64,000 nucleotides of DNA, from contig JAADGS010000026.1 of NCBI GenBank assembly GCA_013152275.1, forward strand, positions 1 to 64,000. The letters are read 5' to 3'. Numbering within the stretch: position 1 is the first letter of the stretch; the number at the start of each line of letters is the position of its first letter. The DNA comes from Actinomycetota bacterium (GTDB taxonomy: Bacteria > Actinomycetota > Acidimicrobiia > Spongiisociales > UBA4744). Below are positions 1 through 64,000 of the stretch, one piece after another. Both the position numbers and the translations under genes were made by a program. The notes beneath the pieces are model-generated. The model made no database searches. It had not been told where the DNA came from and was given only the letters and a program-made list of their open reading frames with translations.

Positions 1-76
1 GGGGTCGCCACGACCCCCCTGAGCCCTGGGTTCAAAGGAGGCGAGGCGTGAAGGCGCCGTGAGCGATCCGGGCGGG

Positions 77-316
77 CTACGCGAGATACTCTGTGATGCG
101 GTCCTGAGCCACTTCCATGACCTGAGCGGCGAGCGATCCGAGCGCTCGCGCGATGGCCAGTTCTTCGCCCACGAGAGGTATCAGGGGGTCGCCGGGGTTG
201 CGTCGGGCCTTGCCGTAGGACTCGAAGCGATCTCCTTGGAGATCCAGGCGCGCGTGCACAGTGGTTTCGGTCCCATCTTCCTCGACGTGGAGGTTCACGT
301 GAAAACTTCTTCTCAT
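77..316 (-). CDS. DUF1876 / dsRBD-fold protein (Rv2632c-like)
   Basis: Motif GKARRNPGDPLIPLVGEELAIARAL is typical of the family. Start placed at ATG 316. Confidence 0.85.
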   Translation of the reverse strand: MRRSFHVNLHVEEDGTETTVHARLDLQGDRFESYGKARRNPGDPLIPLVGEELAIARALGSLAAQVMEVAQDRITEYLA

Positions 317-689
317 CAGGGGACCCCTTTCACGAGCATCGTGCCTCAACGCTCTCGTTGATGGAAGGGGGCGGAAGACCCTACGAGGTGGGCCGACCGG
401 ACTTTTGGAGAAGGGGGGAGCACTTCGCGTCCCAAGAGGGAGATGGGCGCCGGTTGGTCGGTCGAGGTGATCTGGATCGTGACCACGTCGGCGGCGAGAT
501 TCGTTGCGAGAGGCGGGGGGGCATCGACACTACCCTCCACGGAGGCGGCGACCATGTGGCGACCCGGGATCTCATCCCGGGGAAGCTCGTCGGAGGAGGG
601 GATCGCCCGGACCATCTCGTCTCCCGGTTGAATCGCGGGGCTTCGCCCGAGAGGGGCGACAGTTCGATCCGTAGGGGCGGTCGGAGTGC

Positions 690-804
690 CGTGGTCGACG
701 TGATGGTGCGACTCGGTGCGATGGCTGAGGCGCATCCTGAGCTCATCGAAGTGGAGATCAACCTCCTCTCTGCGCGTGCCGGCGGTGCGGTCGCGCTCGG
801 CTGA
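690..804 (+). pseudogene. Possible remnant of the C-terminal ATP-grasp end of an ADP-forming acyl-CoA synthetase
   Basis: AVVDVMVRLGAMAEAHPELIEVEINLLSARAGGAVALG resembles the conserved 'L.RL..L....PEI.E.DINPL.....GAVALD' tail. No intact upstream gene. Confidence 0.3.
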
Positions 805-865
805 CGCGTGTATGTTGGTGGCGGCGAGGCATGAGCGTGCGAGAATACGACCTTTGAGGAAGAGC

Positions 866-2863
866 GTGACCGACCGAAACCAACACAAGACCCGACGACC
901 GTCCGGCTCGGACGACTCTCAGAACCTAGGGAAGCCTCCCGGTCCCGGCGGTTTGCCGGAGCGGCCGAAACTCTCTCCGTTGTGGTGGTTCATTCTCATT
1001 GGATTGCTCATTTGGAACGTGTTCTCGATTCTGGGTTCGGCCCCCAAGAAGGCGCCCCTCCCTTACACGGAGTTCCTTCGTCAGGTACGTGCCGACAACG
1101 TCGATCAGGTTCAGATCAAAGGCGATGCGATCATCGGCAAGCTGGTCCGTCCGATCAGTCTCGCCGCGGTGGAGGCGGCATCGGGTGTCACGACAACCAC
1201 GGCCGCCAGTGGCAAGTCGACGACAACCACGACCAAAGTGGTCGAGTTCACCGAGTTCAAGACCACGTTTCCACAGAGCGTCGGCGACCCCAGACTGTTA
1301 CCGCTCCTGGACGAGCATGGGGTCATCGTCAATGTTGAGCCGGCGACCACGACCTGGACGGCGCTCCTGATCAACGTTCTCCCGCTGGCCCTCTTGGTCG
1401 GCGTCCTGTGGTGGATGGGCAAGCAGACCATGCAGAGACAGTCCGGAATGCTTGGTTTCGGGAAGAGCAAGGCACGTGAATACACCACGGAACGACCGGA
1501 CGTGTCTTTTGCCGATGTTGCCGGGGCAGAGGAAGCGAAAGCCGAGCTGGAGCAGGTGATCGGGTTCCTCAAGGATCCGGAGAAGTTCCATCGGATCGGA
1601 GCGCACCTCCCGCGCGGTTTCCTGCTCGTCGGACCCCCGGGAACAGGCAAGACACTGCTGGCAAAGGCCGTGGCCGGGGAAGCCTCGGTGCCATTCCTGA
1701 ATATCAGCGCGTCCGAATTCGTCGAGATGTTCGTAGGCGTGGGTGCCAGTCGGGTGCGTGACCTCTTCCAAAAGGCAAAGGATATTGCACCGGCGATCAT
1801 CTTCATCGACGAATTGGATGCCGTGGCACGCCGCCGAGGTGCGGGGTTGGGGACCGTGAACGATGAACGCGAACAGACCCTCAACCAACTTCTCACAGAG
1901 ATGGACGGATTCGACGAACGGCAGAGCGTAATCGTGCTTGCTGCCACCAACCGGCCCGATGTGCTGGATCCCGCACTCTTGCGGCCGGGCAGGTTCGATC
2001 GGCAGATCGTCGTTCCCTTACCGAATCTGGAAGGCCGCCAAGGTATCTTGGAGATTCACACCAAGAAGCTTCAACTGTCTCCGGACGTAGATCTGGCCAA
2101 GCTGGCCCGGCGGACCATCGGCTTGAGCGGTGCGGACCTCGCCAATATCGCGAATGAGGCGGCATTGATTGCGGCCGAGGCCGGGGCGAAGACGGTGGGG
2201 GAGAAGGATTTCGATGCGGCGGTCGACAAGGTCACGCTCGGCGCGGAACGGCATATGCCGATGAGCGAGCACGACAGGAAACTGGTGGCCTATCACGAGT
2301 CCGGTCACACGCTCGTCGCCTGGTACTCGAAGCTGGCAGATCCGGTGGACAAAGTGACGATCGTTCCGCACGGATTGGCGCTCGGCGTGACGGAACAGCT
2401 TCCCGCCGAGGAGCGTGTCAACTACACCAAGGGGTACCTTTTGACGAAAGTGGCCGTCATGCTCGGAGGTCGCACGTCCGAAGAGCTGATATTCGAGGAT
2501 TTCACGACCGGGGCCGAGTCCGACATCGTCGAGGCCACGAAGCTGGCACGCAGGATGGTGACGAAGTGGGGTATGGGAAGCTTCGGTCCACTCTCGCTCG
2601 ATGGTGACGAGGATCAGCCGTTCCTCGGCTACGAGTTGGCCCAGGGCCGCAACGTGAGCGAGGAGACGCAGGCGCAGATCGACAGGGATATTCGGGGGAT
2701 CATCGAAAAGCAGCACAAGGCCGCCCGTTCGGTGCTCGAACGGCATCGGGAGGTTCTCGATCGTCTCGTCGGTGCCCTCATCGACCATGAGACCGTTGAA
2801 GATGGGGAGCTTCGGGAGATCCTTGGGCCACCCGCGTCCGAGACCATGACGTCCCAAGGATGA
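866..2863 (+). CDS. ftsH: ATP-dependent zinc metalloprotease FtsH
   Basis: Two TM segments, Walker A GPPGTGKT, Walker [30 protein letters not shown] and HESGH zinc motif. Start placed at GTG 866 after GAGGA. Confidence 0.96.
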
Positions 2864-2897
2864 GAGTCACACGGTACATCGATCGGCGGTAGGACGA

Positions 2898-3860
2898 TCA
2901 GGGTGTCGAGGGTCGTTTCCGGACTTCGATCGGCTCGTCCTCCGGGGCCAGGTCGGCAGCCGCTTCGACGACCTCGTCCATTTGTGGAAGGGCGAGGCCT
3001 GGTCGCGATACCGAGAGAGCACTCGCAACGTTGGCGAACCGGGCGGCTTCTCGCCAGCCACCCCCTGTTGCACGGTACATCGCAAGCGCCGCGATGAATA
3101 CGTCACCGGCGCCTGTCTCATCGGTGGGTTTCACCGAAAGCGTCGGGATGCGCATCAGTTCGTCCTTGTGGCCGAAGAGCACGCCGGCGTGGCCGAGTTT
3201 GAGGAATACGTTCTTCGCTCCAGCATCGAGGAGATCGCGCACGGCGAGCACCGGGCTGAGGAGCGACGTGGACGTGCGGCCGGCGAGTGACGTTCCTTCC
3301 TGGAGGTCTGGCGTAATGGCCTCCGCTGTGAGCAGGGCGGCCCTCGTGACATTCTCCGGTGGTGCAGGATCGAGGAACAGCTGGACGTTTTGCCCGGCAG
3401 CCCATGTCGTGAGACGAGCGAGCACGTCGGTCGGGACCTCTGCCTGCACCAGGATCACGTCGCACGATGCGAGCGCGGGGAGCGCAGCTTGCACATCGGA
3501 CCATGTGAGGTACTCGTTGGCACCAGGTACGTAGATCAGTGATTGATGATGGCCGTCGGTGAGGCGGATCGCAACGAAGCCGGTGCGGGCACCCTTCGTG
3601 GTGAGAACGTGCTCGGCGTCGACACCGTCTGCGACGACGGACTCTCGGCAGTCGCTTCCGAATTCGTCATCTCCGACTCGACCGACGAGGAGCACCTCCG
3701 CGCCGAGCACCGCGGCGGCGCGAGCCTGGTTGGCACCCTTTCCACCTGGCTGGGCCAGGTAGCGGCCTGCCTGGACCGCGGCTTGGCTGCCGCTCTCTCG
3801 GACGTCGAATAGGTGGATGTCCATGTTGAGACCGCCGACGACACCGATCCGAACGCTCAT
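2898..3860 (-). CDS. Ribokinase / PfkB-family carbohydrate kinase
   Basis: PGGKGANQA and DETGAGD signatures. ATG 3860 follows a purine-rich RBS. Confidence 0.9.
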   Translation of the reverse strand: MSVRIGVVGGLNMDIHLFDVRESGSQAAVQAGRYLAQPGGKGANQARAAAVLGAEVLLVGRVGDDEFGSDCRESVVADGVDAEHVLTTKGARTGFVAIRLTDGHHQSLIYVPGANEYLTWSDVQAALPALASCDVILVQAEVPTDVLARLTTWAAGQNVQLFLDPAPPENVTRAALLTAEAITPDLQEGTSLAGRTSTSLLSPVLAVRDLLDAGAKNVFLKLGHAGVLFGHKDELMRIPTLSVKPTDETGAGDVFIAALAMYRATGGGWREAARFANVASALSVSRPGLALPQMDEVVEAAADLAPEDEPIEVRKRPSTP

Positions 3861-3943
3861 GCCTCTCTCCTTTGCGATGTGCATCATGTTACGCGCACGG
3901 GCTTCGCGGTAGTATTTCCGGGTTGTCGCGAGAAGGAGTCGCG

Positions 3944-5197
3944 GTGGACTCGAAAGAGGCCACGAAGGCGATCATCGGCATCTTGTCGGACCGGTCGGAG
4001 CACCCGCCGGCGTTTCAGCTGTGGGATGGTGAGCGTATCGGGCCATCCGACGCTCCCGCCACGGTGGTACTCCGACATCCCGGGGCGCTTCGGGCACTGC
4101 TGATACCCCTGAGCGACCTGACCGCCGGAGAGGCGTACGTGTACGACGATGTCGATATCGAAGGCGACATCTTCGCGGTGTTGAACTTCGGCTTTGAGCT
4201 CGTGGAGGGCACCGGCGACAAAGGGATGGCGCTGTCGATCCTTCGTCTTGCACGCAAATTGCCAAGACAGAACCGGCGTACGAAGGTCTATCGGCCGAGG
4301 AAACAAGGTCGTCTGCATTCGATCCGGCGAGATCGCGAGGACATCCGATACCACTACGACGTCGGCAACGACTTCTACCAGCAGTTTCTCGATCCCCTGA
4401 TGGTCTACTCGAGCGCTGCGTTTCTCGACGCTTCCGAACCGCTCGAGGTGGCACAGCGACGGAAGCTGGACGTCATCTGTCGCAAACTCCAGCTTCAGCC
4501 AGGTCAGCGTCTCCTCGATGTCGGCTGCGGGTGGGGAGCACTCGTGACACACGCAGTCCGCAACTACGGCGTTGAAGCGGTCGGGATCACCCTTTCGTCC
4601 CGGCAGGCGGCATGGGCTCGCGACATCGCCGATCGTCAGGGCCTGAGCGAGCGAATCACGATCCTCGAGCGCGACTACCGGGAGATCGAAGGAGCGTATG
4701 ACGCCATCGCCTCCGTCGGCATGTTCGAACACGTCGGCCGCGTCAAGATGCGGGCCTATTTCGAGCGGTTGCGAAGCCTGCTCACCCCGGGTGGCGTTCT
4801 CCTCAACCACGGCATCGGAACCCGTGACCGTGACCGCGGCCGGATGAAACCGACGTTTGTCTCCACGTACGTCTTCCCAGATGGGGAGCTGCTACCGATC
4901 GAAGAGGTCATTGGTGTTGCCGAACGAGTCGGCTTTGAGTTGCGAGACCTCGAGTCGTTGCGCACCAGCTACGCACTCACGCTGCGTCAATGGGTGACGA
5001 ATCTGGAGCGAAACCGGGTCCATGCCGTCGCCGCCGCCGAGGAGCGCGTCTACCGGATCTGGAGGGCATTCATGGCAGGATCCGCCCTTTCGTTCGAGAA
5101 GGCGAGGATCAGCGTCTACCAGCTTCTGCTGGCGGACCCGGGCCGACCGTGGACCTACGGGAGAGCGTGGATGACGGCCGCGGACGATGAGGGTTGA
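3944..5197 (+). CDS. cfa: Cyclopropane-fatty-acyl-phospholipid synthase family SAM methyltransferase
   Basis: HYDVGNDFY, LLDVGCGWG, SVGMFEHVG and YVFPDGEL motifs. GTG 3944 follows AAGGAG. Confidence 0.9.
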   Translation: MDSKEATKAIIGILSDRSEHPPAFQLWDGERIGPSDAPATVVLRHPGALRALLIPLSDLTAGEAYVYDDVDIEGDIFAVLNFGFELVEGTGDKGMALSILRLARKLPRQNRRTKVYRPRKQGRLHSIRRDREDIRYHYDVGNDFYQQFLDPLMVYSSAAFLDASEPLEVAQRRKLDVICRKLQLQPGQRLLDVGCGWGALVTHAVRNYGVEAVGITLSSRQAAWARDIADRQGLSERITILERDYREIEGAYDAIASVGMFEHVGRVKMRAYFERLRSLLTPGGVLLNHGIGTRDRDRGRMKPTFVSTYVFPDGELLPIEEVIGVAERVGFELRDLESLRTSYALTLRQWVTNLERNRVHAVAAAEERVYRIWRAFMAGSALSFEKARISVYQLLLADPGRPWTYGRAWMTAADDEG

Positions 5198-5255
5198 GGA
5201 AGCCGCTCTCTGAGCGCAGATAGGGCTCAGGTTCGTCGCGGAATCGGAGGATGGC

Positions 5256-5972
5256 ATGGAAGTTGCGCCGGGAGTTCACCGTCTCGGGACCAGTTTCGTC
5301 AACTTCTACGTCATCGAGGATGGGGGGAGGCTCACGGTGGTCGATGCCGGGTTGCCCGGGTACCGGCGTTTCCTCATGGAGTTCCTCGACTCGTCGGGAA
5401 AGAAGCCGGGCGACATCGAGGCCGTGGTCCTGACACACGCTCATGTGGATCACATCGGATTCTCGGAACATCTGCGCTCCAATCAACACACTCGGGTGCT
5501 TGTACATGAGGATGATGTCGCCCTTGCCACGGGTCGGGAAAAGGCTCGTATCCCCTTGGGTCCGATCTGGCGGCCGATGCTTTTGCGTTACCTTGCACAT
5601 GGGCTCGCGTACAAGGGATTCTCCTTTCCGACGGTGCTGGAAGTGGCTGCGTTCGATGATGGCGAGGTCCTCGATCTTCCCGGCAGGCTTCAGGTGATCC
5701 ATGCACCGGGGCACACGAAGGGGAGTTGTGTGTTGCGGTTCGGAAACGTGCTGCTTGCCGGCGATGTCCTGGCGACCGTCGACATCACGACCGGAGAGGT
5801 CGGCCCGAGAATCGGCCCGAGCTTCGTGAATGTCGACAGCGAACAGGCACTGCGATCCCTGGATCGTCTCGTGGGGCTGGATTTCGACACGGTGCTTGTA
5901 GGACACGGCGATCCGTGGACGGATGGGATCGACGAAGCAGTCCGGCAGGCCCGTCAAGTGGGCATTTGGTGA
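5256..5972 (+). CDS. MBL-fold metallo-hydrolase
   Basis: THAHVDH, PGHT, GD and GHG motifs. Confidence 0.92.
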   Translation: MEVAPGVHRLGTSFVNFYVIEDGGRLTVVDAGLPGYRRFLMEFLDSSGKKPGDIEAVVLTHAHVDHIGFSEHLRSNQHTRVLVHEDDVALATGREKARIPLGPIWRPMLLRYLAHGLAYKGFSFPTVLEVAAFDDGEVLDLPGRLQVIHAPGHTKGSCVLRFGNVLLAGDVLATVDITTGEVGPRIGPSFVNVDSEQALRSLDRLVGLDFDTVLVGHGDPWTDGIDEAVRQARQVGIW

Positions 5973-5975
5973 CCC

Positions 5976-7214
5976 TCAGGTGCTCTTGACGAGTGATCCG
6001 CCCTTCCACACCTTGATGATGTTCGTCGGGTCCGCAAGGACGGCGATGTCGTCGAGCGGATTGGAGGAAACAGCGATGATGTCGGCGTCGAAGCCTGCCG
6101 TGAGCAGACCCGAGTTCGGTGCCTGTGGTCCGAGCGTCGCGGGACCGTTGGCGGTGGCGACCTCGATGATTTCAGCGGGTGAGAGGCCTGCTCGCTCGAG
6201 GTGAATGACTTCCTCGCCGTTTGCGCCCCAGGGCACGGCAGAGTCCATGCCGCTCGTCACGATGTCGGTACCGAGCGCGATTCTGACTCCTGTCTCGTGC
6301 GCCAGCGAGATGGCCTGCATATGGCGGTCTGCGATCTCGACGAGTTTTCGATAAGCGTATTCGGGCATGCCGGAGTTGCTGCCTCCGGCGAGGAGACGCT
6401 CCACGATGAAGCGGGTTGGTACCAGGATCGCACCCTGCTCCTTCATCTGTGCAGCGGTCTCCTCGTCGAGATAGGTGCCGTGTTCGATCGTCGAGACGCC
6501 GGCATCGAGGGCGGCCTTGATCCCAGGTGTTCCGTGGCAGTGAGCCATAACGACCCGTTCGGCTCGTGCCGCCTCCTCGACGATGGCGCGCAGCTCTTGT
6601 GCGCTGAACTGCTGGTGGATGGGATGGTCGATCTCACTCATGACGCCACCGGACGCGCAGACCTTGATCACCCGCGCGTTGCGGCGAAGTTGCTTGCGGG
6701 TCGCCTTCAGGCACTCTGCGACGCCATCGCAGATGCTGAGCCAGCCGCCGGAGGCTTCATAGTCGAGCATCCAGTCCAGCGGGTAGGAGTGCAGGTCGCC
6801 GTGGCCTCCCGTGGTGCTGAGAATCGATCCGGCAGCGTAGATGTTCGGCCCGACAAAGGTACCTTCGGCGATCGCTCGGGCCAGGTACACCCCGAGGCCA
6901 CCCGCCTCGCGCAGGGACGTGAATCCCGCGTTGAGAGCAGCCTCGGCGTCTCTGGCGGAGCGCACACCGGCGAGGGCGTGGGGGATTCGTAGAGCCTCGT
7001 CGATGTTGGGCGTGGTGAGACCCGTGAAGTGTGTGTGACAGTCCCACATGCCGGGCATCACTACGGGCACCTTCGTGACCGTGGCCGACGATGGTGTCGG
7101 TGCCGCTTCGACGGGCCCTGCATAGGTGATCGTGCCGCCTCCGATGATCACACAACCGTCGTCGATGGGCGTTCCCCGCCCGGGAATCAGGACATCGGCC
7201 TCGATACGCTGCAT
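5976..7214 (-). CDS. Amidohydrolase family protein (Xaa-Pro dipeptidase-like)
   Basis: PGMWDCHTH, AHCHG, TIEHG, GTD and DADIIAV motifs. Confidence 0.92.
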   Translation of the reverse strand: MQRIEADVLIPGRGTPIDDGCVIIGGGTITYAGPVEAAPTPSSATVTKVPVVMPGMWDCHTHFTGLTTPNIDEALRIPHALAGVRSARDAEAALNAGFTSLREAGGLGVYLARAIAEGTFVGPNIYAAGSILSTTGGHGDLHSYPLDWMLDYEASGGWLSICDGVAECLKATRKQLRRNARVIKVCASGGVMSEIDHPIHQQFSAQELRAIVEEAARAERVVMAHCHGTPGIKAALDAGVSTIEHGTYLDEETAAQMKEQGAILVPTRFIVERLLAGGSNSGMPEYAYRKLVEIADRHMQAISLAHETGVRIALGTDIVTSGMDSAVPWGANGEEVIHLERAGLSPAEIIEVATANGPATLGPQAPNSGLLTAGFDADIIAVSSNPLDDIAVLADPTNIIKVWKGGSLVKST

Positions 7215-7394
7215 TGGTCACCTCTTTCTTTGACCGCAAGTTACCTACCTGTCGCGACGGCTGCCGGCCGCCGGCAGGAGTTACGACCCTCGCCCCTCGG
7301 TCTCGAGGCCGGGTAGGCGCGGTACGAGATATACGAAACACGAGCTACCGGGTACCGGGCACGGTGAGCGAGGCGAGCCTCCTAAGCTCACCCG

Positions 7395-8324
7395 ATGCAG
7401 ACAGGGACCTCCACGACTCGCATCGGCGCCACGATCGGTGTCGTCTGCATCTCGTTTTCGGCAATTCTCGTGCGAGCGGCACAGGTCTCGCCTTCCACGG
7501 CTGCATTTTTCCGGGCCGTCTACGCCATTCCGTTCCTTACCGCAGTGTGGTGGTGGGGACGCGGTCGTGACCACCGAGACCGGAAGTCTCGATGGATCGC
7601 TGCAATGGCCGGTCTTCTCCTTGCCCTCGATCTGACCATCTGGCACCACTCGATCGAGTTGATCGGCGCGGGTCTTGCGACGGTACTGGCGAATGCGCAG
7701 GTCGTCTTTGTCGCTCTGGCAGCCTGGTTGGTGTGGCGGGAGCGTCCTTCGATGGCCACGTTATGGATCGGTCCTGGCGTCATCGCGGGGCTGATCCTCG
7801 TGTCGGGACTCGGCCGTGATGACGCCTTCGGATCGAATCCGACGCTCGGCGTGATCCTTGGCGCTGCCACGGGGATCACGTATGCGGGGTTCCTGATCGT
7901 CTTTCGCTTGGCGACACGTCGCCACGATGCCCCGCCGGCAGGTGCGCTTCTCGACGCGACGATCGGGGCGGCCCTTGGCTCGTTGGCGTTGGGAGTGGTA
8001 TTCGGAACCATCTCATTTGTGCCGACGTGGCCTGCACACGGATGGCTGGTGCTTCTGGCAGTCGTCTCCCAGGTCGTTGGCTGGCTCTTGATCGCCGTGG
8101 CACTCCCAAGACTGCCGGCGTTGGAGACTTCGATCCTGCTGCTCATCCAGCCGGTGGCGGCGTTGCTGTGGGCCCGACTGTTCTTTGCAGAGACCATGTC
8201 GTGGATCCAGGCCACCGGGGTGGTGATGGTGATCGCAGGGGTGCTGGCGATCTCGACACGTGGTGCAACCGTTCAACGAGGCGTCGGGGACGCTGGTAGC
8301 CTGCGGCCGAGGAGGATGACATGA
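7395..8324 (+). CDS. DMT/EamA family transporter
   Basis: About 10 hydrophobic helices in two EamA-like halves. Confidence 0.88.
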   Translation: MQTGTSTTRIGATIGVVCISFSAILVRAAQVSPSTAAFFRAVYAIPFLTAVWWWGRGRDHRDRKSRWIAAMAGLLLALDLTIWHHSIELIGAGLATVLANAQVVFVALAAWLVWRERPSMATLWIGPGVIAGLILVSGLGRDDAFGSNPTLGVILGAATGITYAGFLIVFRLATRRHDAPPAGALLDATIGAALGSLALGVVFGTISFVPTWPAHGWLVLLAVVSQVVGWLLIAVALPRLPALETSILLLIQPVAALLWARLFFAETMSWIQATGVVMVIAGVLAISTRGATVQRGVGDAGSLRPRRMT

Positions 8325-9100
8325 GACTCGAGGTCATCACGCATCAACCCAAGACAGACCGTAAGCCGATACCGCTGCTGTTCGTTCACGGAGCATGGCA
8401 TGGCGCATGGTGCTGGAACGAGCACTTTCTTCCCTATTTCGCAGAACACGGGTACGAAGTCCACGCGCCGAGCCTTCGGGGTCATGGGAAGAGTGAAATC
8501 GACGGGAGTCTGCGCTTTGCTCGGGTGCGTGACTACGTGGCCGATGTCGCGTCCGTGGTCGACGGCTTGAGCGCTCCTCCGGTGCTCATCGGTCACTCGA
8601 TGGGTGGCCTCGTCGTGCAGATGTATCTCGAGGACCATTCGGCTGCCGGGGGAGTGCTCCTGGCTTCCGACCCGGTCCGCGGTGTCTTCGGCACGACGCT
8701 GCGTATCGCCAAACGCCATCCGGTAGCGTTCATGAAGGCGAACCTCACCTGGAATCTCTATCCGATCGTTGCCACCCCCGAACTTGCCCGGGATGCCTTC
8801 TTCACCGAGAGCATGTCCGATGAACAGGTGGCCACATATCATCGACAGCTTCAGGCCGAGTCCTATCTGGGCTATCTGGACATGATGTTCCGGCTGCCCA
8901 AACCCGAGAAGGTGAAGACACCGATGCTCATCATGGGAGCCGAAAAGGACGCAATCTTCACTCCGGCGGAGATCGCGGCGACCGCTGCCGCCTATGGAAC
9001 GGATCCGGTCATGGTGCCTGGCATGGGGCACGACATGATGCTCGAATCCGGCTGGCAGGACGTCGCCGATACGATTCTCCAGTGGCTGGAGGACAAATGA
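8321..9100 (+). CDS. Alpha/beta hydrolase
   Basis: HGAWHG oxyanion loop, GHSMG nucleophile, GHDMM catalytic His. ATGA overlap with the upstream gene. Confidence 0.92.
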   Translation: MRLEVITHQPKTDRKPIPLLFVHGAWHGAWCWNEHFLPYFAEHGYEVHAPSLRGHGKSEIDGSLRFARVRDYVADVASVVDGLSAPPVLIGHSMGGLVVQMYLEDHSAAGGVLLASDPVRGVFGTTLRIAKRHPVAFMKANLTWNLYPIVATPELARDAFFTESMSDEQVATYHRQLQAESYLGYLDMMFRLPKPEKVKTPMLIMGAEKDAIFTPAEIAATAAAYGTDPVMVPGMGHDMMLESGWQDVADTILQWLEDK

Positions 9101-9147
9101 GTCATAGTGGCAACTTATGGTCACTGATCTGGGGGACAGGCGAAATA

Positions 9148-9161
9148 GGGTCCTTTGTCCG
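9148..9161. promoter_or_regulatory. DevR/DosR-like box upstream of the 12-heme lipoprotein
   Basis: GGGTC-CTTT-GTCCG compared with consensus GGGAC-N4-GTCCC. Confidence 0.45.
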
Positions 9162-9296
9162 TCATTTGGCCTCTAGAAACGGATTGCCGTTGAGCGTACG
9201 GTGAAATGTGATGGGCAAGCATGTCCATTTTGATAATCAGGAGAGAAGAGAAGAGGGGTTCTGAGAGACCGCTCTGTTGTCAAGGAGTCTGCGCCC

Positions 9297-11231
9297 ATGA
9301 AACGCGAAATCATTTTCGCGGCAGTGCTCATGACGGCTCTGACACTGGCGGCGTGTACAACCGGGTCGACCTCCACGACTGTGGAGGCTCCGGTGACCAC
9401 ATCGACAGCGGCACCGACGCCATCCACTACCACCAGTACCACCACCACCGCTGCGCCTGCAGGGGTCACCCTACGGACCGACTGCGAGACCTGTCATACG
9501 GACGTCCACAAGACGTGGACCACGGGGTCGCATGCGGATACTCAGGGAGACGTCGCGACCGAACTTGGTGAGGAGCGTGCAGGTCAGACCCCCGACGATG
9601 TCATCCACGGTGACGATCCGGAGAACTGCATCGCATGCCACGCCCCGACCGCCGGGGCGACCATGAGTGGCGTTACAGCCCTTGACATGTTCTTCACGAC
9701 GACCGATGGTGTGTTCACTGCCGACACGACCATCAAGGATGCATCGGACTGGCCCGCCGTCGCATGCACGGCCTGCCACGAAGTGGCTGACGATCACCCC
9801 GCAGGGTCCATGCCCACGATCGCCGCATTCGACGCGACGACCGCCTCGTACACGGCCGTTGCCGGGATGAGCGAGCTATGCGGACAGTGTCATGGAACGC
9901 TCAGGTTTCCCGAAACCGACCACGTGACGTACGACGACTGGAAGGCCGGCGTGCATGCGGATACGCAGAGCGACGTCGCCGGTGAGTTGAGTGAGGAACG
10001 TGCAGGGGAGACTCCGGCGGATGTGATCGCCGGTGATGATCCGGAGAACTGCATCGCCTGTCACGGACCGTCGGCGGTTCTGACCAACGGTGGCATGACC
10101 GAACAGGATGCGTTGGCCTATTTCTTCACGACGGACAACGGCAAGTTCGGCGCAGCCACGACGAGCGCGCATTCCGAAGAGTGGCCTAGCGTCGGATGCG
10201 TATCCTGTCACAACCCGCACAACCCGCAGCAACCGGCGCTGTTGGATTCATCGACGGGGAAGTACGTCGCGATGTCGAGCAGCTCGCGGCTCTGTGGTCA
10301 GTGTCACGGGAGTCTCCGCTTCGACACAGATCATCTGACGTTCGACGCCTGGTCCTCGAGTTCGCACGCGGCGACACAAGCAGACGTGGCCGGCGAGCTG
10401 GCCGAGGAGCGTGCAGGGGAGACTCCGGCGGATGTGATCGCCGGTGATGATCCGGAGAACTGCATCGCCTGTCACGGACCTACGGCGATACTCGCCAACG
10501 GCGGGATGAGCGAGGCTGACGCACTCGCGTACTTCTTCACAACGGATGGTGGGAAGTTTGACGATGCGACAGCACCCGACCACGCGTCCGAATGGCCGAA
10601 TGTCAGCTGTTCGACCTGTCATGATCCCCATAACCCGACTCAGCGTTCGCTGTTCGACTCGTCGACCGGCGAGTACCTGGTCATGAAGGACGACTCGCAA
10701 CTGTGTGGGCAATGCCACGGGAACCTGCGGTTCCCCGACACGGACCATCTCAGCTACAACGTCTTGACCGGTACCGGCGGCATCGGCGTGCCGGACGGCC
10801 GCACGATGCCGGGAACGACCTGCACCAGCTGCCACATGTACGCGAGTGATGTGGATGGGAGCAACTCGTCGATGCAGCATGGGCACACATGGGCCATCGT
10901 CACTCCCGAGGCAAATGGTGAGATCACAGCCTCGTGTAACCAGTGTCATGCAGACTTCTCGAGCAGTGACATCGAGGCAAAGATCGCTGCGTGGCAGAAG
11001 TCCTTCAAGTCGCTCGACACGGTCGTGGCGGCGAAAGTGGCTGCCGCGAGTGACGCCATGGCCGATGTGGACAATGCCGACCTTCAGGCCAAGCTGGACG
11101 AATCAGAGAAGAACCTGGCACTCGCGGAAGGCGACGAGAGTGGCGGCTTCCACAACCACAAGTATCTGATGGCTTTGCTGAAGGATGCGGAAACAAAGGC
11201 GGAAGAGGTGCTGTCGACCCTCGGGAAGTAG
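9297..11231 (+). CDS. Dodecaheme c-type cytochrome lipoprotein
   Basis: Lipobox LAAC, Thr-rich linker and 12 CxxCH motifs. Three internal tri-heme repeats, then a helical C-terminus with DESGGFHN resembling the cytochrome c552/NrfA-type tail. No CxxCK. Confidence 0.93.
   Translation: MKREIIFAAVLMTALTLAACTTGSTSTTVEAPVTTSTAAPTPSTTTSTTTTAAPAGVTLRTDCETCHTDVHKTWTTGSHADTQGDVATELGEERAGQTPDDVIHGDDPENCIACHAPTAGATMSGVTALDMFFTTTDGVFTADTTIKDASDWPAVACTACHEVADDHPAGSMPTIAAFDATTASYTAVAGMSELCGQCHGTLRFPETDHVTYDDWKAGVHADTQSDVAGELSEERAGETPADVIAGDDPENCIACHGPSAVLTNGGMTEQDALAYFFTTDNGKFGAATTSAHSEEWPSVGCVSCHNPHNPQQPALLDSSTGKYVAMSSSSRLCGQCHGSLRFDTDHLTFDAWSSSSHAATQADVAGELAEERAGETPADVIAGDDPENCIACHGPTAILANGGMSEADALAYFFTTDGGKFDDATAPDHASEWPNVSCSTCHDPHNPTQRSLFDSSTGEYLVMKDDSQLCGQCHGNLRFPDTDHLSYNVLTGTGGIGVPDGRTMPGTTCTSCHMYASDVDGSNSSMQHGHTWAIVTPEANGEITASCNQCHADFSSSDIEAKIAAWQKSFKSLDTVVAAKVAAASDAMADVDNADLQAKLDESEKNLALAEGDESGGFHNHKYLMALLKDAETKAEEVLSTLGK
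9999..10480 (+). repeat. Identical 71-bp direct repeat inside the cytochrome gene (9999-10069 and 10410-10480)
   Basis: CGTGCAGGGGAGACTCCGGCGGATGTGATCGCCGGTGATGATCCGGAGAACTGCATCGCCTGTCACGGACC occurs twice, 411 bp apart. Confidence 0.9.
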
Positions 11232-11246
11232 CTGTTGCAGGCATGA

Positions 11247-11272
11247 TCGAGGGGCCCGATCGGGCCCCTCGA
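11247..11272. terminator. Perfect 26-bp palindrome between convergent genes
   Basis: TCGAGGGGCCCGATCGGGCCCCTCGA. No U-tract. Confidence 0.6.
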
Positions 11273-11294
11273 GGCGGCGTCGATTCGAGGGCGG

Positions 11295-11777
11295 TCAACC
11301 CTGGGAGATCAGGCCCGGGCGGATACGGCTGCGAATCTGTTCGCGTGCGTCGGCGAGGCGTTCGGCGAGCATGTGGGTGAATCGCGCCAGGAGGTGGAGC
11401 CCAACGGCCGGGTTCTCTTCGAAGGCCTCCCAGAGTTCCGCGACGGGCATGACGACGAATTCAGAGTCCTCCATACAGACCGCACTGAACGGATGCACGG
11501 CGTCGTCCGCGGTTGCCAACGCCGAAGCGCCGATCACCTGGCCCGGCCGGCTGACAACATTCATGAGGATGTCCTCGCCCCCGTGGATGGGGTGCTGTCG
11601 ATTCGCAACCATGCCGGTGACGAGCACGAGCAGGGTGTCGGAAGGTGCGCCTTCCTCGAATACCCGCTCACCGGTCTTGGCCGTGAGCAGGTTGGTGTGC
11701 GGTGCAAGCACGGCTATCGCTTCGTCGTCGAGCGAGCGGAAGAAGGGGAGGGTCTTGAGTTCGGCAGGATCGATCAT
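11295..11777 (-). CDS. Cyclic-nucleotide-binding domain protein (Crp-like, no HTH)
   Basis: LPFFRSL...VFEEGAPSDTLLVLVTG...GQVIG pattern of cNMP domains; 160 aa. Confidence 0.85.
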   Translation of the reverse strand: MIDPAELKTLPFFRSLDDEAIAVLAPHTNLLTAKTGERVFEEGAPSDTLLVLVTGMVANRQHPIHGGEDILMNVVSRPGQVIGASALATADDAVHPFSAVCMEDSEFVVMPVAELWEAFEENPAVGLHLLARFTHMLAERLADAREQIRSRIRPGLISQG

Positions 11778-11789
11778 GGTTTCTCCTCC

Positions 11790-13517
11790 TCAGAAAAGGC
11801 CTTGCACTTTGCCGGTCTCGGTGTCGATGTCGACGTTCTCGAACGCCGGTCTGGTGGGCAGCCCCGGCATGGTCCGCATCGTGCCGCACAATGGATACAA
11901 GAAGCCGGCCCCCACGCTGGCTCTGATATCGCGCACGGGAAGCCGGAAGTGCTTTGGTACGCCTTTGGCGTTGGGGTCGTGGCTCAGACTCAGATGCGTC
12001 TTGGCCATGCAGATCGGCAGGTTGTCGTAGCCGAGCTTGGTGTAGAGCTTGACCTTCTTCTCTGCCGCGTCCATGAAGTCGACACCATCGGCGCCATACA
12101 CGCGTGTGGCGATCAACTCGATCTTGTCACGGATCGGCATGTCGAGCGGGTAGAGGAATCTGAAGTCCTTGGGCTGCTTGGCTGCCTCGACTACCGCCGC
12201 GGCAAGATCTTCGGCGCCTGCACCGCCGCGAGCCCAGTGGTCGGTCATGACTGCATTCTCTGCGCCTGCCTCCACGGCGATCTTTCTCAGGATCTCGACC
12301 TCCCGCTCGGTGTCGGTGTCGAAGTGATTGATGGCCACGACCACCGGCACGCCGAAGCCGCGGGCGATCTTGATATGCGCGACCAGGTTGGCGGCGCCGG
12401 CTTCCAGTGCCGGAAGGTTCTCGGTGGTCAGTTCGGGGGGTAGAGGTCTCCCGGCAACGACCCTGCCCAGTCCGCCGTGCATCTTCAGTGCTCGGATCGT
12501 TGCCACGACCACGACCACATCGGGGGTCAGTCCACTGGCGCGCGACTTGATGTCCATGAACTTCTCCATCCCGATGTCGGAGCCGAATCCGGATTCGGTC
12601 ACGACGTAGTCGGCGAGCCGCAACGCCATCTGATCGGCCACGATGCTGGAGTTGCCGTGCGCGATGTTGGCGAACGGACCGGTGTGCACCAAGACCGGTG
12701 TGTGCTCGAGGGTCTGCATCAGCGTTGGCATCAGGGCGTCTTTCAGCAGTACCGCCATCGCTCCTGCAACCTTGAGGTCTTCTGCGGTGACCGGATGTCC
12801 ACCGGATGTGGTGCCGATCACAATGCGACCGAGTCGCTCGCGCAAGTCGGCAAGGCCGGTCGAGAGTGCAAGGATCGCCATGACCTCCGAAGCAACCGCG
12901 ATATCGAACGTCGACTCGCGGGGCGAGCCGTTGGCCTTGCCCCCGAGACCGATGACGACCTTGCGCAGCGCCCGGTCGTTGAGGTCCACGACACGGCCCC
13001 AAGAGACGGAGAAGGGGTTGAGGTCGAGCTGGTTTCCATGCGTGAGGTGGTTGTCGATCGCTGCAGCAAGCAGGTTATGGGCGATCGAGACGGCATGGAT
13101 GTCTCCGGTCAGATGCAGGTTGAAGTCCTCCATGGGGATCACCTGGCTGTAGCCGCCACCGGCGGCGCCGCCCTTGATGCCAAACGTCGGGCCCATGCTC
13201 GGCTGGCGCAGCGTCGTGAACACCGAATGGCCGAGGCGGCCCAGGCCTTGGCTGAGCCCGACGGCGGTGGTGGTCTTCCCCTCACCGAGCGGGGTAGGGG
13301 TGATGGCCGTGACGTCGATGTACTTGCCCAGCGGCAGGTCGGAGAACTTGCCCCGAACGTCGAGATGCACTTTCGCCTTGTATGTGCCGTACAGGTCGAG
13401 ATCGTCCGGGCCGAGTCCTACACCGGCGGCGATATCGAGGATCGGATCGAGAGGGGCTTCTTGAGCGATGTCGAGGTCAGACGGGACGGGGGTGCGAGGC
13501 TGGAGATAGGAACTCAA
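11790..13517 (-). CDS. fhs: Formate--tetrahydrofolate ligase
   Basis: TPTPLGEGKTT, GIKGGAAGGGY, HTGPFANIAHG, VATIRALKMHGG and TMPGLP motifs. Probable TTG start at 13517 after AGAGGAG. Confidence 0.97.
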   Translation of the reverse strand: MSSYLQPRTPVPSDLDIAQEAPLDPILDIAAGVGLGPDDLDLYGTYKAKVHLDVRGKFSDLPLGKYIDVTAITPTPLGEGKTTTAVGLSQGLGRLGHSVFTTLRQPSMGPTFGIKGGAAGGGYSQVIPMEDFNLHLTGDIHAVSIAHNLLAAAIDNHLTHGNQLDLNPFSVSWGRVVDLNDRALRKVVIGLGGKANGSPRESTFDIAVASEVMAILALSTGLADLRERLGRIVIGTTSGGHPVTAEDLKVAGAMAVLLKDALMPTLMQTLEHTPVLVHTGPFANIAHGNSSIVADQMALRLADYVVTESGFGSDIGMEKFMDIKSRASGLTPDVVVVVATIRALKMHGGLGRVVAGRPLPPELTTENLPALEAGAANLVAHIKIARGFGVPVVVAINHFDTDTEREVEILRKIAVEAGAENAVMTDHWARGGAGAEDLAAAVVEAAKQPKDFRFLYPLDMPIRDKIELIATRVYGADGVDFMDAAEKKVKLYTKLGYDNLPICMAKTHLSLSHDPNAKGVPKHFRLPVRDIRASVGAGFLYPLCGTMRTMPGLPTRPAFENVDIDTETGKVQGLF

Positions 13518-13769
13518 CGGATACTCCTCTGGAGGTCTGGTGATGAGTCTATCGAAACAGTGCTGCATCGAATCCATCGGTCGATTCGGCCCACCCTGGG
13601 ACTGGAGGTGGGCCTGGCGACGGATATCTGGGTGACGCTTGCCGATTCGCGCGAGGCTGCTACGTTCGAGCCGCTGCTCCCGCCCCGCGGTCTTGCACGG
13701 TGCCGTGTCGCGATACGAAGGACAAAGTACAAGACACGTGCCTACGCACCGGCATCACTCAACAGCGTC

Positions 13770-15407
13770 CTAATACCCCTCTTGCGGAGTGTGGCAGTCG
13801 GTGCAACGGATCTCTTTCCACTGGTTGCCGATATTCACCGGATGGCGAAACTCGAGACCGAGAAGGTTGTTCTCCAACTTCGACAGGTCGGTGGACGGGC
13901 CCTGGGCCACGATCGTGTGACATGTGTCACACGCGCCGTTGATCTTCTCGCCGGTATCGGAGACCTTGTTGGAGCCGTGGCATCGGAAGCAGCCCTCGTT
14001 GACGAAGTGGCTGAGGTTGTTCAGATGCGACCGGTAGTCGGTCTTCATCACGGGAAAGAAGTTGTTGTCATAGACACGAATCAGTGCCTCCGAGGCCGTT
14101 TCGATCTTCTCCCGGAGTTGATCGACACGCTCGGGATATGCTTGCTCGTAGTAGGAGAGCAACGTCGAACGGATCTTCTCGGCAGCCTCTTGCTGTGTGC
14201 TGTACGGACTGTTGAGAAGGTCCAGGCCGACCCGCCGGACGTAGGGCAGATCAGGAGAGATGGCCCCACGGGCGATCTCCTGGTTGATCGCCACCGCCGG
14301 CGGCAGGAAGAGGTGGCTGGGTCGGTTGTGGCAATCCATGCAATCGAACACCCTGAGTTTGGTCTTGGGGTCGTTGGGGTCGGGGTAGTCCGACACGGTG
14401 GGGTCTTTGTAGACGGTCACGGTGCCGTCGTCCCGGGTCACACGTATCCACGGGATCACCTGCCGTTTCTCGTCGGTGGCCAGATACTCGATCTTCTTGC
14501 CGATGAGCATGTGCCAGTGGATCCCTTCCTGGGAGCCGGTGCGTGTGTCGCTGCCACCGATATTCACCAGCAGACTGATCGTCCACGGCGAATTCTGCTC
14601 GTCGGTCTGGTAGTAGCGGCGTGTGACCAGTTTCCGGCCGTAGAACTGATTGGGCCAGTGGCATGTCTCGCAGGTTTGCTGGGCAGGGCGCAGGTTCTTG
14701 ACCGGCGTCGGGATCGGCCGGGGGTAGGAATTCGTCAGGGTGGCAACGACCTGGCGAATGCCATCCACCTTCGACCGCACCCAGAATGATGTTCCCGAAC
14801 CGATGTGGCATTCGACACAGGGGACTCGAGCGTGCGGCGAGTGTTCATAGGTGACGGCCTCGGGTTTCATCACCTTGTGACATGTCTGTCCGCAGAACTC
14901 GACCGAGTCTGTCGCCTCGTAGCCTTTGAAGCCGCTCCAGCCGACCACCAGCAGCACAAGGGCCCCGACACCGAGGAAGACCCAGAGGCTGCGCATATAC
15001 CGCGGGTTCGAAGGCTCGACACGGAGCGTGAACTGCACCTTTTCGCCGCGACGCCTCGCGTTCATCACCTGGCGCCGCACCGCAAGCAGGAAGATGATGG
15101 CGCCGAGGAGAACTACGGACGGCATCGCGACATAGGTCACGAGAGAGCGGTACGAATTCTGGCTGGCTGACGTCATGTCGATGGCTACGAGCACCAGGAA
15201 CATCAAGCCGCCTGCGACCATGATGGCGCCACCCACTCCCGCCAGTGGATGCCGGTACAGGCTTCGTGTCTCGATGGTCGGCTCGGTCTCGCTCGGAGGG
15301 TTGGCAGAGACAGGGCTCGAGCCGGCAGGTGGTTGCCCAGGTGGAGTGACGGAGGACTCGTCGGGTGTGCTGGCGTTGGGCTTGTCTGGGGGGTTCACTT
15401 CAGACAC
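13770..15407 (-). CDS. ImcH-like NapC/NirT-family inner-membrane heptaheme cytochrome c
   Basis: Three N-terminal TM helices, NapC/NirT-like FCGQTCH (CX3CH) and 6 CxxCH. Motifs KVDG.RQ, LRPA..TCETCHWP, GIHWH and DCMDCHNRPSH. GTG start after AGGGAGG. Confidence 0.85.
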   Translation of the reverse strand: MSEVNPPDKPNASTPDESSVTPPGQPPAGSSPVSANPPSETEPTIETRSLYRHPLAGVGGAIMVAGGLMFLVLVAIDMTSASQNSYRSLVTYVAMPSVVLLGAIIFLLAVRRQVMNARRRGEKVQFTLRVEPSNPRYMRSLWVFLGVGALVLLVVGWSGFKGYEATDSVEFCGQTCHKVMKPEAVTYEHSPHARVPCVECHIGSGTSFWVRSKVDGIRQVVATLTNSYPRPIPTPVKNLRPAQQTCETCHWPNQFYGRKLVTRRYYQTDEQNSPWTISLLVNIGGSDTRTGSQEGIHWHMLIGKKIEYLATDEKRQVIPWIRVTRDDGTVTVYKDPTVSDYPDPNDPKTKLRVFDCMDCHNRPSHLFLPPAVAINQEIARGAISPDLPYVRRVGLDLLNSPYSTQQEAAEKIRSTLLSYYEQAYPERVDQLREKIETASEALIRVYDNNFFPVMKTDYRSHLNNLSHFVNEGCFRCHGSNKVSDTGEKINGACDTCHTIVAQGPSTDLSKLENNLLGLEFRHPVNIGNQWKEIRCTDCHTPQEGY

Positions 15408-15514
15408 CGAGTTCCTCCCTGAAGTTGCATTGAGTGCCGGAGTGCCGGGATGGATGTGGTCGTCGATCCTGAATCATGGAGCCCTTCGGTCCGAAAAGCA
15501 ACCCGGCACGAACG

Positions 15515-16417
15515 TCAGGGCACCGTGCTACTCGGGGCGGTTTGTCCGGACTCCGCAGGTGGAGTGTACGGCACATAGATCTGGACAGGGCTGGCGGGAG
15601 GCGGAATCGTCTTGATCGCCACCTGTTCGTAGGTGAGGAACACAACGACAACGATGGCAAACGCAACGGTGAATGCGCCATAGGCGGTGAAGAACGCCTT
15701 TCGTCTCTTTCGCAGAACCTCAGGAGGCACGGGCGGTACCGGAGGAGCACCGGCCTTGATCTCGGCCAGCTGGGCCGGATGCTCCTCGAGCATCTCTTCT
15801 TCGGTCAGATATCCGTCGAACATGCTTCGGTTCAGGTGCCGTAGGTGGACGTGATAGGTGTGCCACACGAGGATTGCCAGAACCGCGAGGATGGCTTCAC
15901 CCCCGTGCACCGCTTTTGCGGCCGGAATGAACTCGCCGGGGAGGAGTCTGGTCGTGGAGATGGGGTTCCACATCATCAGGCCGGTGACCACCATGAGGAT
16001 CGTTCCCCAGATGATTGACCAGTACTCCATCTTTTCGTCGAATGTGAACTTGCCTTGGCGGGGAGGATCGGAGCGAAGACCGAGGCGGAAGGCCACGGTC
16101 TGCACTGCTGCACGAGCATCGTCGAGCCCTGGAAGCATCTCCCGCCCCATCCGAAGCACGAAGAATCGATACCCGGCCGTGCCGATGTGATACACGGTGG
16201 CGACGAGGACCATCGCGGCGAGCGAATGATGGATCAGTCGCGTGGTGTTGATCCCCCCGAGCGCACCAATGATCGCCTTCGAAAGCCATCCTTCCGCCCA
16301 CTTTTGCACAAGGCCGGTGATGGCGAGACCGGTGAAGACGAAGACCTGCACCCAGTGTTCGACACGGTCGGAGACCGAGAATCGAAGATAGCGGGGTTGG
16401 GATGTGACCTCAGGCAT
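15515..16417 (-). CDS. FdnI/HydC-type di-heme cytochrome b subunit
   Basis: RFSVSDRVEHW, LAITGL, IHH, GKFTFDEKMEYW, VHGGEAILA and WHTYHVH. Start overlaps the upstream stop (ATGCCTGA). Confidence 0.9.
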   Translation of the reverse strand: MPEVTSQPRYLRFSVSDRVEHWVQVFVFTGLAITGLVQKWAEGWLSKAIIGALGGINTTRLIHHSLAAMVLVATVYHIGTAGYRFFVLRMGREMLPGLDDARAAVQTVAFRLGLRSDPPRQGKFTFDEKMEYWSIIWGTILMVVTGLMMWNPISTTRLLPGEFIPAAKAVHGGEAILAVLAILVWHTYHVHLRHLNRSMFDGYLTEEEMLEEHPAQLAEIKAGAPPVPPVPPEVLRKRRKAFFTAYGAFTVAFAIVVVVFLTYEQVAIKTIPPPASPVQIYVPYTPPAESGQTAPSSTVP

Positions 16418-17546
16418 CTCGCACCTCACGTCGGGTTCTTCGCTTCTCCCTGTAACGGCCGAGCGCATCGATGATTACGTACAGCAGCATCCCTCCGATC
16501 ACGGTCGGGATCAGAATCCGGTAGAAGAGTCTCGCGTAGTAGACGATCGGCCACTCGTGGGGAGTCGCCGTATAGTGGCTCATCCACGCCGTCGGGAAGT
16601 TGGTGTCGGCATCGGGATGGCAACGCCGACAGGTGGTGAGCAGGTTCGCCTTGAACACGGTGCTCTCGGGGTCGCTTGGCGGCATGATGTCATGCACACC
16701 GTGGCAGGAGACACAAACCGGCTTGTTGGTCTCCTGGCCCGGCGCCAGGTCCTCGAAGAGGGTCACCGTCTTGCCGTGGAAGTCTGCGACATAGGTGCTG
16801 AACACGTCCGTGCGGATCCCGTACTTGTCCATCATCTCCTTGTTCGCGTGGCACTTCTTGCAGATGAGTGGGGAGAACAGCCGGAACGGAGAGTTGATGG
16901 GTCCTTCGATTTCGTGGATACCGTGGCAATCGGTGCACGTGGGGACATCGGGATTGCCATCGGTCAGTGCACTCCCGTGGACACTTTCTTCATAACGGTC
17001 ATAGATTTCCGCATGGCACTTCCGGCACGTCTTGGGGATGTCCACTCGGGCTATGGGCGGGTTGGTCACGTAGTGAGGGTCGTGGCAGTCGGAGCAGACT
17101 GCGGCCTGTTCGATCCCTTCCTCTCGCGCCTTGGCGTGGACGCTGTCCGTGGTCTTGGTTGCCTGCTCGAGGTGGCAGACGGTGCATGATTCAGATTCCC
17201 GGATCGCATACTGACGAAGGTCTTGGGCGGTTGGAGGATCGTGGGGAATGGATGTGATGCTCGTGTGGCACAGAATGCATTTCATGTTCCAATACGCATG
17301 GATCGAAGCCTGCCAGCGAGTCTTGTCGATGGTGGCGTCGAGATGTTCTCCAGAGGGCAGTTCGGTGGAGAGCCCAGAGTTGCCGTGGCAGCCGAGGCAC
17401 GTGGCGTTGTCCCATTGCGAGGTGTCATTGGTGAGGCCGACTTCGGGCGGGTTCTGTTCGGCACTCACGGACGTCGGACGGCCGACAGCGAACACGAACA
17501 GGATGGCGACGAAGCATGTCAGCCAGAGAATCCTTCGATATCCCAT
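16410..17546 (-). CDS. Nonaheme cytochrome c with signal peptide and C-terminal TM anchor (CbcL periplasmic-domain-like)
   Basis: 9 CxxCH with recurring 'SIH/SVH/DFH' distal His segments and a C-terminal hydrophobic helix. ATG 17546 after GGAGGG. Confidence 0.9.
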   Translation of the reverse strand: MGYRRILWLTCFVAILFVFAVGRPTSVSAEQNPPEVGLTNDTSQWDNATCLGCHGNSGLSTELPSGEHLDATIDKTRWQASIHAYWNMKCILCHTSITSIPHDPPTAQDLRQYAIRESESCTVCHLEQATKTTDSVHAKAREEGIEQAAVCSDCHDPHYVTNPPIARVDIPKTCRKCHAEIYDRYEESVHGSALTDGNPDVPTCTDCHGIHEIEGPINSPFRLFSPLICKKCHANKEMMDKYGIRTDVFSTYVADFHGKTVTLFEDLAPGQETNKPVCVSCHGVHDIMPPSDPESTVFKANLLTTCRRCHPDADTNFPTAWMSHYTATPHEWPIVYYARLFYRILIPTVIGGMLLYVIIDALGRYREKRRTRREVRDA

Positions 17547-17646
17547 CGTCCCTCCGTGCCGGTTCAACTCGCCCATCCGCGTCGATCCACTCGTCCACCC
17601 CTCCGCACCAACCCGTATCATGGTCCCATTCGAGTCGCGCATTCAA

Positions 17647-17682
17647 GGGCCGAAGGGCCCTGAACGTCGGGACGTTCGGCCG
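17647..17682. promoter_or_regulatory. Tandem DevR/DosR-like boxes
   Basis: GGGCC-GAAG-GGCCC (17647-17660) and GGGAC-GTTC-GGCCG (17669-17682), 22 bp apart. Confidence 0.55.
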
Positions 17683-18401
17683 GTCCAAGGACACATGTGA
17701 GGGCGAGGAGCCCTCTGCACCTCGTCCCGGTGGCCGTTGATCGGAAGGGCTGATGGCAGGCTACTCCGTATTGTGCGCGCGGCGCAGCACCCTGGGTATC
17801 GCGATCGGGTGAGCCGGCGACACGGGGCCGGACCGTTTCCTATGAGGAGTTCGGTTGCGCCGACGCCATTCTGCATCTGGAGGGCGAGACCGTTCTTCCT
17901 TCGCAGTCTCCCACGATGGTCTTGTCACGATCGGCGCCGAAGCCTGCGTTCGGGCTTGCTTCACCCGGACACCGCACGCAACCCATCTGGGGATGGTGAA
18001 GTCGTGCACGGGCGCGACGACACATCCTTGTGATTACACCGGGGACAGGACACCAGGTTGGCCCTGTCGCATGGGATGAACCGCCTGGCCGCCGGGAGGT
18101 TCGGTGCGGTCGAGTCGGTCAGGACCATCAGGGTTTGTCGGATCCGCGGTTGTGCCGAAGACCACCTTTCCATCGGTTCGTGCAGGGTCTCCGGTGGGTG
18201 TCCTGCGGCGAGACGAAGGCATGCGCGTGCACCGGGTCTACAATCGCCGACGTGTACGCCTGGCATCGGGTTTCCTGGGGGGATCTCTCCTCGCTGCGAC
18301 CGGGACTAGTCCCGGGTGTCGCGAGCAAAGGGCTTTTGGCCCTGGCGGACGCGGCCGCAGTCCGGATAGGCTTTGTCCCGTGAAGGGAATGGAGCCGAAA
18401 C

Positions 18402-19553
18402 GTGGCCGCTGATCGCTTCGACGCTCGCCATTGGAAGCAGCGACTGCCGGTGCCTTCGGTCCGCGCAATCGTGTCGACGGGTGGGTTCGTGTTACTCGCC
18501 CTGGTGCTTTTCGCTACGACGGCGTGGGCGCTCGATGGCCCGACGCCACCACAGCCGAGTGATCCTGTCGGTACACACGTGGCACCACACGGTGGCTACT
18601 CGGCAAGCAGCAACATGTGTCTCCAATGTCACGACGTGCACGATGCGAGCGGGGATTATGCGTTGCTGTGGAAGAACAGCGTTACCTTCATGTGCGCGAC
18701 GTGTCACGGTCTGCATGGGCTCCGCGGAACGCTCGGGCTCCCGAGCGACTGCACCGAGTGCCATGACATGCACAGCGGGGGAAGCTTCTTTCCAACGCCT
18801 CGAGACCCGATCGGACCGGGAACCCTCGGCACGGTTTCGAGTCGGAGCGCCTACAACACATCCACACCGGCATCGACACACGGCATCGGGGCCTTGGCAC
18901 CTCCCGGTGAGACCGGCATCGTGATGACCCGGTCCGACTGGCAGTACTCGTGGGGTGCGAGTGGCCCGCCGCCGGCGGACGCGACGAACCCGTCGGGCTC
19001 CGGGACGGCATCCGACATCGGTGGCGGGCTCTACTGTGGAAGCTGTCACACTCCGCACGGGGACTTCGGACAGGTCGTGAACAAGTGGACGGCAGCCGAC
19101 GAGGGAAGGTCGATATGGTGGACCAACCCGACGACAGGCGACCAGGAACAGAAACTCTTGCACTATGACACCGGAACCGGCGCGTGGCAGGTGTGCGATA
19201 CCGGCGTCACGAATTGTCAGTTCGCCCAAGTGCGAGATGCCGAGGACCAATTGGTGTACCTGTACGCGTACAAGCTGCTGTCGGCATATCCCAATCATGC
19301 GTACTCGACGCTTCAGAGCTACGGTACCGAACAGAATGACGACGACGGGGCTCGGTGGTGCGGCACCTGTCACAGCTCCCGAGTCGACGGCGCCGGCTAC
19401 CACAATCATCCGACAGGGTGCAGTGCGTGTCACGGCAATCCGACAGGTGGAGCATCAACGGACTTCCCGCACACATCGTCCACGGAGTCGCTCCTCATCG
19501 CCTACCCGGACGCGCTCTGTGTCACCTGTCACACGTCGGGCAGCCTGCCATAG
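18402..19553 (+). CDS. Secreted heptaheme cytochrome c, OmcS-like motif order
   Basis: Signal peptide ending AWA. PHGGY..CLQCHDVH, CATCH, CTECH, LYCGSCHTPHG, AYKLL, WCGTCH..HNHP, CSACH and terminal LCVTCH. No membrane anchor. Start uncertain. Confidence 0.9.
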   Translation: MAADRFDARHWKQRLPVPSVRAIVSTGGFVLLALVLFATTAWALDGPTPPQPSDPVGTHVAPHGGYSASSNMCLQCHDVHDASGDYALLWKNSVTFMCATCHGLHGLRGTLGLPSDCTECHDMHSGGSFFPTPRDPIGPGTLGTVSSRSAYNTSTPASTHGIGALAPPGETGIVMTRSDWQYSWGASGPPPADATNPSGSGTASDIGGGLYCGSCHTPHGDFGQVVNKWTAADEGRSIWWTNPTTGDQEQKLLHYDTGTGAWQVCDTGVTNCQFAQVRDAEDQLVYLYAYKLLSAYPNHAYSTLQSYGTEQNDDDGARWCGTCHSSRVDGAGYHNHPTGCSACHGNPTGGASTDFPHTSSTESLLIAYPDALCVTCHTSGSLP

Positions 19554-19693
19554 AGGTGTGTGGTGCAACGAGGCACGCGCCCCGCAGTTTGGACCTTCGG
19601 CGAGACGACGCCGGTTGAACGGTAATCGTCGTCAGGGTCCGTCGGTTTTGCTCAGCTACCATGTAACTCTCCGGCCGAACGGCCAATCGGTTC

Positions 19694-19707
19694 GGGTCCT
19701 TTGGCCC
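19694..19707. promoter_or_regulatory. DevR/DosR-like box upstream of the decaheme cytochrome
   Basis: GGGTC-CTTT-GGCCC. Confidence 0.5.
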
Positions 19708-19969
19708 CATGGAGGGGGGCTGAGCGCAGATACTGTGGACTGTGACCCGACGGGGACGAGAAGAACTCCTGATCGAGACAGGGAGGCGGCGAAGTTGATG
19801 ACACGAGAAGTTGGGCATGCTCTCCGCTGCGTCCTCGAGGTCGAGCGACCTCGATCGCTGTCTACCGCCTCGGCCGGCTCGATGCGGGATCCCGGTCGCT
19901 TCCACGCCAACACCGAATCGAGGGGGAGGCGAGATGTGATCGACCTTCCTCGCGGCGGCTGAGAGTTCC

Positions 19970-20803
19970 ATGGCGCGCCATCGAAACCTGCGTAGGGTCC
20001 TGTCCGTTGTCGTGGTGATCGGAGCGATCGCCGTCGCCGGTGTACTCGTCGTCTCGCGGTCCCGCAACGGGAATACGCCGGTGACTTCGACGACCGTCGT
20101 CGACAACAGTGCATTTGCAGGGTGCACCGAGTGCCACGCCGACTTCGACGCCGCTCTCCTTTCCGGTCAGGTGCCGACGCTGACCTTCACGCACGCGCAG
20201 CACAAGGCGGCTGCCGGCGCCGTGGAGTGCGGTTCCTGTCATCCTTCCGAGACCCACGTTGGTCGCATAACCTTCAAACCGACGATGGAGGCCTGTTTCA
20301 GCTGTCATGGTGCGGCTGCCGCCTTCCCGATTCCCTGCGCCGCGTGTCATCCTCTCTCCGTGGTGCCCAAGCCTCCGAGCCACAAGGCGACAGATTGGGG
20401 CACGACGCACGGCATCGGTGTATTGGATGTCGAGTCCTCCTGTACCACCTGTCACTCACAAACGACGTTCTGTGATGCTTGTCACGGGGTCGAGATGCCT
20501 CACCCGAAAGGCTGGGACGGAAAACCACACGCCCTGGCGTTCTTCGACGCGGGTTCCGACGTGTGCGCGAAATGCCATTCGTTCGGAATCGACGTGAAGA
20601 GTCGCGACAAGTGTGACACGTGTCACCACTCTGGAGGACCCCAGGATCAACCCTGGGTGAAGGCACACCAAGATGTGGTTGGAGCCGAGGGCGGCGGTTC
20701 GTGCTTTGCTTGCCATGAGCCGGCGACGTGCGTGCAGTGTCATCTTCACGGTATCGAGAACCTCGATGCCGATCGGGCACGCCTTCTCGAGACTGGCGGG
20801 TGA
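19970..20803 (+). CDS. Membrane-anchored decaheme cytochrome c
   Basis: N-terminal TM helix; 10 CxxCH in 277 aa; c7/c3-like FTHAQH; PSH..W..HG repeats. Confidence 0.92.
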   Translation: MARHRNLRRVLSVVVVIGAIAVAGVLVVSRSRNGNTPVTSTTVVDNSAFAGCTECHADFDAALLSGQVPTLTFTHAQHKAAAGAVECGSCHPSETHVGRITFKPTMEACFSCHGAAAAFPIPCAACHPLSVVPKPPSHKATDWGTTHGIGVLDVESSCTTCHSQTTFCDACHGVEMPHPKGWDGKPHALAFFDAGSDVCAKCHSFGIDVKSRDKCDTCHHSGGPQDQPWVKAHQDVVGAEGGGSCFACHEPATCVQCHLHGIENLDADRARLLETGG

Positions 20804-20827
20804 CATGGTCCGGAAGCACCGCGTCGG

Positions 20828-21284
20828 ATGGTTGCATTCCTGAGGCAGCAGGCGATCATTCTTACGAGTTTGCGGCCGCGCTCCAGACCGTCAAGCATCA
20901 GGCGTGTCTTCCATCACGCGATCGACCCCGAGACCGACCTCCCACAGGCCTCGGCTCCTGGAGATGTCTCCTGTCTCGGATGCTGCCCCGGGCCCGGAGC
21001 CGTTGGCGCACGATCTCGTCGGTCCTTCTCGTCACAGAGTTCGTTCAACGGGTCACTCGTTTTCCCGCGGCCGACAGAACTCTTGGAACGCGTCCATGTC
21101 GAGGTGCCATGCCCTCAGGCGTCCGCCGGGACCGGCCTGCCATCCATGGGCGGGAGGCATCGGGCCGAGAGGATTTGGTGTATGCATGAGCTGTCATACT
21201 GACGCCTGCCACGCGAGGCGCCACTCCAACCACGCATCCAACCCATCCGAGAAGAAACCGCTGCGTACCGGAGGTCAACGATGA
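20828..21284 (+). pseudogene. Degenerate multiheme cytochrome remnant
   Basis: One intact CMSCH (21183-21197) plus broken motifs (SRCH, ACH twice, CLGCC in another frame). The ORF ends in an ATGA overlap with the next gene. Confidence 0.45.
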
Positions 21285-21940
21285 CAAAGCGTCTAGTGGC
21301 GGTCGCTGCTTTGCTTCTCATTGTGGTGGCGGGTCTGGCGGCTGCCATCTGGTATCGAACCGGGGTGCGTGACCCCGTCATCGTCAAGGTCGACGGCGTA
21401 CCCATCCACGAGTCCCAGGCCGAGGCCAGGATCGCCGGGATTGCGGCGGTGCACAAGGACATCGCCTCGACTCTCGGACCCGATTGGCGCTCGTTGGTAC
21501 TCCAGTCACTCGTCGACGACGTTCTCATGCAGCAGGAAGCACGTCGAGCCGGCATCGAGGTGATCGATCAGGACGTCGACGCGTCACTCGACTCCCTGCG
21601 CAGCAAGTTTCCTTCCGAAGCCGACTGGAGGCGTTTCCTGGAGGAACAAGGCATCGATCAAACCGAACTCGAGAGGAGGATCCGACTCCAGCTCGTCGGT
21701 TCCAGGGTCTATGAGGAAGTGACGGCTGCGGTTGCTCCCACCGAGGACGAATTGCGCGCCTACTACCGGGCTCACGAGTCCGATTTCACCGTGGATGGCA
21801 AGGTGCAGCCCTTTCTCGAGGTCCGCAACTCGATCGAGGACAAGGTGACGAAGCAGATGCGGGACGAGGCGTTCGGTACCTGGCTGCAGCAGCGCCGGAG
21901 CGAGGCGGACATCGTGGTTGTGAGCGATGAGTGGCGGTAG
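21281..21940 (+). CDS. SurA N-terminal / PrsA-type membrane-anchored foldase chaperone
   Basis: TM anchor, KVDGVPI, LQSLVDDVLMQQEA..GIEV, EDELRAYY and WLQQRRSEADI. No recognisable parvulin catalytic insert. Confidence 0.85.
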   Translation: MTKRLVAVAALLLIVVAGLAAAIWYRTGVRDPVIVKVDGVPIHESQAEARIAGIAAVHKDIASTLGPDWRSLVLQSLVDDVLMQQEARRAGIEVIDQDVDASLDSLRSKFPSEADWRRFLEEQGIDQTELERRIRLQLVGSRVYEEVTAAVAPTEDELRAYYRAHESDFTVDGKVQPFLEVRNSIEDKVTKQMRDEAFGTWLQQRRSEADIVVVSDEWR

Positions 21941-22144
21941 CAGTCCGAGCATCGGGCTTTCCAGAGGCCTCCTCGTCGGCACCCTCGAAAGGTTACGACT
22001 CGTCCGGAGCGGCGCGGAAGGAGTCGAACCGTTCTACGGAGTGGCAGCAGCCGGTGCGCTTGTTCTCTTCGAAGCCAACTTCGGTTTCGCTCGGACGCCG
22101 CACGGGCTCGGACCTTCGGTCGCGGCCCCGTGAAGGACCACGGC

Positions 22145-23293
22145 ATGGAATCGCCACAAGAACCGTCGCTCGAGCGGGAAAGGCGGCCTTTGGGGCAGGC
22201 CACGATTCACCGCCTGCTCTATGTCCTCATCGGTCTTCTCGGCGTAGCGGCGGTCATCCTGCTCGTCATGCTCATCTGGCTGCTACGTCCCCAGCCCACC
22301 TCGATGCCGGTTGCCGTGGCGGGATGTCCCATGGAGATCACCCGATCGATCTACGGATACGGAACGAAACCGGCCGAGTTGCTGGTTCAACCTCTCGCGG
22401 TCACCTTCGACGGGACAGGCAATGTGTGGATCTCCGATACGGGGAACGCCCGAGTGGTCGAGTTTGGTCCCAACGGGAAGCTGGTTCGCTCCGTGGGTGA
22501 TGACGGCGGTCAGGGACGTCTCCACAGTCCCTACGGCCTGGCGTTCGGCAGCGACTTCGAGCGTCTCTACGTGGCGGATTGGACGCGACGAGAAGTGGTG
22601 GTCTTCTCGGCCGACGGACACTACGTGAAGAGCCTGCCCGCAGGCGACCAGGACCTTGCCGTGTTCGGTCCCGACGGGTTCTCTCCCTACGATGTCGCCG
22701 TTCGCGGAGCCCAGATCGTGGTTGCCTCCAACGATGGCCTGTATTTCTTCGACAGGTCCGGGCACGTCGTCGATCGGTGGGGAGGTGACACGCGAGGATC
22801 GGACGTGGGTAGTTTCGCCTTCCCCGATGCCCTCGCCATCGACCCGACAACCGGCAACGTGTACGTTGCCGACACCCTCAACCGGCGCGTGGTTGCCCTC
22901 GACGGGGACGGCAACGTGCTCTGGGTCTCGGGAAAGCGTGACGAGGAGGGCAAGATCGTCGGCTTCTGGCAGCTTCCAAGATCGGTTGTGGTCGGCCCGG
23001 ATGGTCTCGTCTACGTCACCGACACGTTTCGAGCCCAGGATCACTGCGCCGGCACAGGACACATCGTGGTGTTGAAGCCGACGGGAGAGCTGGTCTCCGA
23101 GTTCGGTGCCGCCGGGCAATCGGAGGACACGCTCAGTTTCCCGGAGAAGATGGCGATCGGCCCGGAAGGTACGTTCGCCCTCGCCGACCGCGAGAACAAC
23201 CGGGTGGTGCTCTTCACCGTCGGTCCGCTGCCACCGGCCGATCCTGGTGAAGCGAGCCTCTACGAGAAGTCGTTCGTGCGTTTCGGACCGTGA
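22145..23293 (+). CDS. Membrane-anchored NHL-repeat beta-propeller protein
   Basis: Repeated P..LA.D..GNVYVADT.NRRV units; one N-terminal TM helix. Confidence 0.9.
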   Translation: MESPQEPSLERERRPLGQATIHRLLYVLIGLLGVAAVILLVMLIWLLRPQPTSMPVAVAGCPMEITRSIYGYGTKPAELLVQPLAVTFDGTGNVWISDTGNARVVEFGPNGKLVRSVGDDGGQGRLHSPYGLAFGSDFERLYVADWTRREVVVFSADGHYVKSLPAGDQDLAVFGPDGFSPYDVAVRGAQIVVASNDGLYFFDRSGHVVDRWGGDTRGSDVGSFAFPDALAIDPTTGNVYVADTLNRRVVALDGDGNVLWVSGKRDEEGKIVGFWQLPRSVVVGPDGLVYVTDTFRAQDHCAGTGHIVVLKPTGELVSEFGAAGQSEDTLSFPEKMAIGPEGTFALADRENNRVVLFTVGPLPPADPGEASLYEKSFVRFGP

Positions 23294-23378
23294 CCGACCA
23301 CCGGCGACGGTGACGAGGTCTCCGAACGTCGTACCTAAACTTGTCGGGCCGGGAGTACTTTCGAGGAGGCCGATCGCA

Positions 23379-24080
23379 ATGGCGCGATCCGTGGAACGCA
23401 TGATCGGGTACGGGAAGCTCCTGGCCGATCTCGCCGAGAGCGGATGTCCGGTCTGTCGAGGGTCGGTTGGTGCCGCGGCGAGGTACTTGGAGAGCCTGCT
23501 CTGGGAGAACGTGAACGATGCCGAGGTCCGGGAAGGACTCCGGCGCGACCACGGATTCTGTCGGGAACACTCTTTGGCCCTCCTGCAGGTGGCGGCGGCG
23601 CGAAGTGAGGCGCTCGGTGTGGCCATCCTCTACGAAGATTTGCTGGATCACATCGAGCAGGAGATCGTCACCGTGGGAGCGAGTTCGCGACGCAGACCTT
23701 CCCGCTCTTGGTTGAATATGAGATCCGGCCCGTCATGTCGGGCTTGTACGGTCGCCGACGATGTGGCCGTCAACTACCTCCGCATCATCGCGACTTCCGA
23801 ACCGGATACCGATCTGGATCGACATCTCGGAGGAGCTGCCCTGTGCTTTCCTCATTTTTCGAGAGGGCTGGAGATTCGGGGGCTCGATCATGAGCGGCTC
23901 GAGGCGGTGTATCTACGAGGGTCGGTTTCGATTCGAGCCGAGCTCCGGCGTCTCATCGATCACGCAGACTATCGACGGGCCGACGAACCCCTGGGGAACG
24001 AGAAGGACGCCTGGGCACGCGCCGTCCACCTCGTCGTCGGTTCTCCCGTGTACGGTGCCGTCGCGGAGTCGGGATCATGA
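23379..24080 (+). CDS. DUF6062-like Cys/His-rich protein
   Basis: GCPVC, ENVND..R..L....GFCREH, CRAC, LCFPHF and DYR...EP...EKDAW.RA. ATG after GAGGAGG. Confidence 0.75.
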   Translation: MARSVERMIGYGKLLADLAESGCPVCRGSVGAAARYLESLLWENVNDAEVREGLRRDHGFCREHSLALLQVAAARSEALGVAILYEDLLDHIEQEIVTVGASSRRRPSRSWLNMRSGPSCRACTVADDVAVNYLRIIATSEPDTDLDRHLGGAALCFPHFSRGLEIRGLDHERLEAVYLRGSVSIRAELRRLIDHADYRRADEPLGNEKDAWARAVHLVVGSPVYGAVAESGS

Positions 24081-25435
24081 GCAACTCGGAGTCGGGGCAA
24101 GGAGCAGCCCGGCCGACCGACGAATGTCCCGTCTGCAGCGAAGTGTCCCTGGCCCGCCAGAGACATTGGTTCTGGGTGTTCGCCGAGAAACTCGGGGATG
24201 GGGCGTTCCTGACCCGACTGGGAACGGGAGGCGGCTACTGCGTCAGGCACGCTCGTGAGCTGCTTCTTCACGAGCAGGGGGAACGCACGGCCCGGGGGTT
24301 CCAGTTCGTGTTGCGAGGATGGCGTGCCGGCCTCGGAGCTTCGATGCGTCTCGACTGCCCTGCATGCCGCATCGAGGCCGAGACGGAGGCGTATGTCCTG
24401 CGCCTGCTGAGTCGCGGATTGTGGAGCGGAGATCAGCAGACACGTCTGGACCCGGACGCCCTGTCATGTCTGCCACATGCCCGGATGCTCCTCGAGCAGG
24501 CGCAGGAAGGGATTCTGCCCGAGGCTCTGAAGCGGTTGGGTGCAACGGTCGATCGAGTGCGAGCAGGTGACGGTGGATCGCAGGCCGAGATCCACACCGC
24601 GATCGGTCACGGGTACGACGAGACGTTTCGGAGGCCTGAACGTTGCGATACCGATGCCACGGCCGTGCTCTCGTTCGACGCTGCCGATCGTGCACTTGCC
24701 CAGGGATGGTGCCCTCTCTGTCTGGCAGGCCGTGAGGCGTCGGAGAACGTCATCGGATGGCTCGGGCATCCGGATCGAACCGACCGGGACCAGGATGATT
24801 TTGCCCGGCTGTGCCCCGCCCACCTGTGGGATGCCGCGGCGAACGATCCGGAAGCTTCGGCCCGGACGATGCAGCGGATCCGTCGCACCTGGATCAGGAG
24901 CCTCGGGGGACTCGAGGCGCTTGTCGAAGGGGCCGCGCAATCCGATCGGAAGGGACGATCGGGCAACGGGTCGCGCAGCAGGTTTCGCGGATGGTTGGAA
25001 CGCGCGTTCCCGAAACGCAGTCGCGAAGTCCAGTTCCGCAGGATCCTCGTGGAGGAGGAGTGCGTGGCGTGCGTCGCAGCCGTGACCGCGGTCGACCGTG
25101 GCATCGCACTCCTCGATGCCTACCTTCTCGACACGGATCGAAGCGATTGGTACCTACGCTCGAGCGGCGTGTGCCTGCAGCATGCCTACGCCGCGATCCC
25201 ACACCTCGGTGAGCAGCCTGCGCTCATTGTGACCGACCGGGCAAAGACCCTCATCGCGCGCACGATGTGGGGCCTCGACGAGGCGATCCGCAAGGTGAGC
25301 TGGTCGGTGCGGTATGAGCCATCCGGGGAAGAGACCGAGACGTGGCGTGAAGCGGTCGTGCTCACCGTCGGACGAGGCGTGTTGTGCTCAGACTGGCTCG
25401 CGCCCGTTCTGCAGCGTCCCGAGCGAGCCGTATAG
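24077..25435 (+). CDS. Tandem DUF6062-like protein
   Basis: Four CxxC and four CxxH motifs, with the same C-terminal 'EP.G.E...W..AV....G' signature as the upstream gene. ATGA overlap. Confidence 0.65.
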   Translation: MSNSESGQGAARPTDECPVCSEVSLARQRHWFWVFAEKLGDGAFLTRLGTGGGYCVRHARELLLHEQGERTARGFQFVLRGWRAGLGASMRLDCPACRIEAETEAYVLRLLSRGLWSGDQQTRLDPDALSCLPHARMLLEQAQEGILPEALKRLGATVDRVRAGDGGSQAEIHTAIGHGYDETFRRPERCDTDATAVLSFDAADRALAQGWCPLCLAGREASENVIGWLGHPDRTDRDQDDFARLCPAHLWDAAANDPEASARTMQRIRRTWIRSLGGLEALVEGAAQSDRKGRSGNGSRSRFRGWLERAFPKRSREVQFRRILVEEECVACVAAVTAVDRGIALLDAYLLDTDRSDWYLRSSGVCLQHAYAAIPHLGEQPALIVTDRAKTLIARTMWGLDEAIRKVSWSVRYEPSGEETETWREAVVLTVGRGVLCSDWLAPVLQRPERAV

Positions 25436-25755
25436 GAGTCCGCCGGGTGACGGTGCCCCGGAGGCACGCGTCTCGTATTTCGTATTTCCTACTTTGTAGT
25501 TCGCATGGAAGTCGGTGTCGATGCAGGAGCGCGAGGAATCCGACTACGAGGAACCGACACACATTCGTGTCGGACTATCGGTCGAAACCTGCGTGGACCA
25601 CCTTCCGGACTCCCGGGAGGTGGTCCGGCCGCAACGACCGCTCTACCGTCTCGAAGGTCCGTCAGATCCACACGATAGAAAAGCGGCAGAGTGTCCGGGT
25701 CGACGTTCTCCACAATCGAGGGCTGATCTTTGAACGTGGCTCGGAATTCGGCGTA

Positions 25756-25944
25756 GACGGCGACACGATACAAGTAGCGGACCGGATTCGTCATCTCGCG
25801 GATACGATCCCAACGCGGCCACGCCCACGCCGACACATCCACTGCTGCTTCCCGGCCGGCAGTCGCACCGAAACGCGCGACGAGACCGTGTCGGAGCATC
25901 GGCTCGACTCGCTGCACGAATTCCGGAAAGGAGTTCTCTGTCAC
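25756..25944 (-). pseudogene. ECF sigma factor region-2 remnant
   Basis: FPEFVQRVEPMLRHGLVARFGATAGREAAVDVSAWAWPRWDRIREMTNPVRYLYRVA; no region 4 follows. Confidence 0.55.
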
Positions 25945-26136
25945 AACCTGCCTGCTCACACCCTTAAAAGGCACCCGGCAACCGGACTGCACCGCAAGAT
26001 CCCGCACCTTTGGAGAGAAACACAAGTCGCCTCACACGGTCGGTGATCGCGCGGTCATCCCGCCTGGAGCAGTGTTTGCGTTGTGCACAAGGCGGCTGTC
26101 GGCATCGAGGCCGGCGGGATGCCGCCTGCCAACACG

Positions 26137-26841
26137 CTAGGGCGGGGGAGCCGTCGCCGGCCGTGTGGTCTTCAGTGCCACGGTTCCCGCCCCGGCGATG
26201 AACCCGAGGGCGATGAGCCCCTCCAGCGACGTAACGCGGTCACTGGTGCATATCGACCCGGTTACGCCGTCGCCTCCGGAGGAGATCGAAGTCGACTCGC
26301 TTCCGGCGAACCATTCACTCCCCGTGGCGCCGTTCAAAGCAGTCCTCGTGTAGGTGACGTGGCCATCGGCCCCTTTGGTGGAGTCCCAGCAGGCCGGGTC
26401 CTGGTGGGCAAAGAAGGTGAGGCCGGCGAGGATTGCGAGTATCGGGATGGTGAGCGGCAGGAGGTCGCGCCGCCAGGAGCGTGCACTTTGTGGACTTGGC
26501 CAGCGCAATGCGGCCTGTATCCATACCAACACCGGGATCACCAGGACGAGGCCGACCGAGAAGACGGTGAGAATCGTTGGTACAAGGCCCGTGACGATCG
26601 CCGGCCAGAGTATGCGCGGATCACGCCGGCGCAGACCCAGAAGCGCGACGAACGCGGGAAGCGAGAGCAACGCCGCCCACGCCAGCGCTGCCGGGACGTT
26701 TTCCAACTGTCGCGGAGGCACGCCGTTGAGCCAGAACAGCAGACCGACGACGATCGCCAATCCGAGAAAGATCACCGCACCGATGATGATCAGCACGCCG
26801 GCCGTCTTCGGTGGCGTTGCGACAGGCGAGCTGTGATTCAT
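26137..26841 (-). CDS. Hypothetical membrane protein
   Basis: Five to six hydrophobic segments; starts 3 nt after the anti-sigma stop. Confidence 0.7.
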   Translation of the reverse strand: MNHSSPVATPPKTAGVLIIIGAVIFLGLAIVVGLLFWLNGVPPRQLENVPAALAWAALLSLPAFVALLGLRRRDPRILWPAIVTGLVPTILTVFSVGLVLVIPVLVWIQAALRWPSPQSARSWRRDLLPLTIPILAILAGLTFFAHQDPACWDSTKGADGHVTYTRTALNGATGSEWFAGSESTSISSGGDGVTGSICTSDRVTSLEGLIALGFIAGAGTVALKTTRPATAPPP

Positions 26842-26844
26842 GGT

Positions 26845-27981
26845 CTAGCCCTCCCAGTTCCAGAAGTCGACGTCGAGTTGAGTCGCTGTGTCGGCACCTG
26901 ACGCTTCCATGATCTTGGCGACGTTCTCGGTCGGTCCGGTGACAACGAGCGACACGACGGCCGGATCATTACCGGCCAGCCACGCCGCCACGGCGTCGGC
27001 ATTGCTGAGCGCCTCCGAAGTCGGACCCCCTGCTTTCATCAGTTCGGGATGTGATGCCAGATTGTCGAGAGCGCGACGCACCTGTTGGAGGGCAGAGGTG
27101 ATGCTACTTCCGCCGTTCGGGCGGCAGCCGAGCCGGCCACCGCCTCCCGAAGACCCGGACGTCATATAGCCGACCGCGGAATCGAGGATGGTCGGCTCTC
27201 CACACGTCTCGTACCCGAGCATCTCGAAGGAAGGGTGCAGCGGGTCTGGTGGAAGGGCAGGAGTCACGTCGAAACCGACCCACACGATGCGTGCCTCGCC
27301 CTCTGCCGGCTGGAGCGCCTCGGCTTCGGAAATGCTGATGGGGTCCTCCCACCACTGCAGCTGCACGGTGACGACGGTGTCCGCAGGTAGTCGCTCGGGT
27401 GTGAATGGGCGGGATCCATCCCCAACGAAGTAGGGGAGGAGCGGTGAGCCGTTTTCGCCGGTGAACCTGACCAATCCCAGATGCGTGTTGAACGTACCGA
27501 GGGGGCGTGTGGCGTCGCCGATGGGACGGACCAGATCGACAGCGAGGTCTCTGCCGAAAGGAGTCGGGTTGTTGCGCCAACCCGACACCCGGGCTCCGGG
27601 TGTGGAGAGGACGGGCAGGTCCCACGTCGCGATCGCGGCAGCACGAATCCGGTCGCCGCGATCGACGAGGAGAGGCTGGATGGCGAACGCCGACAGGATT
27701 GTCAGCGCCACTGCACCGATGATCCAGATGGAGATGGCATCGAACACGAGCCGGAACAGGGTTCGGCGGATCGTCTTTCGCAACTGCTTCTCATCCCATG
27801 GCTGAGCCGGCCGGCCGATCGTGTTCCCCAGATGGACGGGCGCCTCCACGCCGTCCGGGATGCTTCGGCACTCATCGCACCCGGCCAGGTGTTCTTCGAG
27901 TTCGGCTCTCGTGCCGGGCTCGAGGCTGTCCTCGACGTAGCCTTCGAGCAGGTCACGAGCAATGTGATGTTCCACGCTCAC
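26845..27981 (-). CDS. Zinc-finger (zf-HC2) anti-sigma factor with TM and extracytoplasmic domain
   Basis: HLAGCDEC ZAS motif and one TM helix; overlaps the sigma gene stop. Confidence 0.85.
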   Translation of the reverse strand: MSVEHHIARDLLEGYVEDSLEPGTRAELEEHLAGCDECRSIPDGVEAPVHLGNTIGRPAQPWDEKQLRKTIRRTLFRLVFDAISIWIIGAVALTILSAFAIQPLLVDRGDRIRAAAIATWDLPVLSTPGARVSGWRNNPTPFGRDLAVDLVRPIGDATRPLGTFNTHLGLVRFTGENGSPLLPYFVGDGSRPFTPERLPADTVVTVQLQWWEDPISISEAEALQPAEGEARIVWVGFDVTPALPPDPLHPSFEMLGYETCGEPTILDSAVGYMTSGSSGGGGRLGCRPNGGSSITSALQQVRRALDNLASHPELMKAGGPTSEALSNADAVAAWLAGNDPAVVSLVVTGPTENVAKIMEASGADTATQLDVDFWNWEG

Positions 27982-28436
27982 GCCTCCTTCTCGAATGCGG
28001 TCCGAAATGCCGCCCGTGCCCGGTGGATGATCACTTTGGTTGCGCCGAGGCTCTTGCCCAGAACTCCCGAGACCTCTTCGTACGACAGTCCGAGTTGGTC
28101 ACGGAGAATCAATGCCGACCGCTGTGTTTCAGGGAGATTGGCCAGCACCGTCCGGACCGTGATCTGCTGGGCGATATCCGGATCGAAGGCCGCCACATCC
28201 GTCGGTTCGTCGCTCGTTGGGTTTCGCGAGCGACGGCGGACGTCGTCGAGGAAGGTGGTGCGGGCAATCGCAAATAGCCAGGCTCGTGGGCTTCCGCCCC
28301 GGTACCCGGCGAGCGCCCGAGTGGCCCGCACGAACGTGTCCTGCATCAGATCCTCCGCCCACACGGGGTCCCGGCATTGCGAGACCAGGTACGCGTAGAT
28401 CGCCCGTGCGTGATCCCGGTAGAACTTCTCCAGCAT
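27978..28436 (-). CDS. ECF RNA polymerase sigma factor
   Basis: AEDLMQDTFVRA, WLFAIAR and LSYEEVS...KVIIHRAR. AAGGAGG RBS. Confidence 0.92.
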   Translation of the reverse strand: MLEKFYRDHARAIYAYLVSQCRDPVWAEDLMQDTFVRATRALAGYRGGSPRAWLFAIARTTFLDDVRRRSRNPTSDEPTDVAAFDPDIAQQITVRTVLANLPETQRSALILRDQLGLSYEEVSGVLGKSLGATKVIIHRARAAFRTAFEKEA

Positions 28437-28551
28437 CCCCCTCCTTTACCGGGCACTGCCGTGGACACGGTAGGTGAGGACGCCGGCGCTTCGCGATCAA
28501 CGTCTCCTCGATACCTTCCGGCAGTTGTGATCGTTCGCCTCATACCAGGGA

Positions 28552-28578
28552 GACGAACAGGAAGGTACAAAAGTTACA
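28552..28578 (-). promoter_or_regulatory. Candidate ECF autoregulatory promoter
   Basis: TGTAAC-N17-CGTC on the minus strand upstream of the sigma gene. Confidence 0.45.
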
Positions 28579-28766
28579 GTCCGTGCTTCGCGCAGCCTTT
28601 CGGCCCGGCGCGCTCCACCGTCGGGGGAGATGATCGGCGGGGAGCCGTCTGCCCGTGTCGAGTGCCGCGTCGGCAAGGACCACGTGAAGATCCTGATCTT
28701 GGCTCGCTCTTGCGCACACGGTCATGGCACGAAGTACTATCACGAGGGAAGACCAGGGGGTGAGTG

Positions 28767-29192
28767 ATGGCCGATACCGACAAGAGCCTGGATGATCTGT
28801 TGGAGGAACTCGCCGAAGTGCAGGGGCGTCTCCTCGAGTTGCCGTCCGACGCTTTCGCCGAGCGGTTCGGACTTCAGAAACGTCAGGACGCCCTTCGGGA
28901 GCAGACGGCCAGGTTCGCCCGGGACTGGGATCTGGACCGCAGCAGTGAAGATTTGTTGGCCGAGCTCGTTTCGCTCCAGGCACGCGTGAAGAGCATCGAC
29001 AGCCTGCGCATCAACACCGCCGCACAGCAATTCAGTTCCGACGGCTCCATCGGGCCGATTGGCGATGGTGGGGGAGCCATACGCCTGAATCAAGGCATCG
29101 CCGACGCCCAGGGGGTCGGCGAACTTCAGGCAAGAATCGGACGCATCAAGGCGATCCTGACCGACCGTGGTGTCGACTTCGATACGAGGTAG
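28767..29192 (+). CDS. Hypothetical coiled-coil protein (paralog 1)
   Basis: Clear paralog of 41065-41484, which supports coding status. Confidence 0.8.
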   Translation: MADTDKSLDDLLEELAEVQGRLLELPSDAFAERFGLQKRQDALREQTARFARDWDLDRSSEDLLAELVSLQARVKSIDSLRINTAAQQFSSDGSIGPIGDGGGAIRLNQGIADAQGVGELQARIGRIKAILTDRGVDFDTR

Positions 29193-29782
29193 CCGAGGCG
29201 TGGGCTCTCTGGACTTCCTCGCCGGCATCGCCGTCGGCTTGGCCGTGGCCCGGGGTGTCTGTTGCCGGCGCGGATTCCCGTGGCGTCGACGCACCGGGTA
29301 TGCCACGAACTGGAATGAAAGCCGGACCTTGTCCATATCCTCGAGCCGAAAGATCACATCCTCCCGGCCCTCTCCCAGGCGAAGGATCCAGCGGCTCGAT
29401 AGGGCAGGTCGCGCTCCGTCCCCGCTACGCGGTTCCCCCTACGCAACCGACGTGGCTCCTTCAACAGGGACGTGGTCGACGCCTTCATCGATGTCGGCCT
29501 GGGCCATCCATGGACGCAAATCCGACTCCAAGGCACTCGGATCCTGAGCCAGAAGCCGAATAACTTTCGGCTGCCGTTCCGTCAACCCGCCGGCTTCCGA
29601 CGGAGACTGCGACGGGAACGGTGCACGTATCACCTCATTCTTCTCCCCCGATCCGTAGGCCTCAGACGATGCGTGTCGGGGGAAACGGGGGAGAGTCATC
29701 CTGCTGCGGCGCGTCTGTCCACGGTGAGGGGCCACGTCGGATACGACCGCTTTGAAACAGGTCTCTGCATACTATCGAGCCG

Positions 29783-31108
29783 ATGAGCAGCAGATCATGG
29801 CGTCGTCGTGTCGTGCACTCCGTGCGGGCGGACTGGAGCGAGGTGGGGAGCCTCGGCAGATTGGCCTTCGTCGGTATCGTGCTCTCTCTCGTTGTCACGA
29901 TCGTTCTGGGGTTCTCGATTCAGAATGCGACACGGCGACACCTGCTTGCGGCGCGAGGGCAGATCTTGGCCAATGTGATCGAGGAGATCGAGGCCCAACA
30001 CCTTCGCCCCTCATCGGGACCGGGCGGTGCGAGTTATGAGGCGTTCGATCAGGAGGTTCGACTTCGGCTGATCGGTGGAGAGACACTCCGTGTCAAACTT
30101 TGGGCGCCCGATGGCACGATCCTGTATTCGGACGATCCGGACCTGGTCGGGTCGGTATTCGAGCTTTCACCGCCGGCCCTTTCTGCACTGCGCGGCGAGC
30201 AGACGTACAACATCTCAGACACCTCGGATCCGGCTCACGCCGATGAGAGCTCCGTCGGTTCACTCATCGAGTTCTACATCCCCTATCACGACCCGGCAGG
30301 TGAGATCATCGGGGCATTCGAGGTCGAACAGCGGATCGATACGCTGCAGAAGACCCTGCAGAGGGTGGGTGTCAACGTATGGCTCACGATAGGCAGCGGG
30401 TTGTTGCTGCTCGGGGGCTTCATGCTTGCTCTTCTGCTTGCTCGTGCCCGCGCATTCAACCTCCGTCGGAGGCAGGTCGAGTCGCTCGTTGGTGAGATCC
30501 TGAAGGCGCAGGAGAACGAGCGGCGACGCATCGTCGGTGCCCTGCATGACGATATCGGGCAGCCCCTCTACCGACTTCTCTACGGACTGGAAGGAGGTAA
30601 GTCACGTCTTCCCGCAGGCAGCCCGGTTCGAAGCGAACTGGATCGGCTGGAGGGGATCGTGCGAGATATCGACGCAACGCTGCGCACCGAACTGCGGGTG
30701 CTCCATCGTGGTCTTGCCGAGGACTTGGGGCTGGAAGCCGCCTTGGCCCAGCTTCTGGACGCCACCAGGCAAGAGACGGGGCTCGACATCGACTTGTCGG
30801 TGAACCTCGGCAACGAGCCGGACCCGATCCCGCGATCGGCACTGCTGCGCGCCGCTCAGGAAGCTGTGACCAATATCCGAAAACACTCGGGGGCAGCCTC
30901 GGTATCGGTTGGCGTGTGGGAGCAAGACCGGGAGGTCATCATGGAGATTGTTGATGATGGGTTCGGAGTGAAGGGCCCTCGAGGTCTTGGACTCACAACG
31001 ACCCGGGAGAGGCTCGAATCGATCGGCGGAGGCATCGAGGTGCGGCCTCGTCGCGAGGGAGGCACCGTCTTTCGTGCATGGGTGCCACTTCCGGAGCCGG
31101 GCGCATGA
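29783..31108 (+). CDS. Sensor histidine kinase (HisKA_3 type)
   Basis: Two TM helices, ERRRIVGALHDDIGQ, QEAVTNIRKHS, DDGFG and GLGL. Confidence 0.93.
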   Translation: MSSRSWRRRVVHSVRADWSEVGSLGRLAFVGIVLSLVVTIVLGFSIQNATRRHLLAARGQILANVIEEIEAQHLRPSSGPGGASYEAFDQEVRLRLIGGETLRVKLWAPDGTILYSDDPDLVGSVFELSPPALSALRGEQTYNISDTSDPAHADESSVGSLIEFYIPYHDPAGEIIGAFEVEQRIDTLQKTLQRVGVNVWLTIGSGLLLLGGFMLALLLARARAFNLRRRQVESLVGEILKAQENERRRIVGALHDDIGQPLYRLLYGLEGGKSRLPAGSPVRSELDRLEGIVRDIDATLRTELRVLHRGLAEDLGLEAALAQLLDATRQETGLDIDLSVNLGNEPDPIPRSALLRAAQEAVTNIRKHSGAASVSVGVWEQDREVIMEIVDDGFGVKGPRGLGLTTTRERLESIGGGIEVRPRREGGTVFRAWVPLPEPGA

Positions 31109-31734
31109 GGGTCGTCATCGCCGATGACCACCGCATCGTGCGCGAGGGGTTACGGTTCATGTTGTCCGATCACCCCGATGTCGAGATCGTCGCAGAAGCC
31201 GAGAACGGTGAAGACCTCTTGGAGACGCTGGAGGCGGTCAAGGCCGATGTGGTTCTTCTGGACCTTCGGATGCCCGGCATGACGGGACTCGAAGCCTTGG
31301 ATCGGATTTCTGCCGACCACCCCCGGACAAAGGTCATCATCCTCTCGATGCATGACGATCCGGGCTACGTGCGTCGCGCCGTCGAGCTGGGGGCGTCAGG
31401 CTATCTGCTCAAGAACACTGGACGTGACGAGCTTCTGAGGGCACTGAAGGCGGTCCAGGAGGGCGGTGCGTATATTCAAGGAGAGATCATGGGCCCTCTC
31501 CTGTCGATATTCACGCACGGTTCCGAAGAGCAGGACACGCCGTCGTTGAGTCCACGAGAGAGTCAGGTCCTGCAGCTCGTCGCCGACGGTTGTGAGAACA
31601 AGCAGATTGCCAAGGATCTCGGCGTGTCCGAAGCGACCGTCAAGACGTACCTCAAGAACGTGTTCGCGCGCCTCGGAGTGCGCAGCAGGGCGGAGGCCGT
31701 CGCGGTCGGGTTACGAATCGGAATCATCGAATAG
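31105..31734 (+). CDS. NarL/LuxR-family response regulator
   Basis: ADDHRIVREGL, LLDLRMP and LSPRE..VL..VADG..NKQIA..L.VSEATVK. ATGA overlap with the kinase. Confidence 0.95.
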   Translation: MRVVIADDHRIVREGLRFMLSDHPDVEIVAEAENGEDLLETLEAVKADVVLLDLRMPGMTGLEALDRISADHPRTKVIILSMHDDPGYVRRAVELGASGYLLKNTGRDELLRALKAVQEGGAYIQGEIMGPLLSIFTHGSEEQDTPSLSPRESQVLQLVADGCENKQIAKDLGVSEATVKTYLKNVFARLGVRSRAEAVAVGLRIGIIE

Positions 31735-31755
31735 GGTCTTTCCGCCTTGCCCCCA

Positions 31756-31793
31756 TCGCCCAAACGGGTGATGGTCTCGTCCCAAACGGGTGA
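31756..31793. promoter_or_regulatory. Tandem response-regulator-type operator
   Basis: CCCAAACGGGTGA at 31759-31771 and 31781-31793 (22-bp period). Confidence 0.6.
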
Positions 31794-31853
31794 CTACCAG
31801 GAGCCGCTCGTTTCCTGTACGTTCCTTCGAACGGAAGGTAAGGAGCTATTCCC

Positions 31854-32327
31854 ATGCGTAATCTGAGAATCTTCGCGATTGTTGCCGTGCTGGCGGTGCT
31901 CGCCGCCGCCTGCGGCGGAAACGCTGCCGTGGATACGACGGCGGCACCGACCACGACGGCGGCAGCGACCACGACGGCGGCACCCGCGGAAGGCCCGGTG
32001 GTCGTGCATGTCGTTGCCAACGAGATGACGATCACCTCCGATCTGACCACGTTCAAGGTGGGGGTGCCATACCGTTTCGAGGTCACGAATGAAGGTGCCA
32101 TCGCGCACGAAGTCATGCTGGTGGAGCCGACAGATTCCACCGACATGGAAGCGATCGATGAGATCGCCAAAGGTATGGTCGAGGCAGAGGACCTGGTCCC
32201 GGGCGCCACGGAGTCATTCGACTACACATTCACGACGGCGGACCTGGCGGGTCCGCTGGAGCTGGCGTGCCACGTTCCGGGCCACTACGAGGCCGGCATG
32301 TCGCTACCGATCACCGTCGAGGGCTGA
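31854..32327 (+). CDS. Cupredoxin (type-1 blue copper) lipoprotein
   Basis: Lipobox AAAC, Thr/Ala linker, HEVM and CHVPGHYEAGM copper ligands. Confidence 0.9.
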   Translation: MRNLRIFAIVAVLAVLAAACGGNAAVDTTAAPTTTAAATTTAAPAEGPVVVHVVANEMTITSDLTTFKVGVPYRFEVTNEGAIAHEVMLVEPTDSTDMEAIDEIAKGMVEAEDLVPGATESFDYTFTTADLAGPLELACHVPGHYEAGMSLPITVEG

Positions 32328-32351
32328 ACCGATCCGATCGAAGGTTTGGGG

Positions 32352-32381
32352 GCCGGCGGGATACCGCCGGCTCTCTTCGTT
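32352..32381 (+). terminator. Intrinsic terminator
   Basis: GCCGGCGG-GATA-CCGCCGGC followed by TCTCTTCGTT. Confidence 0.65.
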
Positions 32382-32751
32382 CGTGTGCCACCGGGGCGTT
32401 GATCGCCCGACACCGTGGCTCTGCTGCGGGCTCCGGGTTGGGTGTTGATCTTGTGTGCATCATTGCCGCCGGGATTCGTATTCCGGGGTTGTGTCATGTC
32501 GCGGATTCCGAAGTTTGGGCCGATCGTATTCGTGCCGTGCGCTCGTCCGGAGTCGTGCCGTTGAAACGCTACAGCTTGCGTGTCAGGACTGCTTCCGAGA
32601 CGGTGAGGCACGAGATGTCATGCGTGTTCGATTGCGGTGGCAGCCGACATGCACCAATGGCCTACGCCATGCGCCTGTGCGGCCTGCTCATGTGGAACGA
32701 AGCTGCGCGGACCGACGAGGCCGCCGATGTTCGTATGGTCGCGAAGAGGGA

Positions 32752-33816
32752 CTATCCCTCCTGTGGGGGGCGATCCTGCTGCGGATCGGGTGACGCATCC
32801 GGGTGGTGCCGCCTCCGGCTGCGGTTTCGTAGCTCGGTGGTGCCTTCGATGAAGGGGGTGAGGTCTTCCACCGGGGTGAGCGCGATGTCGCCCGCCGGCA
32901 GACCGCAGGCGCGGAGGGTCACGACGGTGTCGGGAAGATCGACCACCGCGGCCCAATTGTTGCCGTCGACCAGCATCTGACCGTCCCGCATCGTGTCGTC
33001 GATCGATAGCTGGAAGTGATCCCACACCGGGATGGGGCGGCGCTCGAACTCCTCGTAGCGCCGGGCTGCCCACCGGGCTGCCTCGTCGGGTGAGAGGCTC
33101 TCGGGCGGCGGTCCGAAGCTGTCGTGCCACAAGCCGCGGGTGACGTCTGCTTTGACAAGTTCGACAGCGGGCAGGCCGGGCAGCTTCCACTGCGTGTCCA
33201 CCCGCAGATACGGCCCATCAGGTGGCTCTCCATAGATGAGTTCTATGCGCTGTAACCCCACCGGTGAGGCCCAGCCATGGCCACCCGGCGAGCGCAGGCC
33301 GTCCCATTGCGCGAGACCGTACGGTGGCCCTGGGGCGGCCTCGACTGCCTTCACGAGCCGCTTCGTCTCCAACTGCTCGGCTCGTGTCGGGCTCACGGTC
33401 TGCACCAACTCGGTCCACAAACGTTCTCGGCCGGATGTTCGCAGTGCGGTCGTGAGCACCGCCAGCCACATCACGACCAGCCACCCGACTGCCACCGGAA
33501 ACCATGGCCACGCGACGGTCACCTGGGCGAGGACTCCCAAGCCGACCCCGACGGCCGTACCGGCGATCCACAACAATGGCACCAGCTCGATGGTTCGGTG
33601 CCGCAACACTATCTGCAGTGCCCGGTATGGCCAGAACGACTGGAAATACCGGACCGTCAGCAGGCCGGCCGTCCCAAAGGCCCACTGGTGACCGTTGACA
33701 CATCGAAACCGTGGTCCTGAGAACCGGCCGTGCGTTAGCCGGCCTCTCAACCGTGCCCACCGGCCCGAAGTGGCTGTCTGTCCTTCCGACCCGCAGACCG
33801 GACACGGCGCATCCAT
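32752..33816 (-). CDS. Hypothetical membrane protein with N-terminal Cys motif
   Basis: Long ORF with CPVC...CVNGH and two TM segments. Confidence 0.6.
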   Translation of the reverse strand: MDAPCPVCGSEGQTATSGRWARLRGRLTHGRFSGPRFRCVNGHQWAFGTAGLLTVRYFQSFWPYRALQIVLRHRTIELVPLLWIAGTAVGVGLGVLAQVTVAWPWFPVAVGWLVVMWLAVLTTALRTSGRERLWTELVQTVSPTRAEQLETKRLVKAVEAAPGPPYGLAQWDGLRSPGGHGWASPVGLQRIELIYGEPPDGPYLRVDTQWKLPGLPAVELVKADVTRGLWHDSFGPPPESLSPDEAARWAARRYEEFERRPIPVWDHFQLSIDDTMRDGQMLVDGNNWAAVVDLPDTVVTLRACGLPAGDIALTPVEDLTPFIEGTTELRNRSRRRHHPDASPDPQQDRPPQEG

Positions 33817-33882
33817 CGACCCGATCCACGATCCCCGGCTCTTGTATCGCACACCATGAGTATGCCAGCCCAACGCGGGGGT

Positions 33883-35175
33883 TCAGCAGGCCGGCTTGCC
33901 GACGTCGTTTGTCACCGTAACGGGCGGGGGCCGGTCGAAAGTGCCTTCAACAAGGCCCATGGCGACGTCACCGGCAGCCGTGACATCGACCGGTTGCCCG
34001 CCGACGGTGACTTTCCAGTCGGGATCTTCGACGATCACGATGGCGTAGCCTGCGTTGGAGTAGTCGACTCGGTAGCAGCCCTGCCAGGTCTCGCCCGGCT
34101 CGCCACCAACGAACCCTTCGCCGCCGCCGGTGAACAGCTCTGCCGCCCAGTAGTAGGTCGCGGCCGGCTGTTCGTCCTTGATCATCACGACGAACCCGTC
34201 ACCGAACGGGAACCGGGCCACCGGTTCGTTACCTTCGGGAAGGTCGAAGTCTTCGGGAAGGAACGAGGAAGAGTCGATGCTCGTTGCCAGCAGCGACGAT
34301 TCGTTGCTGTTGGACGGAAAGTCATCGGGCCAGCGAACCGGGTCGCTGATGATGGTGGACCCATCGATGGTGGCAGTGACGGTCGCATCGTAGGGGGAAG
34401 GTCCAAGATCGAGGACGTCGGCGGTGAAGTGCGCCGGTGCGTCCAGGCTGACCGTGCCCTCCCAACAGTTGCCCGTCTGTCCCGCCGTGAGGTCGAACTG
34501 TCGTGACGCTCCGTTGCCGGCGGTGACCATCACGGATCCGGTCACGCCGGCCGGTGGTTTTGCGATGTTGCCGACGAGTGCGGAGAACGGGGCATCTGCT
34601 TCGAGGTCTCGGCCGGACGGATACCAGAACACCTGGGCGTACGGGGGTGGCGGCTCCCCGCCTGTCGTGGTGATCAGCTCGAAGGCCCAAGAGGCGTCGC
34701 CCTGATCGCCCCGACCGAACACGTCGATCCGATAGGTGCCGGTCGGACCCGGCCGCTCGACCGGCGCTCCTGCCGGATCGACACGGACCACGGCACCGCC
34801 GCTGCAGTACTCACCTCCTGGCAGGAACTGCGCCTGGATCACCCATGGCAGCGGGAACATCATCGCAAGGTCGGCGGTGTCGGCGAGCGTGACACTGGGG
34901 AGCGGATCCGGCGGCGGCCCGTCGGCGCACACCACTTGTCTTTGTCCTTCGCCGCCGGTTGACCAGCAGTAGCTGATGGCGGCGAGGGTGAGCCGTTCGT
35001 CGCCGGCGACAACCACGAGGTCCGGGGGATGATCACGCTCAACCGTCGCATCGCTCGGCGTCGACGCCGTGGCCGATGTGTCGGCTCCGAGGTTGTTCGG
35101 GCCTCCCGGGCCTGCAGCGCAGGCAGTGGCTACCACAAACAAGAGCGCCAACAATGTCGAGCGTGTCATTGCCAC
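33883..35175 (-). CDS. Hypothetical lipoprotein
   Basis: Signal LLALLFVVATAC; 430-aa acidic extracellular domain. Confidence 0.75.
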   Translation of the reverse strand: MAMTRSTLLALLFVVATACAAGPGGPNNLGADTSATASTPSDATVERDHPPDLVVVAGDERLTLAAISYCWSTGGEGQRQVVCADGPPPDPLPSVTLADTADLAMMFPLPWVIQAQFLPGGEYCSGGAVVRVDPAGAPVERPGPTGTYRIDVFGRGDQGDASWAFELITTTGGEPPPPYAQVFWYPSGRDLEADAPFSALVGNIAKPPAGVTGSVMVTAGNGASRQFDLTAGQTGNCWEGTVSLDAPAHFTADVLDLGPSPYDATVTATIDGSTIISDPVRWPDDFPSNSNESSLLATSIDSSSFLPEDFDLPEGNEPVARFPFGDGFVVMIKDEQPAATYYWAAELFTGGGEGFVGGEPGETWQGCYRVDYSNAGYAIVIVEDPDWKVTVGGQPVDVTAAGDVAMGLVEGTFDRPPPVTVTNDVGKPAC

Positions 35176-35176
35176 C

Positions 35177-35554
35177 TCACGTTACTCCCGACCGGCCCGA
35201 CTCCCAGGGCGAGTGTCCCGGAATCCTGGCAGGGCTCGTCAGCGGTTTGGGGCGTCTCGTCGACGCCTCGGCGGCGATCTCTCCAGGGTGTCGAACTGCC
35301 GGATCCAACTGTGCTGCGCCGAGGCAGGGAAGCGCCACCCGGCGCCACCGGGCCGGCCTGCCAACCCGTCGTTCGTCGATGAGCTGAACGGCGAGTTCGG
35401 GTATCGGACCGAACTCGCCGATCGGGGCGGTGTCCTTGTCGTCGAGGTGCTCGACGAGCTCGGCGATGAGTTCCTCGATGGCACGCCCGTCCACACCCGA
35501 ATGGCCGAGCCGGGTGGCGGGCTGGTGCAAATACAGGCGGGCGGCGTCAGTCAT
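35177..35554 (-). pseudogene. Truncated PadR-partner (HAAS-like) protein
   Basis: YLHQPATRLGHSGVDGRAIEELIAELVEHL....EFGP..ELA. TGATG coupling to the PadR remnant; the C-terminus is decayed. Confidence 0.5.
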
Positions 35555-35880
35555 CAGGTCGTTCCTTCCATCACGGCGGTCACACGCGTCGCGAGCTCGC
35601 ACCAATACGGGCCGGCGGCCTGCAGCACGTCTGGTCCCTGGCAGGTCGGCTCGTAGTGCTTGCGTTCCGGACCTTGATCGCTGGGCTTCCACGTCGTGGA
35701 GACCGGAGCGTCCTGTGCCAACCGGGAGAGAAGCGGTAGAAGGTTCCACCTTTGATTGGTCCGAGACCGGCATCCTCGAGGGTTCCGGCGATCTTGCAGG
35801 CGTAGCGCTCTCGGTCTTCGAGGAGGCCGAGCACGCAGAGATCGATGGCTCCCTTGAGCCATCGACCGCTTCTGGCGGTG
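35554..35880 (-). pseudogene. Frameshifted PadR-family regulator
   Basis: WLKGAIDLCVLGLLEDRERY...GLGPIKGGT in one frame continues as PLLSRL...WKPSDQGPERKHY in another. Confidence 0.7.
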
Positions 35881-35990
35881 GTGGGTCGGGGGGCCGTGTG
35901 GGTAGCTTTCTCATCTACAGGCCGGTCTCGATCGGGTGGCTCGTCTTGACCATGGCCGGGTCTCCACTGCGTGTGGGTTGAGGATGTGAT

Positions 35991-36752
35991 TCAGGGCACA
36001 TACACGGGGAGGGTGGTGACTCGGAAGCCACCGTCCTGGGCGATGACGGTGAAGGGAAACTGGGTTTCGGGCGGACCGCTTGAATCGTCGCCACAGCATG
36101 GTCCTCTGGTGAACGGCACGCCGGCACTGGTCTCGAACTCCACCCAGAACTGGTAGCTGTCACCGGTGATCAGGCCAGGTAGCACCCGCCGGACACGAAG
36201 GTCGCAGAGCAGTTGGTTGCAGGCGGCCTCCAGCAGGGCGACGTGATCGGAAGCATCAACCGTCGGGTTCCAGTCGATCACGGTGTCGAGGCTGCCCGCA
36301 TAGAGTTCCGCGGCGGTGGCGTAATCGCCCGTCCGCATCGCGGAGAGGAACCGTTCCAAAGTGGAGACGGCTGAACGCACCTCGGGGGTGTCCGGAAGCG
36401 AGGCAAGCCCTCTGAGTTGCGTCAACTCCTCCTCGTAGCGGACCCGTTCGGCCTCACATGCCACCTGGGCCGACTCGAAGATCCCTCGCAGTTCGGCCTC
36501 TTGAGCGCTGATCCTCTCCGTCTCACTTCGGCTGTCTTGCAGGGTCTGCTCCAACTCGGCGACCCGAGTGCGCAATCCCGTCACCTCGGCTGCAAGTTCG
36601 ACGATCCTCTCTCGGAGATGCTCGGCCTCAGCCGGCGGGGCCGACGTCGTCGACGCGACAACAGAGGCCGACGTCGTCGATTCGGAAACCTCTGCAGGGC
36701 TGCATCCGACAATCAACCCTGACACCACCAGGCCCAGCAAGAAACGGTTCAC
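35991..36752 (-). CDS. Hypothetical lipoprotein with coiled coil
   Basis: Signal NRFLLGLVVSGLIVGC, Ser/Thr linker and heptad-rich segment. AAGGAG upstream. Confidence 0.75.
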   Translation of the reverse strand: MNRFLLGLVVSGLIVGCSPAEVSESTTSASVVASTTSAPPAEAEHLRERIVELAAEVTGLRTRVAELEQTLQDSRSETERISAQEAELRGIFESAQVACEAERVRYEEELTQLRGLASLPDTPEVRSAVSTLERFLSAMRTGDYATAAELYAGSLDTVIDWNPTVDASDHVALLEAACNQLLCDLRVRRVLPGLITGDSYQFWVEFETSAGVPFTRGPCCGDDSSGPPETQFPFTVIAQDGGFRVTTLPVYVP

Positions 36753-36837
36753 ATACAACACTCGCTCCTTCCCGTCAGTTCGGTCCGCCGGCGGGTTGGC
36801 GCGGACCTTGGCGTCGCTGTCGAGGGCGGCTACTGGT

Positions 36838-36866
36838 GTATTCGCTGCCGAGCCCGTTTGGGTTCC
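36838..36866 (-). promoter_or_regulatory. ECF promoter motif copy 1
   Basis: GGAACC-N13-CAGCGAATAC on the minus strand. Confidence 0.65.
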
Positions 36867-37181
36867 AGGATACGCGCTCCTCTGTTGGGGGATGATGCGT
36901 GTCGATCTCGCGTGGTTCTGTTCACACGTGTGGGTTGGGCCCCGGGTGCCGCACAGGGGACTCCTTGGATGGAGCAGGTCGCGTTCTGCACTTCGGCGCG
37001 TCGGCTCGGCTGCGGATGTGCGCCCGATGTTCTTGCAGCCTGCAGGGTGTGGCGGGGTGTGGGTCGCCGGCGGGGGAGTGCGGGAGGGTCGCGTCTGGGC
37101 CGGGGGGAGATGGTCTCGCATGCGGGTGTCCTGGCCGGATGACGGTCGCTCTGCCGGGAGGGGTGTGCCAGCATATGTCTG

Positions 37182-37770
37182 GTGGGCACGGACGTTACCG
37201 ATGCGGAGTTGATCGAGGCGTCGTGGAGCGACGCGTCACGTTTCGGTGAAGTGTTTCGGCGCAACCACCGCCTCGTGTACGCGTACGCGGTGCGGGCGGT
37301 CGGCCCGTCGGACGGTCCGGATCTGGCCGCGGAGGTGTTCGTGCGCGCGTTCGAGTCGCGGCGACGTTACGACGTTGCGTATGTGAGTGCTCGCCCGTGG
37401 CTGTTGGGTATCGCCCCGCATCTGGTCGGCACCTACTACCGCAGCAAGGCTCGCGCTCGTCGGGCGAACCGCCGACTCGGCAACCCGGAGACCGTCCCGG
37501 ATCTTGCTTCCGATGCTGCCGGACGGGTCGATGCCGCGGCGGCGCGGGATGCGATCGGCGGGGCGTTGAGGGGGTTGCGGCGCGAAGAGGCAGAAGTGGT
37601 GTCGTTGTTCGTGTTCGCGGGTCTGTCGTATCGAGAGATCGCCGAGACGCTCCGGATCGCGGAGGGAACGGTGCGGTCACGGTTGAGCTGGGCCAGGGGG
37701 GAAACTTCGGAACCTGTTGGACGGTTTCGGCGAATTAGGTAGAGGCGAGTCAGATATGGGTACACCATGA
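37182..37770 (+). CDS. ECF sigma factor with a probable +1 frameshift near the 3' end
   Basis: DLAAEVFVRAF, ARPWLLGIA and LSYREIAETL.IAEGTVRSRL. Removing one G from the G6 run at 37696-37701 restores a C-terminus ending at 37770; as written the ORF stops at 37742. Confidence 0.85.
37709..37735 (+). promoter_or_regulatory. ECF promoter motif copy 2 (inside the sigma gene 3' end)
   Basis: GGAACC-N13-CGGCGAAT. Confidence 0.6.
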
Positions 37771-38753
37771 CACATCACGGCGGGGACCCGTTTGAGCTGC
37801 TTCGACGCTTGGGCGGTGATCCGGTTCCGACGGTCGAGGAGGAGCAGCGGGCTCGAGCCAGGCTGGTGGAAGCGATTGCAGGCGAACGGCCGGCGCGGCG
37901 AGGGTTTCGTCGAGTCCGTTGGCTGGTGCCGGCGTTGGCGGCTGCGGCACTGGCGATTGTCATAACCGGCGTGTTCGTGGCCCGTCCGAGTCCGGTGCAG
38001 GCAGTTTTCGATCAGATCGCGTTCGCGGCCCGTCTGGCAACACCGCAGGAGATCCCCGAAGGGTCGTTCCTGTATACGCGCTCCGTGAACGTCCAGCTCG
38101 CCATCACACAAGGCGACGTGTTGGGTCTCGCCCAGGAACATGCCGCTTATCTCGTGCCGACGACGCGAGAGTTCTGGCGCAACGACACCGGCTTCGTGCA
38201 GATGAGCACCACAACCCGTCGGCCTGCTTTCTTCAGCCCTGAGGTTGAGGCCGCCTACTACACACACGGCTTCGACAAGAGGGATCATATTGGCGAGACG
38301 TTGCCCCGGCAGTTCGTCGGTGTTACCGACTCGTACGGTGACGTCGAGTGGCCGACCGATCCCCGGCGACTTCGCGAGTCTCTCGAAGCCTACGTGAGGC
38401 AAGGCGGCAGCACGTTACCGCTGGACATCCAGGTCTTTGACCTTGCCACCGACCTGCTCCGAGAAGCCGACCCCGGACCTGACCTTCGGGCAGCACTCAT
38501 GCAAGTCTTCGCCCAACTCCCCGTCACGCTCGTCGATCAGGCACCCGACGGGTCGATCACCCTCGCGGTCACCTACAACCGACCGCCATCGATGCGAGAT
38601 ACGATCACTTTGGACGCTCGTGGACACCTCATCGCGAAAACCAGCACGCTGCTCGAAGACTATCTCGACCTTGGCATCCCTGCCGGGACCCAAATCAGCG
38701 CCTCCACCTACACCATCCCGACCATCGTCGACAACCTCGACACGAACCCGTGA
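37767..38753 (+). CDS. CU044_5270-family protein (putative anti-sigma)
   Basis: RARARLVEAI, one TM, FLYTRS, WPTDPRRL and PDLRAALMQVFAQLP; follows an ECF sigma. Confidence 0.75.
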   Translation: MTHHGGDPFELLRRLGGDPVPTVEEEQRARARLVEAIAGERPARRGFRRVRWLVPALAAAALAIVITGVFVARPSPVQAVFDQIAFAARLATPQEIPEGSFLYTRSVNVQLAITQGDVLGLAQEHAAYLVPTTREFWRNDTGFVQMSTTTRRPAFFSPEVEAAYYTHGFDKRDHIGETLPRQFVGVTDSYGDVEWPTDPRRLRESLEAYVRQGGSTLPLDIQVFDLATDLLREADPGPDLRAALMQVFAQLPVTLVDQAPDGSITLAVTYNRPPSMRDTITLDARGHLIAKTSTLLEDYLDLGIPAGTQISASTYTIPTIVDNLDTNP

Positions 38754-38775
38754 CGGCGTACCAGGGCCGACGGCG

Positions 38776-38804
38776 GGAACCCGAAAGCATCCTGCGGCGA
38801 ATAC
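38776..38804 (+). promoter_or_regulatory. ECF promoter motif copy 3
   Basis: GGAACC-N13-CGGCGAATAC. Confidence 0.65.
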
Positions 38805-38964
38805 ATCAATAGGTCCAGACACGAACTAGCGCAATGACATCCGAGGGTGATACTCGAGGGACGAAGCCAGGTGAACGGCGGTGCGCCAACCCGTCAAAGG
38901 CACAAGAGGGGATCTTCTGTAGCCGCCGGCTCGTCTAAGGAGGAGAAGAGGTGATGATCGCACA

Positions 38965-39363
38965 ATGGACATGCATCGCCGCCGCAAGCCGGTGAGCCTG
39001 AAATCCACCACCTGGTGGCGATTCCTCGTCACGGTGACTGTCGTGTTCGGGATGCTTGTGGCCTCTTGCGGATCGTCGCCTGCGTCCTCTCCGATCACTG
39101 TCGATGCCGAGACGGCGCACCAGTTGATGCTGACGGGCGTGAACATGACAGGTATCACCGCACCGACCGAAGAGTGGGTGCGGGTCGCCCGGCGCGGATG
39201 CGACAACGGCGCCTGGGACTGGACGGTCGCCAAAGAAGAGGGTGATGCTGCAACCGACGTCGTAGGCAAGCCGCTGCCTCCTGATGTTGTGTGGATTCTG
39301 ACGGTGATGGCATGCCACGATCTCGTACCCGCCACTGCGATCCGGCAAGGCCCTCCCTCGTGA
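38965..39363 (+). CDS. Small hypothetical lipoprotein
   Basis: Hydrophobic signal ending LVASC. Start uncertain. Confidence 0.55.
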   Translation: MDMHRRRKPVSLKSTTWWRFLVTVTVVFGMLVASCGSSPASSPITVDAETAHQLMLTGVNMTGITAPTEEWVRVARRGCDNGAWDWTVAKEEGDAATDVVGKPLPPDVVWILTVMACHDLVPATAIRQGPPS

Positions 39364-39396
39364 GCGGCCGGCTGCAACCCGTGGCGGGCATCCACC

Positions 39397-39515
39397 GCAT
39401 CTGGGCTGGATCACGGTCGCGTTCAGCGCCGGCGCCAAAGGCACGCGACGATGAGTTCGAAGGTGTGTTTCCCGATGCGGGGAACGGTCGTGGCCCCGGT
39501 CGATTGACGGTGTGG
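39397..39515 (+). pseudogene. Degenerate fragment paralogous to the 44514-45932 gene
   Basis: 39397-39426 matches 44816-44845 at 29/30 nt; similarity continues with indels. Confidence 0.7.
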
Positions 39516-39523
39516 AGCAAGTG

Positions 39524-40916
39524 ATGGACGATGTCGACAGAAGCCTGGGTGATCCGTTGGAGGAACACAAGCTGAGGGGATTGCCACCGATCGGGGGTGT
39601 CTTGTGGGTGATCGGATGGCTGGCCTTCGCTGTGATGGTGCTGTCGGCGTGCGTTACGGCGGAGACTCCGACGACACTCTCGAGTGAGGTTGCGACAACG
39701 ATTCTCGGGACCACTTCCACAACGTCGGCTCCGGCGATCACCACGACAGCGGTCCTGCCCACCACGACGTCGACGACATCGACGGTGGTGCTCGACACGA
39801 AGGAAGCGACCCGCCGCCTCGAGGGCCTTCTCGAACGAGCAGAGGGGATCGCGGCGGGTTCCGGGGATGTGGCGGCACTCGACGAGATCGCCAAGCAAGC
39901 CGGCCCTGGTATCCGACGAAGCAGCCGATCCCCGGTATGGGCCGACGATGGACACGGTGTGGGCTCTGATACGGGCAGGTCGTGACGGTCTGCGGATCGG
40001 ACCGCTGCTCGGCCCCGATACCGTCGTGCAGCTGCCCGGAGAGGGCGTGGCGGTCGACATTCATGGGCTCATCGTGCTCATCGATCTCGACGGGACCGTG
40101 ATGGGCCATCTCGATCGCTACCGGATCGACAACCGTTTCTTCGCTCCAGGCCCGATCGTGCTCCGAGACGCCGACGACGGCCTGTGGGTTCTCGACGGCG
40201 ACGGTCTCCGCGAGGGGGCCGGGGTGCCCCTCGCCGACGGCAACGTGCTCATCGTTGGTGACGACGGCTGGGAGATCCGTCGGGACGACACCGTGGTGTT
40301 CGCGGCCACCAACTGGACGTCTTTCGACATGTCTGCCCATCGGGACGTGGTCACCGCATTCGGGGACACTTCCATTGTCATTGATCTGACTGCCGAGTCT
40401 GAGATGACGCTGGCCGACGGATGTGACGTCATCGACCGGGCCGGCGGCCGGTTCTACCTCGCCTGTATGTCCTACGGTGCATCTTCCGGTGACCAGTCGG
40501 GCTCCGACATCTCGGAGATTCGGACGCTCGGCGGCGATGTGCTCGTGCCGAGTGCGGCGCGTGACTACGAGCTCCCCATGGGGCATTGGCGGTGGGGTGA
40601 GGTCTCTCCGGACGGGTCGGAACTGCTATTGCAGTGGAGCGCCGAGTGTGAGATACCGGTGGCGTTCTTCGCTCCGGCATCAGGCGGAGATCCTGTCGGC
40701 TACGACGGCTCGGCCGATTGGTCGCAGACACCGGAGTCGTTCGGTCTCGGATGGACCTCGGACGGTCACGCACTGGTCCTCGCGTGGGGGGAGGGGATAT
40801 GCGGTGCTGCGGCCGACGCTCCGGGCGTGTACCTCATGGACGGGCCTGGTGACGGTCGACTCCTCTACCAGGTCGACGGTTCACCGGATGCTCGCCTATG
40901 GAGGGATCGGGACTGA
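39524..40916 (+). pseudogene. Frameshifted lipoprotein with beta-propeller-like C-terminus
   Basis: Lipobox VLSAC and Thr-rich linker in one frame; the body (…VSPDGSELLLQW…) is in the +1 frame, with the junction near 39900. Confidence 0.6.
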
Positions 40917-41064
40917 GTGGAGCTTGTGTGTGTGCGACTCTCGTGTCCGGCGCCAGAGAGCGGGAGCTTGAACAGAAGCACGTCTGCCAGGGAACGGCTC
41001 GATTCCATGTGTAACCGAGAATCATGGCACCAGGTACTATGAGAGGCATAGGCGAGGAGCGAAT

Positions 41065-41484
41065 ATGACCGATGACGCCAAGAGCCTGGATGAGTTGTTG
41101 GCCGAACTCGCGGAGGTGCAGCAGCGCCTGCTCGAGTTGTCGTCCGACGCGTTTGGGGAGCGGTTCGAACTTCAGAAACGCCAGGATGTTCTGCGGGAGC
41201 AGACCGCCAGGTTCGCCCGCGACTGGGACCTGGACCGGTCCGGCGAAGATCTTCTGACCGAGTTGGCGTCGCTGCGGGAACGTTTGGGCCAGTTGGACCG
41301 TCAGAAGATCGACGTGGTAACCCAGGGTGGGGCCGGTACGGCCGCTCCCGCCGGCGACGGTTGGGGTGCGGTGCAGCTCAATCAAGCCATGGGTGCCGCG
41401 CAGGGGGCCGGTGAACTGCATGCGAGGATCGGGCGTATCAAAGCGATCCTCACCGACCGGGGCATCGACCCTGATGGCGAGTAG
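41065..41484 (+). CDS. Hypothetical coiled-coil protein (paralog 2)
   Basis: Shares LREQTARFARDWDLDRS and ARIGRIKAILTDRG with 28767-29192. Confidence 0.8.
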   Translation: MTDDAKSLDELLAELAEVQQRLLELSSDAFGERFELQKRQDVLREQTARFARDWDLDRSGEDLLTELASLRERLGQLDRQKIDVVTQGGAGTAAPAGDGWGAVQLNQAMGAAQGAGELHARIGRIKAILTDRGIDPDGE

Positions 41485-41550
41485 GGAGCGGAGAGGTATG
41501 CCCGTGCATCGAGATGGCGGCGACGGTTGCGGATCGTGGGCGCCGTCCAG

Positions 41551-41579
41551 GGAACCGATACCGGGTGTCCGGCGAATAC
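41551..41579 (+). promoter_or_regulatory. ECF promoter motif copy 4
   Basis: GGAACC-N13-CGGCGAATAC. Confidence 0.65.
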
Positions 41580-41784
41580 TTGGGTGAAGGGAGATACAGA
41601 CGTTGACGTTCGTCGGCAGGAATCTGGGCCGTGGCGATCGTGTCGGGCCGGAGCAGACCGAGTGGGGGACGACATGAACAGGGCACGCGCTTCACGAAGG
41701 GGAGATCATCTGGCGGGCGCGGTTGTTGTGGCGCCGGCGGCCAGGGGGCACAAGGTGAAGCTTGGTCGGGGTGATACGGGTCGG

Positions 41785-43551
41785 GTGAGGCTTCTTGCGG
41801 GCGCCGGGTCCATTCGGGCACGATCGCTGGTCGCTCTGGCGGTCGTGTCCATGCTTGCTGCCGGCTGTGCTTCGGCCGAGAGCGTGCCGCCTGCGACGGG
41901 GCCGGCTTCGGTCGCTTCGATGACCACGCTACCTGTGACCACGACCTCCACGATGGCCACAACGCACCCTTCCATCTCCACGACGACACCATTACCGGTG
42001 ATCGGTCGGTGGGAGTCGATGCCGGCCGGCCTGGTTGCGCGGTCTGGGCATGTGTCGGTGTGGACCGGTCGAGAGTTGTTGGTGTGGGGGAACCCGCTGG
42101 GCCCGGTGGAGACGCAGGCGACGGGTGACATCTATGACCCGTCAAGAGGTGTGTGGCGTCCGATGTCGGCTGCACCGGAGGCACGCAGGGCCCCGGCTGC
42201 GGTGTGGACCGGCACCCGGATGCTCATCTGGGGCGGCGATCGCACGATGGGCGACTCGACGGTGCCTGATCTGGCGAATGACGGGTTCGCGTACGATTCG
42301 GCCACCGACACCTGGAGTCCGATCCCTGCAGCGCCGATCGGCGGACGCTCGTCCATGTTCAATGTGTGGACCGGCACCGAACTGGTCGTCTGGGGTGGCA
42401 TGGTCGAGCGCGACGGGATGCAGGTCGCCGACGACGACGGTGCCGCCTATGACCCGGCGACAAACACGTGGCGTGTCCTGGCGCCGTCTCCGTTGGGTGG
42501 GAAGGACCCTGGGGTTGGGGTGTGGACGGGACGAGAGATGATCATCGGTGGGGCCGGTGACGCCACCGACGGTGACCTGGGCTGGGCATCCTACGACCCG
42601 GTTACCGACACGTGGGTCAAGATCCCCGATCCGCCCGGTGTCCGCTCGAGCTTGGTGTATGTGGGTGTGTGGACCGGCACCGAGGTGCTTTTCTCGCCCC
42701 ACGGGGTTCCCGACCAGCCGGCACCGTTGGCTGCATATAACCCGGATCTGGGTGAGTGGCGCCTCACGGCACTACCCCCGGTGAACCTCTCGACGGTTCC
42801 GGCAGTGTGGACCGGCACCAAGGTCGTCTTTTGGGGACACACTGTGGCAGGCATGCCTGGGGTAGCCCCGATGGTCGGTGTGGCGTACGATCCGGCCACC
42901 GACACGTGGGACCGTCTCGCACCCGACAGTCTCGGGACCCGTTGGGTTGGCGGTCTCATAGCCACCGGTGAGGGTGTCATCGTCTGGGGAGGCCACTCAT
43001 ACAAACAATACGGAGCCTCCCCCATACCCCTCCACGACGACGGCTCGATCCTGGTGCTCCCGCCGTCGACGACGCCCGTAGCCACGACCGAACCTCCCGG
43101 GTCGACGACGACTTCGGTCGCCACGGGCACAGGTCGGGCCGAGACCGTTCTGGATCGGATCACCAAGGTGGTGCTGACCCTTGACGGTTTCGACGATCCT
43201 GGTTGGGATTTGCCACACGGTGCACCCTATTCGGCGGTGGTGTATTCGCGGAACGGCGACCTTGAAGCCCTCTGGGCGTTCTACGACCCTGCTCCGGTAG
43301 CACCTTCTGGGTTTCTGTTCGGACTCGATCAGATGCCCGACGGTGACGTGGTGCAGACGGACGTCGGACCGGTCACCGTGTGGGATGCCGCAACCATCGG
43401 ACGAGTGAGCGGAGGCGCCGCCAGCCTGCGACAACTCTGTGGCGCATACCAGATCTGGACGGATTCGTTCGCGTCACAGGAGACTGCCGTTGAGGACCTT
43501 GTCGCGGTCGCACGGGCGATCGACTGTGCTGTCGTGGCTGACGGTCCATAG
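41785..43551 (+). CDS. Kelch/galactose-oxidase-type beta-propeller lipoprotein
   Basis: Lipobox AAGC and six VWTG...WGG...YDP.T.TW repeats. Start uncertain (in-frame GTG also at 41584). Confidence 0.85.
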   Translation: MRLLAGAGSIRARSLVALAVVSMLAAGCASAESVPPATGPASVASMTTLPVTTTSTMATTHPSISTTTPLPVIGRWESMPAGLVARSGHVSVWTGRELLVWGNPLGPVETQATGDIYDPSRGVWRPMSAAPEARRAPAAVWTGTRMLIWGGDRTMGDSTVPDLANDGFAYDSATDTWSPIPAAPIGGRSSMFNVWTGTELVVWGGMVERDGMQVADDDGAAYDPATNTWRVLAPSPLGGKDPGVGVWTGREMIIGGAGDATDGDLGWASYDPVTDTWVKIPDPPGVRSSLVYVGVWTGTEVLFSPHGVPDQPAPLAAYNPDLGEWRLTALPPVNLSTVPAVWTGTKVVFWGHTVAGMPGVAPMVGVAYDPATDTWDRLAPDSLGTRWVGGLIATGEGVIVWGGHSYKQYGASPIPLHDDGSILVLPPSTTPVATTEPPGSTTTSVATGTGRAETVLDRITKVVLTLDGFDDPGWDLPHGAPYSAVVYSRNGDLEALWAFYDPAPVAPSGFLFGLDQMPDGDVVQTDVGPVTVWDAATIGRVSGGAASLRQLCGAYQIWTDSFASQETAVEDLVAVARAIDCAVVADGP

Positions 43552-43879
43552 GTGAGCGGGTCATGTCCAGCTACGAACAGGAGACTCCGCTGGAAGTGCT
43601 GACGAATACGAGATACCTTCTCCATCCACACGTGGCTGCAACTCTCAGGGCGATGGAGCTCTTCCCTCTCGCGAGTGGGGACCGCTGTGGAATCGCGCCT
43701 CTGATGCCACGCAGTCCATCAACGGGGAAGAGCCGGCTGCATGGCGGCAAAACGGGTCTCGCGGCCTGTCCTCGCCGTGCCGTCAACGGCATGCGAACTC
43801 AGATCTGCGACCCGACTCCCGGTAAGTGTGCGCCACGACTGCCCGCTTCAACGCCTGCCAGGCCCCTGGACGGTTGGTC

Positions 43880-44473
43880 ATGTTGAGGTTCATCCGGCCG
43901 AGGATCAAGCTGTTCTCAGTCGCGGTTCTCGTGTCTGTGACCACGATCGTGTCTGCCGGGTGCAGTCCGCAAAGTTCACCGGNNNNNNNNNNNNNNNNNN
44001 NNNNNNNNNNNNNNNNNNNNNNNNNNNNGGGTGTGGTCTCTGGTCCGGTGTCATCCGATATCGAACAGGGCTCTGCCGTTTCTGAGCTGGGCGACGGCAG
44101 CGGCGCTCGGCAGGTCGACTGGGCCGGCTCACCGTTCGTCGGACCTTCCGAGCAGCTCTCACCTGTCGCGTTCGCCTCTGTCACTTCCGCCTTGCCGTAC
44201 GGTGCCGTCGATCCGGGTGCCATTCCTGGTCCGTATGTCATCTACCGGATGGGGGACCAGATAGCGTTCGTGGGTACCGACCCGATCGTGTGCGTCATCC
44301 AGTCCCCAACCGGCTCCGCAGCCACTCTTGGGTTGGATGCGTCCGACCCTACCTATCGTGACGCTGCCGGCCTCGGTACCGAGGTCTGGAACATCACGCA
44401 TCCCGACGTCCACGTGTTCGACGACGAACTCACTATCACCATGCGAGGGCTCACCCCTGATGAAGACGTCTGA
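43880..44473 (+). CDS. Hypothetical lipoprotein interrupted by an assembly gap
   Basis: Signal ...VTTIVSAGC. Continuity across the Ns is unverified. Confidence 0.45.
   Translation: MLRFIRPRIKLFSVAVLVSVTTIVSAGCSPQSSPXXXXXXXXXXXXXXXXGVVSGPVSSDIEQGSAVSELGDGSGARQVDWAGSPFVGPSEQLSPVAFASVTSALPYGAVDPGAIPGPYVIYRMGDQIAFVGTDPIVCVIQSPTGSAATLGLDASDPTYRDAAGLGTEVWNITHPDVHVFDDELTITMRGLTPDEDV
43983..44028. other. Assembly gap (46 N)
   Basis: Run of N in the sequence. Confidence 1.
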
Positions 44474-44513
44474 AGAAGCAAGCAAAACGTCATTTCCCAA
44501 AGGAGAGAATGAG

Positions 44514-45932
44514 ATGGCTCGGGTTGGAGGACGGATGCGTCGTTTGACCGTCGTGATCGTGATGGCGGTGATCGCGACGAGCTGTGGCGGTTTCGGGTCG
44601 GGTCCCGGCACGTCTGCTCCGGCGGGTCCGTCGGCTGTTCGGGCCGTTTCGGATGCCGGTGGTGTGCCTCTCTGCGACCAGCTTGTTCGTAGCAGTGCGC
44701 CTGCCGGGTGGTATCGGGACGCGCCGATCTATGTGGCGAACGAGATGCCCGTCCAAGCAGTTCGGGCGTGGGCGGAGACCAAACCCGGGTTTGAGGCGAT
44801 CTGGGTCGATCGGGAGCATCTGGGTTGGATCACGGTCGCGTTCAGTACCGACGCCGAGGCACGCCAACGTGAGCTGGAGCGGACGTTCCCCGATGTGGGG
44901 GCGGTCGTGGTTCCGGTCGGATGGACGATGGCGGGCTTGGAGGCGTTGCAGCGCAGAGTCATCGACGAGCTTGGCCCGCTGTTTCCTTCGTCTTCTTCGG
45001 GAATCTCGATCACCAAGGGTGTGGTCGATATCGGTGTCGGGGTGTTGACACAAGAGCGGCTCGATGCGATCGATGAGCGGTTCGCGGGGGAGCGGGTTTG
45101 TGTTTCCGGTGGCGATCCGGCCGACGCCCCGGTGGCCGGCCCTCAACCGTCTGGTGGGGACGGGTGGCGGCTGTTGGCCGACGAGGCCGGCGTCGGTGAG
45201 GTGTACCGGACGGGGATCGCTACCGACACGGAGTCCTACGAGCGGCTGTGGGATCAGGTCGGACTCTCCGGCGATGCCCCCACGGTCGACTTCACGTCCC
45301 AGGTCGTGATCTGGTTCGGGGCGGTGTTCGGTTCGAGCTGTCCGAACATCCGCCTCGATGATGTCGTCGTCGACCGCGACCGCGCGCTCGTCTACGCCAA
45401 GATCGTCCTGGTGGACTCGCCGGCGGCCTGCACCGCTGACGCCAACCCGCACGCCTACCTGGTGGCGGTCGACCGGTCGGTGCTGCCGGTGGGTCGCTTC
45501 GCGATCCAACTCGACGCGGACGGTCCACCGTCCGGGTTTCCTGGGGAGCGCACCATCGTCGATACCGACCTCTCGCAAGCGGGTGCGGTCGCTGCCCTCG
45601 GCCAGATCGGATCTGACCCTGCCCTCCCCGAACTGCGTTTCCTCGAGTCTGGGGGGATCATCGAACCGGGGATCGACACCGTGTACCGGTTCGACACCCG
45701 CTGCGGTGTGGCGTGGCTCGGTCGCCTCAACGACGTGTCCTGGCACACCGACAGCCCCGAAGCGGCCGGCGGTGTCATTCCCGCTGCGTGGCAAGACGCC
45801 ATCGACGACGAGGGTTTCGTCGACGCGTCCGTCGTGTTGACCGTCACGCCGGAACCTAGGATCGCCGCCACCGTCAACGGCCAATCCGTCATCTACACGG
45901 CGACGGCCAAAGCCGTCCCGACCTGCCCATAG
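44514..45932 (+). CDS. Hypothetical lipoprotein (central PrcB-C-like segment)
   Basis: Signal RRLTVVIVMAVIATSC; VDFTSQVVIWFG...SSCP...CTADANPHAYLVAVDR. Confidence 0.75.
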   Translation: MARVGGRMRRLTVVIVMAVIATSCGGFGSGPGTSAPAGPSAVRAVSDAGGVPLCDQLVRSSAPAGWYRDAPIYVANEMPVQAVRAWAETKPGFEAIWVDREHLGWITVAFSTDAEARQRELERTFPDVGAVVVPVGWTMAGLEALQRRVIDELGPLFPSSSSGISITKGVVDIGVGVLTQERLDAIDERFAGERVCVSGGDPADAPVAGPQPSGGDGWRLLADEAGVGEVYRTGIATDTESYERLWDQVGLSGDAPTVDFTSQVVIWFGAVFGSSCPNIRLDDVVVDRDRALVYAKIVLVDSPAACTADANPHAYLVAVDRSVLPVGRFAIQLDADGPPSGFPGERTIVDTDLSQAGAVAALGQIGSDPALPELRFLESGGIIEPGIDTVYRFDTRCGVAWLGRLNDVSWHTDSPEAAGGVIPAAWQDAIDDEGFVDASVVLTVTPEPRIAATVNGQSVIYTATAKAVPTCP

Positions 45933-45963
45933 GGGACCCGGACCTTCGATCCGAGCGGGACCG

Positions 45964-45991
45964 CGAGAAGGCCCCCGAAGGGGCCCTCTCG
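45964..45991. terminator. Hairpin between the convergent lipoprotein gene and rnpB
   Basis: CGAGAAGGCCCC-CGAA-GGGGCCCTCTCG. Confidence 0.6.
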
Positions 45992-45994
45992 ATG

Positions 45995-46333
45995 GCGAGT
46001 CCGCCTGTAAGCCGGATTCTGTCCCGGGTCTCCCCGGGGACGGCCATCTATCTGGGACCGATGTTGCCACCGGCCTCGTGCGGCCTACCTGGAACATAAC
46101 GGACGGGCAACCTCGTTCCTGCTTGGCCTTGCTCCGGGTGGGGTTTGCCGAGCCGCCCCGGTCACCCGGGACGCTGGTGGTCTCTTACACCACCGTTTCA
46201 CCCTTACCTTTCGGCGGTCTGTTCTCTGTGGCACTTTCCGTCGGGTCACCCCGCCTGGGCGTTACCCAGCACCCTGCCCTGTGGAGTCCGGACTTTCCTC
46301 AGGTCGAAACCCGCGGCCGTCCGGCGAACTCAC
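45995..46333 (-). ncRNA. rnpB: RNase P RNA, bacterial type A
   Basis: Minus strand has GAGGAAAGTCCGGACTCC near the 5' end, GGAAAGTGCCACAGA, GGGTGAAACGGTGGTGTAAGAG, and ACAGAATCCGGCTTACAG near the 3' end. The ends pair (GTGAGTTCGCC / GGCGGACTCGC). Confidence 0.97.
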
Positions 46334-46682
46334 GACAAATCGTACCCGAGTGGAGGAGATTCCGCCGATCTGAAACCACCCAGGGGGAGTGTGAGTCAAA
46401 GCGTCCGAGAAACGAGCCATCAACATACGAGCGGTTCCTTCCTTCTCGTGGCCGTTGCTCGGTTGTGGGGAAGTCGTCGTCCCACAGCCCTCCAGAGACG
46501 TGGATGCCGGGATCATATCCCGGCATCCACGCGCGAAGAGGGGCCTCGTTGCATCCACGACAGGTGGGCCCGTTGTCGAACGAGGGGAGATGGCTTGGCT
46601 GCTGCATCGCCTGTTTCATGCCGAACGACCCGCAGCCCTGTGGTCGGGCGATCGAGGGCCGAAGTTCGTCACCGTCACTTCT

Positions 46683-47144
46683 TCAGAACAGCGGCTCCTC
46701 GACGTACTCTTCGAGGCCTGCGACCCAGCCCATCGGCAGCTTCCAGTACCGGCCACCGTCGACGACCAGGCGCATGTAATCACGGCACGGCGTGAGCTCA
46801 CCGTTGGGGGCGCCCTTGTGAACATGGGTGACGACCGGATGACGATGCCCCTCGCGATCTACCGCCTTGAACGCCTCTGATCGCTCCCTCCCCTCGGACT
46901 TCTCCGATTCGTCGAGACTGGCGAGTGCCTCGACCGGGATCTCGAACACCGCGCCCCACACCGTGTTGCCGGGCTCGGGTTTCACCGATGGCAGACCGCC
47001 GTCCCACGTGCCGTTCTGGTGGGGGAAAACGAGGCGAGTTTCGGGAAGGTGGGCGATGAACCTGAACTGTGCTTCCGGGACGACGTCGAGGATGCGCCGT
47101 GGGGACAGAAGAGCGGCATAGGCAAAATACAGCGTTGTCTGCAC
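46683..47144 (-). CDS. Gamma-glutamylcyclotransferase family protein
   Basis: LYFAY, VWGAVFEI, LDESE and YMRLVVDG pattern. Confidence 0.8.
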   Translation of the reverse strand: MQTTLYFAYAALLSPRRILDVVPEAQFRFIAHLPETRLVFPHQNGTWDGGLPSVKPEPGNTVWGAVFEIPVEALASLDESEKSEGRERSEAFKAVDREGHRHPVVTHVHKGAPNGELTPCRDYMRLVVDGGRYWKLPMGWVAGLEEYVEEPLF

Positions 47145-47280
47145 TCGATCTCCTCACCGGTTACGGGGGTGTCAGCTTAGTGAATCGGAATCCCGCGGGT
47201 CTTTCCGAGGGGGAACTTCATCGCGTCTGAGGGCGTCAGAGGGATGAAGAAGACGGCCGAAGGCGTTATAAGTGATGAAC

Positions 47281-47523
47281 ATGCAGAATTGGATCGAAGA
47301 CGAGAGACTTCCCTGGGAAAGCGAAGCGGCGTGCCGTGGCATGGAGCCGGCCCTGTTCTTCCCCACGGTAGAAGCGGAGGTCGCCGAGGCGCTGGCAGTG
47401 TGCCGGGTATGCCCGGTGCGACAAGAATGCCTCGAATGGGCGTTATCGACGCGAGAACGTCACGGGATCTGGGGAGGTACCACGGAACAGGAGCGCAGAC
47501 GCCTCATGCGTCGCTCTGCGTGA
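47281..47523 (+). CDS. whiB: WhiB-family Fe-S transcriptional regulator
   Basis: AACRG...FFP, CRVCPVRQEC and GIWGG. Subfamily not assigned. Confidence 0.93.
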   Translation: MQNWIEDERLPWESEAACRGMEPALFFPTVEAEVAEALAVCRVCPVRQECLEWALSTRERHGIWGGTTEQERRRLMRRSA

Positions 47524-47644
47524 ACTGTGCCTGGTCGCCCTGGGCTCGTTAGGCTTTGCGCGTCTGCTGCACGATGCCGGCCGTGATATCTGCCGTGTGT
47601 TGCCCGGTGGACTCCTAACCCCCATAGGTCTTGGAGGAGACAGC

Positions 47645-48820
47645 ATGAGCAGGGCCCCCGACCCACATGACTTCCTGGCAATCGATTCCCTCCTTTCGGA
47701 TGAGGAGAGAATGATCAGGGACACAGTCCGGCAGTTTGTCGCCGATCAGGTGGTGACCGACGTCGCCGACTGGTTCGAAGCCGGGACGTTCCCGAGGGAG
47801 CTCGTGACCGGGATGGGAGAGCTTGGCCTGCTGGGCATGCATCTCGAAGGCTACGGGTGCGCGGGAACATCGGCAGTCGCATACGGCCTCGCCTGTCTCG
47901 AATTGGAGGCGGGCGATTCAGGCGTTCGTTCCTTCGTATCCGTCCAAGGATCTCTTGCCATGTTTCCCATCTGGAAGTATGGATCGGAGGAACAGAAACA
48001 GCAGTGGCTTCCCCGGATGGCTGCCGGCGAGGTCATCGGCTGCTTCGGCCTCACCGAACCCGACGCCGGAAGTGACCCGTCCGGCATGCGTACCAGAGCG
48101 CGAAGAGCCGGTAGCGACTGGGTGCTGAACGGAACCAAGATGTGGATCACGAACGGTGGCATCGCGGATGTGGCCATCGTGTGGGCCATGACCGACCAGG
48201 GAGTACGTGGGTTTATCGTCCCGACGGACACTCCCGGGTTCTCCACGAACAACATCCACAAGAAGCTGTCGCTACGAGCGTCCGTCACATCCGAACTGGT
48301 GCTCGACGATGTACGGCTACCCGCCGACGCGGTGCTCGCCGGGGTCACGGGTATGCGCGGGCCGCTGTCATGTCTGACCGAAGCCCGGTACGGGATTCTG
48401 TTCGGAGTCATGGGTGCCGCGCGTTCGTGCTACGAAGTGGCACTCGACTACTCGAAAGAGCGACACCAGTTCGGAGCGCCACTTGCCGCGTTTCAACTGA
48501 CACAGAAGAAACTCGTGGACATGCTGGTGGCCGTCAACCGGGGAACGCTGCTCGCGCTGCACCTCGGCCGGCTCAAGGACGGCGGCGGACTCCGTCATGA
48601 GCAGGTTAGTTTCGGCAAGTTCGACAACGTTCGCAACGCGCTCGAAGTCGCCCGCACCGCCAGGGGGATCCTCGGTGCGAACGGCATCACGCTCGAATAC
48701 CCCGTGATGCGCCACATGAACAATCTGGAGTCCGTCTATACATACGAGGGCACCAACGAGATCCAAATGCTGATCCTTGGCAGCACGATCACCGGTGTGT
48801 CGGCATTTCTGGCGCCCTGA
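47645..48820 (+). CDS. Acyl-CoA dehydrogenase, glutaryl-CoA dehydrogenase-like
   Basis: DSGVRSFVSVQGSL, GCFGLTEPDAGSDP, KMWITNG, LSLRASVT and YTYEGT. Confidence 0.9.
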   Translation: MSRAPDPHDFLAIDSLLSDEERMIRDTVRQFVADQVVTDVADWFEAGTFPRELVTGMGELGLLGMHLEGYGCAGTSAVAYGLACLELEAGDSGVRSFVSVQGSLAMFPIWKYGSEEQKQQWLPRMAAGEVIGCFGLTEPDAGSDPSGMRTRARRAGSDWVLNGTKMWITNGGIADVAIVWAMTDQGVRGFIVPTDTPGFSTNNIHKKLSLRASVTSELVLDDVRLPADAVLAGVTGMRGPLSCLTEARYGILFGVMGAARSCYEVALDYSKERHQFGAPLAAFQLTQKKLVDMLVAVNRGTLLALHLGRLKDGGGLRHEQVSFGKFDNVRNALEVARTARGILGANGITLEYPVMRHMNNLESVYTYEGTNEIQMLILGSTITGVSAFLAP

Positions 48821-49251
48821 TGGAAGCCGAAGCACTGGTCCGTGACCTTCGTTCGGAGGGGCTGCGCATCACGGCGGCGCGCAGGGCGATGTGCGATGCA
48901 CTGGCCGGGGGCCGAGGTGAGCATCTCAACGCCACCGAGATCCGTCAGCGGGCAGAGGAGGCGTCCGGTATCCGTATCGACCAGTCGACCGTGTATCGCA
49001 CGATCGATGTTCTCGAACGGCTCGGTGTTCTGCATCACGTGCACCTTGGCCACGGCCCGGCCATCGTCCATCTGAGTGCAGAAACCGACCACCAGCATCT
49101 CGTCTGTGAACACTGTGGGAAGACGGTCGACATCCCGATCGACGAGGTCGTGGAGGCCTTCGAGACCGTCGCCCGGCGCCACTCGTTCACCAGCGTTCAA
49201 GGATCCCACTTCGCCATCGTCGGGACCTGTGAGGACTGCACAAACGGTTGA
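48820..49251 (+). CDS. nur: Fur-family regulator, Nur (nickel uptake regulator)-like
   Basis: STVYRT, HHVHLGHG, HQHLVCEHC and HFAIVGTCEDC resemble Streptomyces Nur; adjacent to a Ni ECF transporter. Confidence 0.8.
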   Translation: MEAEALVRDLRSEGLRITAARRAMCDALAGGRGEHLNATEIRQRAEEASGIRIDQSTVYRTIDVLERLGVLHHVHLGHGPAIVHLSAETDHQHLVCEHCGKTVDIPIDEVVEAFETVARRHSFTSVQGSHFAIVGTCEDCTNG

Positions 49252-49381
49252 CCCCCATTCGAGAGCCGCGGCGGGCCGTGTCTTTCGAGAGGTGAAGCCG
49301 ATTCCGAGCGGGAGGAATGTACCGGCCGGCGTTGATCCTTTCGTGGATGCCGCTCAACCCGCAGCGCGGTTGCGGGGCGCG

Positions 49382-49409
49382 TATACTCGTTGTTGCAAGG
49401 CGCATGCAA
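49382..49409 (+). promoter_or_regulatory. -10 element plus Nur-box-like operator
   Basis: TATACT at 49382-49387; TTGCAA-GGCGC-ATGCAA at 49393-49409. Confidence 0.65.
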
Positions 49410-49422
49410 TAAGGACCCTTGG

Positions 49423-50382
49423 ATGCACATTCCCGACGGTTTCATCAATGGGCCCACGTCCGTCGGTGCAGGTTTGGTCGCTGCCGGGGGCCTCGCAGCC
49501 GGGCTGAAGCAGGCAGGTCGTCGACTTGCCGATCGCCACGTACCCCTCGCCGGTCTTGCAGGCGCGTTCATCTTCGCCGCGCAGATGATCAACTTTCCTG
49601 TCGGAGTGGGGACATCCGGGCATCTGATCGGTGGTGGTCTCGCCGCGGTACTCCTCGGCCCGTGGCTCGCAACGGTCGTCCTGTCGGTGGTCCTCGGCGT
49701 GCAGGCCCTCATCTTTGCCGATGGGGGAGTCTCGGCACTCGGGCTGAACATCATCAACATGGCGATTCTCGCGCCGTGGTCCGCCTGGCTTCTCTTCAAG
49801 TTGATGCGTGCGTTCCTTCCGAGGACGCAGCGGGTGGTGGCCATATCGGCGGGCATCGCTGCGGCCTTGTCTGTGGTCGTCGCCTCCCTCGGATTCGTGG
49901 CGGAGTACGCCATCGGGGGGACCGGGGGGGCGCCTGTCACGACGGTCCTGATCGCAATGGGAGGCGTGCACGTCTTGATCGGCATCGGGGAGGGTCTGAT
50001 CACGGCAGCGATCGTCGCTGCAGTCCTTGCCGCCAGACCGGACATCGTCGCGGGGGCGGACGATCTGCTGGACAGCTCACCGCCGGCCTCCCGCAAGATC
50101 GGACGGTTCGTCGCCGTAGGCCTCGGAGTGGCCCTGCTGGTCGCAGCGTTCCTCAGCCCCTTTGCGAGTAGCAGCCCGGACGGTCTGGAGCGGGTTGCCG
50201 CCGATCAGGGGTTCGCGGAAACGGCACTGCCCGGCGTCATCGGCGAACATTCTCCGTTCGCCGGATACGAGTTCGGATCCGAGGGTGGTCTCGCGACCGC
50301 GGCGGCCGGCGTTGTCGGCGTGGGGGTCACCTTCGGTGCCGGGTACCTGATCGTGCGTCTGAGGCGGCGAACCAAGGCATGA
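49423..50382 (+). CDS. nikM: ECF Ni/Co transporter substrate component, NikM fused to PDGLE (NikN) domain
   Basis: N-terminal MHIPDG, GTSGHLIG, FADGG and PDGLE. Confidence 0.88.
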   Translation: MHIPDGFINGPTSVGAGLVAAGGLAAGLKQAGRRLADRHVPLAGLAGAFIFAAQMINFPVGVGTSGHLIGGGLAAVLLGPWLATVVLSVVLGVQALIFADGGVSALGLNIINMAILAPWSAWLLFKLMRAFLPRTQRVVAISAGIAAALSVVVASLGFVAEYAIGGTGGAPVTTVLIAMGGVHVLIGIGEGLITAAIVAAVLAARPDIVAGADDLLDSSPPASRKIGRFVAVGLGVALLVAAFLSPFASSSPDGLERVAADQGFAETALPGVIGEHSPFAGYEFGSEGGLATAAAGVVGVGVTFGAGYLIVRLRRRTKA

Positions 50383-51143
50383 GCGGCTTCCACACCCATG
50401 CCCTGTACCGGCACGAGCACAGCGTGCTGCACGACCTCCCGGCACAGGTGAAGGTGACGGCGCTCGTGCTGTTCGTCGCCGCCGTCGTCGCAACGCCCCG
50501 CGAAGCCTTTTGGGCGTTTGGGTTCGAAGCGGCCTTGCTCGTGGGAGCGCTCGCCGTGGCACGCATTCCGTTCGGTTTCGTGGCGCGCCGTCTGCTCATC
50601 GAGGTTCCGTTCATGGTCTTCGCCATCCTCATGCCCTTCCTCGGTGTGGGCGACCGGACCTCCGTCCTCGGAGTATCCCTTTCGATCGCAGGCCTGTGGG
50701 GTGCCTGGACGATTCTGGCCAAGGGCACACTCGGGTTGGTGGCATCGGTCTTGATGGCCGCGACAACCGAAATCCCCGATATTCTCGATGGTCTCGAACG
50801 CCTGCGTGTGCCCCGGTTGGTGACCGCGATCGCGGGATTCATGGTTCGGTATCTCGACGTGATCGCCGGAGAACTTCGGCGGATGAGAGTGGCGATGATC
50901 GCACGAGGCTATGACCCGACCTGGGTCGGTCAGGCGGGTCCGATTGCAGCGTCGGCGGGCGCGTTGTTCGTGCGCTCCTACGAGCGGGGCGAGCGGGTTC
51001 ACCAGGCCATGCTCGCAAGGGGCTATACGGGGGTCATGCCGCCTTCCGACACCACTGCGGCGACCCCGAAGGACTGGATGATCGGCTCCGCGATCCCGTT
51101 GCTCGCCTGGGTGTTCGCGATCACTGCGCTGATGGTGCGATGA
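50379..51143 (+). CDS. cbiQ: ECF Ni/Co transporter T component (NikQ/CbiQ)
   Basis: Two ARG motifs; RSYERGERVHQAMLARG. Confidence 0.9.
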   Translation: MSGFHTHALYRHEHSVLHDLPAQVKVTALVLFVAAVVATPREAFWAFGFEAALLVGALAVARIPFGFVARRLLIEVPFMVFAILMPFLGVGDRTSVLGVSLSIAGLWGAWTILAKGTLGLVASVLMAATTEIPDILDGLERLRVPRLVTAIAGFMVRYLDVIAGELRRMRVAMIARGYDPTWVGQAGPIAASAGALFVRSYERGERVHQAMLARGYTGVMPPSDTTAATPKDWMIGSAIPLLAWVFAITALMVR

Positions 51144-51856
51144 GTACCCCTGCTCTGGAAGTTCGAGACCTCAGCTATTCCTATCCGGACGGACGCAGAG
51201 CGCTCGACAAAGCAGAGTTTCACATTCACCCGGGGGAACGTGTGGCCCTGTTGGGTCCGAACGGGGCAGGCAAGACCACGCTGGTGCTGCATCTCAACGG
51301 TATCTTGCGGCCGAGCTCCGGAACGGTCCGTGTCGCCGGACTCGAAGTGACCGAGGCGAATTTCATGGAGATCCGACGAAGGGTGGGTCTCGTCTTCCAA
51401 GACCCCGACGATCAGCTGTTCATGCCCACCGTTCGCAGAGACGTTGCGTTTGGACCTGCCAACTTCGGGGTGTCCGGAGAAGACCTGGATCGGCGCGTGC
51501 TCACCGCTTTGGCGTCGGTGGGTATGGAAGCGGAGATCGACCGCGTACCGCATCATCTGAGCCTGGGAGAACGGCGGCGCGTGGCGGTTGCGACCGTTCT
51601 CGCCATGAAGCCCGAGATTCTCGTCCTGGATGAGCCTTCGTCGAACCTCGACCCTGCCGGCCGCAAGGAGCTCGGCGTCATCCTGACGGATCTGGACGTC
51701 ACCATGCTCATGGTTACGCACGATCTTCCGTATGCCCTCGAGTTGTGCGAACGAGCGCTTGTGATGAACGAGGGCAGGATCGTTGCAGACGGGCCGACGA
51801 GCCAAGTCCTCGCAGACCACGACCTCCTCTCGACACATCGCCTCGAGATGCCGTAG
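51140..51856 (+). CDS. cbiO: ECF Ni/Co transporter ATPase (NikO/CbiO)
   Basis: GPNGAGKT, FQDPDDQLF, LSLGE and LDEP. Confidence 0.92.
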   Translation: MSTPALEVRDLSYSYPDGRRALDKAEFHIHPGERVALLGPNGAGKTTLVLHLNGILRPSSGTVRVAGLEVTEANFMEIRRRVGLVFQDPDDQLFMPTVRRDVAFGPANFGVSGEDLDRRVLTALASVGMEAEIDRVPHHLSLGERRRVAVATVLAMKPEILVLDEPSSNLDPAGRKELGVILTDLDVTMLMVTHDLPYALELCERALVMNEGRIVADGPTSQVLADHDLLSTHRLEMP

Positions 51857-51912
51857 CGCCTCGACGGACAACGTTCGTGGCACTCTGCCCGGCACGGGGG
51901 GCTGCCAAGACG

Positions 51913-52079
51913 CTAGTGCCTCGGCCGGCAACCTTTGCGGCGTTCTGCCGGTCAGGAACACCGCTTGCTGCGTTCTCCACCTCGACGCACCTGTGCCGAT
52001 GCGCCTTCGTTGTGCGGCCTTGCCATCGGCGTTCCTGCCTCGGCATCGACACCCCGAACGTTACTGGCCAAGACGCTAG
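51913..52079 (+). repeat. ~165-bp MITE-like element, copy 1
   Basis: CTAG-bounded with imperfect terminal inverted repeats; closely similar to the reverse complement of 58664-58827. Confidence 0.8.
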
Positions 52080-52115
52080 AAGCGGTTGTGTCCCTCGACT
52101 CGGGATGACAAGAAA

Positions 52116-52724
52116 TCAGCCGCCGGATTGCTTCTGGGTCTGACCCTCATTGAGATCTCCCGGCGTTCCACCCGCCAGCAGCGTGTCGATCGTGCTGCTG
52201 ATCTCGAACGGCGAGAGGGGACCAGTCTTCTTGGCCATGATCGTCCCGTCGGGTGAGATGAAGAACGTTTCAGGGACGCCGAATACGCCGAAGTCGATCG
52301 CAACTCGCGATTCCGGGTCGATGACGTAGGCCGTCTTCTCCGCTCTGCCGAACTGGTCGAGAAACGCGATCGCCCGGCGTGGCTCATCTTGGTAGACGAC
52401 TCCAACGAAACGCACGGGTTCGTCGGCGTATGCGGCGGCCGCCGCCTCCAGAACCGGATGTTCCTGCCGGCAGGGAAAGCACCAGGAGGCCCAGAAGTTC
52501 ACCACGACGACGTTTCCTCGCAGGTCCGCGAGGCTGAGCACGCCATCCTGCTCGAGGTACGCCAACGAGTCCTCAGGGGCGGGCTTGCCGATGAGGGGGG
52601 AGGCGATCAGGCTCGGGTCCTTCCCGAACCCACTGCTGAACACAACGACCATCGCGATCACGATCGCGAGAATCGCAGCGAGACTCAGCCACATACCGAT
52701 CCTTGGTCGCGTGGTCTCGCTCAT
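52116..52724 (-). CDS. ccmG: CcmG/DsbE thiol-disulfide oxidoreductase
   Basis: TM anchor, SPLIGKPAP, NFWASWCFPC and GVPETF. Confidence 0.9.
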   Translation of the reverse strand: MSETTRPRIGMWLSLAAILAIVIAMVVVFSSGFGKDPSLIASPLIGKPAPEDSLAYLEQDGVLSLADLRGNVVVVNFWASWCFPCRQEHPVLEAAAAAYADEPVRFVGVVYQDEPRRAIAFLDQFGRAEKTAYVIDPESRVAIDFGVFGVPETFFISPDGTIMAKKTGPLSPFEISSTIDTLLAGGTPGDLNEGQTQKQSGG

Positions 52725-54754
52725 GCCGGCTGTCCGGTCGTCGTCAGTTCTTCACGAGCGGGCTTACGCACCAGCCACGCCCACAGGCCGCCGACACTGA
52801 CCAGGAACCCGCCGGCCCAGACCATCCAGAGCACGGGGAACCAGAACAGGTCGAGCGTGACCTGCCTCTCATCGATCGCCCGCAGTGACAGGTAGAGGTC
52901 GCCGGCCAGAGACCCGCGAACGTCGGGAGACGCCACGGACTCGCGACCGTTGGCGTACTGGTTGAGGCGTGGCTGCAACTCTGCGACGACGCGTCCGTTC
53001 TTGACGACTTGTATGAGTGCTCCGGTCACGAACCGGTTCGATTCGACCCTGTCGAACGTGTTCACATAGGTGAGGTCGAATCCGGCGAACCGAGTCGTGT
53101 CTCCAGGAGTGAGTTGTACCTGGTTGCGAAGTGAGAGGTTCGCGGAGAGTGCGATTCCGATCACCAGGATTGCCACCGCGACATGTGCGATCTGTCCGCC
53201 CCAGTATCCGGGATCGGAACGCATCGTGTACAGCGACGCCGCGGCGAGATTCTCCTGGCGACTCTCGGCGCGTCTGCGGCTCGTGTCCCAGAGTTGGCGG
53301 GCGACGACGGCGATGACGAACGTGCCGAGCAGAATCGCCAGGACGACCGAGAGGCTGCGTCTGCCGAACACGATTCCGACGGCGGTGACCGCGAGGGCAA
53401 ACCGCAAGGGATTTCGGATACGGGCCCACACGACCGCTCCTCGCGCGGAGCGCCAAGGAGTGATCGGGCCGACCGCCATCGTCAGCAGCAAGAGGAAGCC
53501 GATGGGCACGGCGAGTCTATCGAAGAAGGGACGACCGACCCCGACTTCGGACCCGGTGATGGCGTCGATGATGAGTGGATACAACGTCCCGGTCAGGACG
53601 ACGAAGGTGAACACTGCCAGGATGAGGTTGTTGGCGAGCATCATTCCTTCGCGGCTGGCGAGGGAATCGAGCCGAGGCGCGGAAGCCACCATGTGCGAGC
53701 GTGTGGCGAACAGTCCGAACGACAAGACAAGCGTCACCGCGAGGAACCACAACAATGCGGGACCGATCGGTGACTGCGTGAAGCTGTGCACCGAGTTGAT
53801 GATCCCCGAACGTGTGATGAACGTTCCGAGGATGGTCAGTGAGAACGTCGAGATGACGAGGACGAAGTTCCAGCTCTGCAACATGCCGCGCCGCGACTGC
53901 ACGGCGGCAGAATGCAGGAACGCGGTGGCGGCCAGCCACGGCATGAACGAGGCGTTCTCCACCGGGTCCCACGCCCAGAAGCCGCCCCAGCCGAGCACCT
54001 CATACGACCAGAGACCGCCGAGTACGATGCCGGCGGTCAGGAACACCCAGGCGACGAGGGTCCATGATCGGGTCCGCCTGAGCCAGTCCGTCCCGCCGGA
54101 ACCGATCATGAGTGCGGACATGGCGAAGGCGAACGGTACCGACATTCCCACGTAGCCGATGTAGAGCATCGGCGGGTGGATTGCCATGAGCGGATGGTTC
54201 TGCAGCAGTGGGTTCGGTCCGAAACCTTCGAGGGCCGCTTGCGCGTGGACCCATGGGAATGGGCTTGTCGCCATGCAGCCCACTTGCGCCGCCTGCGTGC
54301 AGACCTCGAACGGATTCGAGATTGTCAACATCATTCCGAAGAAGAACGTCGAGATGATCCCCATGATCGCCAGCGCCCCCGCTCCGAGAGCATCAGGTTT
54401 GTGAAGGCGTTGTGACGCGAAGTACACGGTGGCGACAAAGACGGCCAGGATGAATCCCCACAGGACGATACTGCCTTCGAGCGCAGCCCATGCCGATGCC
54501 ATCTTGTACAGAAGTGGGGTGCTCGACGTCGAGTTGTTCGCAACGTACGCGAGAGAGAAGTCGTTGCTCAGCAGTCCGATCTCGAGAGCGAGCATCGCCA
54601 GGATCCCACCGCCGAGGAGTCCGTACACCGGGTACTTCAGTCTGGTCACCGGTGTCTTCGTGGATGCAAACTGGACTTTGAACCCTTGAAAGGCGAGTGT
54701 GATCGAGGAGATCAGTGCAATCAGAACGCCAAGAATGCCGAGTGTCGCGGCCAT
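52721..54754 (-). CDS. ccmF: Cytochrome c heme lyase CcmF
   Basis: NPLLQNH, HPPMLY, WGGFWAWDPVENAS, SVHSF and AHVAV. Confidence 0.96.
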   Translation of the reverse strand: MAATLGILGVLIALISSITLAFQGFKVQFASTKTPVTRLKYPVYGLLGGGILAMLALEIGLLSNDFSLAYVANNSTSSTPLLYKMASAWAALEGSIVLWGFILAVFVATVYFASQRLHKPDALGAGALAIMGIISTFFFGMMLTISNPFEVCTQAAQVGCMATSPFPWVHAQAALEGFGPNPLLQNHPLMAIHPPMLYIGYVGMSVPFAFAMSALMIGSGGTDWLRRTRSWTLVAWVFLTAGIVLGGLWSYEVLGWGGFWAWDPVENASFMPWLAATAFLHSAAVQSRRGMLQSWNFVLVISTFSLTILGTFITRSGIINSVHSFTQSPIGPALLWFLAVTLVLSFGLFATRSHMVASAPRLDSLASREGMMLANNLILAVFTFVVLTGTLYPLIIDAITGSEVGVGRPFFDRLAVPIGFLLLLTMAVGPITPWRSARGAVVWARIRNPLRFALAVTAVGIVFGRRSLSVVLAILLGTFVIAVVARQLWDTSRRRAESRQENLAAASLYTMRSDPGYWGGQIAHVAVAILVIGIALSANLSLRNQVQLTPGDTTRFAGFDLTYVNTFDRVESNRFVTGALIQVVKNGRVVAELQPRLNQYANGRESVASPDVRGSLAGDLYLSLRAIDERQVTLDLFWFPVLWMVWAGGFLVSVGGLWAWLVRKPAREELTTTGQPA

Positions 54755-54758
54755 TCGA

Positions 54759-55178
54759 TCAGCCCCCCTTTGCCGGTACGAGCGTCTCGTGCTTGTCGTC
54801 TTTTGCGTTGTACTGCTCGTCGTGTTTGACGATCAGCACGTCAGAGACGAAGTGGGAACCCTGCCATGAACCCTCGACAACGGCGCCGGCTCCGCCCTGG
54901 AATAGCTGCGGCGGGGTACCTTCGTTGTCGACGTCGATCGTGCTCTGCCCATCGGTCACCTGAAAGCTGACGCCGGTGGGAGTTGTCTTGATGCTGCCTT
55001 CGACGACCAGTCCTCCGAGGCGGAACCGTTCACCGTCCGGGAAGTCGGCGCGCTGTTGCAGCGCCTCGGTGGGGGTGAGGTAGTAGACGAGGTTCTTGTT
55101 GAGGTTGCCGAACGCGAAGAAACCGACCGCGATCAACACCACGATGATGGCCGGAATGATGAACCAGCGATGTGTCAT
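54759..55178 (-). CDS. ccmE: Heme chaperone CcmE
   Basis: YYLTP, RLGGLV and KHDEQY (HxxxY). Confidence 0.95.
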   Translation of the reverse strand: MTHRWFIIPAIIVVLIAVGFFAFGNLNKNLVYYLTPTEALQQRADFPDGERFRLGGLVVEGSIKTTPTGVSFQVTDGQSTIDVDNEGTPPQLFQGGAGAVVEGSWQGSHFVSDVLIVKHDEQYNAKDDKHETLVPAKGG

Positions 55179-55309
55179 GGTCGGTCACCTCTCTTGAATC
55201 GTCTGGAGACGGAACGGAGGCGCACCACGAGGCTGATGGCGTAGATCGCTATGAACCCGTAGACGAGACAATAGGCAAAAACCACCCAACTTCCAGTGAA
55301 CTCAGTCAT
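55175..55309 (-). CDS. ccmD: CcmD-like small membrane protein (44 aa, not in the ORF track)
   Basis: MTEFTGSWVVFAYCLVYGFIAIYAISLVVRLRSVSRRFKRGDRP; overlaps the ccmC stop and the ccmE start. Confidence 0.75.
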   Translation of the reverse strand: MTEFTGSWVVFAYCLVYGFIAIYAISLVVRLRSVSRRFKRGDRP

Positions 55310-56051
55310 CGGTGTCACCTCCCAGGATCGGGGCCGTTATGCCGGCTCCGGCGATCTCCACATTCTCGTTTGCTTCTCGTTGTTCGATGGCATCTGCCAT
55401 CTGTGCGATCCACACCCGGGTCACCATGAACGCCAGATAGATCAGGGTGAAGGCGGCCAGATTCACCATCAGCGCCCGCAACATCAGAGGATCGATGGAG
55501 GGGTTGCCGGCACGCTCGAACGTCTGGGGGCGCAGCACCGTTGCCGTCTGATGCAGCGTGCGCCACCACGTCACGGAGAAGTGGACCAACGGGACCTGCA
55601 CGAACGCGATGATGCCGAGCACTGCGGCGCGTTTCGCTCTCATATCCGGGTCCGCGATGCTGCGCCGCAAGGCGAGGTAGCCGAGATAGATGACGAGGGT
55701 CAACGCGGTGAGCACCAGCCTGGCGTCACCCCAGTCCCAGAACGTTCCCCAGACGGGCCGTCCCCACAGCATGCCGGTGACGAGTGCCGTGCCGGTGAAG
55801 AAGACGCCCATCTCCGCCGAGCTGGCGGCGACTCTGTCCCAGGAGTGCTTCTTGGTGACGAGATAGCCGATACCGGCGACCAGCACGACTCCAAAGGAGA
55901 GGTAGGCGAGCCATGCCGACGGGACGTGTACGTACATGATCTTTTGGAAGATTCCCTGGAACTCGTCGAGCGGTGCGGTGATGCCGAATGTCAATCCGAC
56001 GGCAACACCGACGACCGCGAGTGCCGAGAGTATCTGGACGGAACGCTTCAA
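55302..56051 (-). CDS. ccmC: Heme exporter CcmC
   Basis: YVHVPSAW, WGRPVWGTFWDWGDARL and WWRTLHQ. TTG start after GAGGAG. Confidence 0.95.
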   Translation of the reverse strand: MKRSVQILSALAVVGVAVGLTFGITAPLDEFQGIFQKIMYVHVPSAWLAYLSFGVVLVAGIGYLVTKKHSWDRVAASSAEMGVFFTGTALVTGMLWGRPVWGTFWDWGDARLVLTALTLVIYLGYLALRRSIADPDMRAKRAAVLGIIAFVQVPLVHFSVTWWRTLHQTATVLRPQTFERAGNPSIDPLMLRALMVNLAAFTLIYLAFMVTRVWIAQMADAIEQREANENVEIAGAGITAPILGGDTDD

Positions 56052-56728
56052 CGGGATGTCTCCTCGAGTGGGCGGGCAGTGATTACACCGACGACGGTGA
56101 GGGCAAGGTTCATGGCAATAAGCAAAATGATCCAATTAAGGATACTGCGATCTAATCGAAGCGCTTCCACCACTTGTGACGAAGCGATGAGGAGCGGAAC
56201 GGAAAGGGGGGCGACGAGCAGAGGGGCGAGCGTTGCGCGAGTTCGGAGGCCGGCTGTCACGCTTCCTGCCAGGGTGCCGATCAGGGCCAGGCCGATGGCG
56301 ACGAAGAGGACGATCAGCACGAGCCAGCCCCAACCGCGAATCGGAGAAGGGTTGTACAGCACGATATCGAGGGGTGCGAGCACGAGTTCGAACCCGAGCA
56401 AGAGCAGGGCACTGGCAGCAGAGCGGCCTATGAACGTCGCAGCAGGGTCTATACCCAGCAACGTCAGGAGCTCTCGCTGTGCCGGTTCGTCGGTCGCCGA
56501 CTGGCGGAAGGCGACCAACATGCCGAACAAGAGGGTGATGGCGAAGAACATGCCCGGTCCGATTCGCGCGAGCATCGCCTTTTCCGTCCCGATCGCCATA
56601 GGGATCAGGAGCAGTGCGACGGCGCCGAAGGGAACGGTGATCGACAGCACCTCTCCTGCCCGCCCTTCGATCTTGAGATCCTTTCGCATGATCTCGAACG
56701 CCTGACGCCAGAACTCACGTGCACTCAT
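56048..56728 (-). CDS. ccmB: Heme exporter CcmB
   Basis: KDLKIE.R, six TM helices, LAPLLVAPLSVPLLI; lies between ccmA and ccmC. Confidence 0.88.
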   Translation of the reverse strand: MSAREFWRQAFEIMRKDLKIEGRAGEVLSITVPFGAVALLLIPMAIGTEKAMLARIGPGMFFAITLLFGMLVAFRQSATDEPAQRELLTLLGIDPAATFIGRSAASALLLLGFELVLAPLDIVLYNPSPIRGWGWLVLIVLFVAIGLALIGTLAGSVTAGLRTRATLAPLLVAPLSVPLLIASSQVVEALRLDRSILNWIILLIAMNLALTVVGVITARPLEETSR

Positions 56729-57381
56729 GTTGCGACCAGACCCTCGACCGCAGTCCCGCCGACGAGCTCATAGGTTCGTTCCACCAGAGGGAGCATTCGG
56801 TTCGGCTCATGGGAGACGAGCACGACACATCCGCCCCGTTGCTTCACCTCCGCGACGGTTGCCTCGACCAGCATGGCGGCCATCTTGTCGAGGCCTGCAT
56901 GAGCTTCATCGAGGAGGAGCAGGTCGGGCCGCGTCATGAGCACGCGAGCGAACTCCACCCTTCGCAGCATCCCGTGAGATGAGTGATCGGCTCTGCGGTC
57001 CATGGCACCCCCCAACCCCACTTTCTCGAGGGAGCGCTTCACTCTCGCGTTCGCGATGCCGGCGAGGCGTGCAACGAATTCGAGGTTCTCTTCGAGAGTC
57101 AGTTCACCGTAGAGGGCGGGGAGATGCCCGAGGAGCGCCATACGGCGTCGAATCGCCGGCGACGGCTCGCGGCCGAGGGGTGCCCCCAGCACCGTTCCTT
57201 TGCCTTCCGTGGGGCGCAGCAGGGTGGCGAGAACTCTGAGAAGTGTCGACTTGCCGGAGCCGTTCGGACCAACGATGCCGATGCCTTCACCGGGATCGAC
57301 GCGGAGGGAGACATCGCGCAGAACGGTGAGCCGGCCGAACCGCACGCCGATGCCATCGAGCTTGATCAACGGTACGTTCAC
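56725..57381 (-). CDS. ccmA: Heme exporter ATPase CcmA
   Basis: GPNGSGKST, GHLPALYGELTLEENL, SHGM and LLDE. Confidence 0.9.
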   Translation of the reverse strand: MNVPLIKLDGIGVRFGRLTVLRDVSLRVDPGEGIGIVGPNGSGKSTLLRVLATLLRPTEGKGTVLGAPLGREPSPAIRRRMALLGHLPALYGELTLEENLEFVARLAGIANARVKRSLEKVGLGGAMDRRADHSSHGMLRRVEFARVLMTRPDLLLLDEAHAGLDKMAAMLVEATVAEVKQRGGCVVLVSHEPNRMLPLVERTYELVGGTAVEGLVAT

Positions 57382-58070
57382 GAGTCCGGAATGTTACGGG
57401 ATCGCGCCGCGATGACTCGAATCGAGAAACTGATCAGACCCACCGCCACTCCGGTCATGTACCAGGGGCCTGGGTCGGCGCCGAGGCCAAGCCTCAACGG
57501 TTCCGTCATGAGTCGAACACCGCCGGCAATCACGAGACTCGCGGAGGCGATCACGCCGGGTGGGGCTTTCGTCCGGAGGGCAACGAGCGCGACAGCACCG
57601 CCAAGGAGCAGGATTGCCGCGTAGATCTCGACGGGATGGCGTTCGATGGTGCTTCCGGGAAGCGTGATCGCCCATGGCACAGACGTCGTCGTTCCGGCGC
57701 ACGCCGAGCGGAGGAGACAGCCGGCCTGCCATCCGGCGAGGCCTGCGATGCCGGCAGGTGCGAGCAGATCCAGCGTCGGCCAGAAGTCATGTCGCGCCGT
57801 CCACGCCAGATAGGCCAGCGAACCCAACGCCGCGAAGCCTGTGTCGACACCCCCGCGGATGAAGAACAGATCGAGTGGGTGGGTGATGGGGTTCGTTCCC
57901 TGCAAGACCATGGCGGCGACTCTCCCGACCGCCAGGCCGGACCCCGTGGCCCCCAGTACGATGTCGATGAGGTCCTTTCGATCCGTCGTTCCTCGCACCC
58001 GCTCGATCCGCAGGGTTGCGAGCGCGGCGGCAATGCCCAAGAGAGCGGCTCCGAGCAGGGTGAACTCCAC
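57378..58070 (-). CDS. Lgt-family (prolipoprotein diacylglyceryl transferase-like) membrane protein
   Basis: LDLLAP, GCLL...G....PWAI, RHPVEIY and RLMTEPLR; shorter and more divergent than canonical Lgt. Confidence 0.75.
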   Translation of the reverse strand: MEFTLLGAALLGIAAALATLRIERVRGTTDRKDLIDIVLGATGSGLAVGRVAAMVLQGTNPITHPLDLFFIRGGVDTGFAALGSLAYLAWTARHDFWPTLDLLAPAGIAGLAGWQAGCLLRSACAGTTTSVPWAITLPGSTIERHPVEIYAAILLLGGAVALVALRTKAPPGVIASASLVIAGGVRLMTEPLRLGLGADPGPWYMTGVAVGLISFSIRVIAARSRNIPDS

Positions 58071-58074
58071 GCGA

Positions 58075-58557
58075 CTACCTCAAGAGATCATCGATCTGGA
58101 TCGCGAGCGTCTGCTCGTCGATCATTCCGTTGTGGGCGAAACGTAGTTCTCCGCCGGGAGCGAAGAAGAACGTGTGGGGTACACCCGTGGAGCGTAGGAC
58201 CGCGGGGATCGCAGATCTCGGATCGAAGTACTGTTCGAAGTCGAGACCGTACCGAGCGATGAATCGTCGGGCGCCCGTCTGAGTGTCGTTCACATCGACA
58301 CCGATGAACCGCACGCGGGATCCGAACTCCTCGTATGCCTGACGGAGGAGTGGCGCTTCGGATCGACATGGCCCGCACCAGGAAGCCCAGATATTGACAA
58401 TGACCGGTTTGTCCGAAGCTCTCAAGAGTGCCAAGAACTCGTCTGAGGAAATCGTCGGTAGTGGTTCGGCGGATGTCTCCGGCGGTGTTGCCGTGCAGCC
58501 GCCGGCGAGGAGAACGATCACGAGCGCGGCAGGAAGAAGGCGTCGAAGATGCGACAT
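58075..58557 (-). CDS. TlpA/ResA-like thioredoxin lipoprotein
   Basis: Lipobox AGGC, NIWASWCGPC and GVPHTFF. ATG 58557. Confidence 0.88.
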   Translation of the reverse strand: MSHLRRLLPAALVIVLLAGGCTATPPETSAEPLPTISSDEFLALLRASDKPVIVNIWASWCGPCRSEAPLLRQAYEEFGSRVRFIGVDVNDTQTGARRFIARYGLDFEQYFDPRSAIPAVLRSTGVPHTFFFAPGGELRFAHNGMIDEQTLAIQIDDLLR

Positions 58558-58663
58558 GTGGGCCGCATGGTATCGAGGCTCAGAGAACGAACACTCCCTT
58601 CGCCCCGGCGTCGCCGTTCGCCGACGTTCCTCCGAGGCAACGGAAGAAAAGCTCCTTGTCTTG

Positions 58664-58827
58664 CTCGTGCCTTGGCCGGTAACGTTCGGGTGTCGATGTC
58701 GAGGCAGGAGCACCGATGGGAAGGCCGCACAACGAAGGCGCACCGGCAGGTGCGTCGAGGCGGAGAACGCGGCAAGCGGCGCTCCTGGCCGGCAGAACGC
58801 CGCAAAGGTTGCCGGCCGAGGCACTAG
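58664..58827 (-). repeat. ~165-bp MITE-like element, copy 2 (inverted)
   Basis: Begins CTAGTGCCTCGGCCGGCAACCTTTGCGGCGTTCTGCCGG on the minus strand, identical to the start of copy 1. Confidence 0.8.
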
Positions 58828-58836
58828 CGTGAGCGC

Positions 58837-60063
58837 ATGATTCCCCGGGTCCTTGCCATCGTTCTTGCCGGAGGCGAGGGAAGCCGCCTCTTCCCCCTGA
58901 CCCGTGATCGTGCGAAGCCCGCCGTACCGTTCGGTGGAGGGTACCGTCTCGTGGACTTCGTCCTGTCCAACCTCGTCAATGCCGGCTTTCGCAGAATCGT
59001 GGTCCTGACCCAGTACAAGAGTCACAGTCTCGACCGCCACCTTGCGCAGACGTGGAGGCTGTCCCCGCTCCTTGGCAGCTACGTCGCAGCCGTGCCCGCA
59101 CAGATGCGCCGTGGGCCACAGTGGTTTGCCGGTTCCGCCGACGCGATCTACCAGAACCTGAACCTGATCGACGATGAGCATCCGGACCATGTGCTCGTGT
59201 TCGGTGCCGATCACATTTACCGGATGGATCCCCGACAGATGCTCGAGCAGCACATGGACACAGGGGCAGGGGTCACCGTCGCCGGCATCCCGGTACCGAT
59301 CGAAGAAGCGAGTGCGTTCGGAATCATCGATGCGTCCGAAGATGCGAAGATTCGCAACTTTGTCGAGAAGCCGGAGCAGCCGCCGCCAATGCCCGGTGAT
59401 CCCACTCGTTCGTTCGCTTCGATGGGCAACTACATCTTTCATACCAAGACGATGGTCAAGGCATTGCGGGAGGATGCGGAGGACCAGGACTCGCGACACG
59501 ATCTGGGCGGCAACATCATCTCGAGCCTGACCGAGCATGGTGACGCGTACGTGTACGACTTCGCAGGCAACCGGGTTCCCGGTCAGACGGATCGAGAACG
59601 CGGCTACTGGCGAGATGTCGGTACGTTGGACGCCTACTACGAGGCCAGCATGGACCTCATCGCCGTCAACCCGGTGTTCGATATGTACAACGAACAGTGG
59701 CCGATTCTCACCTGGGATTTCCCCCGTCCTCCCGCGAAGTTCGTCCACAATGTCGAAGGTCGTCGTGGCAGGGCGTTGAACTCCCTTGTCGCCAACGGGA
59801 CCATCGTTTCAGGCTCGGTGATCCGCCAGTCCGTGGTCTCTTCGAGAGTGCGTGTGCACTCGTATGCGACGGTCGAGCAGTCGGTTCTCTTCGAGGGAGT
59901 GAGTGTCGGTCGCGGTGCCGTCGTGAGAAGAGCGATCATCGACAAGAACGTCCAGGTACCGGACGGGTTCCAGCTGGGTGTGGATCCGGACAGAGATGCA
60001 GAACGGTTCACCGTGTCATCCGGAGGGGTCGTGGTGATCGGCAAGGGCGATTCGCTGCACTGA
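58837..60063 (+). CDS. glgC: Glucose-1-phosphate adenylyltransferase
   Basis: [40 protein letters not shown] and YWRDVGT. Confidence 0.97.
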
Positions 60064-60174
60064 GCCGTCGGTTCTCGGTCTTCAGTCATCGGAAAGAGCC
60101 CCAGTCTTGCCCGGAGGTCGTGCAACGATGCCGGCTGCCGTACGAAGTACCTCTTGTAGGCGAACTCTGTTCGC

Positions 60175-61305
60175 CTAGAGAACCCTTCGGAAGACCCGAT
60201 GGTTCTTGTGTGGTATCCCTCCGATGTTGATGAGGTCGCGACGCATCTGAACTGCCGTCTCGGCGACCTGAGTCAACTCATATCGGTCGAACCCGGCTCG
60301 CTGGAACACCTCGGCGAGTTCGCGGTACAGGAGGGCGTTGCCACCTCTACGCTGATACTCGGGGAGGATTCCGATGCCGTTGGCAACAACCCAGCTGGTG
60401 GTACGAAGCTCCCTGAGGAGTGACACGGCCGCGAGGGAGAAAAGCCGGCCTCCCATCTTCTGAAGAGAGCCGGACACGTCCGGGAACGTGAGCACGAATC
60501 CGACGGGTTCGTCGTCGCTGGTGACGATGAGCTTGAGCAGGTCCGGTCGAGCCACGGGGATGATCTGCTTGACGACGAAGCTGACTTCCGCGTCGGTGAG
60601 GGGCACGTACTCCCAGTTGTGGACGAACGAGTTGTTGTAGGTGCGTGCGATCCGTTCCGCCCAGCGGTAGATCTCCCAGCGGGAGCGGAAACGGTGGACT
60701 CGGAGCCCTGAACGGCGCGCCGCGCGCTCGGCGATTCTCGGGATACGAGGATCGAGGGAGAACGTCGACGGGTCGATGACGTGGGAGATGAAGTCGATTT
60801 CCTTGACGAAGCCGTTCTCCTTCGCCAGCCGGATGTAGTAGGGGAAGTTGTAGTTGAGCATCGACATCGTCTGGCGCTGCTCGTACCCGCGTTCGAGCAT
60901 GCCGTAGCCATCGAACGGGCTCAATCCTTTGGGGCCGATGACCGCTTCCATGCCTCTTGCCGCGGCCCAGTCGAACGTCCGCTCGAACAGTGCTGCTGCC
61001 GCCTCGGAGTCATCCTCGACATCGAAGAAGTAGAACTCCGCCTCTCGACTGTCGTGGGTCGCGTTGAAGCGGGTGTTCTCGAGCGCGCCGATGCGGCCGA
61101 CGTCTCGACCATCCCGTACGGCGATGAAGAAGTCCGCAACGGAGTGTTCATAGAACGGGTGCTTCTTCGGGTTGAGCATCGTGGCGATGTCCATCTTCAA
61201 CGGAGGTACCCAGAACGGATCGTTTTTGTACAGCCGGTAGGGGAGGTCGATGAAACGCTTCACTTGCGCCCGGTTCGTGACGTCGACCTTCTCGATCGTG
61301 AGCAT
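60175..61305 (-). CDS. YghO-like tandem GNAT acyltransferase
   Basis: FIDLPYRLYKNDPFWVPPL, VGRI, YNFPYY, NWEYVP and GILPEYQRRGG. Confidence 0.8.
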   Translation of the reverse strand: MLTIEKVDVTNRAQVKRFIDLPYRLYKNDPFWVPPLKMDIATMLNPKKHPFYEHSVADFFIAVRDGRDVGRIGALENTRFNATHDSREAEFYFFDVEDDSEAAAALFERTFDWAAARGMEAVIGPKGLSPFDGYGMLERGYEQRQTMSMLNYNFPYYIRLAKENGFVKEIDFISHVIDPSTFSLDPRIPRIAERAARRSGLRVHRFRSRWEIYRWAERIARTYNNSFVHNWEYVPLTDAEVSFVVKQIIPVARPDLLKLIVTSDDEPVGFVLTFPDVSGSLQKMGGRLFSLAAVSLLRELRTTSWVVANGIGILPEYQRRGGNALLYRELAEVFQRAGFDRYELTQVAETAVQMRRDLINIGGIPHKNHRVFRRVL

Positions 61306-61306
61306 G

Positions 61307-61984
61307 TCAGTGCCTTCCTGTGTCCTCCACGGCGAGGTTTCGTGCTTCCCGGATCGCGGATACGACGAAGATCACGATCAGGACCGCGGCGAGAGCCCCA
61401 ATCACCAGGTCATAGACCCCGACGGTACCAAACACGGTGCTGATGTAGGGAATCGGACCGAAGAAGAGCAGAGCGTTGAACCCGATGATGATGGCTCGCA
61501 CTTCGGTGGGTCCGAACCGCCCGTAGGAGATCTGGAACACGCCGCGCACATACGTTGTCAGGTAGACGTAGATGGAAAGGAGCAGGTAGCCCACGAGAGC
61601 GACGGCGGCAACGTTGAACGAAACGTACGGAGAAAGCCCAAGACCGAACGCCACGAGCGTCTCGCTCACACCGTCGACGGCATGATCGACGAAGTAACCG
61701 TACTTTGGCCGTTCGATTCTCCGGTATCTGGCGATCGTTCCGTCGAGGGAATCCCCGAACCAGTTCACGACGAGACCGAAGCTGGCGAGCCAGAGAAACC
61801 ACGGCGAAGCGTTACTGGCCCAGTAGCCGCCGAAGGTCATCAGTGATCCGACGATTCCGATCAGTGTGAGGGTGTCTGGTGTCATCCGCTCGGGCATATG
61901 CTTGGAGAGCCAGCGCAATGCGGGGCGTTCGAGAGGTCCGAGCAGGATGTCGTTGACTCGTTCGTGGGACGGGGACTCGCTCAT
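61307..61984 (-). CDS. CDP-alcohol phosphatidyltransferase family protein
   Basis: DSLDGTIARYR....YGYFVDHAVD motif; GPTEVR. Confidence 0.92.
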   Translation of the reverse strand: MSESPSHERVNDILLGPLERPALRWLSKHMPERMTPDTLTLIGIVGSLMTFGGYWASNASPWFLWLASFGLVVNWFGDSLDGTIARYRRIERPKYGYFVDHAVDGVSETLVAFGLGLSPYVSFNVAAVALVGYLLLSIYVYLTTYVRGVFQISYGRFGPTEVRAIIIGFNALLFFGPIPYISTVFGTVGVYDLVIGALAAVLIVIFVVSAIREARNLAVEDTGRH

Positions 61985-62895
61985 TCGGCCTCCTCGGCAT
62001 CGGGCCATACCGGGAAGAACATCAGCCACTGCTCGGGGTGGGCACGAATGATGCGCTCTACCTCGGCGAGCGTCTCACGCCACAGCGTGCCGGCGACGTC
62101 GTCCTCTTCTATCTCCAGTGGATCGATCTGACTTCCGATGTTCAGACGGTACCGATCGTCGGGGGTTCGTTCCACCGAGATGATCTGCAGCAGAGCATCG
62201 GTCGATGCCGCGAGCCTGGCAAACCCACTCCACAGGCGTGCGTCCTTGCCGAAGAACGTCGTTGTCTGCGCTCGTTTCCTTGGAGGAGGTGGCCGATCGA
62301 CCGACGTGACCACGACGCCGCCGTTGCGCAGACGGGTTGCAGCTTCTCGCAGCGCATCGCCGGAGGACGGGGTGAGGATGAGTCCTTTGGTGGTCCGCAG
62401 GTCATTCATGAGTTCATAGCCGGATGGGGGGAGCGCGTAGGAAAGAACCTGGATGTCGTAGGTGCCTGCGTGGGGGGAGGCGGCCAAGCCGATCCCGGCG
62501 AGGTCCAGAGTGCTGACGTGTGGGGCCACGATGAGAATCCCCCGGCCGGGACGGTTGGCCGGATCGAGGATCTCCCAGAGTGCCTGCGGCATTTCGACCA
62601 GGCGCCGGTTCTCTTCGATGGTCCCCCCGAGGGCGCGAAAGAAGTCGTAGCTTCCGCTTGCCGCGTGGAACAGGACCTCGTGGACGTAGGAATCGAGTCG
62701 AGGGTCGTCAGGGGTGGTGTCGAGGACGACGGCCAGATTGGCTCGGATCGTTCGTGTGAGCGGCGTGTCGCGACGGGCGATCCAGCGTGTGATCCTTCTG
62801 AGCACGGCGTAGCCGAACCGGCGTGGAACGAGAGCGCTGAGACGCATCGCGAGTCGGGTACCGGTACCTGTGACGAGAAAGTGCTGAAGGTTCAC
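61981..62895 (-). CDS. Lysophospholipid/LpxL-PatA-like acyltransferase
   Basis: PHVSTLD (HxxxD-like), FFGKDA, ARLA and IIRAHPEQWLMF. Confidence 0.85.
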   Translation of the reverse strand: MNLQHFLVTGTGTRLAMRLSALVPRRFGYAVLRRITRWIARRDTPLTRTIRANLAVVLDTTPDDPRLDSYVHEVLFHAASGSYDFFRALGGTIEENRRLVEMPQALWEILDPANRPGRGILIVAPHVSTLDLAGIGLAASPHAGTYDIQVLSYALPPSGYELMNDLRTTKGLILTPSSGDALREAATRLRNGGVVVTSVDRPPPPRKRAQTTTFFGKDARLWSGFARLAASTDALLQIISVERTPDDRYRLNIGSQIDPLEIEEDDVAGTLWRETLAEVERIIRAHPEQWLMFFPVWPDAEEAE

Positions 62896-63034
62896 GAACG
62901 ATCGTGTGCAGCGTAGCCGTGTGGTGCTGCGGGAATCCAGGCAGCGTATGCGGGAGACGGAGGCGGACGTCGGCTTCGAGGCATCTCGGGCGGTGGTCCC
63001 ACGGTTGTACGCTGGTGACTGCTGAAAGGATCAC

Positions 63035-63442
63035 ATGAGAGAACCGGCCACACATCTGCACATCGATCACCGGTTGTGTGGTCTGCCCGAGCTGCTCGAA
63101 GAAGGGCGGTCCGAAGTTCGGATGATCACCACCGAAGCGATGGCCGTCGATGACCGAGGGCTGGTGCACGGCGGGTTCATGTTCGGACTTGCCGACTACG
63201 CGGCCATGCTGGCGGTGAACGATCCGAATGTCGTGCTGGGAAGTGCCGATGTTCGCTTCAGGGCCCCGGTGCGGGTTGGTGATGAGGTCGTGGCGACGGC
63301 CAGGACGATGTCGGCCGATGGGCGGCGCCGAGAAGTCGAAGTGACCGTGGACCGTGAGGGAGAGACCGTGATGGGCGGTATCTTCACGTGCTTCGTCTTG
63401 GACCGTCATGTTTTGGAGGGTGACGACGATGCACGGCGGTGA
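63035..63442 (+). CDS. PaaI/hotdog-fold thioesterase
   Basis: [17 protein letters not shown] and FRAPVRVGD. Confidence 0.9.
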
Positions 63443-64000
63443 CCGCATCGCCCGGGTACTCGTCGGCCATCAGGTCGAAACATTGTTCACGCTGTGTGGG
63501 GGACACATCTCACCGATCCTTTCCGGCGCGAAGGCCGCCGGTATCCACGTCGTCGATACACGACACGAGGCCGCAGCGGTATTTGGCGCCGACGCCACGG
63601 CTCGATTGAGCGGTGTGGCCGGCGTCGCTGCGGTCACCGCCGGGCCCGGTGTCACCAACGCCTTGACAGCCGTCCAGAACGCCTACCTGGCCCAGTCCCC
63701 GGTGGTGGTGCTCGGCGGCGCCGTGGCGACGGCTCTGAAGGGCAGGGGGGCGCTGCAGGACATCGACCAAGCCTCGGTCGTCCGCCCGCATGTCAAGGAG
63801 CTGTTCAGGGCTCGTCGGGTGCGGGATCTCGAACCGATGTTGTCCGAGGCGTTCCGAGTGGCCGTGTCGGATGTGCCCGGGCCGGTATTCGTCGAGGTGC
63901 CCGTCGACCTGCTGTATGCCGAGCAGACGGTTCGCGGCCTGTACCTGTCGGGAGGCGCGCCGAAGAGTCTCGCCGGTCGGCTGACCCGCCGCTATCTGCA
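63429..64000 (+). CDS. Thiamine-pyrophosphate-dependent enzyme (acetolactate synthase / 2-hydroxyacyl-CoA lyase-like), runs off the window
   Basis: [42 protein letters not shown] and GALQDIDQ. Confidence 0.92.

Follow-up and report, generated by a model that had tools for sequence, protein, structure and literature searches.

Organization of the cytochrome locus

Could a bacterium without outer-membrane genes pass electrons from its quinone pool to the cell exterior, and does this locus encode such a route? In the window, i.e., the whole 64,000-nt stretch of DNA that was analyzed, five multihaem cytochromes and one cytochrome b are encoded within 16 kb. The multihaem ORFs contain 12, 7 (six CXXCH and one CX3CH), 9, 7 and 10 haem motifs, 45 in all, exactly the counts given in the original prediction. 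Among the other listed ORFs of at least 100 aa, a single haem motif occurs in just four, spurious-looking frames, which places the clustering far above chance. The locus comprises the following genes:

9297..11231 (+): mhc12, OcwA-family 12-haem lipoprotein; 644 aa, 12 CXXCH
11295-11777 (-): cNMP-binding protein (PF00027); unrelated intervening gene
11790-13577 (-): formate-tetrahydrofolate ligase (FTHFS; PF01268, E 2.3e-257); unrelated intervening gene
13770..15407 (-): ImcH-type inner-membrane cytochrome; 545 aa, NapC/NirT/NrfH similarity at residues 142-250
15515..16468 (-): FdnI/HydC-type cytochrome b (PF01292, E 9.8e-16; TIGR01583 below cut-off)
16410..17642 (-): nonahaem c-type cytochrome; 410 aa, nine CXXCH, signal peptide, one C-terminal TM helix
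18402..19553 (+): mhc7, secreted cytochrome; 383 aa, 7 CXXCH, signal peptide ending in AWA
19970..20803 (+): mhc10, compact decahaem cytochrome; 277 aa, 10 CXXCH, c7/c3-type domains
21281..21940 (+): membrane-anchored SurA/PrsA-like chaperone (PF13624, E 7.4e-13); TM 1-30
22130..23293 (+): membrane-anchored NHL-repeat beta-propeller (PF01436, E 1.3e-17); TM 21-59
about 23379-24080 and 24077-25435 (+): two Cys-rich, cytoplasmic DUF6062 proteins (PF19538)

As had been predicted, the cytochromes are arranged in divergent units, with the nonahaem, cytochrome b and seven-motif ImcH-type genes on the minus strand and the 7-haem, 10-haem and onward genes on the plus strand. The call of a cytochrome b was borne out by the PF01292 match, and the predicted tiers of localization fit the sequence: a LAAC lipobox followed by a stalk, three TM helices, a single N-terminal anchor and a signal peptide. 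The chaperone, the propeller and both DUF6062 genes had gone unnamed, and two unrelated genes also fall within the span. The cNMP-binding and FTHFS genes (11295..13577) are outside the system; the same pair is present in the related genome G009 without adjoining cytochromes. The DUF6062 genes, found in 3/40 relatives, not found in the related genome G024 and absent in 18/18 related loci, are neighbours and no conserved part of the system. The label "island" was too strong, since housekeeping genes interrupt the locus and its composition is not foreign to the genome. The plus-strand genes, with intergenic gaps of 417 and 478 bp, may or may not be co-transcribed, and these gaps count against the explanation preferred below. 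No catalytic reductase gene was found in the locus or the window, which speaks for that explanation.

Envelope and supporting machinery

The genome (completeness 100%) lacks Omp85 and MtrB/PioB, and no beta-barrel ORF is present in the locus, as originally described. The missing Omp85, together with six WhiB genes, supports the monoderm envelope that had been proposed. Cytochrome maturation is represented in the window by one operon:

52116..58070 (-): System I cytochrome c maturation (Ccm) operon; thioredoxin-like protein, CcmF, CcmE, CcmC, ABC ATPase

This operon, 27 kb from the locus, is headed by the lipoprotein diacylglyceryl transferase Lgt. LspA is encoded in the genome, and ResB was not found there. 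System I Ccm, Lgt and LspA fit the proposed cytochrome and lipoprotein system.

Candidate quinol oxidases

The ImcH-type protein has three N-terminal TM helices (53-82, 86-117, 136-163) and haem motifs at residues 172, 197, 246, 356, 473, 493 and 535; the CX3CH motif (C172GQTCH) lies immediately after TM3, and the other six are CXXCH. Geobacter sulfurreducens ImcH (GSU3259) likewise combines three TM helices with CX3CH plus six CXXCH motifs, and its motif positions as listed in Table S3 of PMC6295460 (132, 156, 205, 311, 428, 448, 486) give spacings of 24/49/106/117/20/38, near-identical to 25/49/110/117/20/42 here. Scored relatives of the ImcH-type protein numbered 7747/8000.

Cytochrome b contains five TM helices (36-58, 77-105, 147-171, 180-210, 256-290), and its gene overlaps the stop of the upstream nonahaem gene. 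The nonahaem protein likely starts at M33 (position 17546), its database form being 378 aa long, and carries its TM helix (371-396) about 30 residues past the last motif. It matches MtrA (6r2q_A, E 1.1e-5), and its best 120 relatives are all unfused proteins of 316-435 aa. On sequence grounds, this pair was taken as a CbcL-type module split in two genes. TM1 of the nonahaem protein and the five helices of cytochrome b add up to six, the number listed for Geobacter CbcL (GSU0274), for which nine haem motifs and an FdnI/HydC-type b domain are also catalogued (PMC6295460); unlike CbcL, the module here is divided between TM1 and TM2 into two overlapping genes. The likeness to GSU3259 and GSU0274 consists in motif spacing, TM pattern and the catalogue tables S2/S3 of that survey.

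Secreted and anchored cytochromes

Searches with mhc7 found 140 relatives. Six of its motifs are kept in 87-88 of the 88 aligned family members and the seventh in just two, so the family is hexahaem: the original count of seven motifs in 383 aa was right for this protein, but the seventh is genus-specific. Six non-motif histidines (distal) are also conserved. A template-free model (pLDDT 75.3, pTM 0.80) was compared with 48,161 chains, only four of which reached Z >=2, all multihaem cytochromes. The best was OmcS (6ef8_A), a weak similarity (Z 5.4 over 185 residues, 20% identity; typical chance level 7-8); OmcS was again on top for a poorer first model (Z 3.7). Foldseek returned nothing at E <=0.001; a search with the family profile missed OmcS at E <=1 and gave weak matches to the OmcE filaments 9yuq and 7tfs. 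The mhc7 protein is an OmcS/CwcA-like candidate for wall crossing.

The decahaem protein mhc10 has a single N-terminal membrane anchor (TM 5-33); its nearest Atlas clusters are c7/c3 cytochromes, with Actinomycetota as the commonest phylum. The PPIase domain of the chaperone is partial (positions 1-54 of 121 in the Rotamase_2 profile). Chaperone genes adjoin mhc7 homologues at the related loci L003 and L012 and in G024, and NHL propeller genes do so at L003, L005, L012, L020 and in G024.

In mhc12, the LAAC lipobox (residues 17-20) is followed by about 35 residues rich in Thr, Ser, Pro and Ala; this stalk may be too short to extend to the wall's outer face. The haem motifs are arranged as 1 + 3x3 + 2, with three internal repeats of about 137 aa each (R2 and R3 identical at 94/135 positions) and a C-terminal helical bundle. 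Residues 435-636, the C-terminal helix bundle among them, align with 306-496 of OcwA (PDB 6i5b, E 9.4e-15), and a second segment aligns 62-87 with 21-46. An exhaustive search yielded 130 family representatives with 9, 12 or 15 haems and again recovered an OcwA-length protein of 526 aa.

Proposed electron chain

We lean, with modest confidence, toward reading the locus as a Thermincola-type electron chain that leads from menaquinol to the exterior in a host without outer-membrane genes. Two membrane quinol:cytochrome oxidoreductases, one of ImcH type and the other of split CbcL type (a nonahaem subunit with TM1 plus a five-TM dihaem-b subunit), would draw electrons from the quinone pool and reduce the membrane-anchored decahaem protein. 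The latter would pass them to the secreted mhc7, which may stack across the peptidoglycan, with the anchored chaperone and NHL propeller folding or positioning it. Tethered by its Thr-rich stalk, mhc12 would function as the terminal reductase or as a hub. Direct observation covers the genes with their motifs and topology signals, the resemblance to known families, the synteny and the missing outer-membrane genes; haem loading, protein contacts, polymerization, the acceptor and the direction in which electrons move are inferred. The locus is real, and electron export is probably its role. The initial reading as a site of extracellular electron transfer (EET) or anaerobic respiration gains from the apparent match of every tier to a named EET family, but the locus is interrupted and the whole set is not co-conserved.

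Conservation and alternative explanations

The ImcH gene adjoins the cytochrome b/nonahaem pair in the window, on contig C26 of the same genome and in the related genomes G001, G009, G013 and G024; the set of mhc7, decahaem, chaperone and NHL genes occurs in the window, on contig C9 of the same genome, in G001 and G024 and at L003 and L012. Each module is thus represented by a paralogue on a further contig of this genome, a different one for each, and ImcH/CbcL modules without the hexahaem module occur in G009 and G013. The congener G002 keeps ImcH, mhc7, the chaperone, the NHL protein and mhc12 but has neither the CbcL pair nor the decahaem, so the full chain is not obligatory. ImcH is found in 24/40 relatives, against 3/40 each for mhc7 and the nearly genus-restricted mhc12, and FTHFS and the cNMP-binding gene stand between mhc12 and the rest. 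These patterns would suit three independently evolving units (mhc12; the ImcH/CbcL oxidases; the hexahaem/decahaem/chaperone/NHL group) that merely lie close together and perhaps serve different pathways. We regard this as unlikely: the two modules also stand side by side in G024, from another family within the order, as well as in G001 and, in part, at L005 and L012; all products face one extracytoplasmic compartment; and it would hardly be sensible for a quinol oxidase to lack an acceptor chain or for a secreted cytochrome to lack a donor. Co-conservation therefore holds for each module, and for both together in G024, but not for the whole set.

The same hardware might instead carry electrons inward to the quinone pool, with Fe(II), a cathode or a partner cell as the donor. 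Direction is not fixed by sequence; CbcL, MtoC and MtrH homologues are described from Fe(III)-reducing and Fe(II)-oxidising bacteria alike (PMC6295460), and Uet, which combines multihaem cytochromes with PPIase and NHL proteins, is described in cathode- and iron-oxidising bacteria. We nevertheless give inward flow a low probability, as the ImcH homologues reported by Zhong and Shi are confined to Fe(III) reducers (PMC6295460), OcwA and CwcA come from an Fe(III)- and anode-reducing bacterium (PMC6703420, PMC7911101), and the window showed neither Cyc2 nor any other dedicated oxidase. It is also rather improbable that, at the membrane or wall, the system reduces soluble or colloidal substrates (nitrite, hydroxylamine, sulfur species, humics or flavins), with the NrfA-related OcwA-family lipoprotein as the enzyme. 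The C-terminal part of mhc12 matches Cytochrom_C552 (E 3.9e-21) and, weakly, NrfA chains, the short stalk holds the protein near the membrane, and OcwA is reported to reduce nitrite and hydroxylamine and to bind FMN (PMC6703420). However, its nitrite turnover is given there as far below that of NrfA, mhc12 lacks the CXXCK motif, its homologue is missing beside the homologous clusters of G024 and C9, and the OmcS-like/chaperone/NHL module has no obvious role in such chemistry.

Comparison with known systems

The proposed export chain can be set beside several described systems. Companion genes of the same kind recur in cassettes that combine a multihaem cytochrome with PPIase and NHL or beta-propeller proteins, namely Uet, D. 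ferrophilus, osc and the omcE clusters. Uet ('Ca. Tenderia', Gallionella) and D. ferrophilus are alike in gene content, with multihaem cytochromes, peptidyl-prolyl isomerase and NHL-repeat proteins, but are diderm, with the porin UetC and outer-membrane cytochromes, respectively (PMC10734462, PMC5815863). PPIase-like and beta-propeller genes are also described near OmcS/osc and OmcE (PMC6584659; PMC13194489, citing Shen et al. 2025; bioRxiv 10.1101/2025.10.22.684050), whereas a beta-barrel or secretion gene is absent here. OmcS (PDB 6EF8) shares with the mhc7 family a predicted set of six haems with all-histidine ligation and little regular secondary structure; mhc7 itself differs by its seventh motif and by a beta-rich domain inserted in the protein. 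Unlike the hosts of Geobacter ImcH and CbcL, the host here is monoderm, and the survey of Zhong and Shi (2018) counts one ImcH and no CbcL homologues in Actinobacteria (PMC6295460).

The closest parallel in the tiers is the monoderm EET chain described for Thermincola potens and T. ferriacetica, comprising ImdcA, PdcA, CwcA and OcwA (PMC6703420, PMC7911101). In both, four tiers are described or predicted without an outer membrane: multihaem quinol oxidation at the membrane, a decahaem protein, an OmcS-like hexahaem protein and an OcwA-type surface cytochrome; mhc12 is a sequence relative of OcwA. The Thermincola hexahaem protein CwcA, modeled on OmcS at 18% identity (PMC7911101), is proposed to stack through the peptidoglycan. 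Thermincola belongs to Bacillota and uses ImdcA, whereas this member of Actinomycetota encodes Geobacter ImcH and CbcL types, a lipid-anchored OcwA relative that has 12 haems and a Thr-rich stalk, and a chaperone and NHL propeller alongside. Thus, a host without outer-membrane genes encodes, within 16 kb, predicted counterparts resembling every tier of a known Gram-positive electron-export chain.

Organization of the cytochrome locus

Five multihaem reading frames and a cytochrome b gene were recovered between positions 9297 and 25435, exactly where the original prediction had placed them, and its haem-motif counts proved exact. In the rest of the window, single motifs occurred in only four frames of non-coding appearance. 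As an uninterrupted block the span needs correction; the cytochromes are as claimed, and two unrelated genes lie among them, with chaperone, NHL and DUF6062 genes also included.

Features of the cytochrome locus
9297-11231, +: mhc12, 644 aa, 12 CXXCH
11295-11777, -: cNMP-binding protein, unrelated to the cytochromes
11790-13577, -: formate-tetrahydrofolate ligase (FTHFS), unrelated to the cytochromes
13770-15407, -: ImcH-type protein, 545 aa, 6 CXXCH plus C172GQTCH
15515-16468, -: cytochrome b, PF01292
16410-17642, -: nonahaem protein, 410 aa, 9 CXXCH
18402-19553, +: mhc7, 383 aa, 7 CXXCH
19970-20803, +: decahaem protein, 277 aa, 10 CXXCH
21281-21940, +: SurA/PrsA-like chaperone, membrane-anchored
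22130-23293, +: NHL propeller, membrane-anchored
about 23379-25435, +: two Cys-rich DUF6062 genes

The divergent units are separated by an unusually long non-coding gap of about 860 bp (17547-18470), which is conserved between the congeners at both ends, otherwise poorly, and contains no Rfam match. No Rfam match at E <= 0.1 was detected anywhere in 8500-26500, the intergenic gaps held no ORF that was coding-like by GC3, and promoter-like and terminator-like sites were no commoner than in shuffled sequences. None of the locus cytochromes scored above any NCBIfam family cut-off. A recent horizontal transfer of the locus is unsupported, its GC content being 0.627 against 0.638 for the genome and its tetranucleotide distance falling at the 18th-74th percentile. 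A search of sequencing runs with 13770-23293 listed no RNA run.

The predicted lack of a porin was borne out. The locus contains no barrel-like ORF, and neither Omp85 nor MtrB/PioB was found in the 3.07-Mb genome (100 contigs, 100% complete), with the Omp85 control search positive in seven diderm genomes. The genome carries six WhiB genes; among 14 control genomes, Corynebacterium alone has WhiB. Almost all relatives of the cytochromes are labelled Actinomycetota. Genome-wide, 20 ORFs with at least three CXXCH motifs are spread over five contigs.

The proposed cellular locations also agree with the sequences. mhc12, envisaged as a Thr-stalked lipoprotein, carries a predicted lipobox (LAAC) followed by a ~35-residue stalk enriched in Thr, Ser, Pro and Ala, and both Lgt and LspA are encoded in the genome. 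mhc7, envisaged as a free secreted cytochrome, has a predicted signal peptide ending in AWA. The 277-aa decahaem combines c7/c3-type domains with a single N-terminal anchor.

Two candidate quinol oxidases of Geobacter type

Zhong and Shi (2018, PMC6295460) define the ImcH family by three N-terminal TM helices, a CX3CH motif beside the TM domain and six CX2CH motifs. The window protein shares the three helices, the collinear CX3CH plus six CX2CH and a NapC/NirT-like region. Hydropathy places its helices, all N-terminal, at 53-82, 86-117 and 136-163, with CX3CH at 172 directly behind TM3 and CXXCH at 197, 246, 356, 473, 493 and 535. In ImcH of Geobacter sulfurreducens (GSU3259), the helices lie at 13-35, 45-67 and 100-122 (PMC6295460) and the motifs at 132, 156, 205, 311, 428, 448 and 486 (Table S3, PMC6295460). 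Motif spacings of 25/49/110/117/20/42 in the window protein versus 24/49/106/117/20/38 in GSU3259 differ by at most four residues. PF03264 (NapC/NirT) matched residues 142-228 with 39.4 bits (cut-off 24.1), the NrfH model TIGR03153 aligned to residues 144-250 below its own cut-off, and the NrfH chain 2j7a_C was matched with E 8.8e-5. This is a very large, conserved family, with at least 7747 relatives at E <= 0.001 among 8000 scored, 55-68% identity and several phylum labels; a Geobacter label was absent from the best 120 of the 7747. Both the window ImcH and its copy on contig C26 of the same genome share 57-59% identity with those of three relatives within the order (G009, G013 and G024).

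Judged from sequence, the adjacent nonahaem protein and cytochrome b match the CbcL plan with a break between TM1 and TM2. The nonahaem protein has nine CXXCH motifs at 82-338, a signal peptide and a single C-terminal TM helix (its database form starts at M33 and comprises 378 aa). The cytochrome b, whose gene overlaps the nonahaem gene, is FdnI-like with five TM helices (PF01292, E 9.8e-16). G. sulfurreducens CbcL (GSU0274) carries nine motifs at 34-257 followed by six TM helices (PMC6295460, supplementary table), equal to the sum of one and five helices in the two window proteins, and its b domain is described as HydC/FdnI-like (PMC6295460). CbcL joins both domains in one polypeptide; here they are encoded by two overlapping genes, and all 120 best listed relatives of the nonahaem protein are unfused as well (316-435 aa). 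We therefore name the pair a split CbcL-type module, not CbcL, and consider the split form common.

A predicted secreted cytochrome of a hexahaem family with possible likeness to OmcS

Searches with mhc7 returned a family of 140 matches, none bearing a name. Of 88 aligned sequences, 87-88 retain six of the motifs and likewise six histidines outside the motifs, and only two have the seventh motif (C117), marking the family as hexahaem. In mhc7, His63 belongs to an invariant PHGGY motif. Its alignment points to six CXXCH motifs with all-histidine ligation, as expected of an OmcS/CwcA-like cytochrome. OmcS is described as a six-haem protein in which all ligands are histidines, one of them contributed by the adjacent subunit, and which has little secondary structure (PMC6584659). 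The Thermincola cell-wall cytochrome CwcA (Tfer_0075) is described as a hexahaem protein; its model was built on OmcS with 18% identity, and stacking across the peptidoglycan has been proposed for it (PMC7911101).

A second, template-free model of mhc7 (88 sequences, without haems; pLDDT 75.3, pTM 0.80) was compared with 48,161 PDB representatives using VIA-align. Four chains reached Z >= 2, all of them multihaem cytochromes. OmcS (6ef8_A) ranked first with Z 5.4, a value below the tool's usual chance level (rmsd 5.7, 185 residues, 20% identity), followed by MtrA (Z 3.5), OmcE (Z 2.9) and OcwA (Z 2.2). OmcS also came first, with Z 3.7, for an earlier, poorer AF2 model (40 sequences, signal peptide kept; pLDDT 60.2). 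Foldseek gave nothing at E <= 0.001 for either model, its weak Tudor/SH3-like matches being confined to an inserted beta domain. The family profile (40 sequences) did not reach OmcS in the PDB at E <= 1; its weak matches there were MtrA (2.7e-4) and two OmcE filament subunits, 9yuq (0.016) and 7tfs (0.026). A phmmer search of mhc7 against the PDB yielded nothing meaningful. The modelling is suggestive, not proof, of OmcS as the closest structural match. The insert itself (residues 237-286, window about 19110-19260) is small and beta-rich, with pLDDT > 90 and a conserved Cys pair, C265/C272.

An enlarged lipoprotein of the OcwA family

mhc12 matched PDB chain 6i5b_A with E 9.4e-15, residues 435-636 aligning to chain positions 306-496 and residues 62-87 to 21-46; the match spans the last four haem motifs with the C-terminal helices and again the first motif. 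This chain is OcwA, which in Thermincola potens is described as a terminal reductase at the cell surface (PMC6703420). Instead of the nine haems of the OcwA family, mhc12 has twelve motifs through one extra trihaem repeat, in a layout of 1 + 3x3 + 2 with three trihaem repeats of ~137 aa each; repeats 2 and 3 are identical at 94 of 135 positions. When 1.84 billion representatives were searched exhaustively, only 130 relatives emerged at E <= 0.001, 26 of them at E <= 1e-30. Motifs were counted in 20 of the 130 (nine in seven, twelve in one, fifteen in three), and this series indicates that the OcwA-like family grows by whole trihaem modules. A lipobox was found in only some of the OcwA-like relatives.

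Maturation and flanking genes

The same window also holds machinery that the locus products need, namely Lgt and a cytochrome c maturation operon.

51023-58070, -: System I Ccm operon (ABC ATPase, CcmC, CcmE, CcmF, thioredoxin-like protein), headed by lgt

A second CcmF is encoded on contig C28, and LspA elsewhere on the window's contig. ResB (System II), present in the Corynebacterium control, was not found in this genome.

An ECF sigma factor, a zf-HC2 anti-sigma factor and a 234-aa protein without a Pfam match flank the locus (26137-28436, -) and are syntenic in congener G002; this set could be a regulator of the locus. The interval from the cytochrome locus to the ccm operon includes genes for a WhiB protein (47314-47505) and a Fur-family regulator (48820-49251). 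ORFs of 373, 430, 414, 328 and 534 aa within 32752-45932 have coding-like GC3 and no Pfam match at E <= 1e-4. The two DUF6062 proteins (23379-25435, +) are adjacent, with repeated CPxC/CxxH-type Cys motifs and no export signal. The pair was rejected as a member of the system, its family occurring in 3 of 40 relatives of the order; it was not found in the 14 control genomes.

Conservation of the modules

Both modules have paralogues within the genome. Contig C26 carries copies of ImcH (61% identity), cytochrome b (52%) and the nonahaem gene (52%), and contig C9 copies of the hexahaem (45-51%), decahaem (45%), chaperone (42%) and NHL (61%) genes. The hexahaem paralogue at C9:16602-17712 is split over two frames with three motifs each, changing frame near 17240-17330, possibly through an assembly error; the window hexahaem gene is therefore the only uninterrupted copy in the assembly. 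In congener G001, the counterpart of the C9 paralogue reads through as a single open frame of 366 aa.

G001 retains the whole locus in unchanged order. The other congener, G002, has lost cytochrome b, the nonahaem gene and the decahaem, and has kept mhc12, ImcH, mhc7, the chaperone, NHL and the DUF6062 pair. A 34-residue nonahaem remnant in the G002 locus (L028, G002:C22; about 11283-11384 in locus coordinates) marks the deletion of the CbcL-type pair. ImcH is present in 24 of 40 relatives of the order, including 18 of 19 within the same family; mhc7 is present in three of the 40 (G001, G002 and G024) and full-length mhc12 also in three (G001, G002 and G006). G024, from a different family, has a ~15-kb cluster of ImcH, cytochrome b, nonahaem, NHL, chaperone, decahaems, an 11-haem protein and a hexahaem. 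In G009 and G013, ImcH and the cytochrome b/nonahaem pair are neighbours, FTHFS lies 10-17 kb away, and the hexahaem module is not alongside.

Hexahaem neighbourhoods were tallied in 18 related loci from named MAGs. NHL was nearby in four, a chaperone in two and a decahaem in two; a cytochrome b plus multihaem pair was nearby in eight, six of these being only 24-31% identical. Eight of the 18 loci, several of them short, had none of these neighbours.

Proposed pathway and alternative readings

We hypothesize that menaquinol would be oxidized by the ImcH-type protein and the split CbcL-type module, which would pass electrons to the anchored decahaem. From there, electrons may reach the secreted OmcS/CwcA-like cytochrome; this protein may form stacks spanning the wall, and the anchored chaperone and NHL propeller possibly fold or position it. 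The tethered OcwA-family lipoprotein would serve as terminal reductase or hub. Taken at its fullest, this amounts to a complete monoderm nanowire pathway in one 16-kb locus of an uncultured actinobacterium, in which an anchored decahaem receives electrons from two quinol oxidases of Geobacter type, a secreted OmcS-like cytochrome polymerizes through peptidoglycan with a dedicated chaperone and NHL propeller, an OcwA-type lipoprotein growing by whole trihaem modules forms the cap, and a sister species naturally without the CbcL pair and decahaem reveals the dispensable parts. We advance this full version tentatively, as possible though still doubtful.

The synteny bears on a reading in which three unrelated units are neighbours by chance. 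The congeners, G024, G009/G013 and the 18 loci together indicate that each module is co-conserved and that the two modules recur together; on the other side, the full set, mhc12 above all, is restricted to this genus. The co-conservation on which the original prediction depended thus holds for each module, and for both together in G024, and fails for the set as a whole, which is incomplete even in G002. We consider a chance assembly unlikely. Slightly less plausible still is electron flow inward, for uptake instead of export. We assign the same low standing to the view that the lipoprotein, as an NrfA relative, reduces soluble substrates. The export pathway outlined here is the reading that we favour.

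Comparison with known systems

Thermincola and Carboxydothermus are the main sources of molecular detail on how Gram-positive bacteria export electrons. Surveys report few or no recognizable genes for extracellular electron transfer (EET) in Actinomycetota; that of Zhong and Shi gives one ImcH and no CbcL in Actinobacteria (PMC6295460), and a lake survey voices suspicion of a search bias against Gram-positives. Our literature search on multihaem cytochromes and ImcH/CbcL, with bioRxiv supplements outside its scope, yielded no account of a locus of this kind from Acidimicrobiia or Actinobacteria. The component families are already described, as is the pathway type in Bacillota. The novelty lies in the host phylum and in the natural deletion variants, together with an OcwA relative that is enlarged and lipid-anchored; going by sequence assignments, it also lies in a single locus combining oxidases of Geobacter type with wall and surface cytochromes of Thermincola type. 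For each tier of a chain crossing the wall, the locus supplies a concrete candidate, and the congeners offer natural deletion variants. If the chain is active, such bacteria would join iron, humic-substance or interspecies electron cycling in their sediment and subsurface habitats.

PPIase-like and NHL/beta-propeller genes are described beside multihaem cytochromes in the Uet cluster (PMC10734462) and in D. ferrophilus (PMC5815863), and PPIase-like and beta-propeller companions in the osc operon around omcS (PMC13194489, citing Shen et al. 2025) and in omcE clusters (bioRxiv 10.1101/2025.10.22.684050). Unlike these diderm clusters, the window locus has no beta-barrel. As a whole, the proposed chain would correspond to the four-tier scheme described for Thermincola, with entry points of Geobacter type (PMC6703420, PMC7911101).

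Follow-up and report, generated by a model that had tools for sequence, protein, structure and literature searches.

An OmcS-family cytochrome linked to an NHL propeller in Actinomycetota: a candidate for electron transfer through the wall of single-membrane bacteria

To our knowledge, all solved structures of cytochrome nanowires come from double-membrane bacteria or archaea, and little is understood of how single-membrane bacteria transfer electrons across a thick wall to minerals. In Geobacter, the omcS-companion (osc) cluster is reportedly the subject of Shen et al. 2025 (Cell Chem Biol). As summarised in PMC13194489, this cluster has an OmcS-family gene linked to a chaperone, a beta-propeller and further multihaem cytochromes. 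OmcS itself (6ef8/6nef) is the hexahaem nanowire subunit of Geobacter sulfurreducens; all 12 of its axial ligands are histidines, 11 of them from the same subunit and one, that of haem 5, from a neighbour (PMC6584659). A 2020 report described a hexahaem OmcS homologue, with 28% identity and all six motifs, in an actinobacterial (Coriobacteriales) bioanode genome (PMC7399161), so it is already known that the OmcS family reaches Actinobacteria. That report, in its available part, concerns one sequence and mentions neither an accessory module nor a seventh haem.

Here we describe an OmcS relative and its gene neighbourhood in a window of 64,000 nucleotides, which is the whole stretch of actinobacterial DNA that was analysed. 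The gene (18402..19553, + strand) has a GTG start preceded by GGAG 7 nt upstream, and encodes a c-type cytochrome of 383 aa (Pfam Paired_CXXCH_1, E 6.7e-17) with seven CxxCH motifs at residues 73, 98, 117, 212, 320, 340 and 373. Its N-terminus, in which positive charges are followed by a hydrophobic core and then by TAWA/LDG, is read as a Sec signal peptide (residues 1-44, 18402..18533, + strand), and both the core and the AxA site are kept in the family alignment. Since the sequence carries this signal peptide and, up to its end at ...CHTSGSLP, neither a membrane helix nor a sortase motif, the protein is predicted to be secreted and unanchored, as a preliminary description of this DNA had also proposed for a cytochrome with seven motifs. 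The four plus-strand genes listed in that description are all present as ORFs.

Like OmcS, the protein is secreted, coil-rich and multihaem, with about 340-400 mature residues. We searched 177,635 PDB sequences with a diverse 108-sequence family profile (profile A2), and OmcS (6ef8/6nef) was the top match (E 1.6e-15, 60.5 bits), followed among cytochromes by MtrA (7.2e-10) and OmcE (6.3e-8). The HMMER alignment is colinear between profile positions 58-269 and OmcS residues 8-258, covering hemes 1-4; no colinear alignment with OmcS was obtained in this search for haems 5 and 6. The two proteins have six CxxCH motifs in common, in the same order. Four landmarks pointed out in the preliminary description, namely CxxCHxxH (haem 1), LL..CxxCH, LxCxSCHxPHG (haem 3) and WCxxCH..HP (haem 4), pair colinearly with 6ef8 in an order that is not due to chance, and H-x-GG before haem 1 is likewise common to both. 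The AF2 model of the 383-aa cytochrome (pLDDT 84.5, pTM 0.81) was compared with 48,161 chains in a wide VIA-align search, in which 6ef8_A ranked first and was the sole match with Z >= 5 (rmsd 4.3 A, 179 residues aligned with 23% identity, model 51-380 against chain 3-407); its Z of 6.7 falls under the caution line of about 8 and may reflect a common arrangement.

These matches could also be taken to mean that the likeness to OmcS is convergent, or confined to motifs among multihaem cytochromes, and that the gene neighbourhood is coincidental. PDB searches that allowed E values as high as 10 missed OmcS with the single sequence and with a narrower 57-sequence profile, Foldseek, which the preliminary description had suggested, returned no match for the 383-aa cytochrome, the Z of 6.7 is modest, and CxxCH-rich proteins produce many weak cross-matches, as in the lower rows of the profile A2 search. 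We nevertheless consider this reading highly improbable, because OmcS came first by two independent methods, its profile E lies five orders of magnitude ahead of that of the next cytochrome, the fold match spans the full length, and adjacency to an NHL gene recurs in 22 genomes of many genera. By its profile match, the 383-aa protein is a member of the OmcS family, and the modest fold match points the same way.

The family is mostly six-haem: exactly six CxxCH motifs are found in 153 of the 242 relatives collected (fragments counted), and the six shared CxxCH columns are invariant in all 108 rows of the alignment, the 383-aa cytochrome having those six plus the motif of an insert. Exactly six non-motif histidines (His63, 80, 160, 219, 336 and 357) are also kept, being His in 102-108 of the 108 rows, and they match what bis-histidine ligation would require, with one distal histidine per haem. 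The same arithmetic of twelve histidines holds for OmcS (PMC6584659). In contrast to OmcS, the 383-aa cytochrome has a beta-sheet insert (residues 237-290) in which the pair Cys265/Cys272 is conserved, an N-terminal GPTPP..GDP arm that is likewise conserved, an invariant C-terminal LP and a seventh haem. Its haems 4, 5 and 6 are spaced much more tightly (HNHPTGCSACH), whereas OmcS has about 75 residues between motifs. In the single-membrane host, moreover, no outer membrane has to be crossed, and the filament is a predicted one.

We propose, with a rough probability of 0.45, that the 383-aa protein forms a head-to-tail haem wire by which respiratory electrons pass through the single-membrane cell wall to minerals. 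The secreted protein would polymerise head to tail, and the resulting wire would be loaded by membrane-anchored multihaem cytochromes and conduct the electrons across the wall. The link between subunits would be made by His80, which aligns with the histidine after OmcS haem motif 1 and would bind haem 5 (C340SACH) in the next subunit; the trans ligand of OmcS is presumably His16. The family C-terminus reads ...CHxxGxLP, and its invariant ...GxLP tail, six residues past haem 6, would be placed where two subunits meet; the invariance of this tail beside haem 6 suggests a conserved contact.

Membership of the OmcS family does not imply a filament, and polymerisation is known for one only of the four G. 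sulfurreducens family members. It is quite possible that the protein works as a monomer or small oligomer. It would then either shuttle electrons, freely diffusing or bound to the wall, from the decahaem cytochrome encoded next to it to extracellular acceptors, or be the terminal reductase on that route. For such a role the functional model is OcwA (6i5b), the nonahaem cell-surface cytochrome of the Gram-positive metal reducer Thermincola potens, which likewise lies outside the membrane and is found among the weak structural matches, with a Z of 3.1 compared to 6.7 for OmcS and with another haem number and family. On the other side, a single-membrane cell would be expected to lose a soluble, unanchored cytochrome by diffusion unless something retains it, and the histidine count and the position of His80 fit the ligand scheme of OmcS, as the invariant tail fits a conserved contact. 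Overall, the 383-aa cytochrome would probably export electrons across the cell wall, possibly in the form of a filament. The family to which it belongs is a defined candidate for electron transfer through the wall of single-membrane bacteria. If its members polymerise, OmcS-type wires would extend to a new cell plan, and heterologous production could draw on a much simpler assembly machinery; if they do not, the genes would still represent a widespread actinobacterial cluster for extracellular electron transfer, and OmcS-family membership alone would be a poor predictor of wires.

Downstream on the same strand lies the gene for a c-type cytochrome of 277 aa (19970..20803, + strand; Pfam Cytochrome_C7, E 4.8e-6), in which we counted ten CxxCH motifs, as expected for the decaheme cytochrome named in the preliminary description. 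Homologues with 41-45% identity occur in the equivalent clusters of L002, L007, L021 and L022. Assignment of this protein to the MtrA/DmsE decahaem family was rejected, with no TIGR03508 match at E up to 0.01 and with a membrane helix present instead of a periplasmic-soluble form. The following gene (21281..21940, + strand) encodes a chaperone of 219 aa with a SurA N-terminal domain (Pfam SurA_N_3, E 7.4e-13, 49.1 bits with the cut-off at 27.2). A complete PPIase domain was not detected in it, as Rotamase_2 reached 22.6 bits (cut-off 27) and covered profile positions 1-54 of 121; the SurA/PrsA-type foldase proposed earlier therefore stands as regards its SurA domain and falls as regards its PPIC-type rotamase domain. 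The last gene of the group (22130..23293, + strand) encodes an NHL-repeat beta-propeller of 387 aa without CxxCH, identified by Pfam NHL (E 1.3e-17, 63.2 bits) and by PDB sequence matches, which are NHL propellers from E 1.6e-20, in agreement with the original assignment. Because a single hydrophobic helix starts each of the decahaem, SurA_N and NHL proteins, all three are predicted to be membrane-anchored.

With about three genes, the accessory module is compact and conserved, as compared with the eight-gene block of Geobacter. By description rather than by sequence, the NHL protein can be likened to OscD and the SurA_N protein to OscH, the latter being described with a prolyl isomerase in the Geobacter account (PMC13194489), whereas the chaperone here has the SurA N-domain only. 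The channel-like OscEFG of that cluster have no counterpart here, and no channel-like genes were seen in domain scans of the window. Compared with the osc cluster, actinobacterial relatives have two additional genes, for a CcmH/CycH-like TPR protein and for an 11-haem cytochrome; neither gene is present in the window. The idea of an OmcS-like filament with its assembly machinery, as put forward in the preliminary description, retains the relationship to OmcS and the conserved linkage to NHL and loses the complete prolyl isomerase.

To assess this linkage, we counted by hand, in a sample of 401 Actinomycetota genomes, matches to the cytochrome family at E <= 1e-20 and NHL homologues at E <= 1e-25. 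A family match was found in 38 genomes, an NHL homologue in 37 and both in 27, and in 22 of these 27, which represent many genera, the two lie <= 10 kb apart. Of the 363 genomes that lack a family match, just 10 have an NHL homologue. Adjacency was also observed in 10 of the 15 genomes with near-full-length family matches. Close SurA_N orthologues (E <= 1e-40) are limited to 6 of the 401 genomes, in five of which they adjoin the NHL gene. The linkage of the OmcS-like cytochrome to the NHL propeller is conserved across Actinomycetota, and that to the short SurA_N protein is conserved in the closest clade. Of the outcomes that the preliminary description had named as refuting its reading, a lack of similarity to OmcS and a lack of conserved linkage were thus not observed. 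The usual gene order is multihaem genes, SurA_N, TPR, NHL, OmcS-like and 11-haem, and co-directional clusters of this kind are found in L022 and L023. G000 bears the module once more, on its contig C9, and at this second locus of the genome a TPR protein is present.

In relatives, the TPR protein is encoded between the chaperone and the propeller, and those at this position in L002 (E 6.3e-11), L003 and L007 match PF23914 (TPR_CcmH_CycH). This domain is shared with the System I apocytochrome chaperone CcmI/CycH, from which the cluster proteins differ in being short, stand-alone, membrane-anchored and encoded beside a propeller; by analogy, the cluster TPR protein may act in haem attachment. 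In the proposed wire scheme, the anchored SurA_N protein, the TPR protein and the NHL propeller would each help the cytochrome, outside the membrane, to fold, to take up its haems or to assemble in order. If the cytochrome acts as a monomer, the three would instead serve secreted multihaem cytochromes in general, in maturation or quality control, in favour of which speak the PF23914 match and the NHL genes in 10 genomes without a family match. Among 15 related loci, an NHL gene is near in only 4 and a SurA_N gene in only 2, and several instead adjoin haem-biosynthesis, Ccm or FeoAB genes, neighbours that recur often at family loci and fit a general role of the accessory genes in cytochrome maturation.

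A more specific form of the wire proposal, which we regard as rather unlikely, combines a single-membrane OmcS-type nanowire, a SurA_N/CcmI-like TPR/NHL module and a side port at the seventh haem. The wire protein would leave the cell through Sec, and the three-part module, an ancestral or parallel version of the osc machinery of Geobacter, would put the wire together at the membrane surface. The extra motif CTECH, beyond the OmcS set as the preliminary description had noted, was confirmed as part of an insert just after haem 2 (18708..18794, + strand) that also contains His105 and His124. Among the aligned sequences, the insert is present only in the 383-aa cytochrome and in P0002 (81% identical), with His121 and His124 being His in 2 of 108 rows, and it holds the only long low-confidence stretch of the AF2 model (residues 112-128). 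In the wire proposal as such, this lineage-specific haem would already act as a side port; in the more specific form it would branch off beside a solvent-exposed haem 2 to load or unload electrons, so that an insulated OmcS-type wire would become 'leaky' like OmcZ.

Upstream and divergent from the cytochrome gene is a module (13770..17642, - strand) identified by Pfam and NCBIfam matches, which comprises genes for a 9-haem cytochrome (16410-17642), a cytochrome b561/FdnI-like protein (15515-16468) and an NrfH-like 6-haem cytochrome (13770-15407), all on the - strand. A pair of cytochrome b and 7-9-haem genes also adjoins family members in L005, L006, L009, L010 and L012. The module is a predicted quinol-oxidising entry point, from which electrons would reach the anchored decahaem cytochrome and then the polymer. 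The reverse direction or soluble substrates may also be envisaged, with electrons taken up from Fe(II), sulphide minerals or a partner cell, or with the cluster serving a periplasm-like respiratory branch linked to a Rieske/cytochrome b complex. This agrees with L002, where the decahaem, SurA_N, TPR and NHL genes come after those for Rieske, cytochrome b and cytochrome c on one strand, with the reduced minerals that a hydrothermal-vent habitat offers, and with the fact that haem chains conduct in both directions. This reading appears improbable: all seven motifs are CxxCH with histidines sufficient for bis-His ligation on every haem, no catalytic haem is evident, no enzyme for a soluble acceptor is found in the cluster, and direction is not readable from sequence.

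Besides further multihaem genes, the window contains System I genes for cytochrome c maturation (52116..57381, - strand; Pfam), namely CcmA, B, C, E, F and a thioredoxin-like CcmG. Matches to the cytochrome family occur in uncultured Actinomycetota of hydrothermal vents and the subsurface. The DNA of the window itself was found in three hydrothermal-vent metagenome runs of one study, with a word share of 0.48-0.96.

The cluster on the + strand of the window contains four genes, all recovered as ORFs: a 383-aa cytochrome with seven CxxCH motifs (18402-19553, +; motifs at residues 73, 98, 117, 212, 320, 340, and 373), a 277-aa cytochrome with ten (19970-20803, +; decahaem by motif count), a 219-aa protein with a SurA_N domain (21281-21940, +; Pfam SurA_N_3, E 7.4e-13), and a 387-aa NHL-repeat propeller (22130-23293, +; Pfam NHL, E 1.3e-17, with PDB sequence matches). 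The cluster, its motif counts, and the beta-propeller thus agree with the preliminary description. The SurA/PrsA-type foldase that it proposed holds only in part: the SurA_N domain is present, but Rotamase_2 scored 22.6 bits against a cut-off of 27 and covered 54 of 121 profile positions, so the protein carries the SurA-type chaperone domain but no full prolyl isomerase. The 383-aa cytochrome begins with a charged stretch, a hydrophobic core, and an AxA site (TAWA before, LDG after), and ends in ...CHTSGSLP without a helix; a single hydrophobic helix, read by eye from the sequences, opens each of the decahaem, SurA_N, and NHL proteins. Two other identities were rejected for the 383-aa cytochrome: a sortase-anchored surface protein, as it has no LPXTG plus helix and its LP is the very C-terminus, and a catalytic multihaem enzyme, as it has no haem motif other than CxxCH and its histidine count is full. 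A promoter and terminator scan gave chance-level matches only.

A word-indexed search yielded 140 relatives of this cytochrome at E <=0.001 among 5,924 candidates, and an exhaustive search yielded 199 at the same threshold among 1.84 billion representatives. Six CxxCH motifs are found in 153 of the 242 stored relatives and seven in 15 (both searches pooled, fragments counted). A search of the ESM Atlas returned generic Paired_CXXCH clusters only. Neither a single-sequence search nor a narrow 57-sequence profile found OmcS, the Geobacter hexahaem nanowire subunit, among PDB sequences; with the profile of a diverse family alignment (A2, 108 sequences), OmcS was the best match among 177,635 distinct sequences (6ef8/6nef, E 1.6e-15, 60.5 bits), followed by MtrA (7.2e-10) and OmcE (6.3e-8). 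Profile positions 58-269 pair with OmcS residues 8-258 in one colinear alignment, which brings together haem 1 and the His following it, the LL...CxxCH of haem 2, the LxCxSCHxPHG of haem 3, and the WCxxCH...HP of haem 4.

Structural comparison was based on AlphaFold2 models. The model built from the other family alignment, A1, was poor (pLDDT 58.7), and a Foldseek search with it found nothing and was meaningless; the model from A2 reached pLDDT 84.5 and pTM 0.81, and its one weak stretch is the extra-haem insert (residues 112-128). The weights used are presumably older than the published 6ef8 entry, which makes it unlikely that the model copies that structure. Among 48,161 representative chains, the top VIA-align match of the A2 model was 6ef8_A (model 51-380 against chain 3-407; 179 residues aligned, rmsd 4.3 A, 23% identity) with a Z of 6.7, modest by the tool's own caution, and no other hit reached Z >=5 (MtrA 4.8, OmcE 3.1, OcwA 3.1). 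The Foldseek comparison that the preliminary description had suggested did not return OmcS with the A2 model and gave Tudor-like matches to the beta insert only. That the OmcS likeness is spurious, as the Foldseek result taken by itself might suggest, is highly improbable in view of the profile and VIA-align matches. Since OmcS came first by two independent methods and the match is full-length, the window protein is very probably a distant member of the OmcS family, and the resemblance first proposed from its motifs is upheld.

All rows of A2 have the six shared motifs, His219, Pro356, His357, and a C-terminal Pro, and nearly all full-length relatives end in ...CHxxGxLP. Exactly six non-motif histidines (63, 80, 160, 219, 336, and 357) are conserved in 102-108 of the 108 rows; judged from the alignment, they would supply each conserved haem with one distal ligand. 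The window protein carries its seventh motif (CTECH) in an insert after haem 2, and this insert, together with His105 and His124, is common only to the window protein and its 81%-identical relative P0002. In the A2 profile alignment, His80 pairs with the His three residues after the haem-1 motif of OmcS, which we take to be His16, the ligand supplied in trans. According to PMC6584659, 11 of the 12 axial histidines of OmcS come from its own chain and one (haem 5) from the neighbour, and such intersubunit ligation is common to OmcS and OmcE (PMC9473688). The invariant tail beside haem 6 would lie at the same subunit interface. We estimate the probability that the window protein forms a polymeric wire at roughly 45%. 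A monomeric or oligomeric electron carrier of the wall or surface is a serious, somewhat less probable alternative: among four G. sulfurreducens family members, polymerisation is known for OmcS only (bioRxiv 10.1101/2025.11.06.686851), and the accessory genes could have a general role in maturing secreted multihaem cytochromes; the pairing of His80 and the invariant tail are the features that would favour a polymer.

We also analyzed the linkage of these genes in 401 genomes drawn evenly from the phylum, a sample that is wider than the related loci described below and unbiased. Family matches (E <=1e-20) were found in 38 genomes, although some of the weaker ones cover the N-terminal paired-CxxCH part only and may be other cytochromes, and NHL homologues (E <=1e-25) in 37. 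Both occur in 27 genomes and, counted by hand, lie within 10 kb on one contig in 22 of these; in the remaining five, the two are 21.8 kb apart in one genome and on different contigs in four. Eleven genomes have a family match without an NHL match, and ten the reverse. Adjacency was observed in 10 of the 15 genomes with near-full-length family matches. Only six of the 401 genomes encode a close orthologue (E <=1e-40) of the short SurA_N protein; each also has strong family and NHL matches, and the SurA_N gene adjoins the NHL gene in five of them. At a looser threshold, matches in another 102 genomes are longer, housekeeping-type SurA/PrsA-like ORFs located elsewhere. Because related genomes are not independent, these figures are to be read as counts and not as a statistical test. 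The conserved linkage that the preliminary description had asked for is observed, for the propeller across the phylum and for the short SurA_N protein in the closest clade. No family match was found in the six same-order or the 14 same-class genomes listed, and distant families of the phylum have it; the distribution is thus patchy, which suggests gain by transfer or frequent loss.

Further examination covered 15 related loci from public genomes, 13 of which are labelled Actinomycetota, Actinomycetes, actinobacterium, or Thermoleophilia, one Planctomycetaceae, and one 'Bacterium HR12'. An NHL homologue is near in four and a SurA_N homologue in two; one ORF (L015:1580-2242) was considered as a further SurA_N homologue and discarded, as it is not recognisable as one. 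Wherever the propeller is present, a TPR protein matching the CcmH/CycH TPR family precedes it. Neighbours at the other loci are a cytochrome b paired with a 7-9-haem cytochrome, an 11-haem cytochrome, genes for Ccm or haem biosynthesis, or FeoAB. In stretches from two relatives (L022 and L023), several multihaem genes, SurA_N, TPR, NHL, the OmcS-like gene, and an 11-haem gene form one co-directional cluster; the window copy has neither the TPR nor the 11-haem gene. A ZU5 domain, unusual for a bacterial cytochrome, was matched in the cytochromes with 9-11 haems that are the usual neighbours of the OmcS-like gene (L003 5513-8167, E 4e-6; L006 2925-4580, E 5e-7). In a Thermoleophilia MAG, a 1372-aa relative (P0187; L015 4266-8384) combines an OmcS-like hexahaem domain with a large N-terminal region of NosD/beta-helix and Ig-like (Big_13) type, and its gene adjoins TPR, NHL, and a further OmcS-like gene. 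The genome of the window itself carries a second module of the same kind on contig C9, complete with NHL, TPR, SurA_N, 8-haem, 10-haem, 10-haem, and 11-haem genes, opposite an OmcS-like paralogue (L021 10618-11716). This paralogue is split by one in-frame TAG into ORFs of 234 and 119 aa, and may be a pseudogene, a sequencing error, or a case of read-through.

Taken together, a secreted, unanchored haem protein of the OmcS family is conserved next to membrane-anchored multihaem cytochromes and chaperone-like extracytoplasmic proteins. Divergently upstream in the window are genes for a 9-haem cytochrome, a cytochrome b561/FdnI-like membrane protein, and an NrfH-like 6-haem cytochrome, plausibly a quinol-oxidising module. 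In the proposed route, quinol would be oxidised at the membrane, electrons would pass to the anchored decahaem, and this would hand them to the OmcS-like protein, predicted to polymerise as OmcS does. In the closest named relative (L002 7344-11544), Rieske, cytochrome b, and cytochrome b-C/c genes are followed by decahaem, SurA_N, TPR, and NHL in one operon, so the module is linked there to a bc-type complex and not to an NrfH/cytochrome b561 module as in the window. Electron flow in the other direction, or to another kind of acceptor, is an unlikely reading. Window DNA was found in hydrothermal-vent metagenome runs, and no RNA run is among the sequencing runs listed as containing it.

Returning to the putative wire, a comparable system is osc, the companion cluster of OmcS, an eight-gene block (GSU2500-2493; bioRxiv 10.1101/2025.11.06.686851) in which OscH acts in folding, OscE, OscF, and OscG in secretion, and OscD in morphology (PMC13194489). 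In kind, the actinobacterial module is similar: a chaperone and a propeller stand beside an OmcS-family gene. It lacks a full isomerase and channel genes, however, and adds a TPR protein and an 11-haem partner. A homologue of OmcS with 28% identity and six motifs was described from an actinobacterium in 2020 (PMC7399161), so the family had already been noted in this phylum; in the literature, as far as its accessible portions go, this homologue was the only item found that bears on OmcS-type wires or osc-like modules in actinobacteria or other Gram-positive bacteria. Neither the conserved SurA_N-TPR-NHL association nor the seven-haem variant nor a wire from any single-membrane bacterium was found described there, a point on which the survey and supplements of the original osc paper may bear, perhaps by listing actinobacterial clusters. 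None of the terms 'Gram-positive', 'Actino', 'osc', and 'monoderm' appears in the review PMC12954529. Some Fe(III)-reducing Actinomycetota rich in multihaem cytochromes are in culture (PMC9686372) and could serve as test organisms if the cluster is present in them.

Several other genes of the window were also noted. Two consecutive DUF6062 proteins rich in CxxC pairs (23106-24080 and 24077-25435, +) are encoded directly downstream of the NHL gene; such genes were not seen adjoining the module in the relatives examined. A 644-aa lipoprotein-like cytochrome (9297-11231, +), with 12 CxxCH motifs, an LAAC lipobox, and a region similar to Cytochrom_C552 at its C-terminus, may likewise be a cytochrome of the surface or wall. 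An operon for System I maturation of cytochrome c (52116-58070, -; CcmA, B, C, E, F, and a thioredoxin-like protein) adjoins an Lgt-like gene. Finally, a 674-aa Kelch-repeat propeller (41527-43551, +) lies among ORFs without Pfam matches and is flanked by ECF sigma factor genes.
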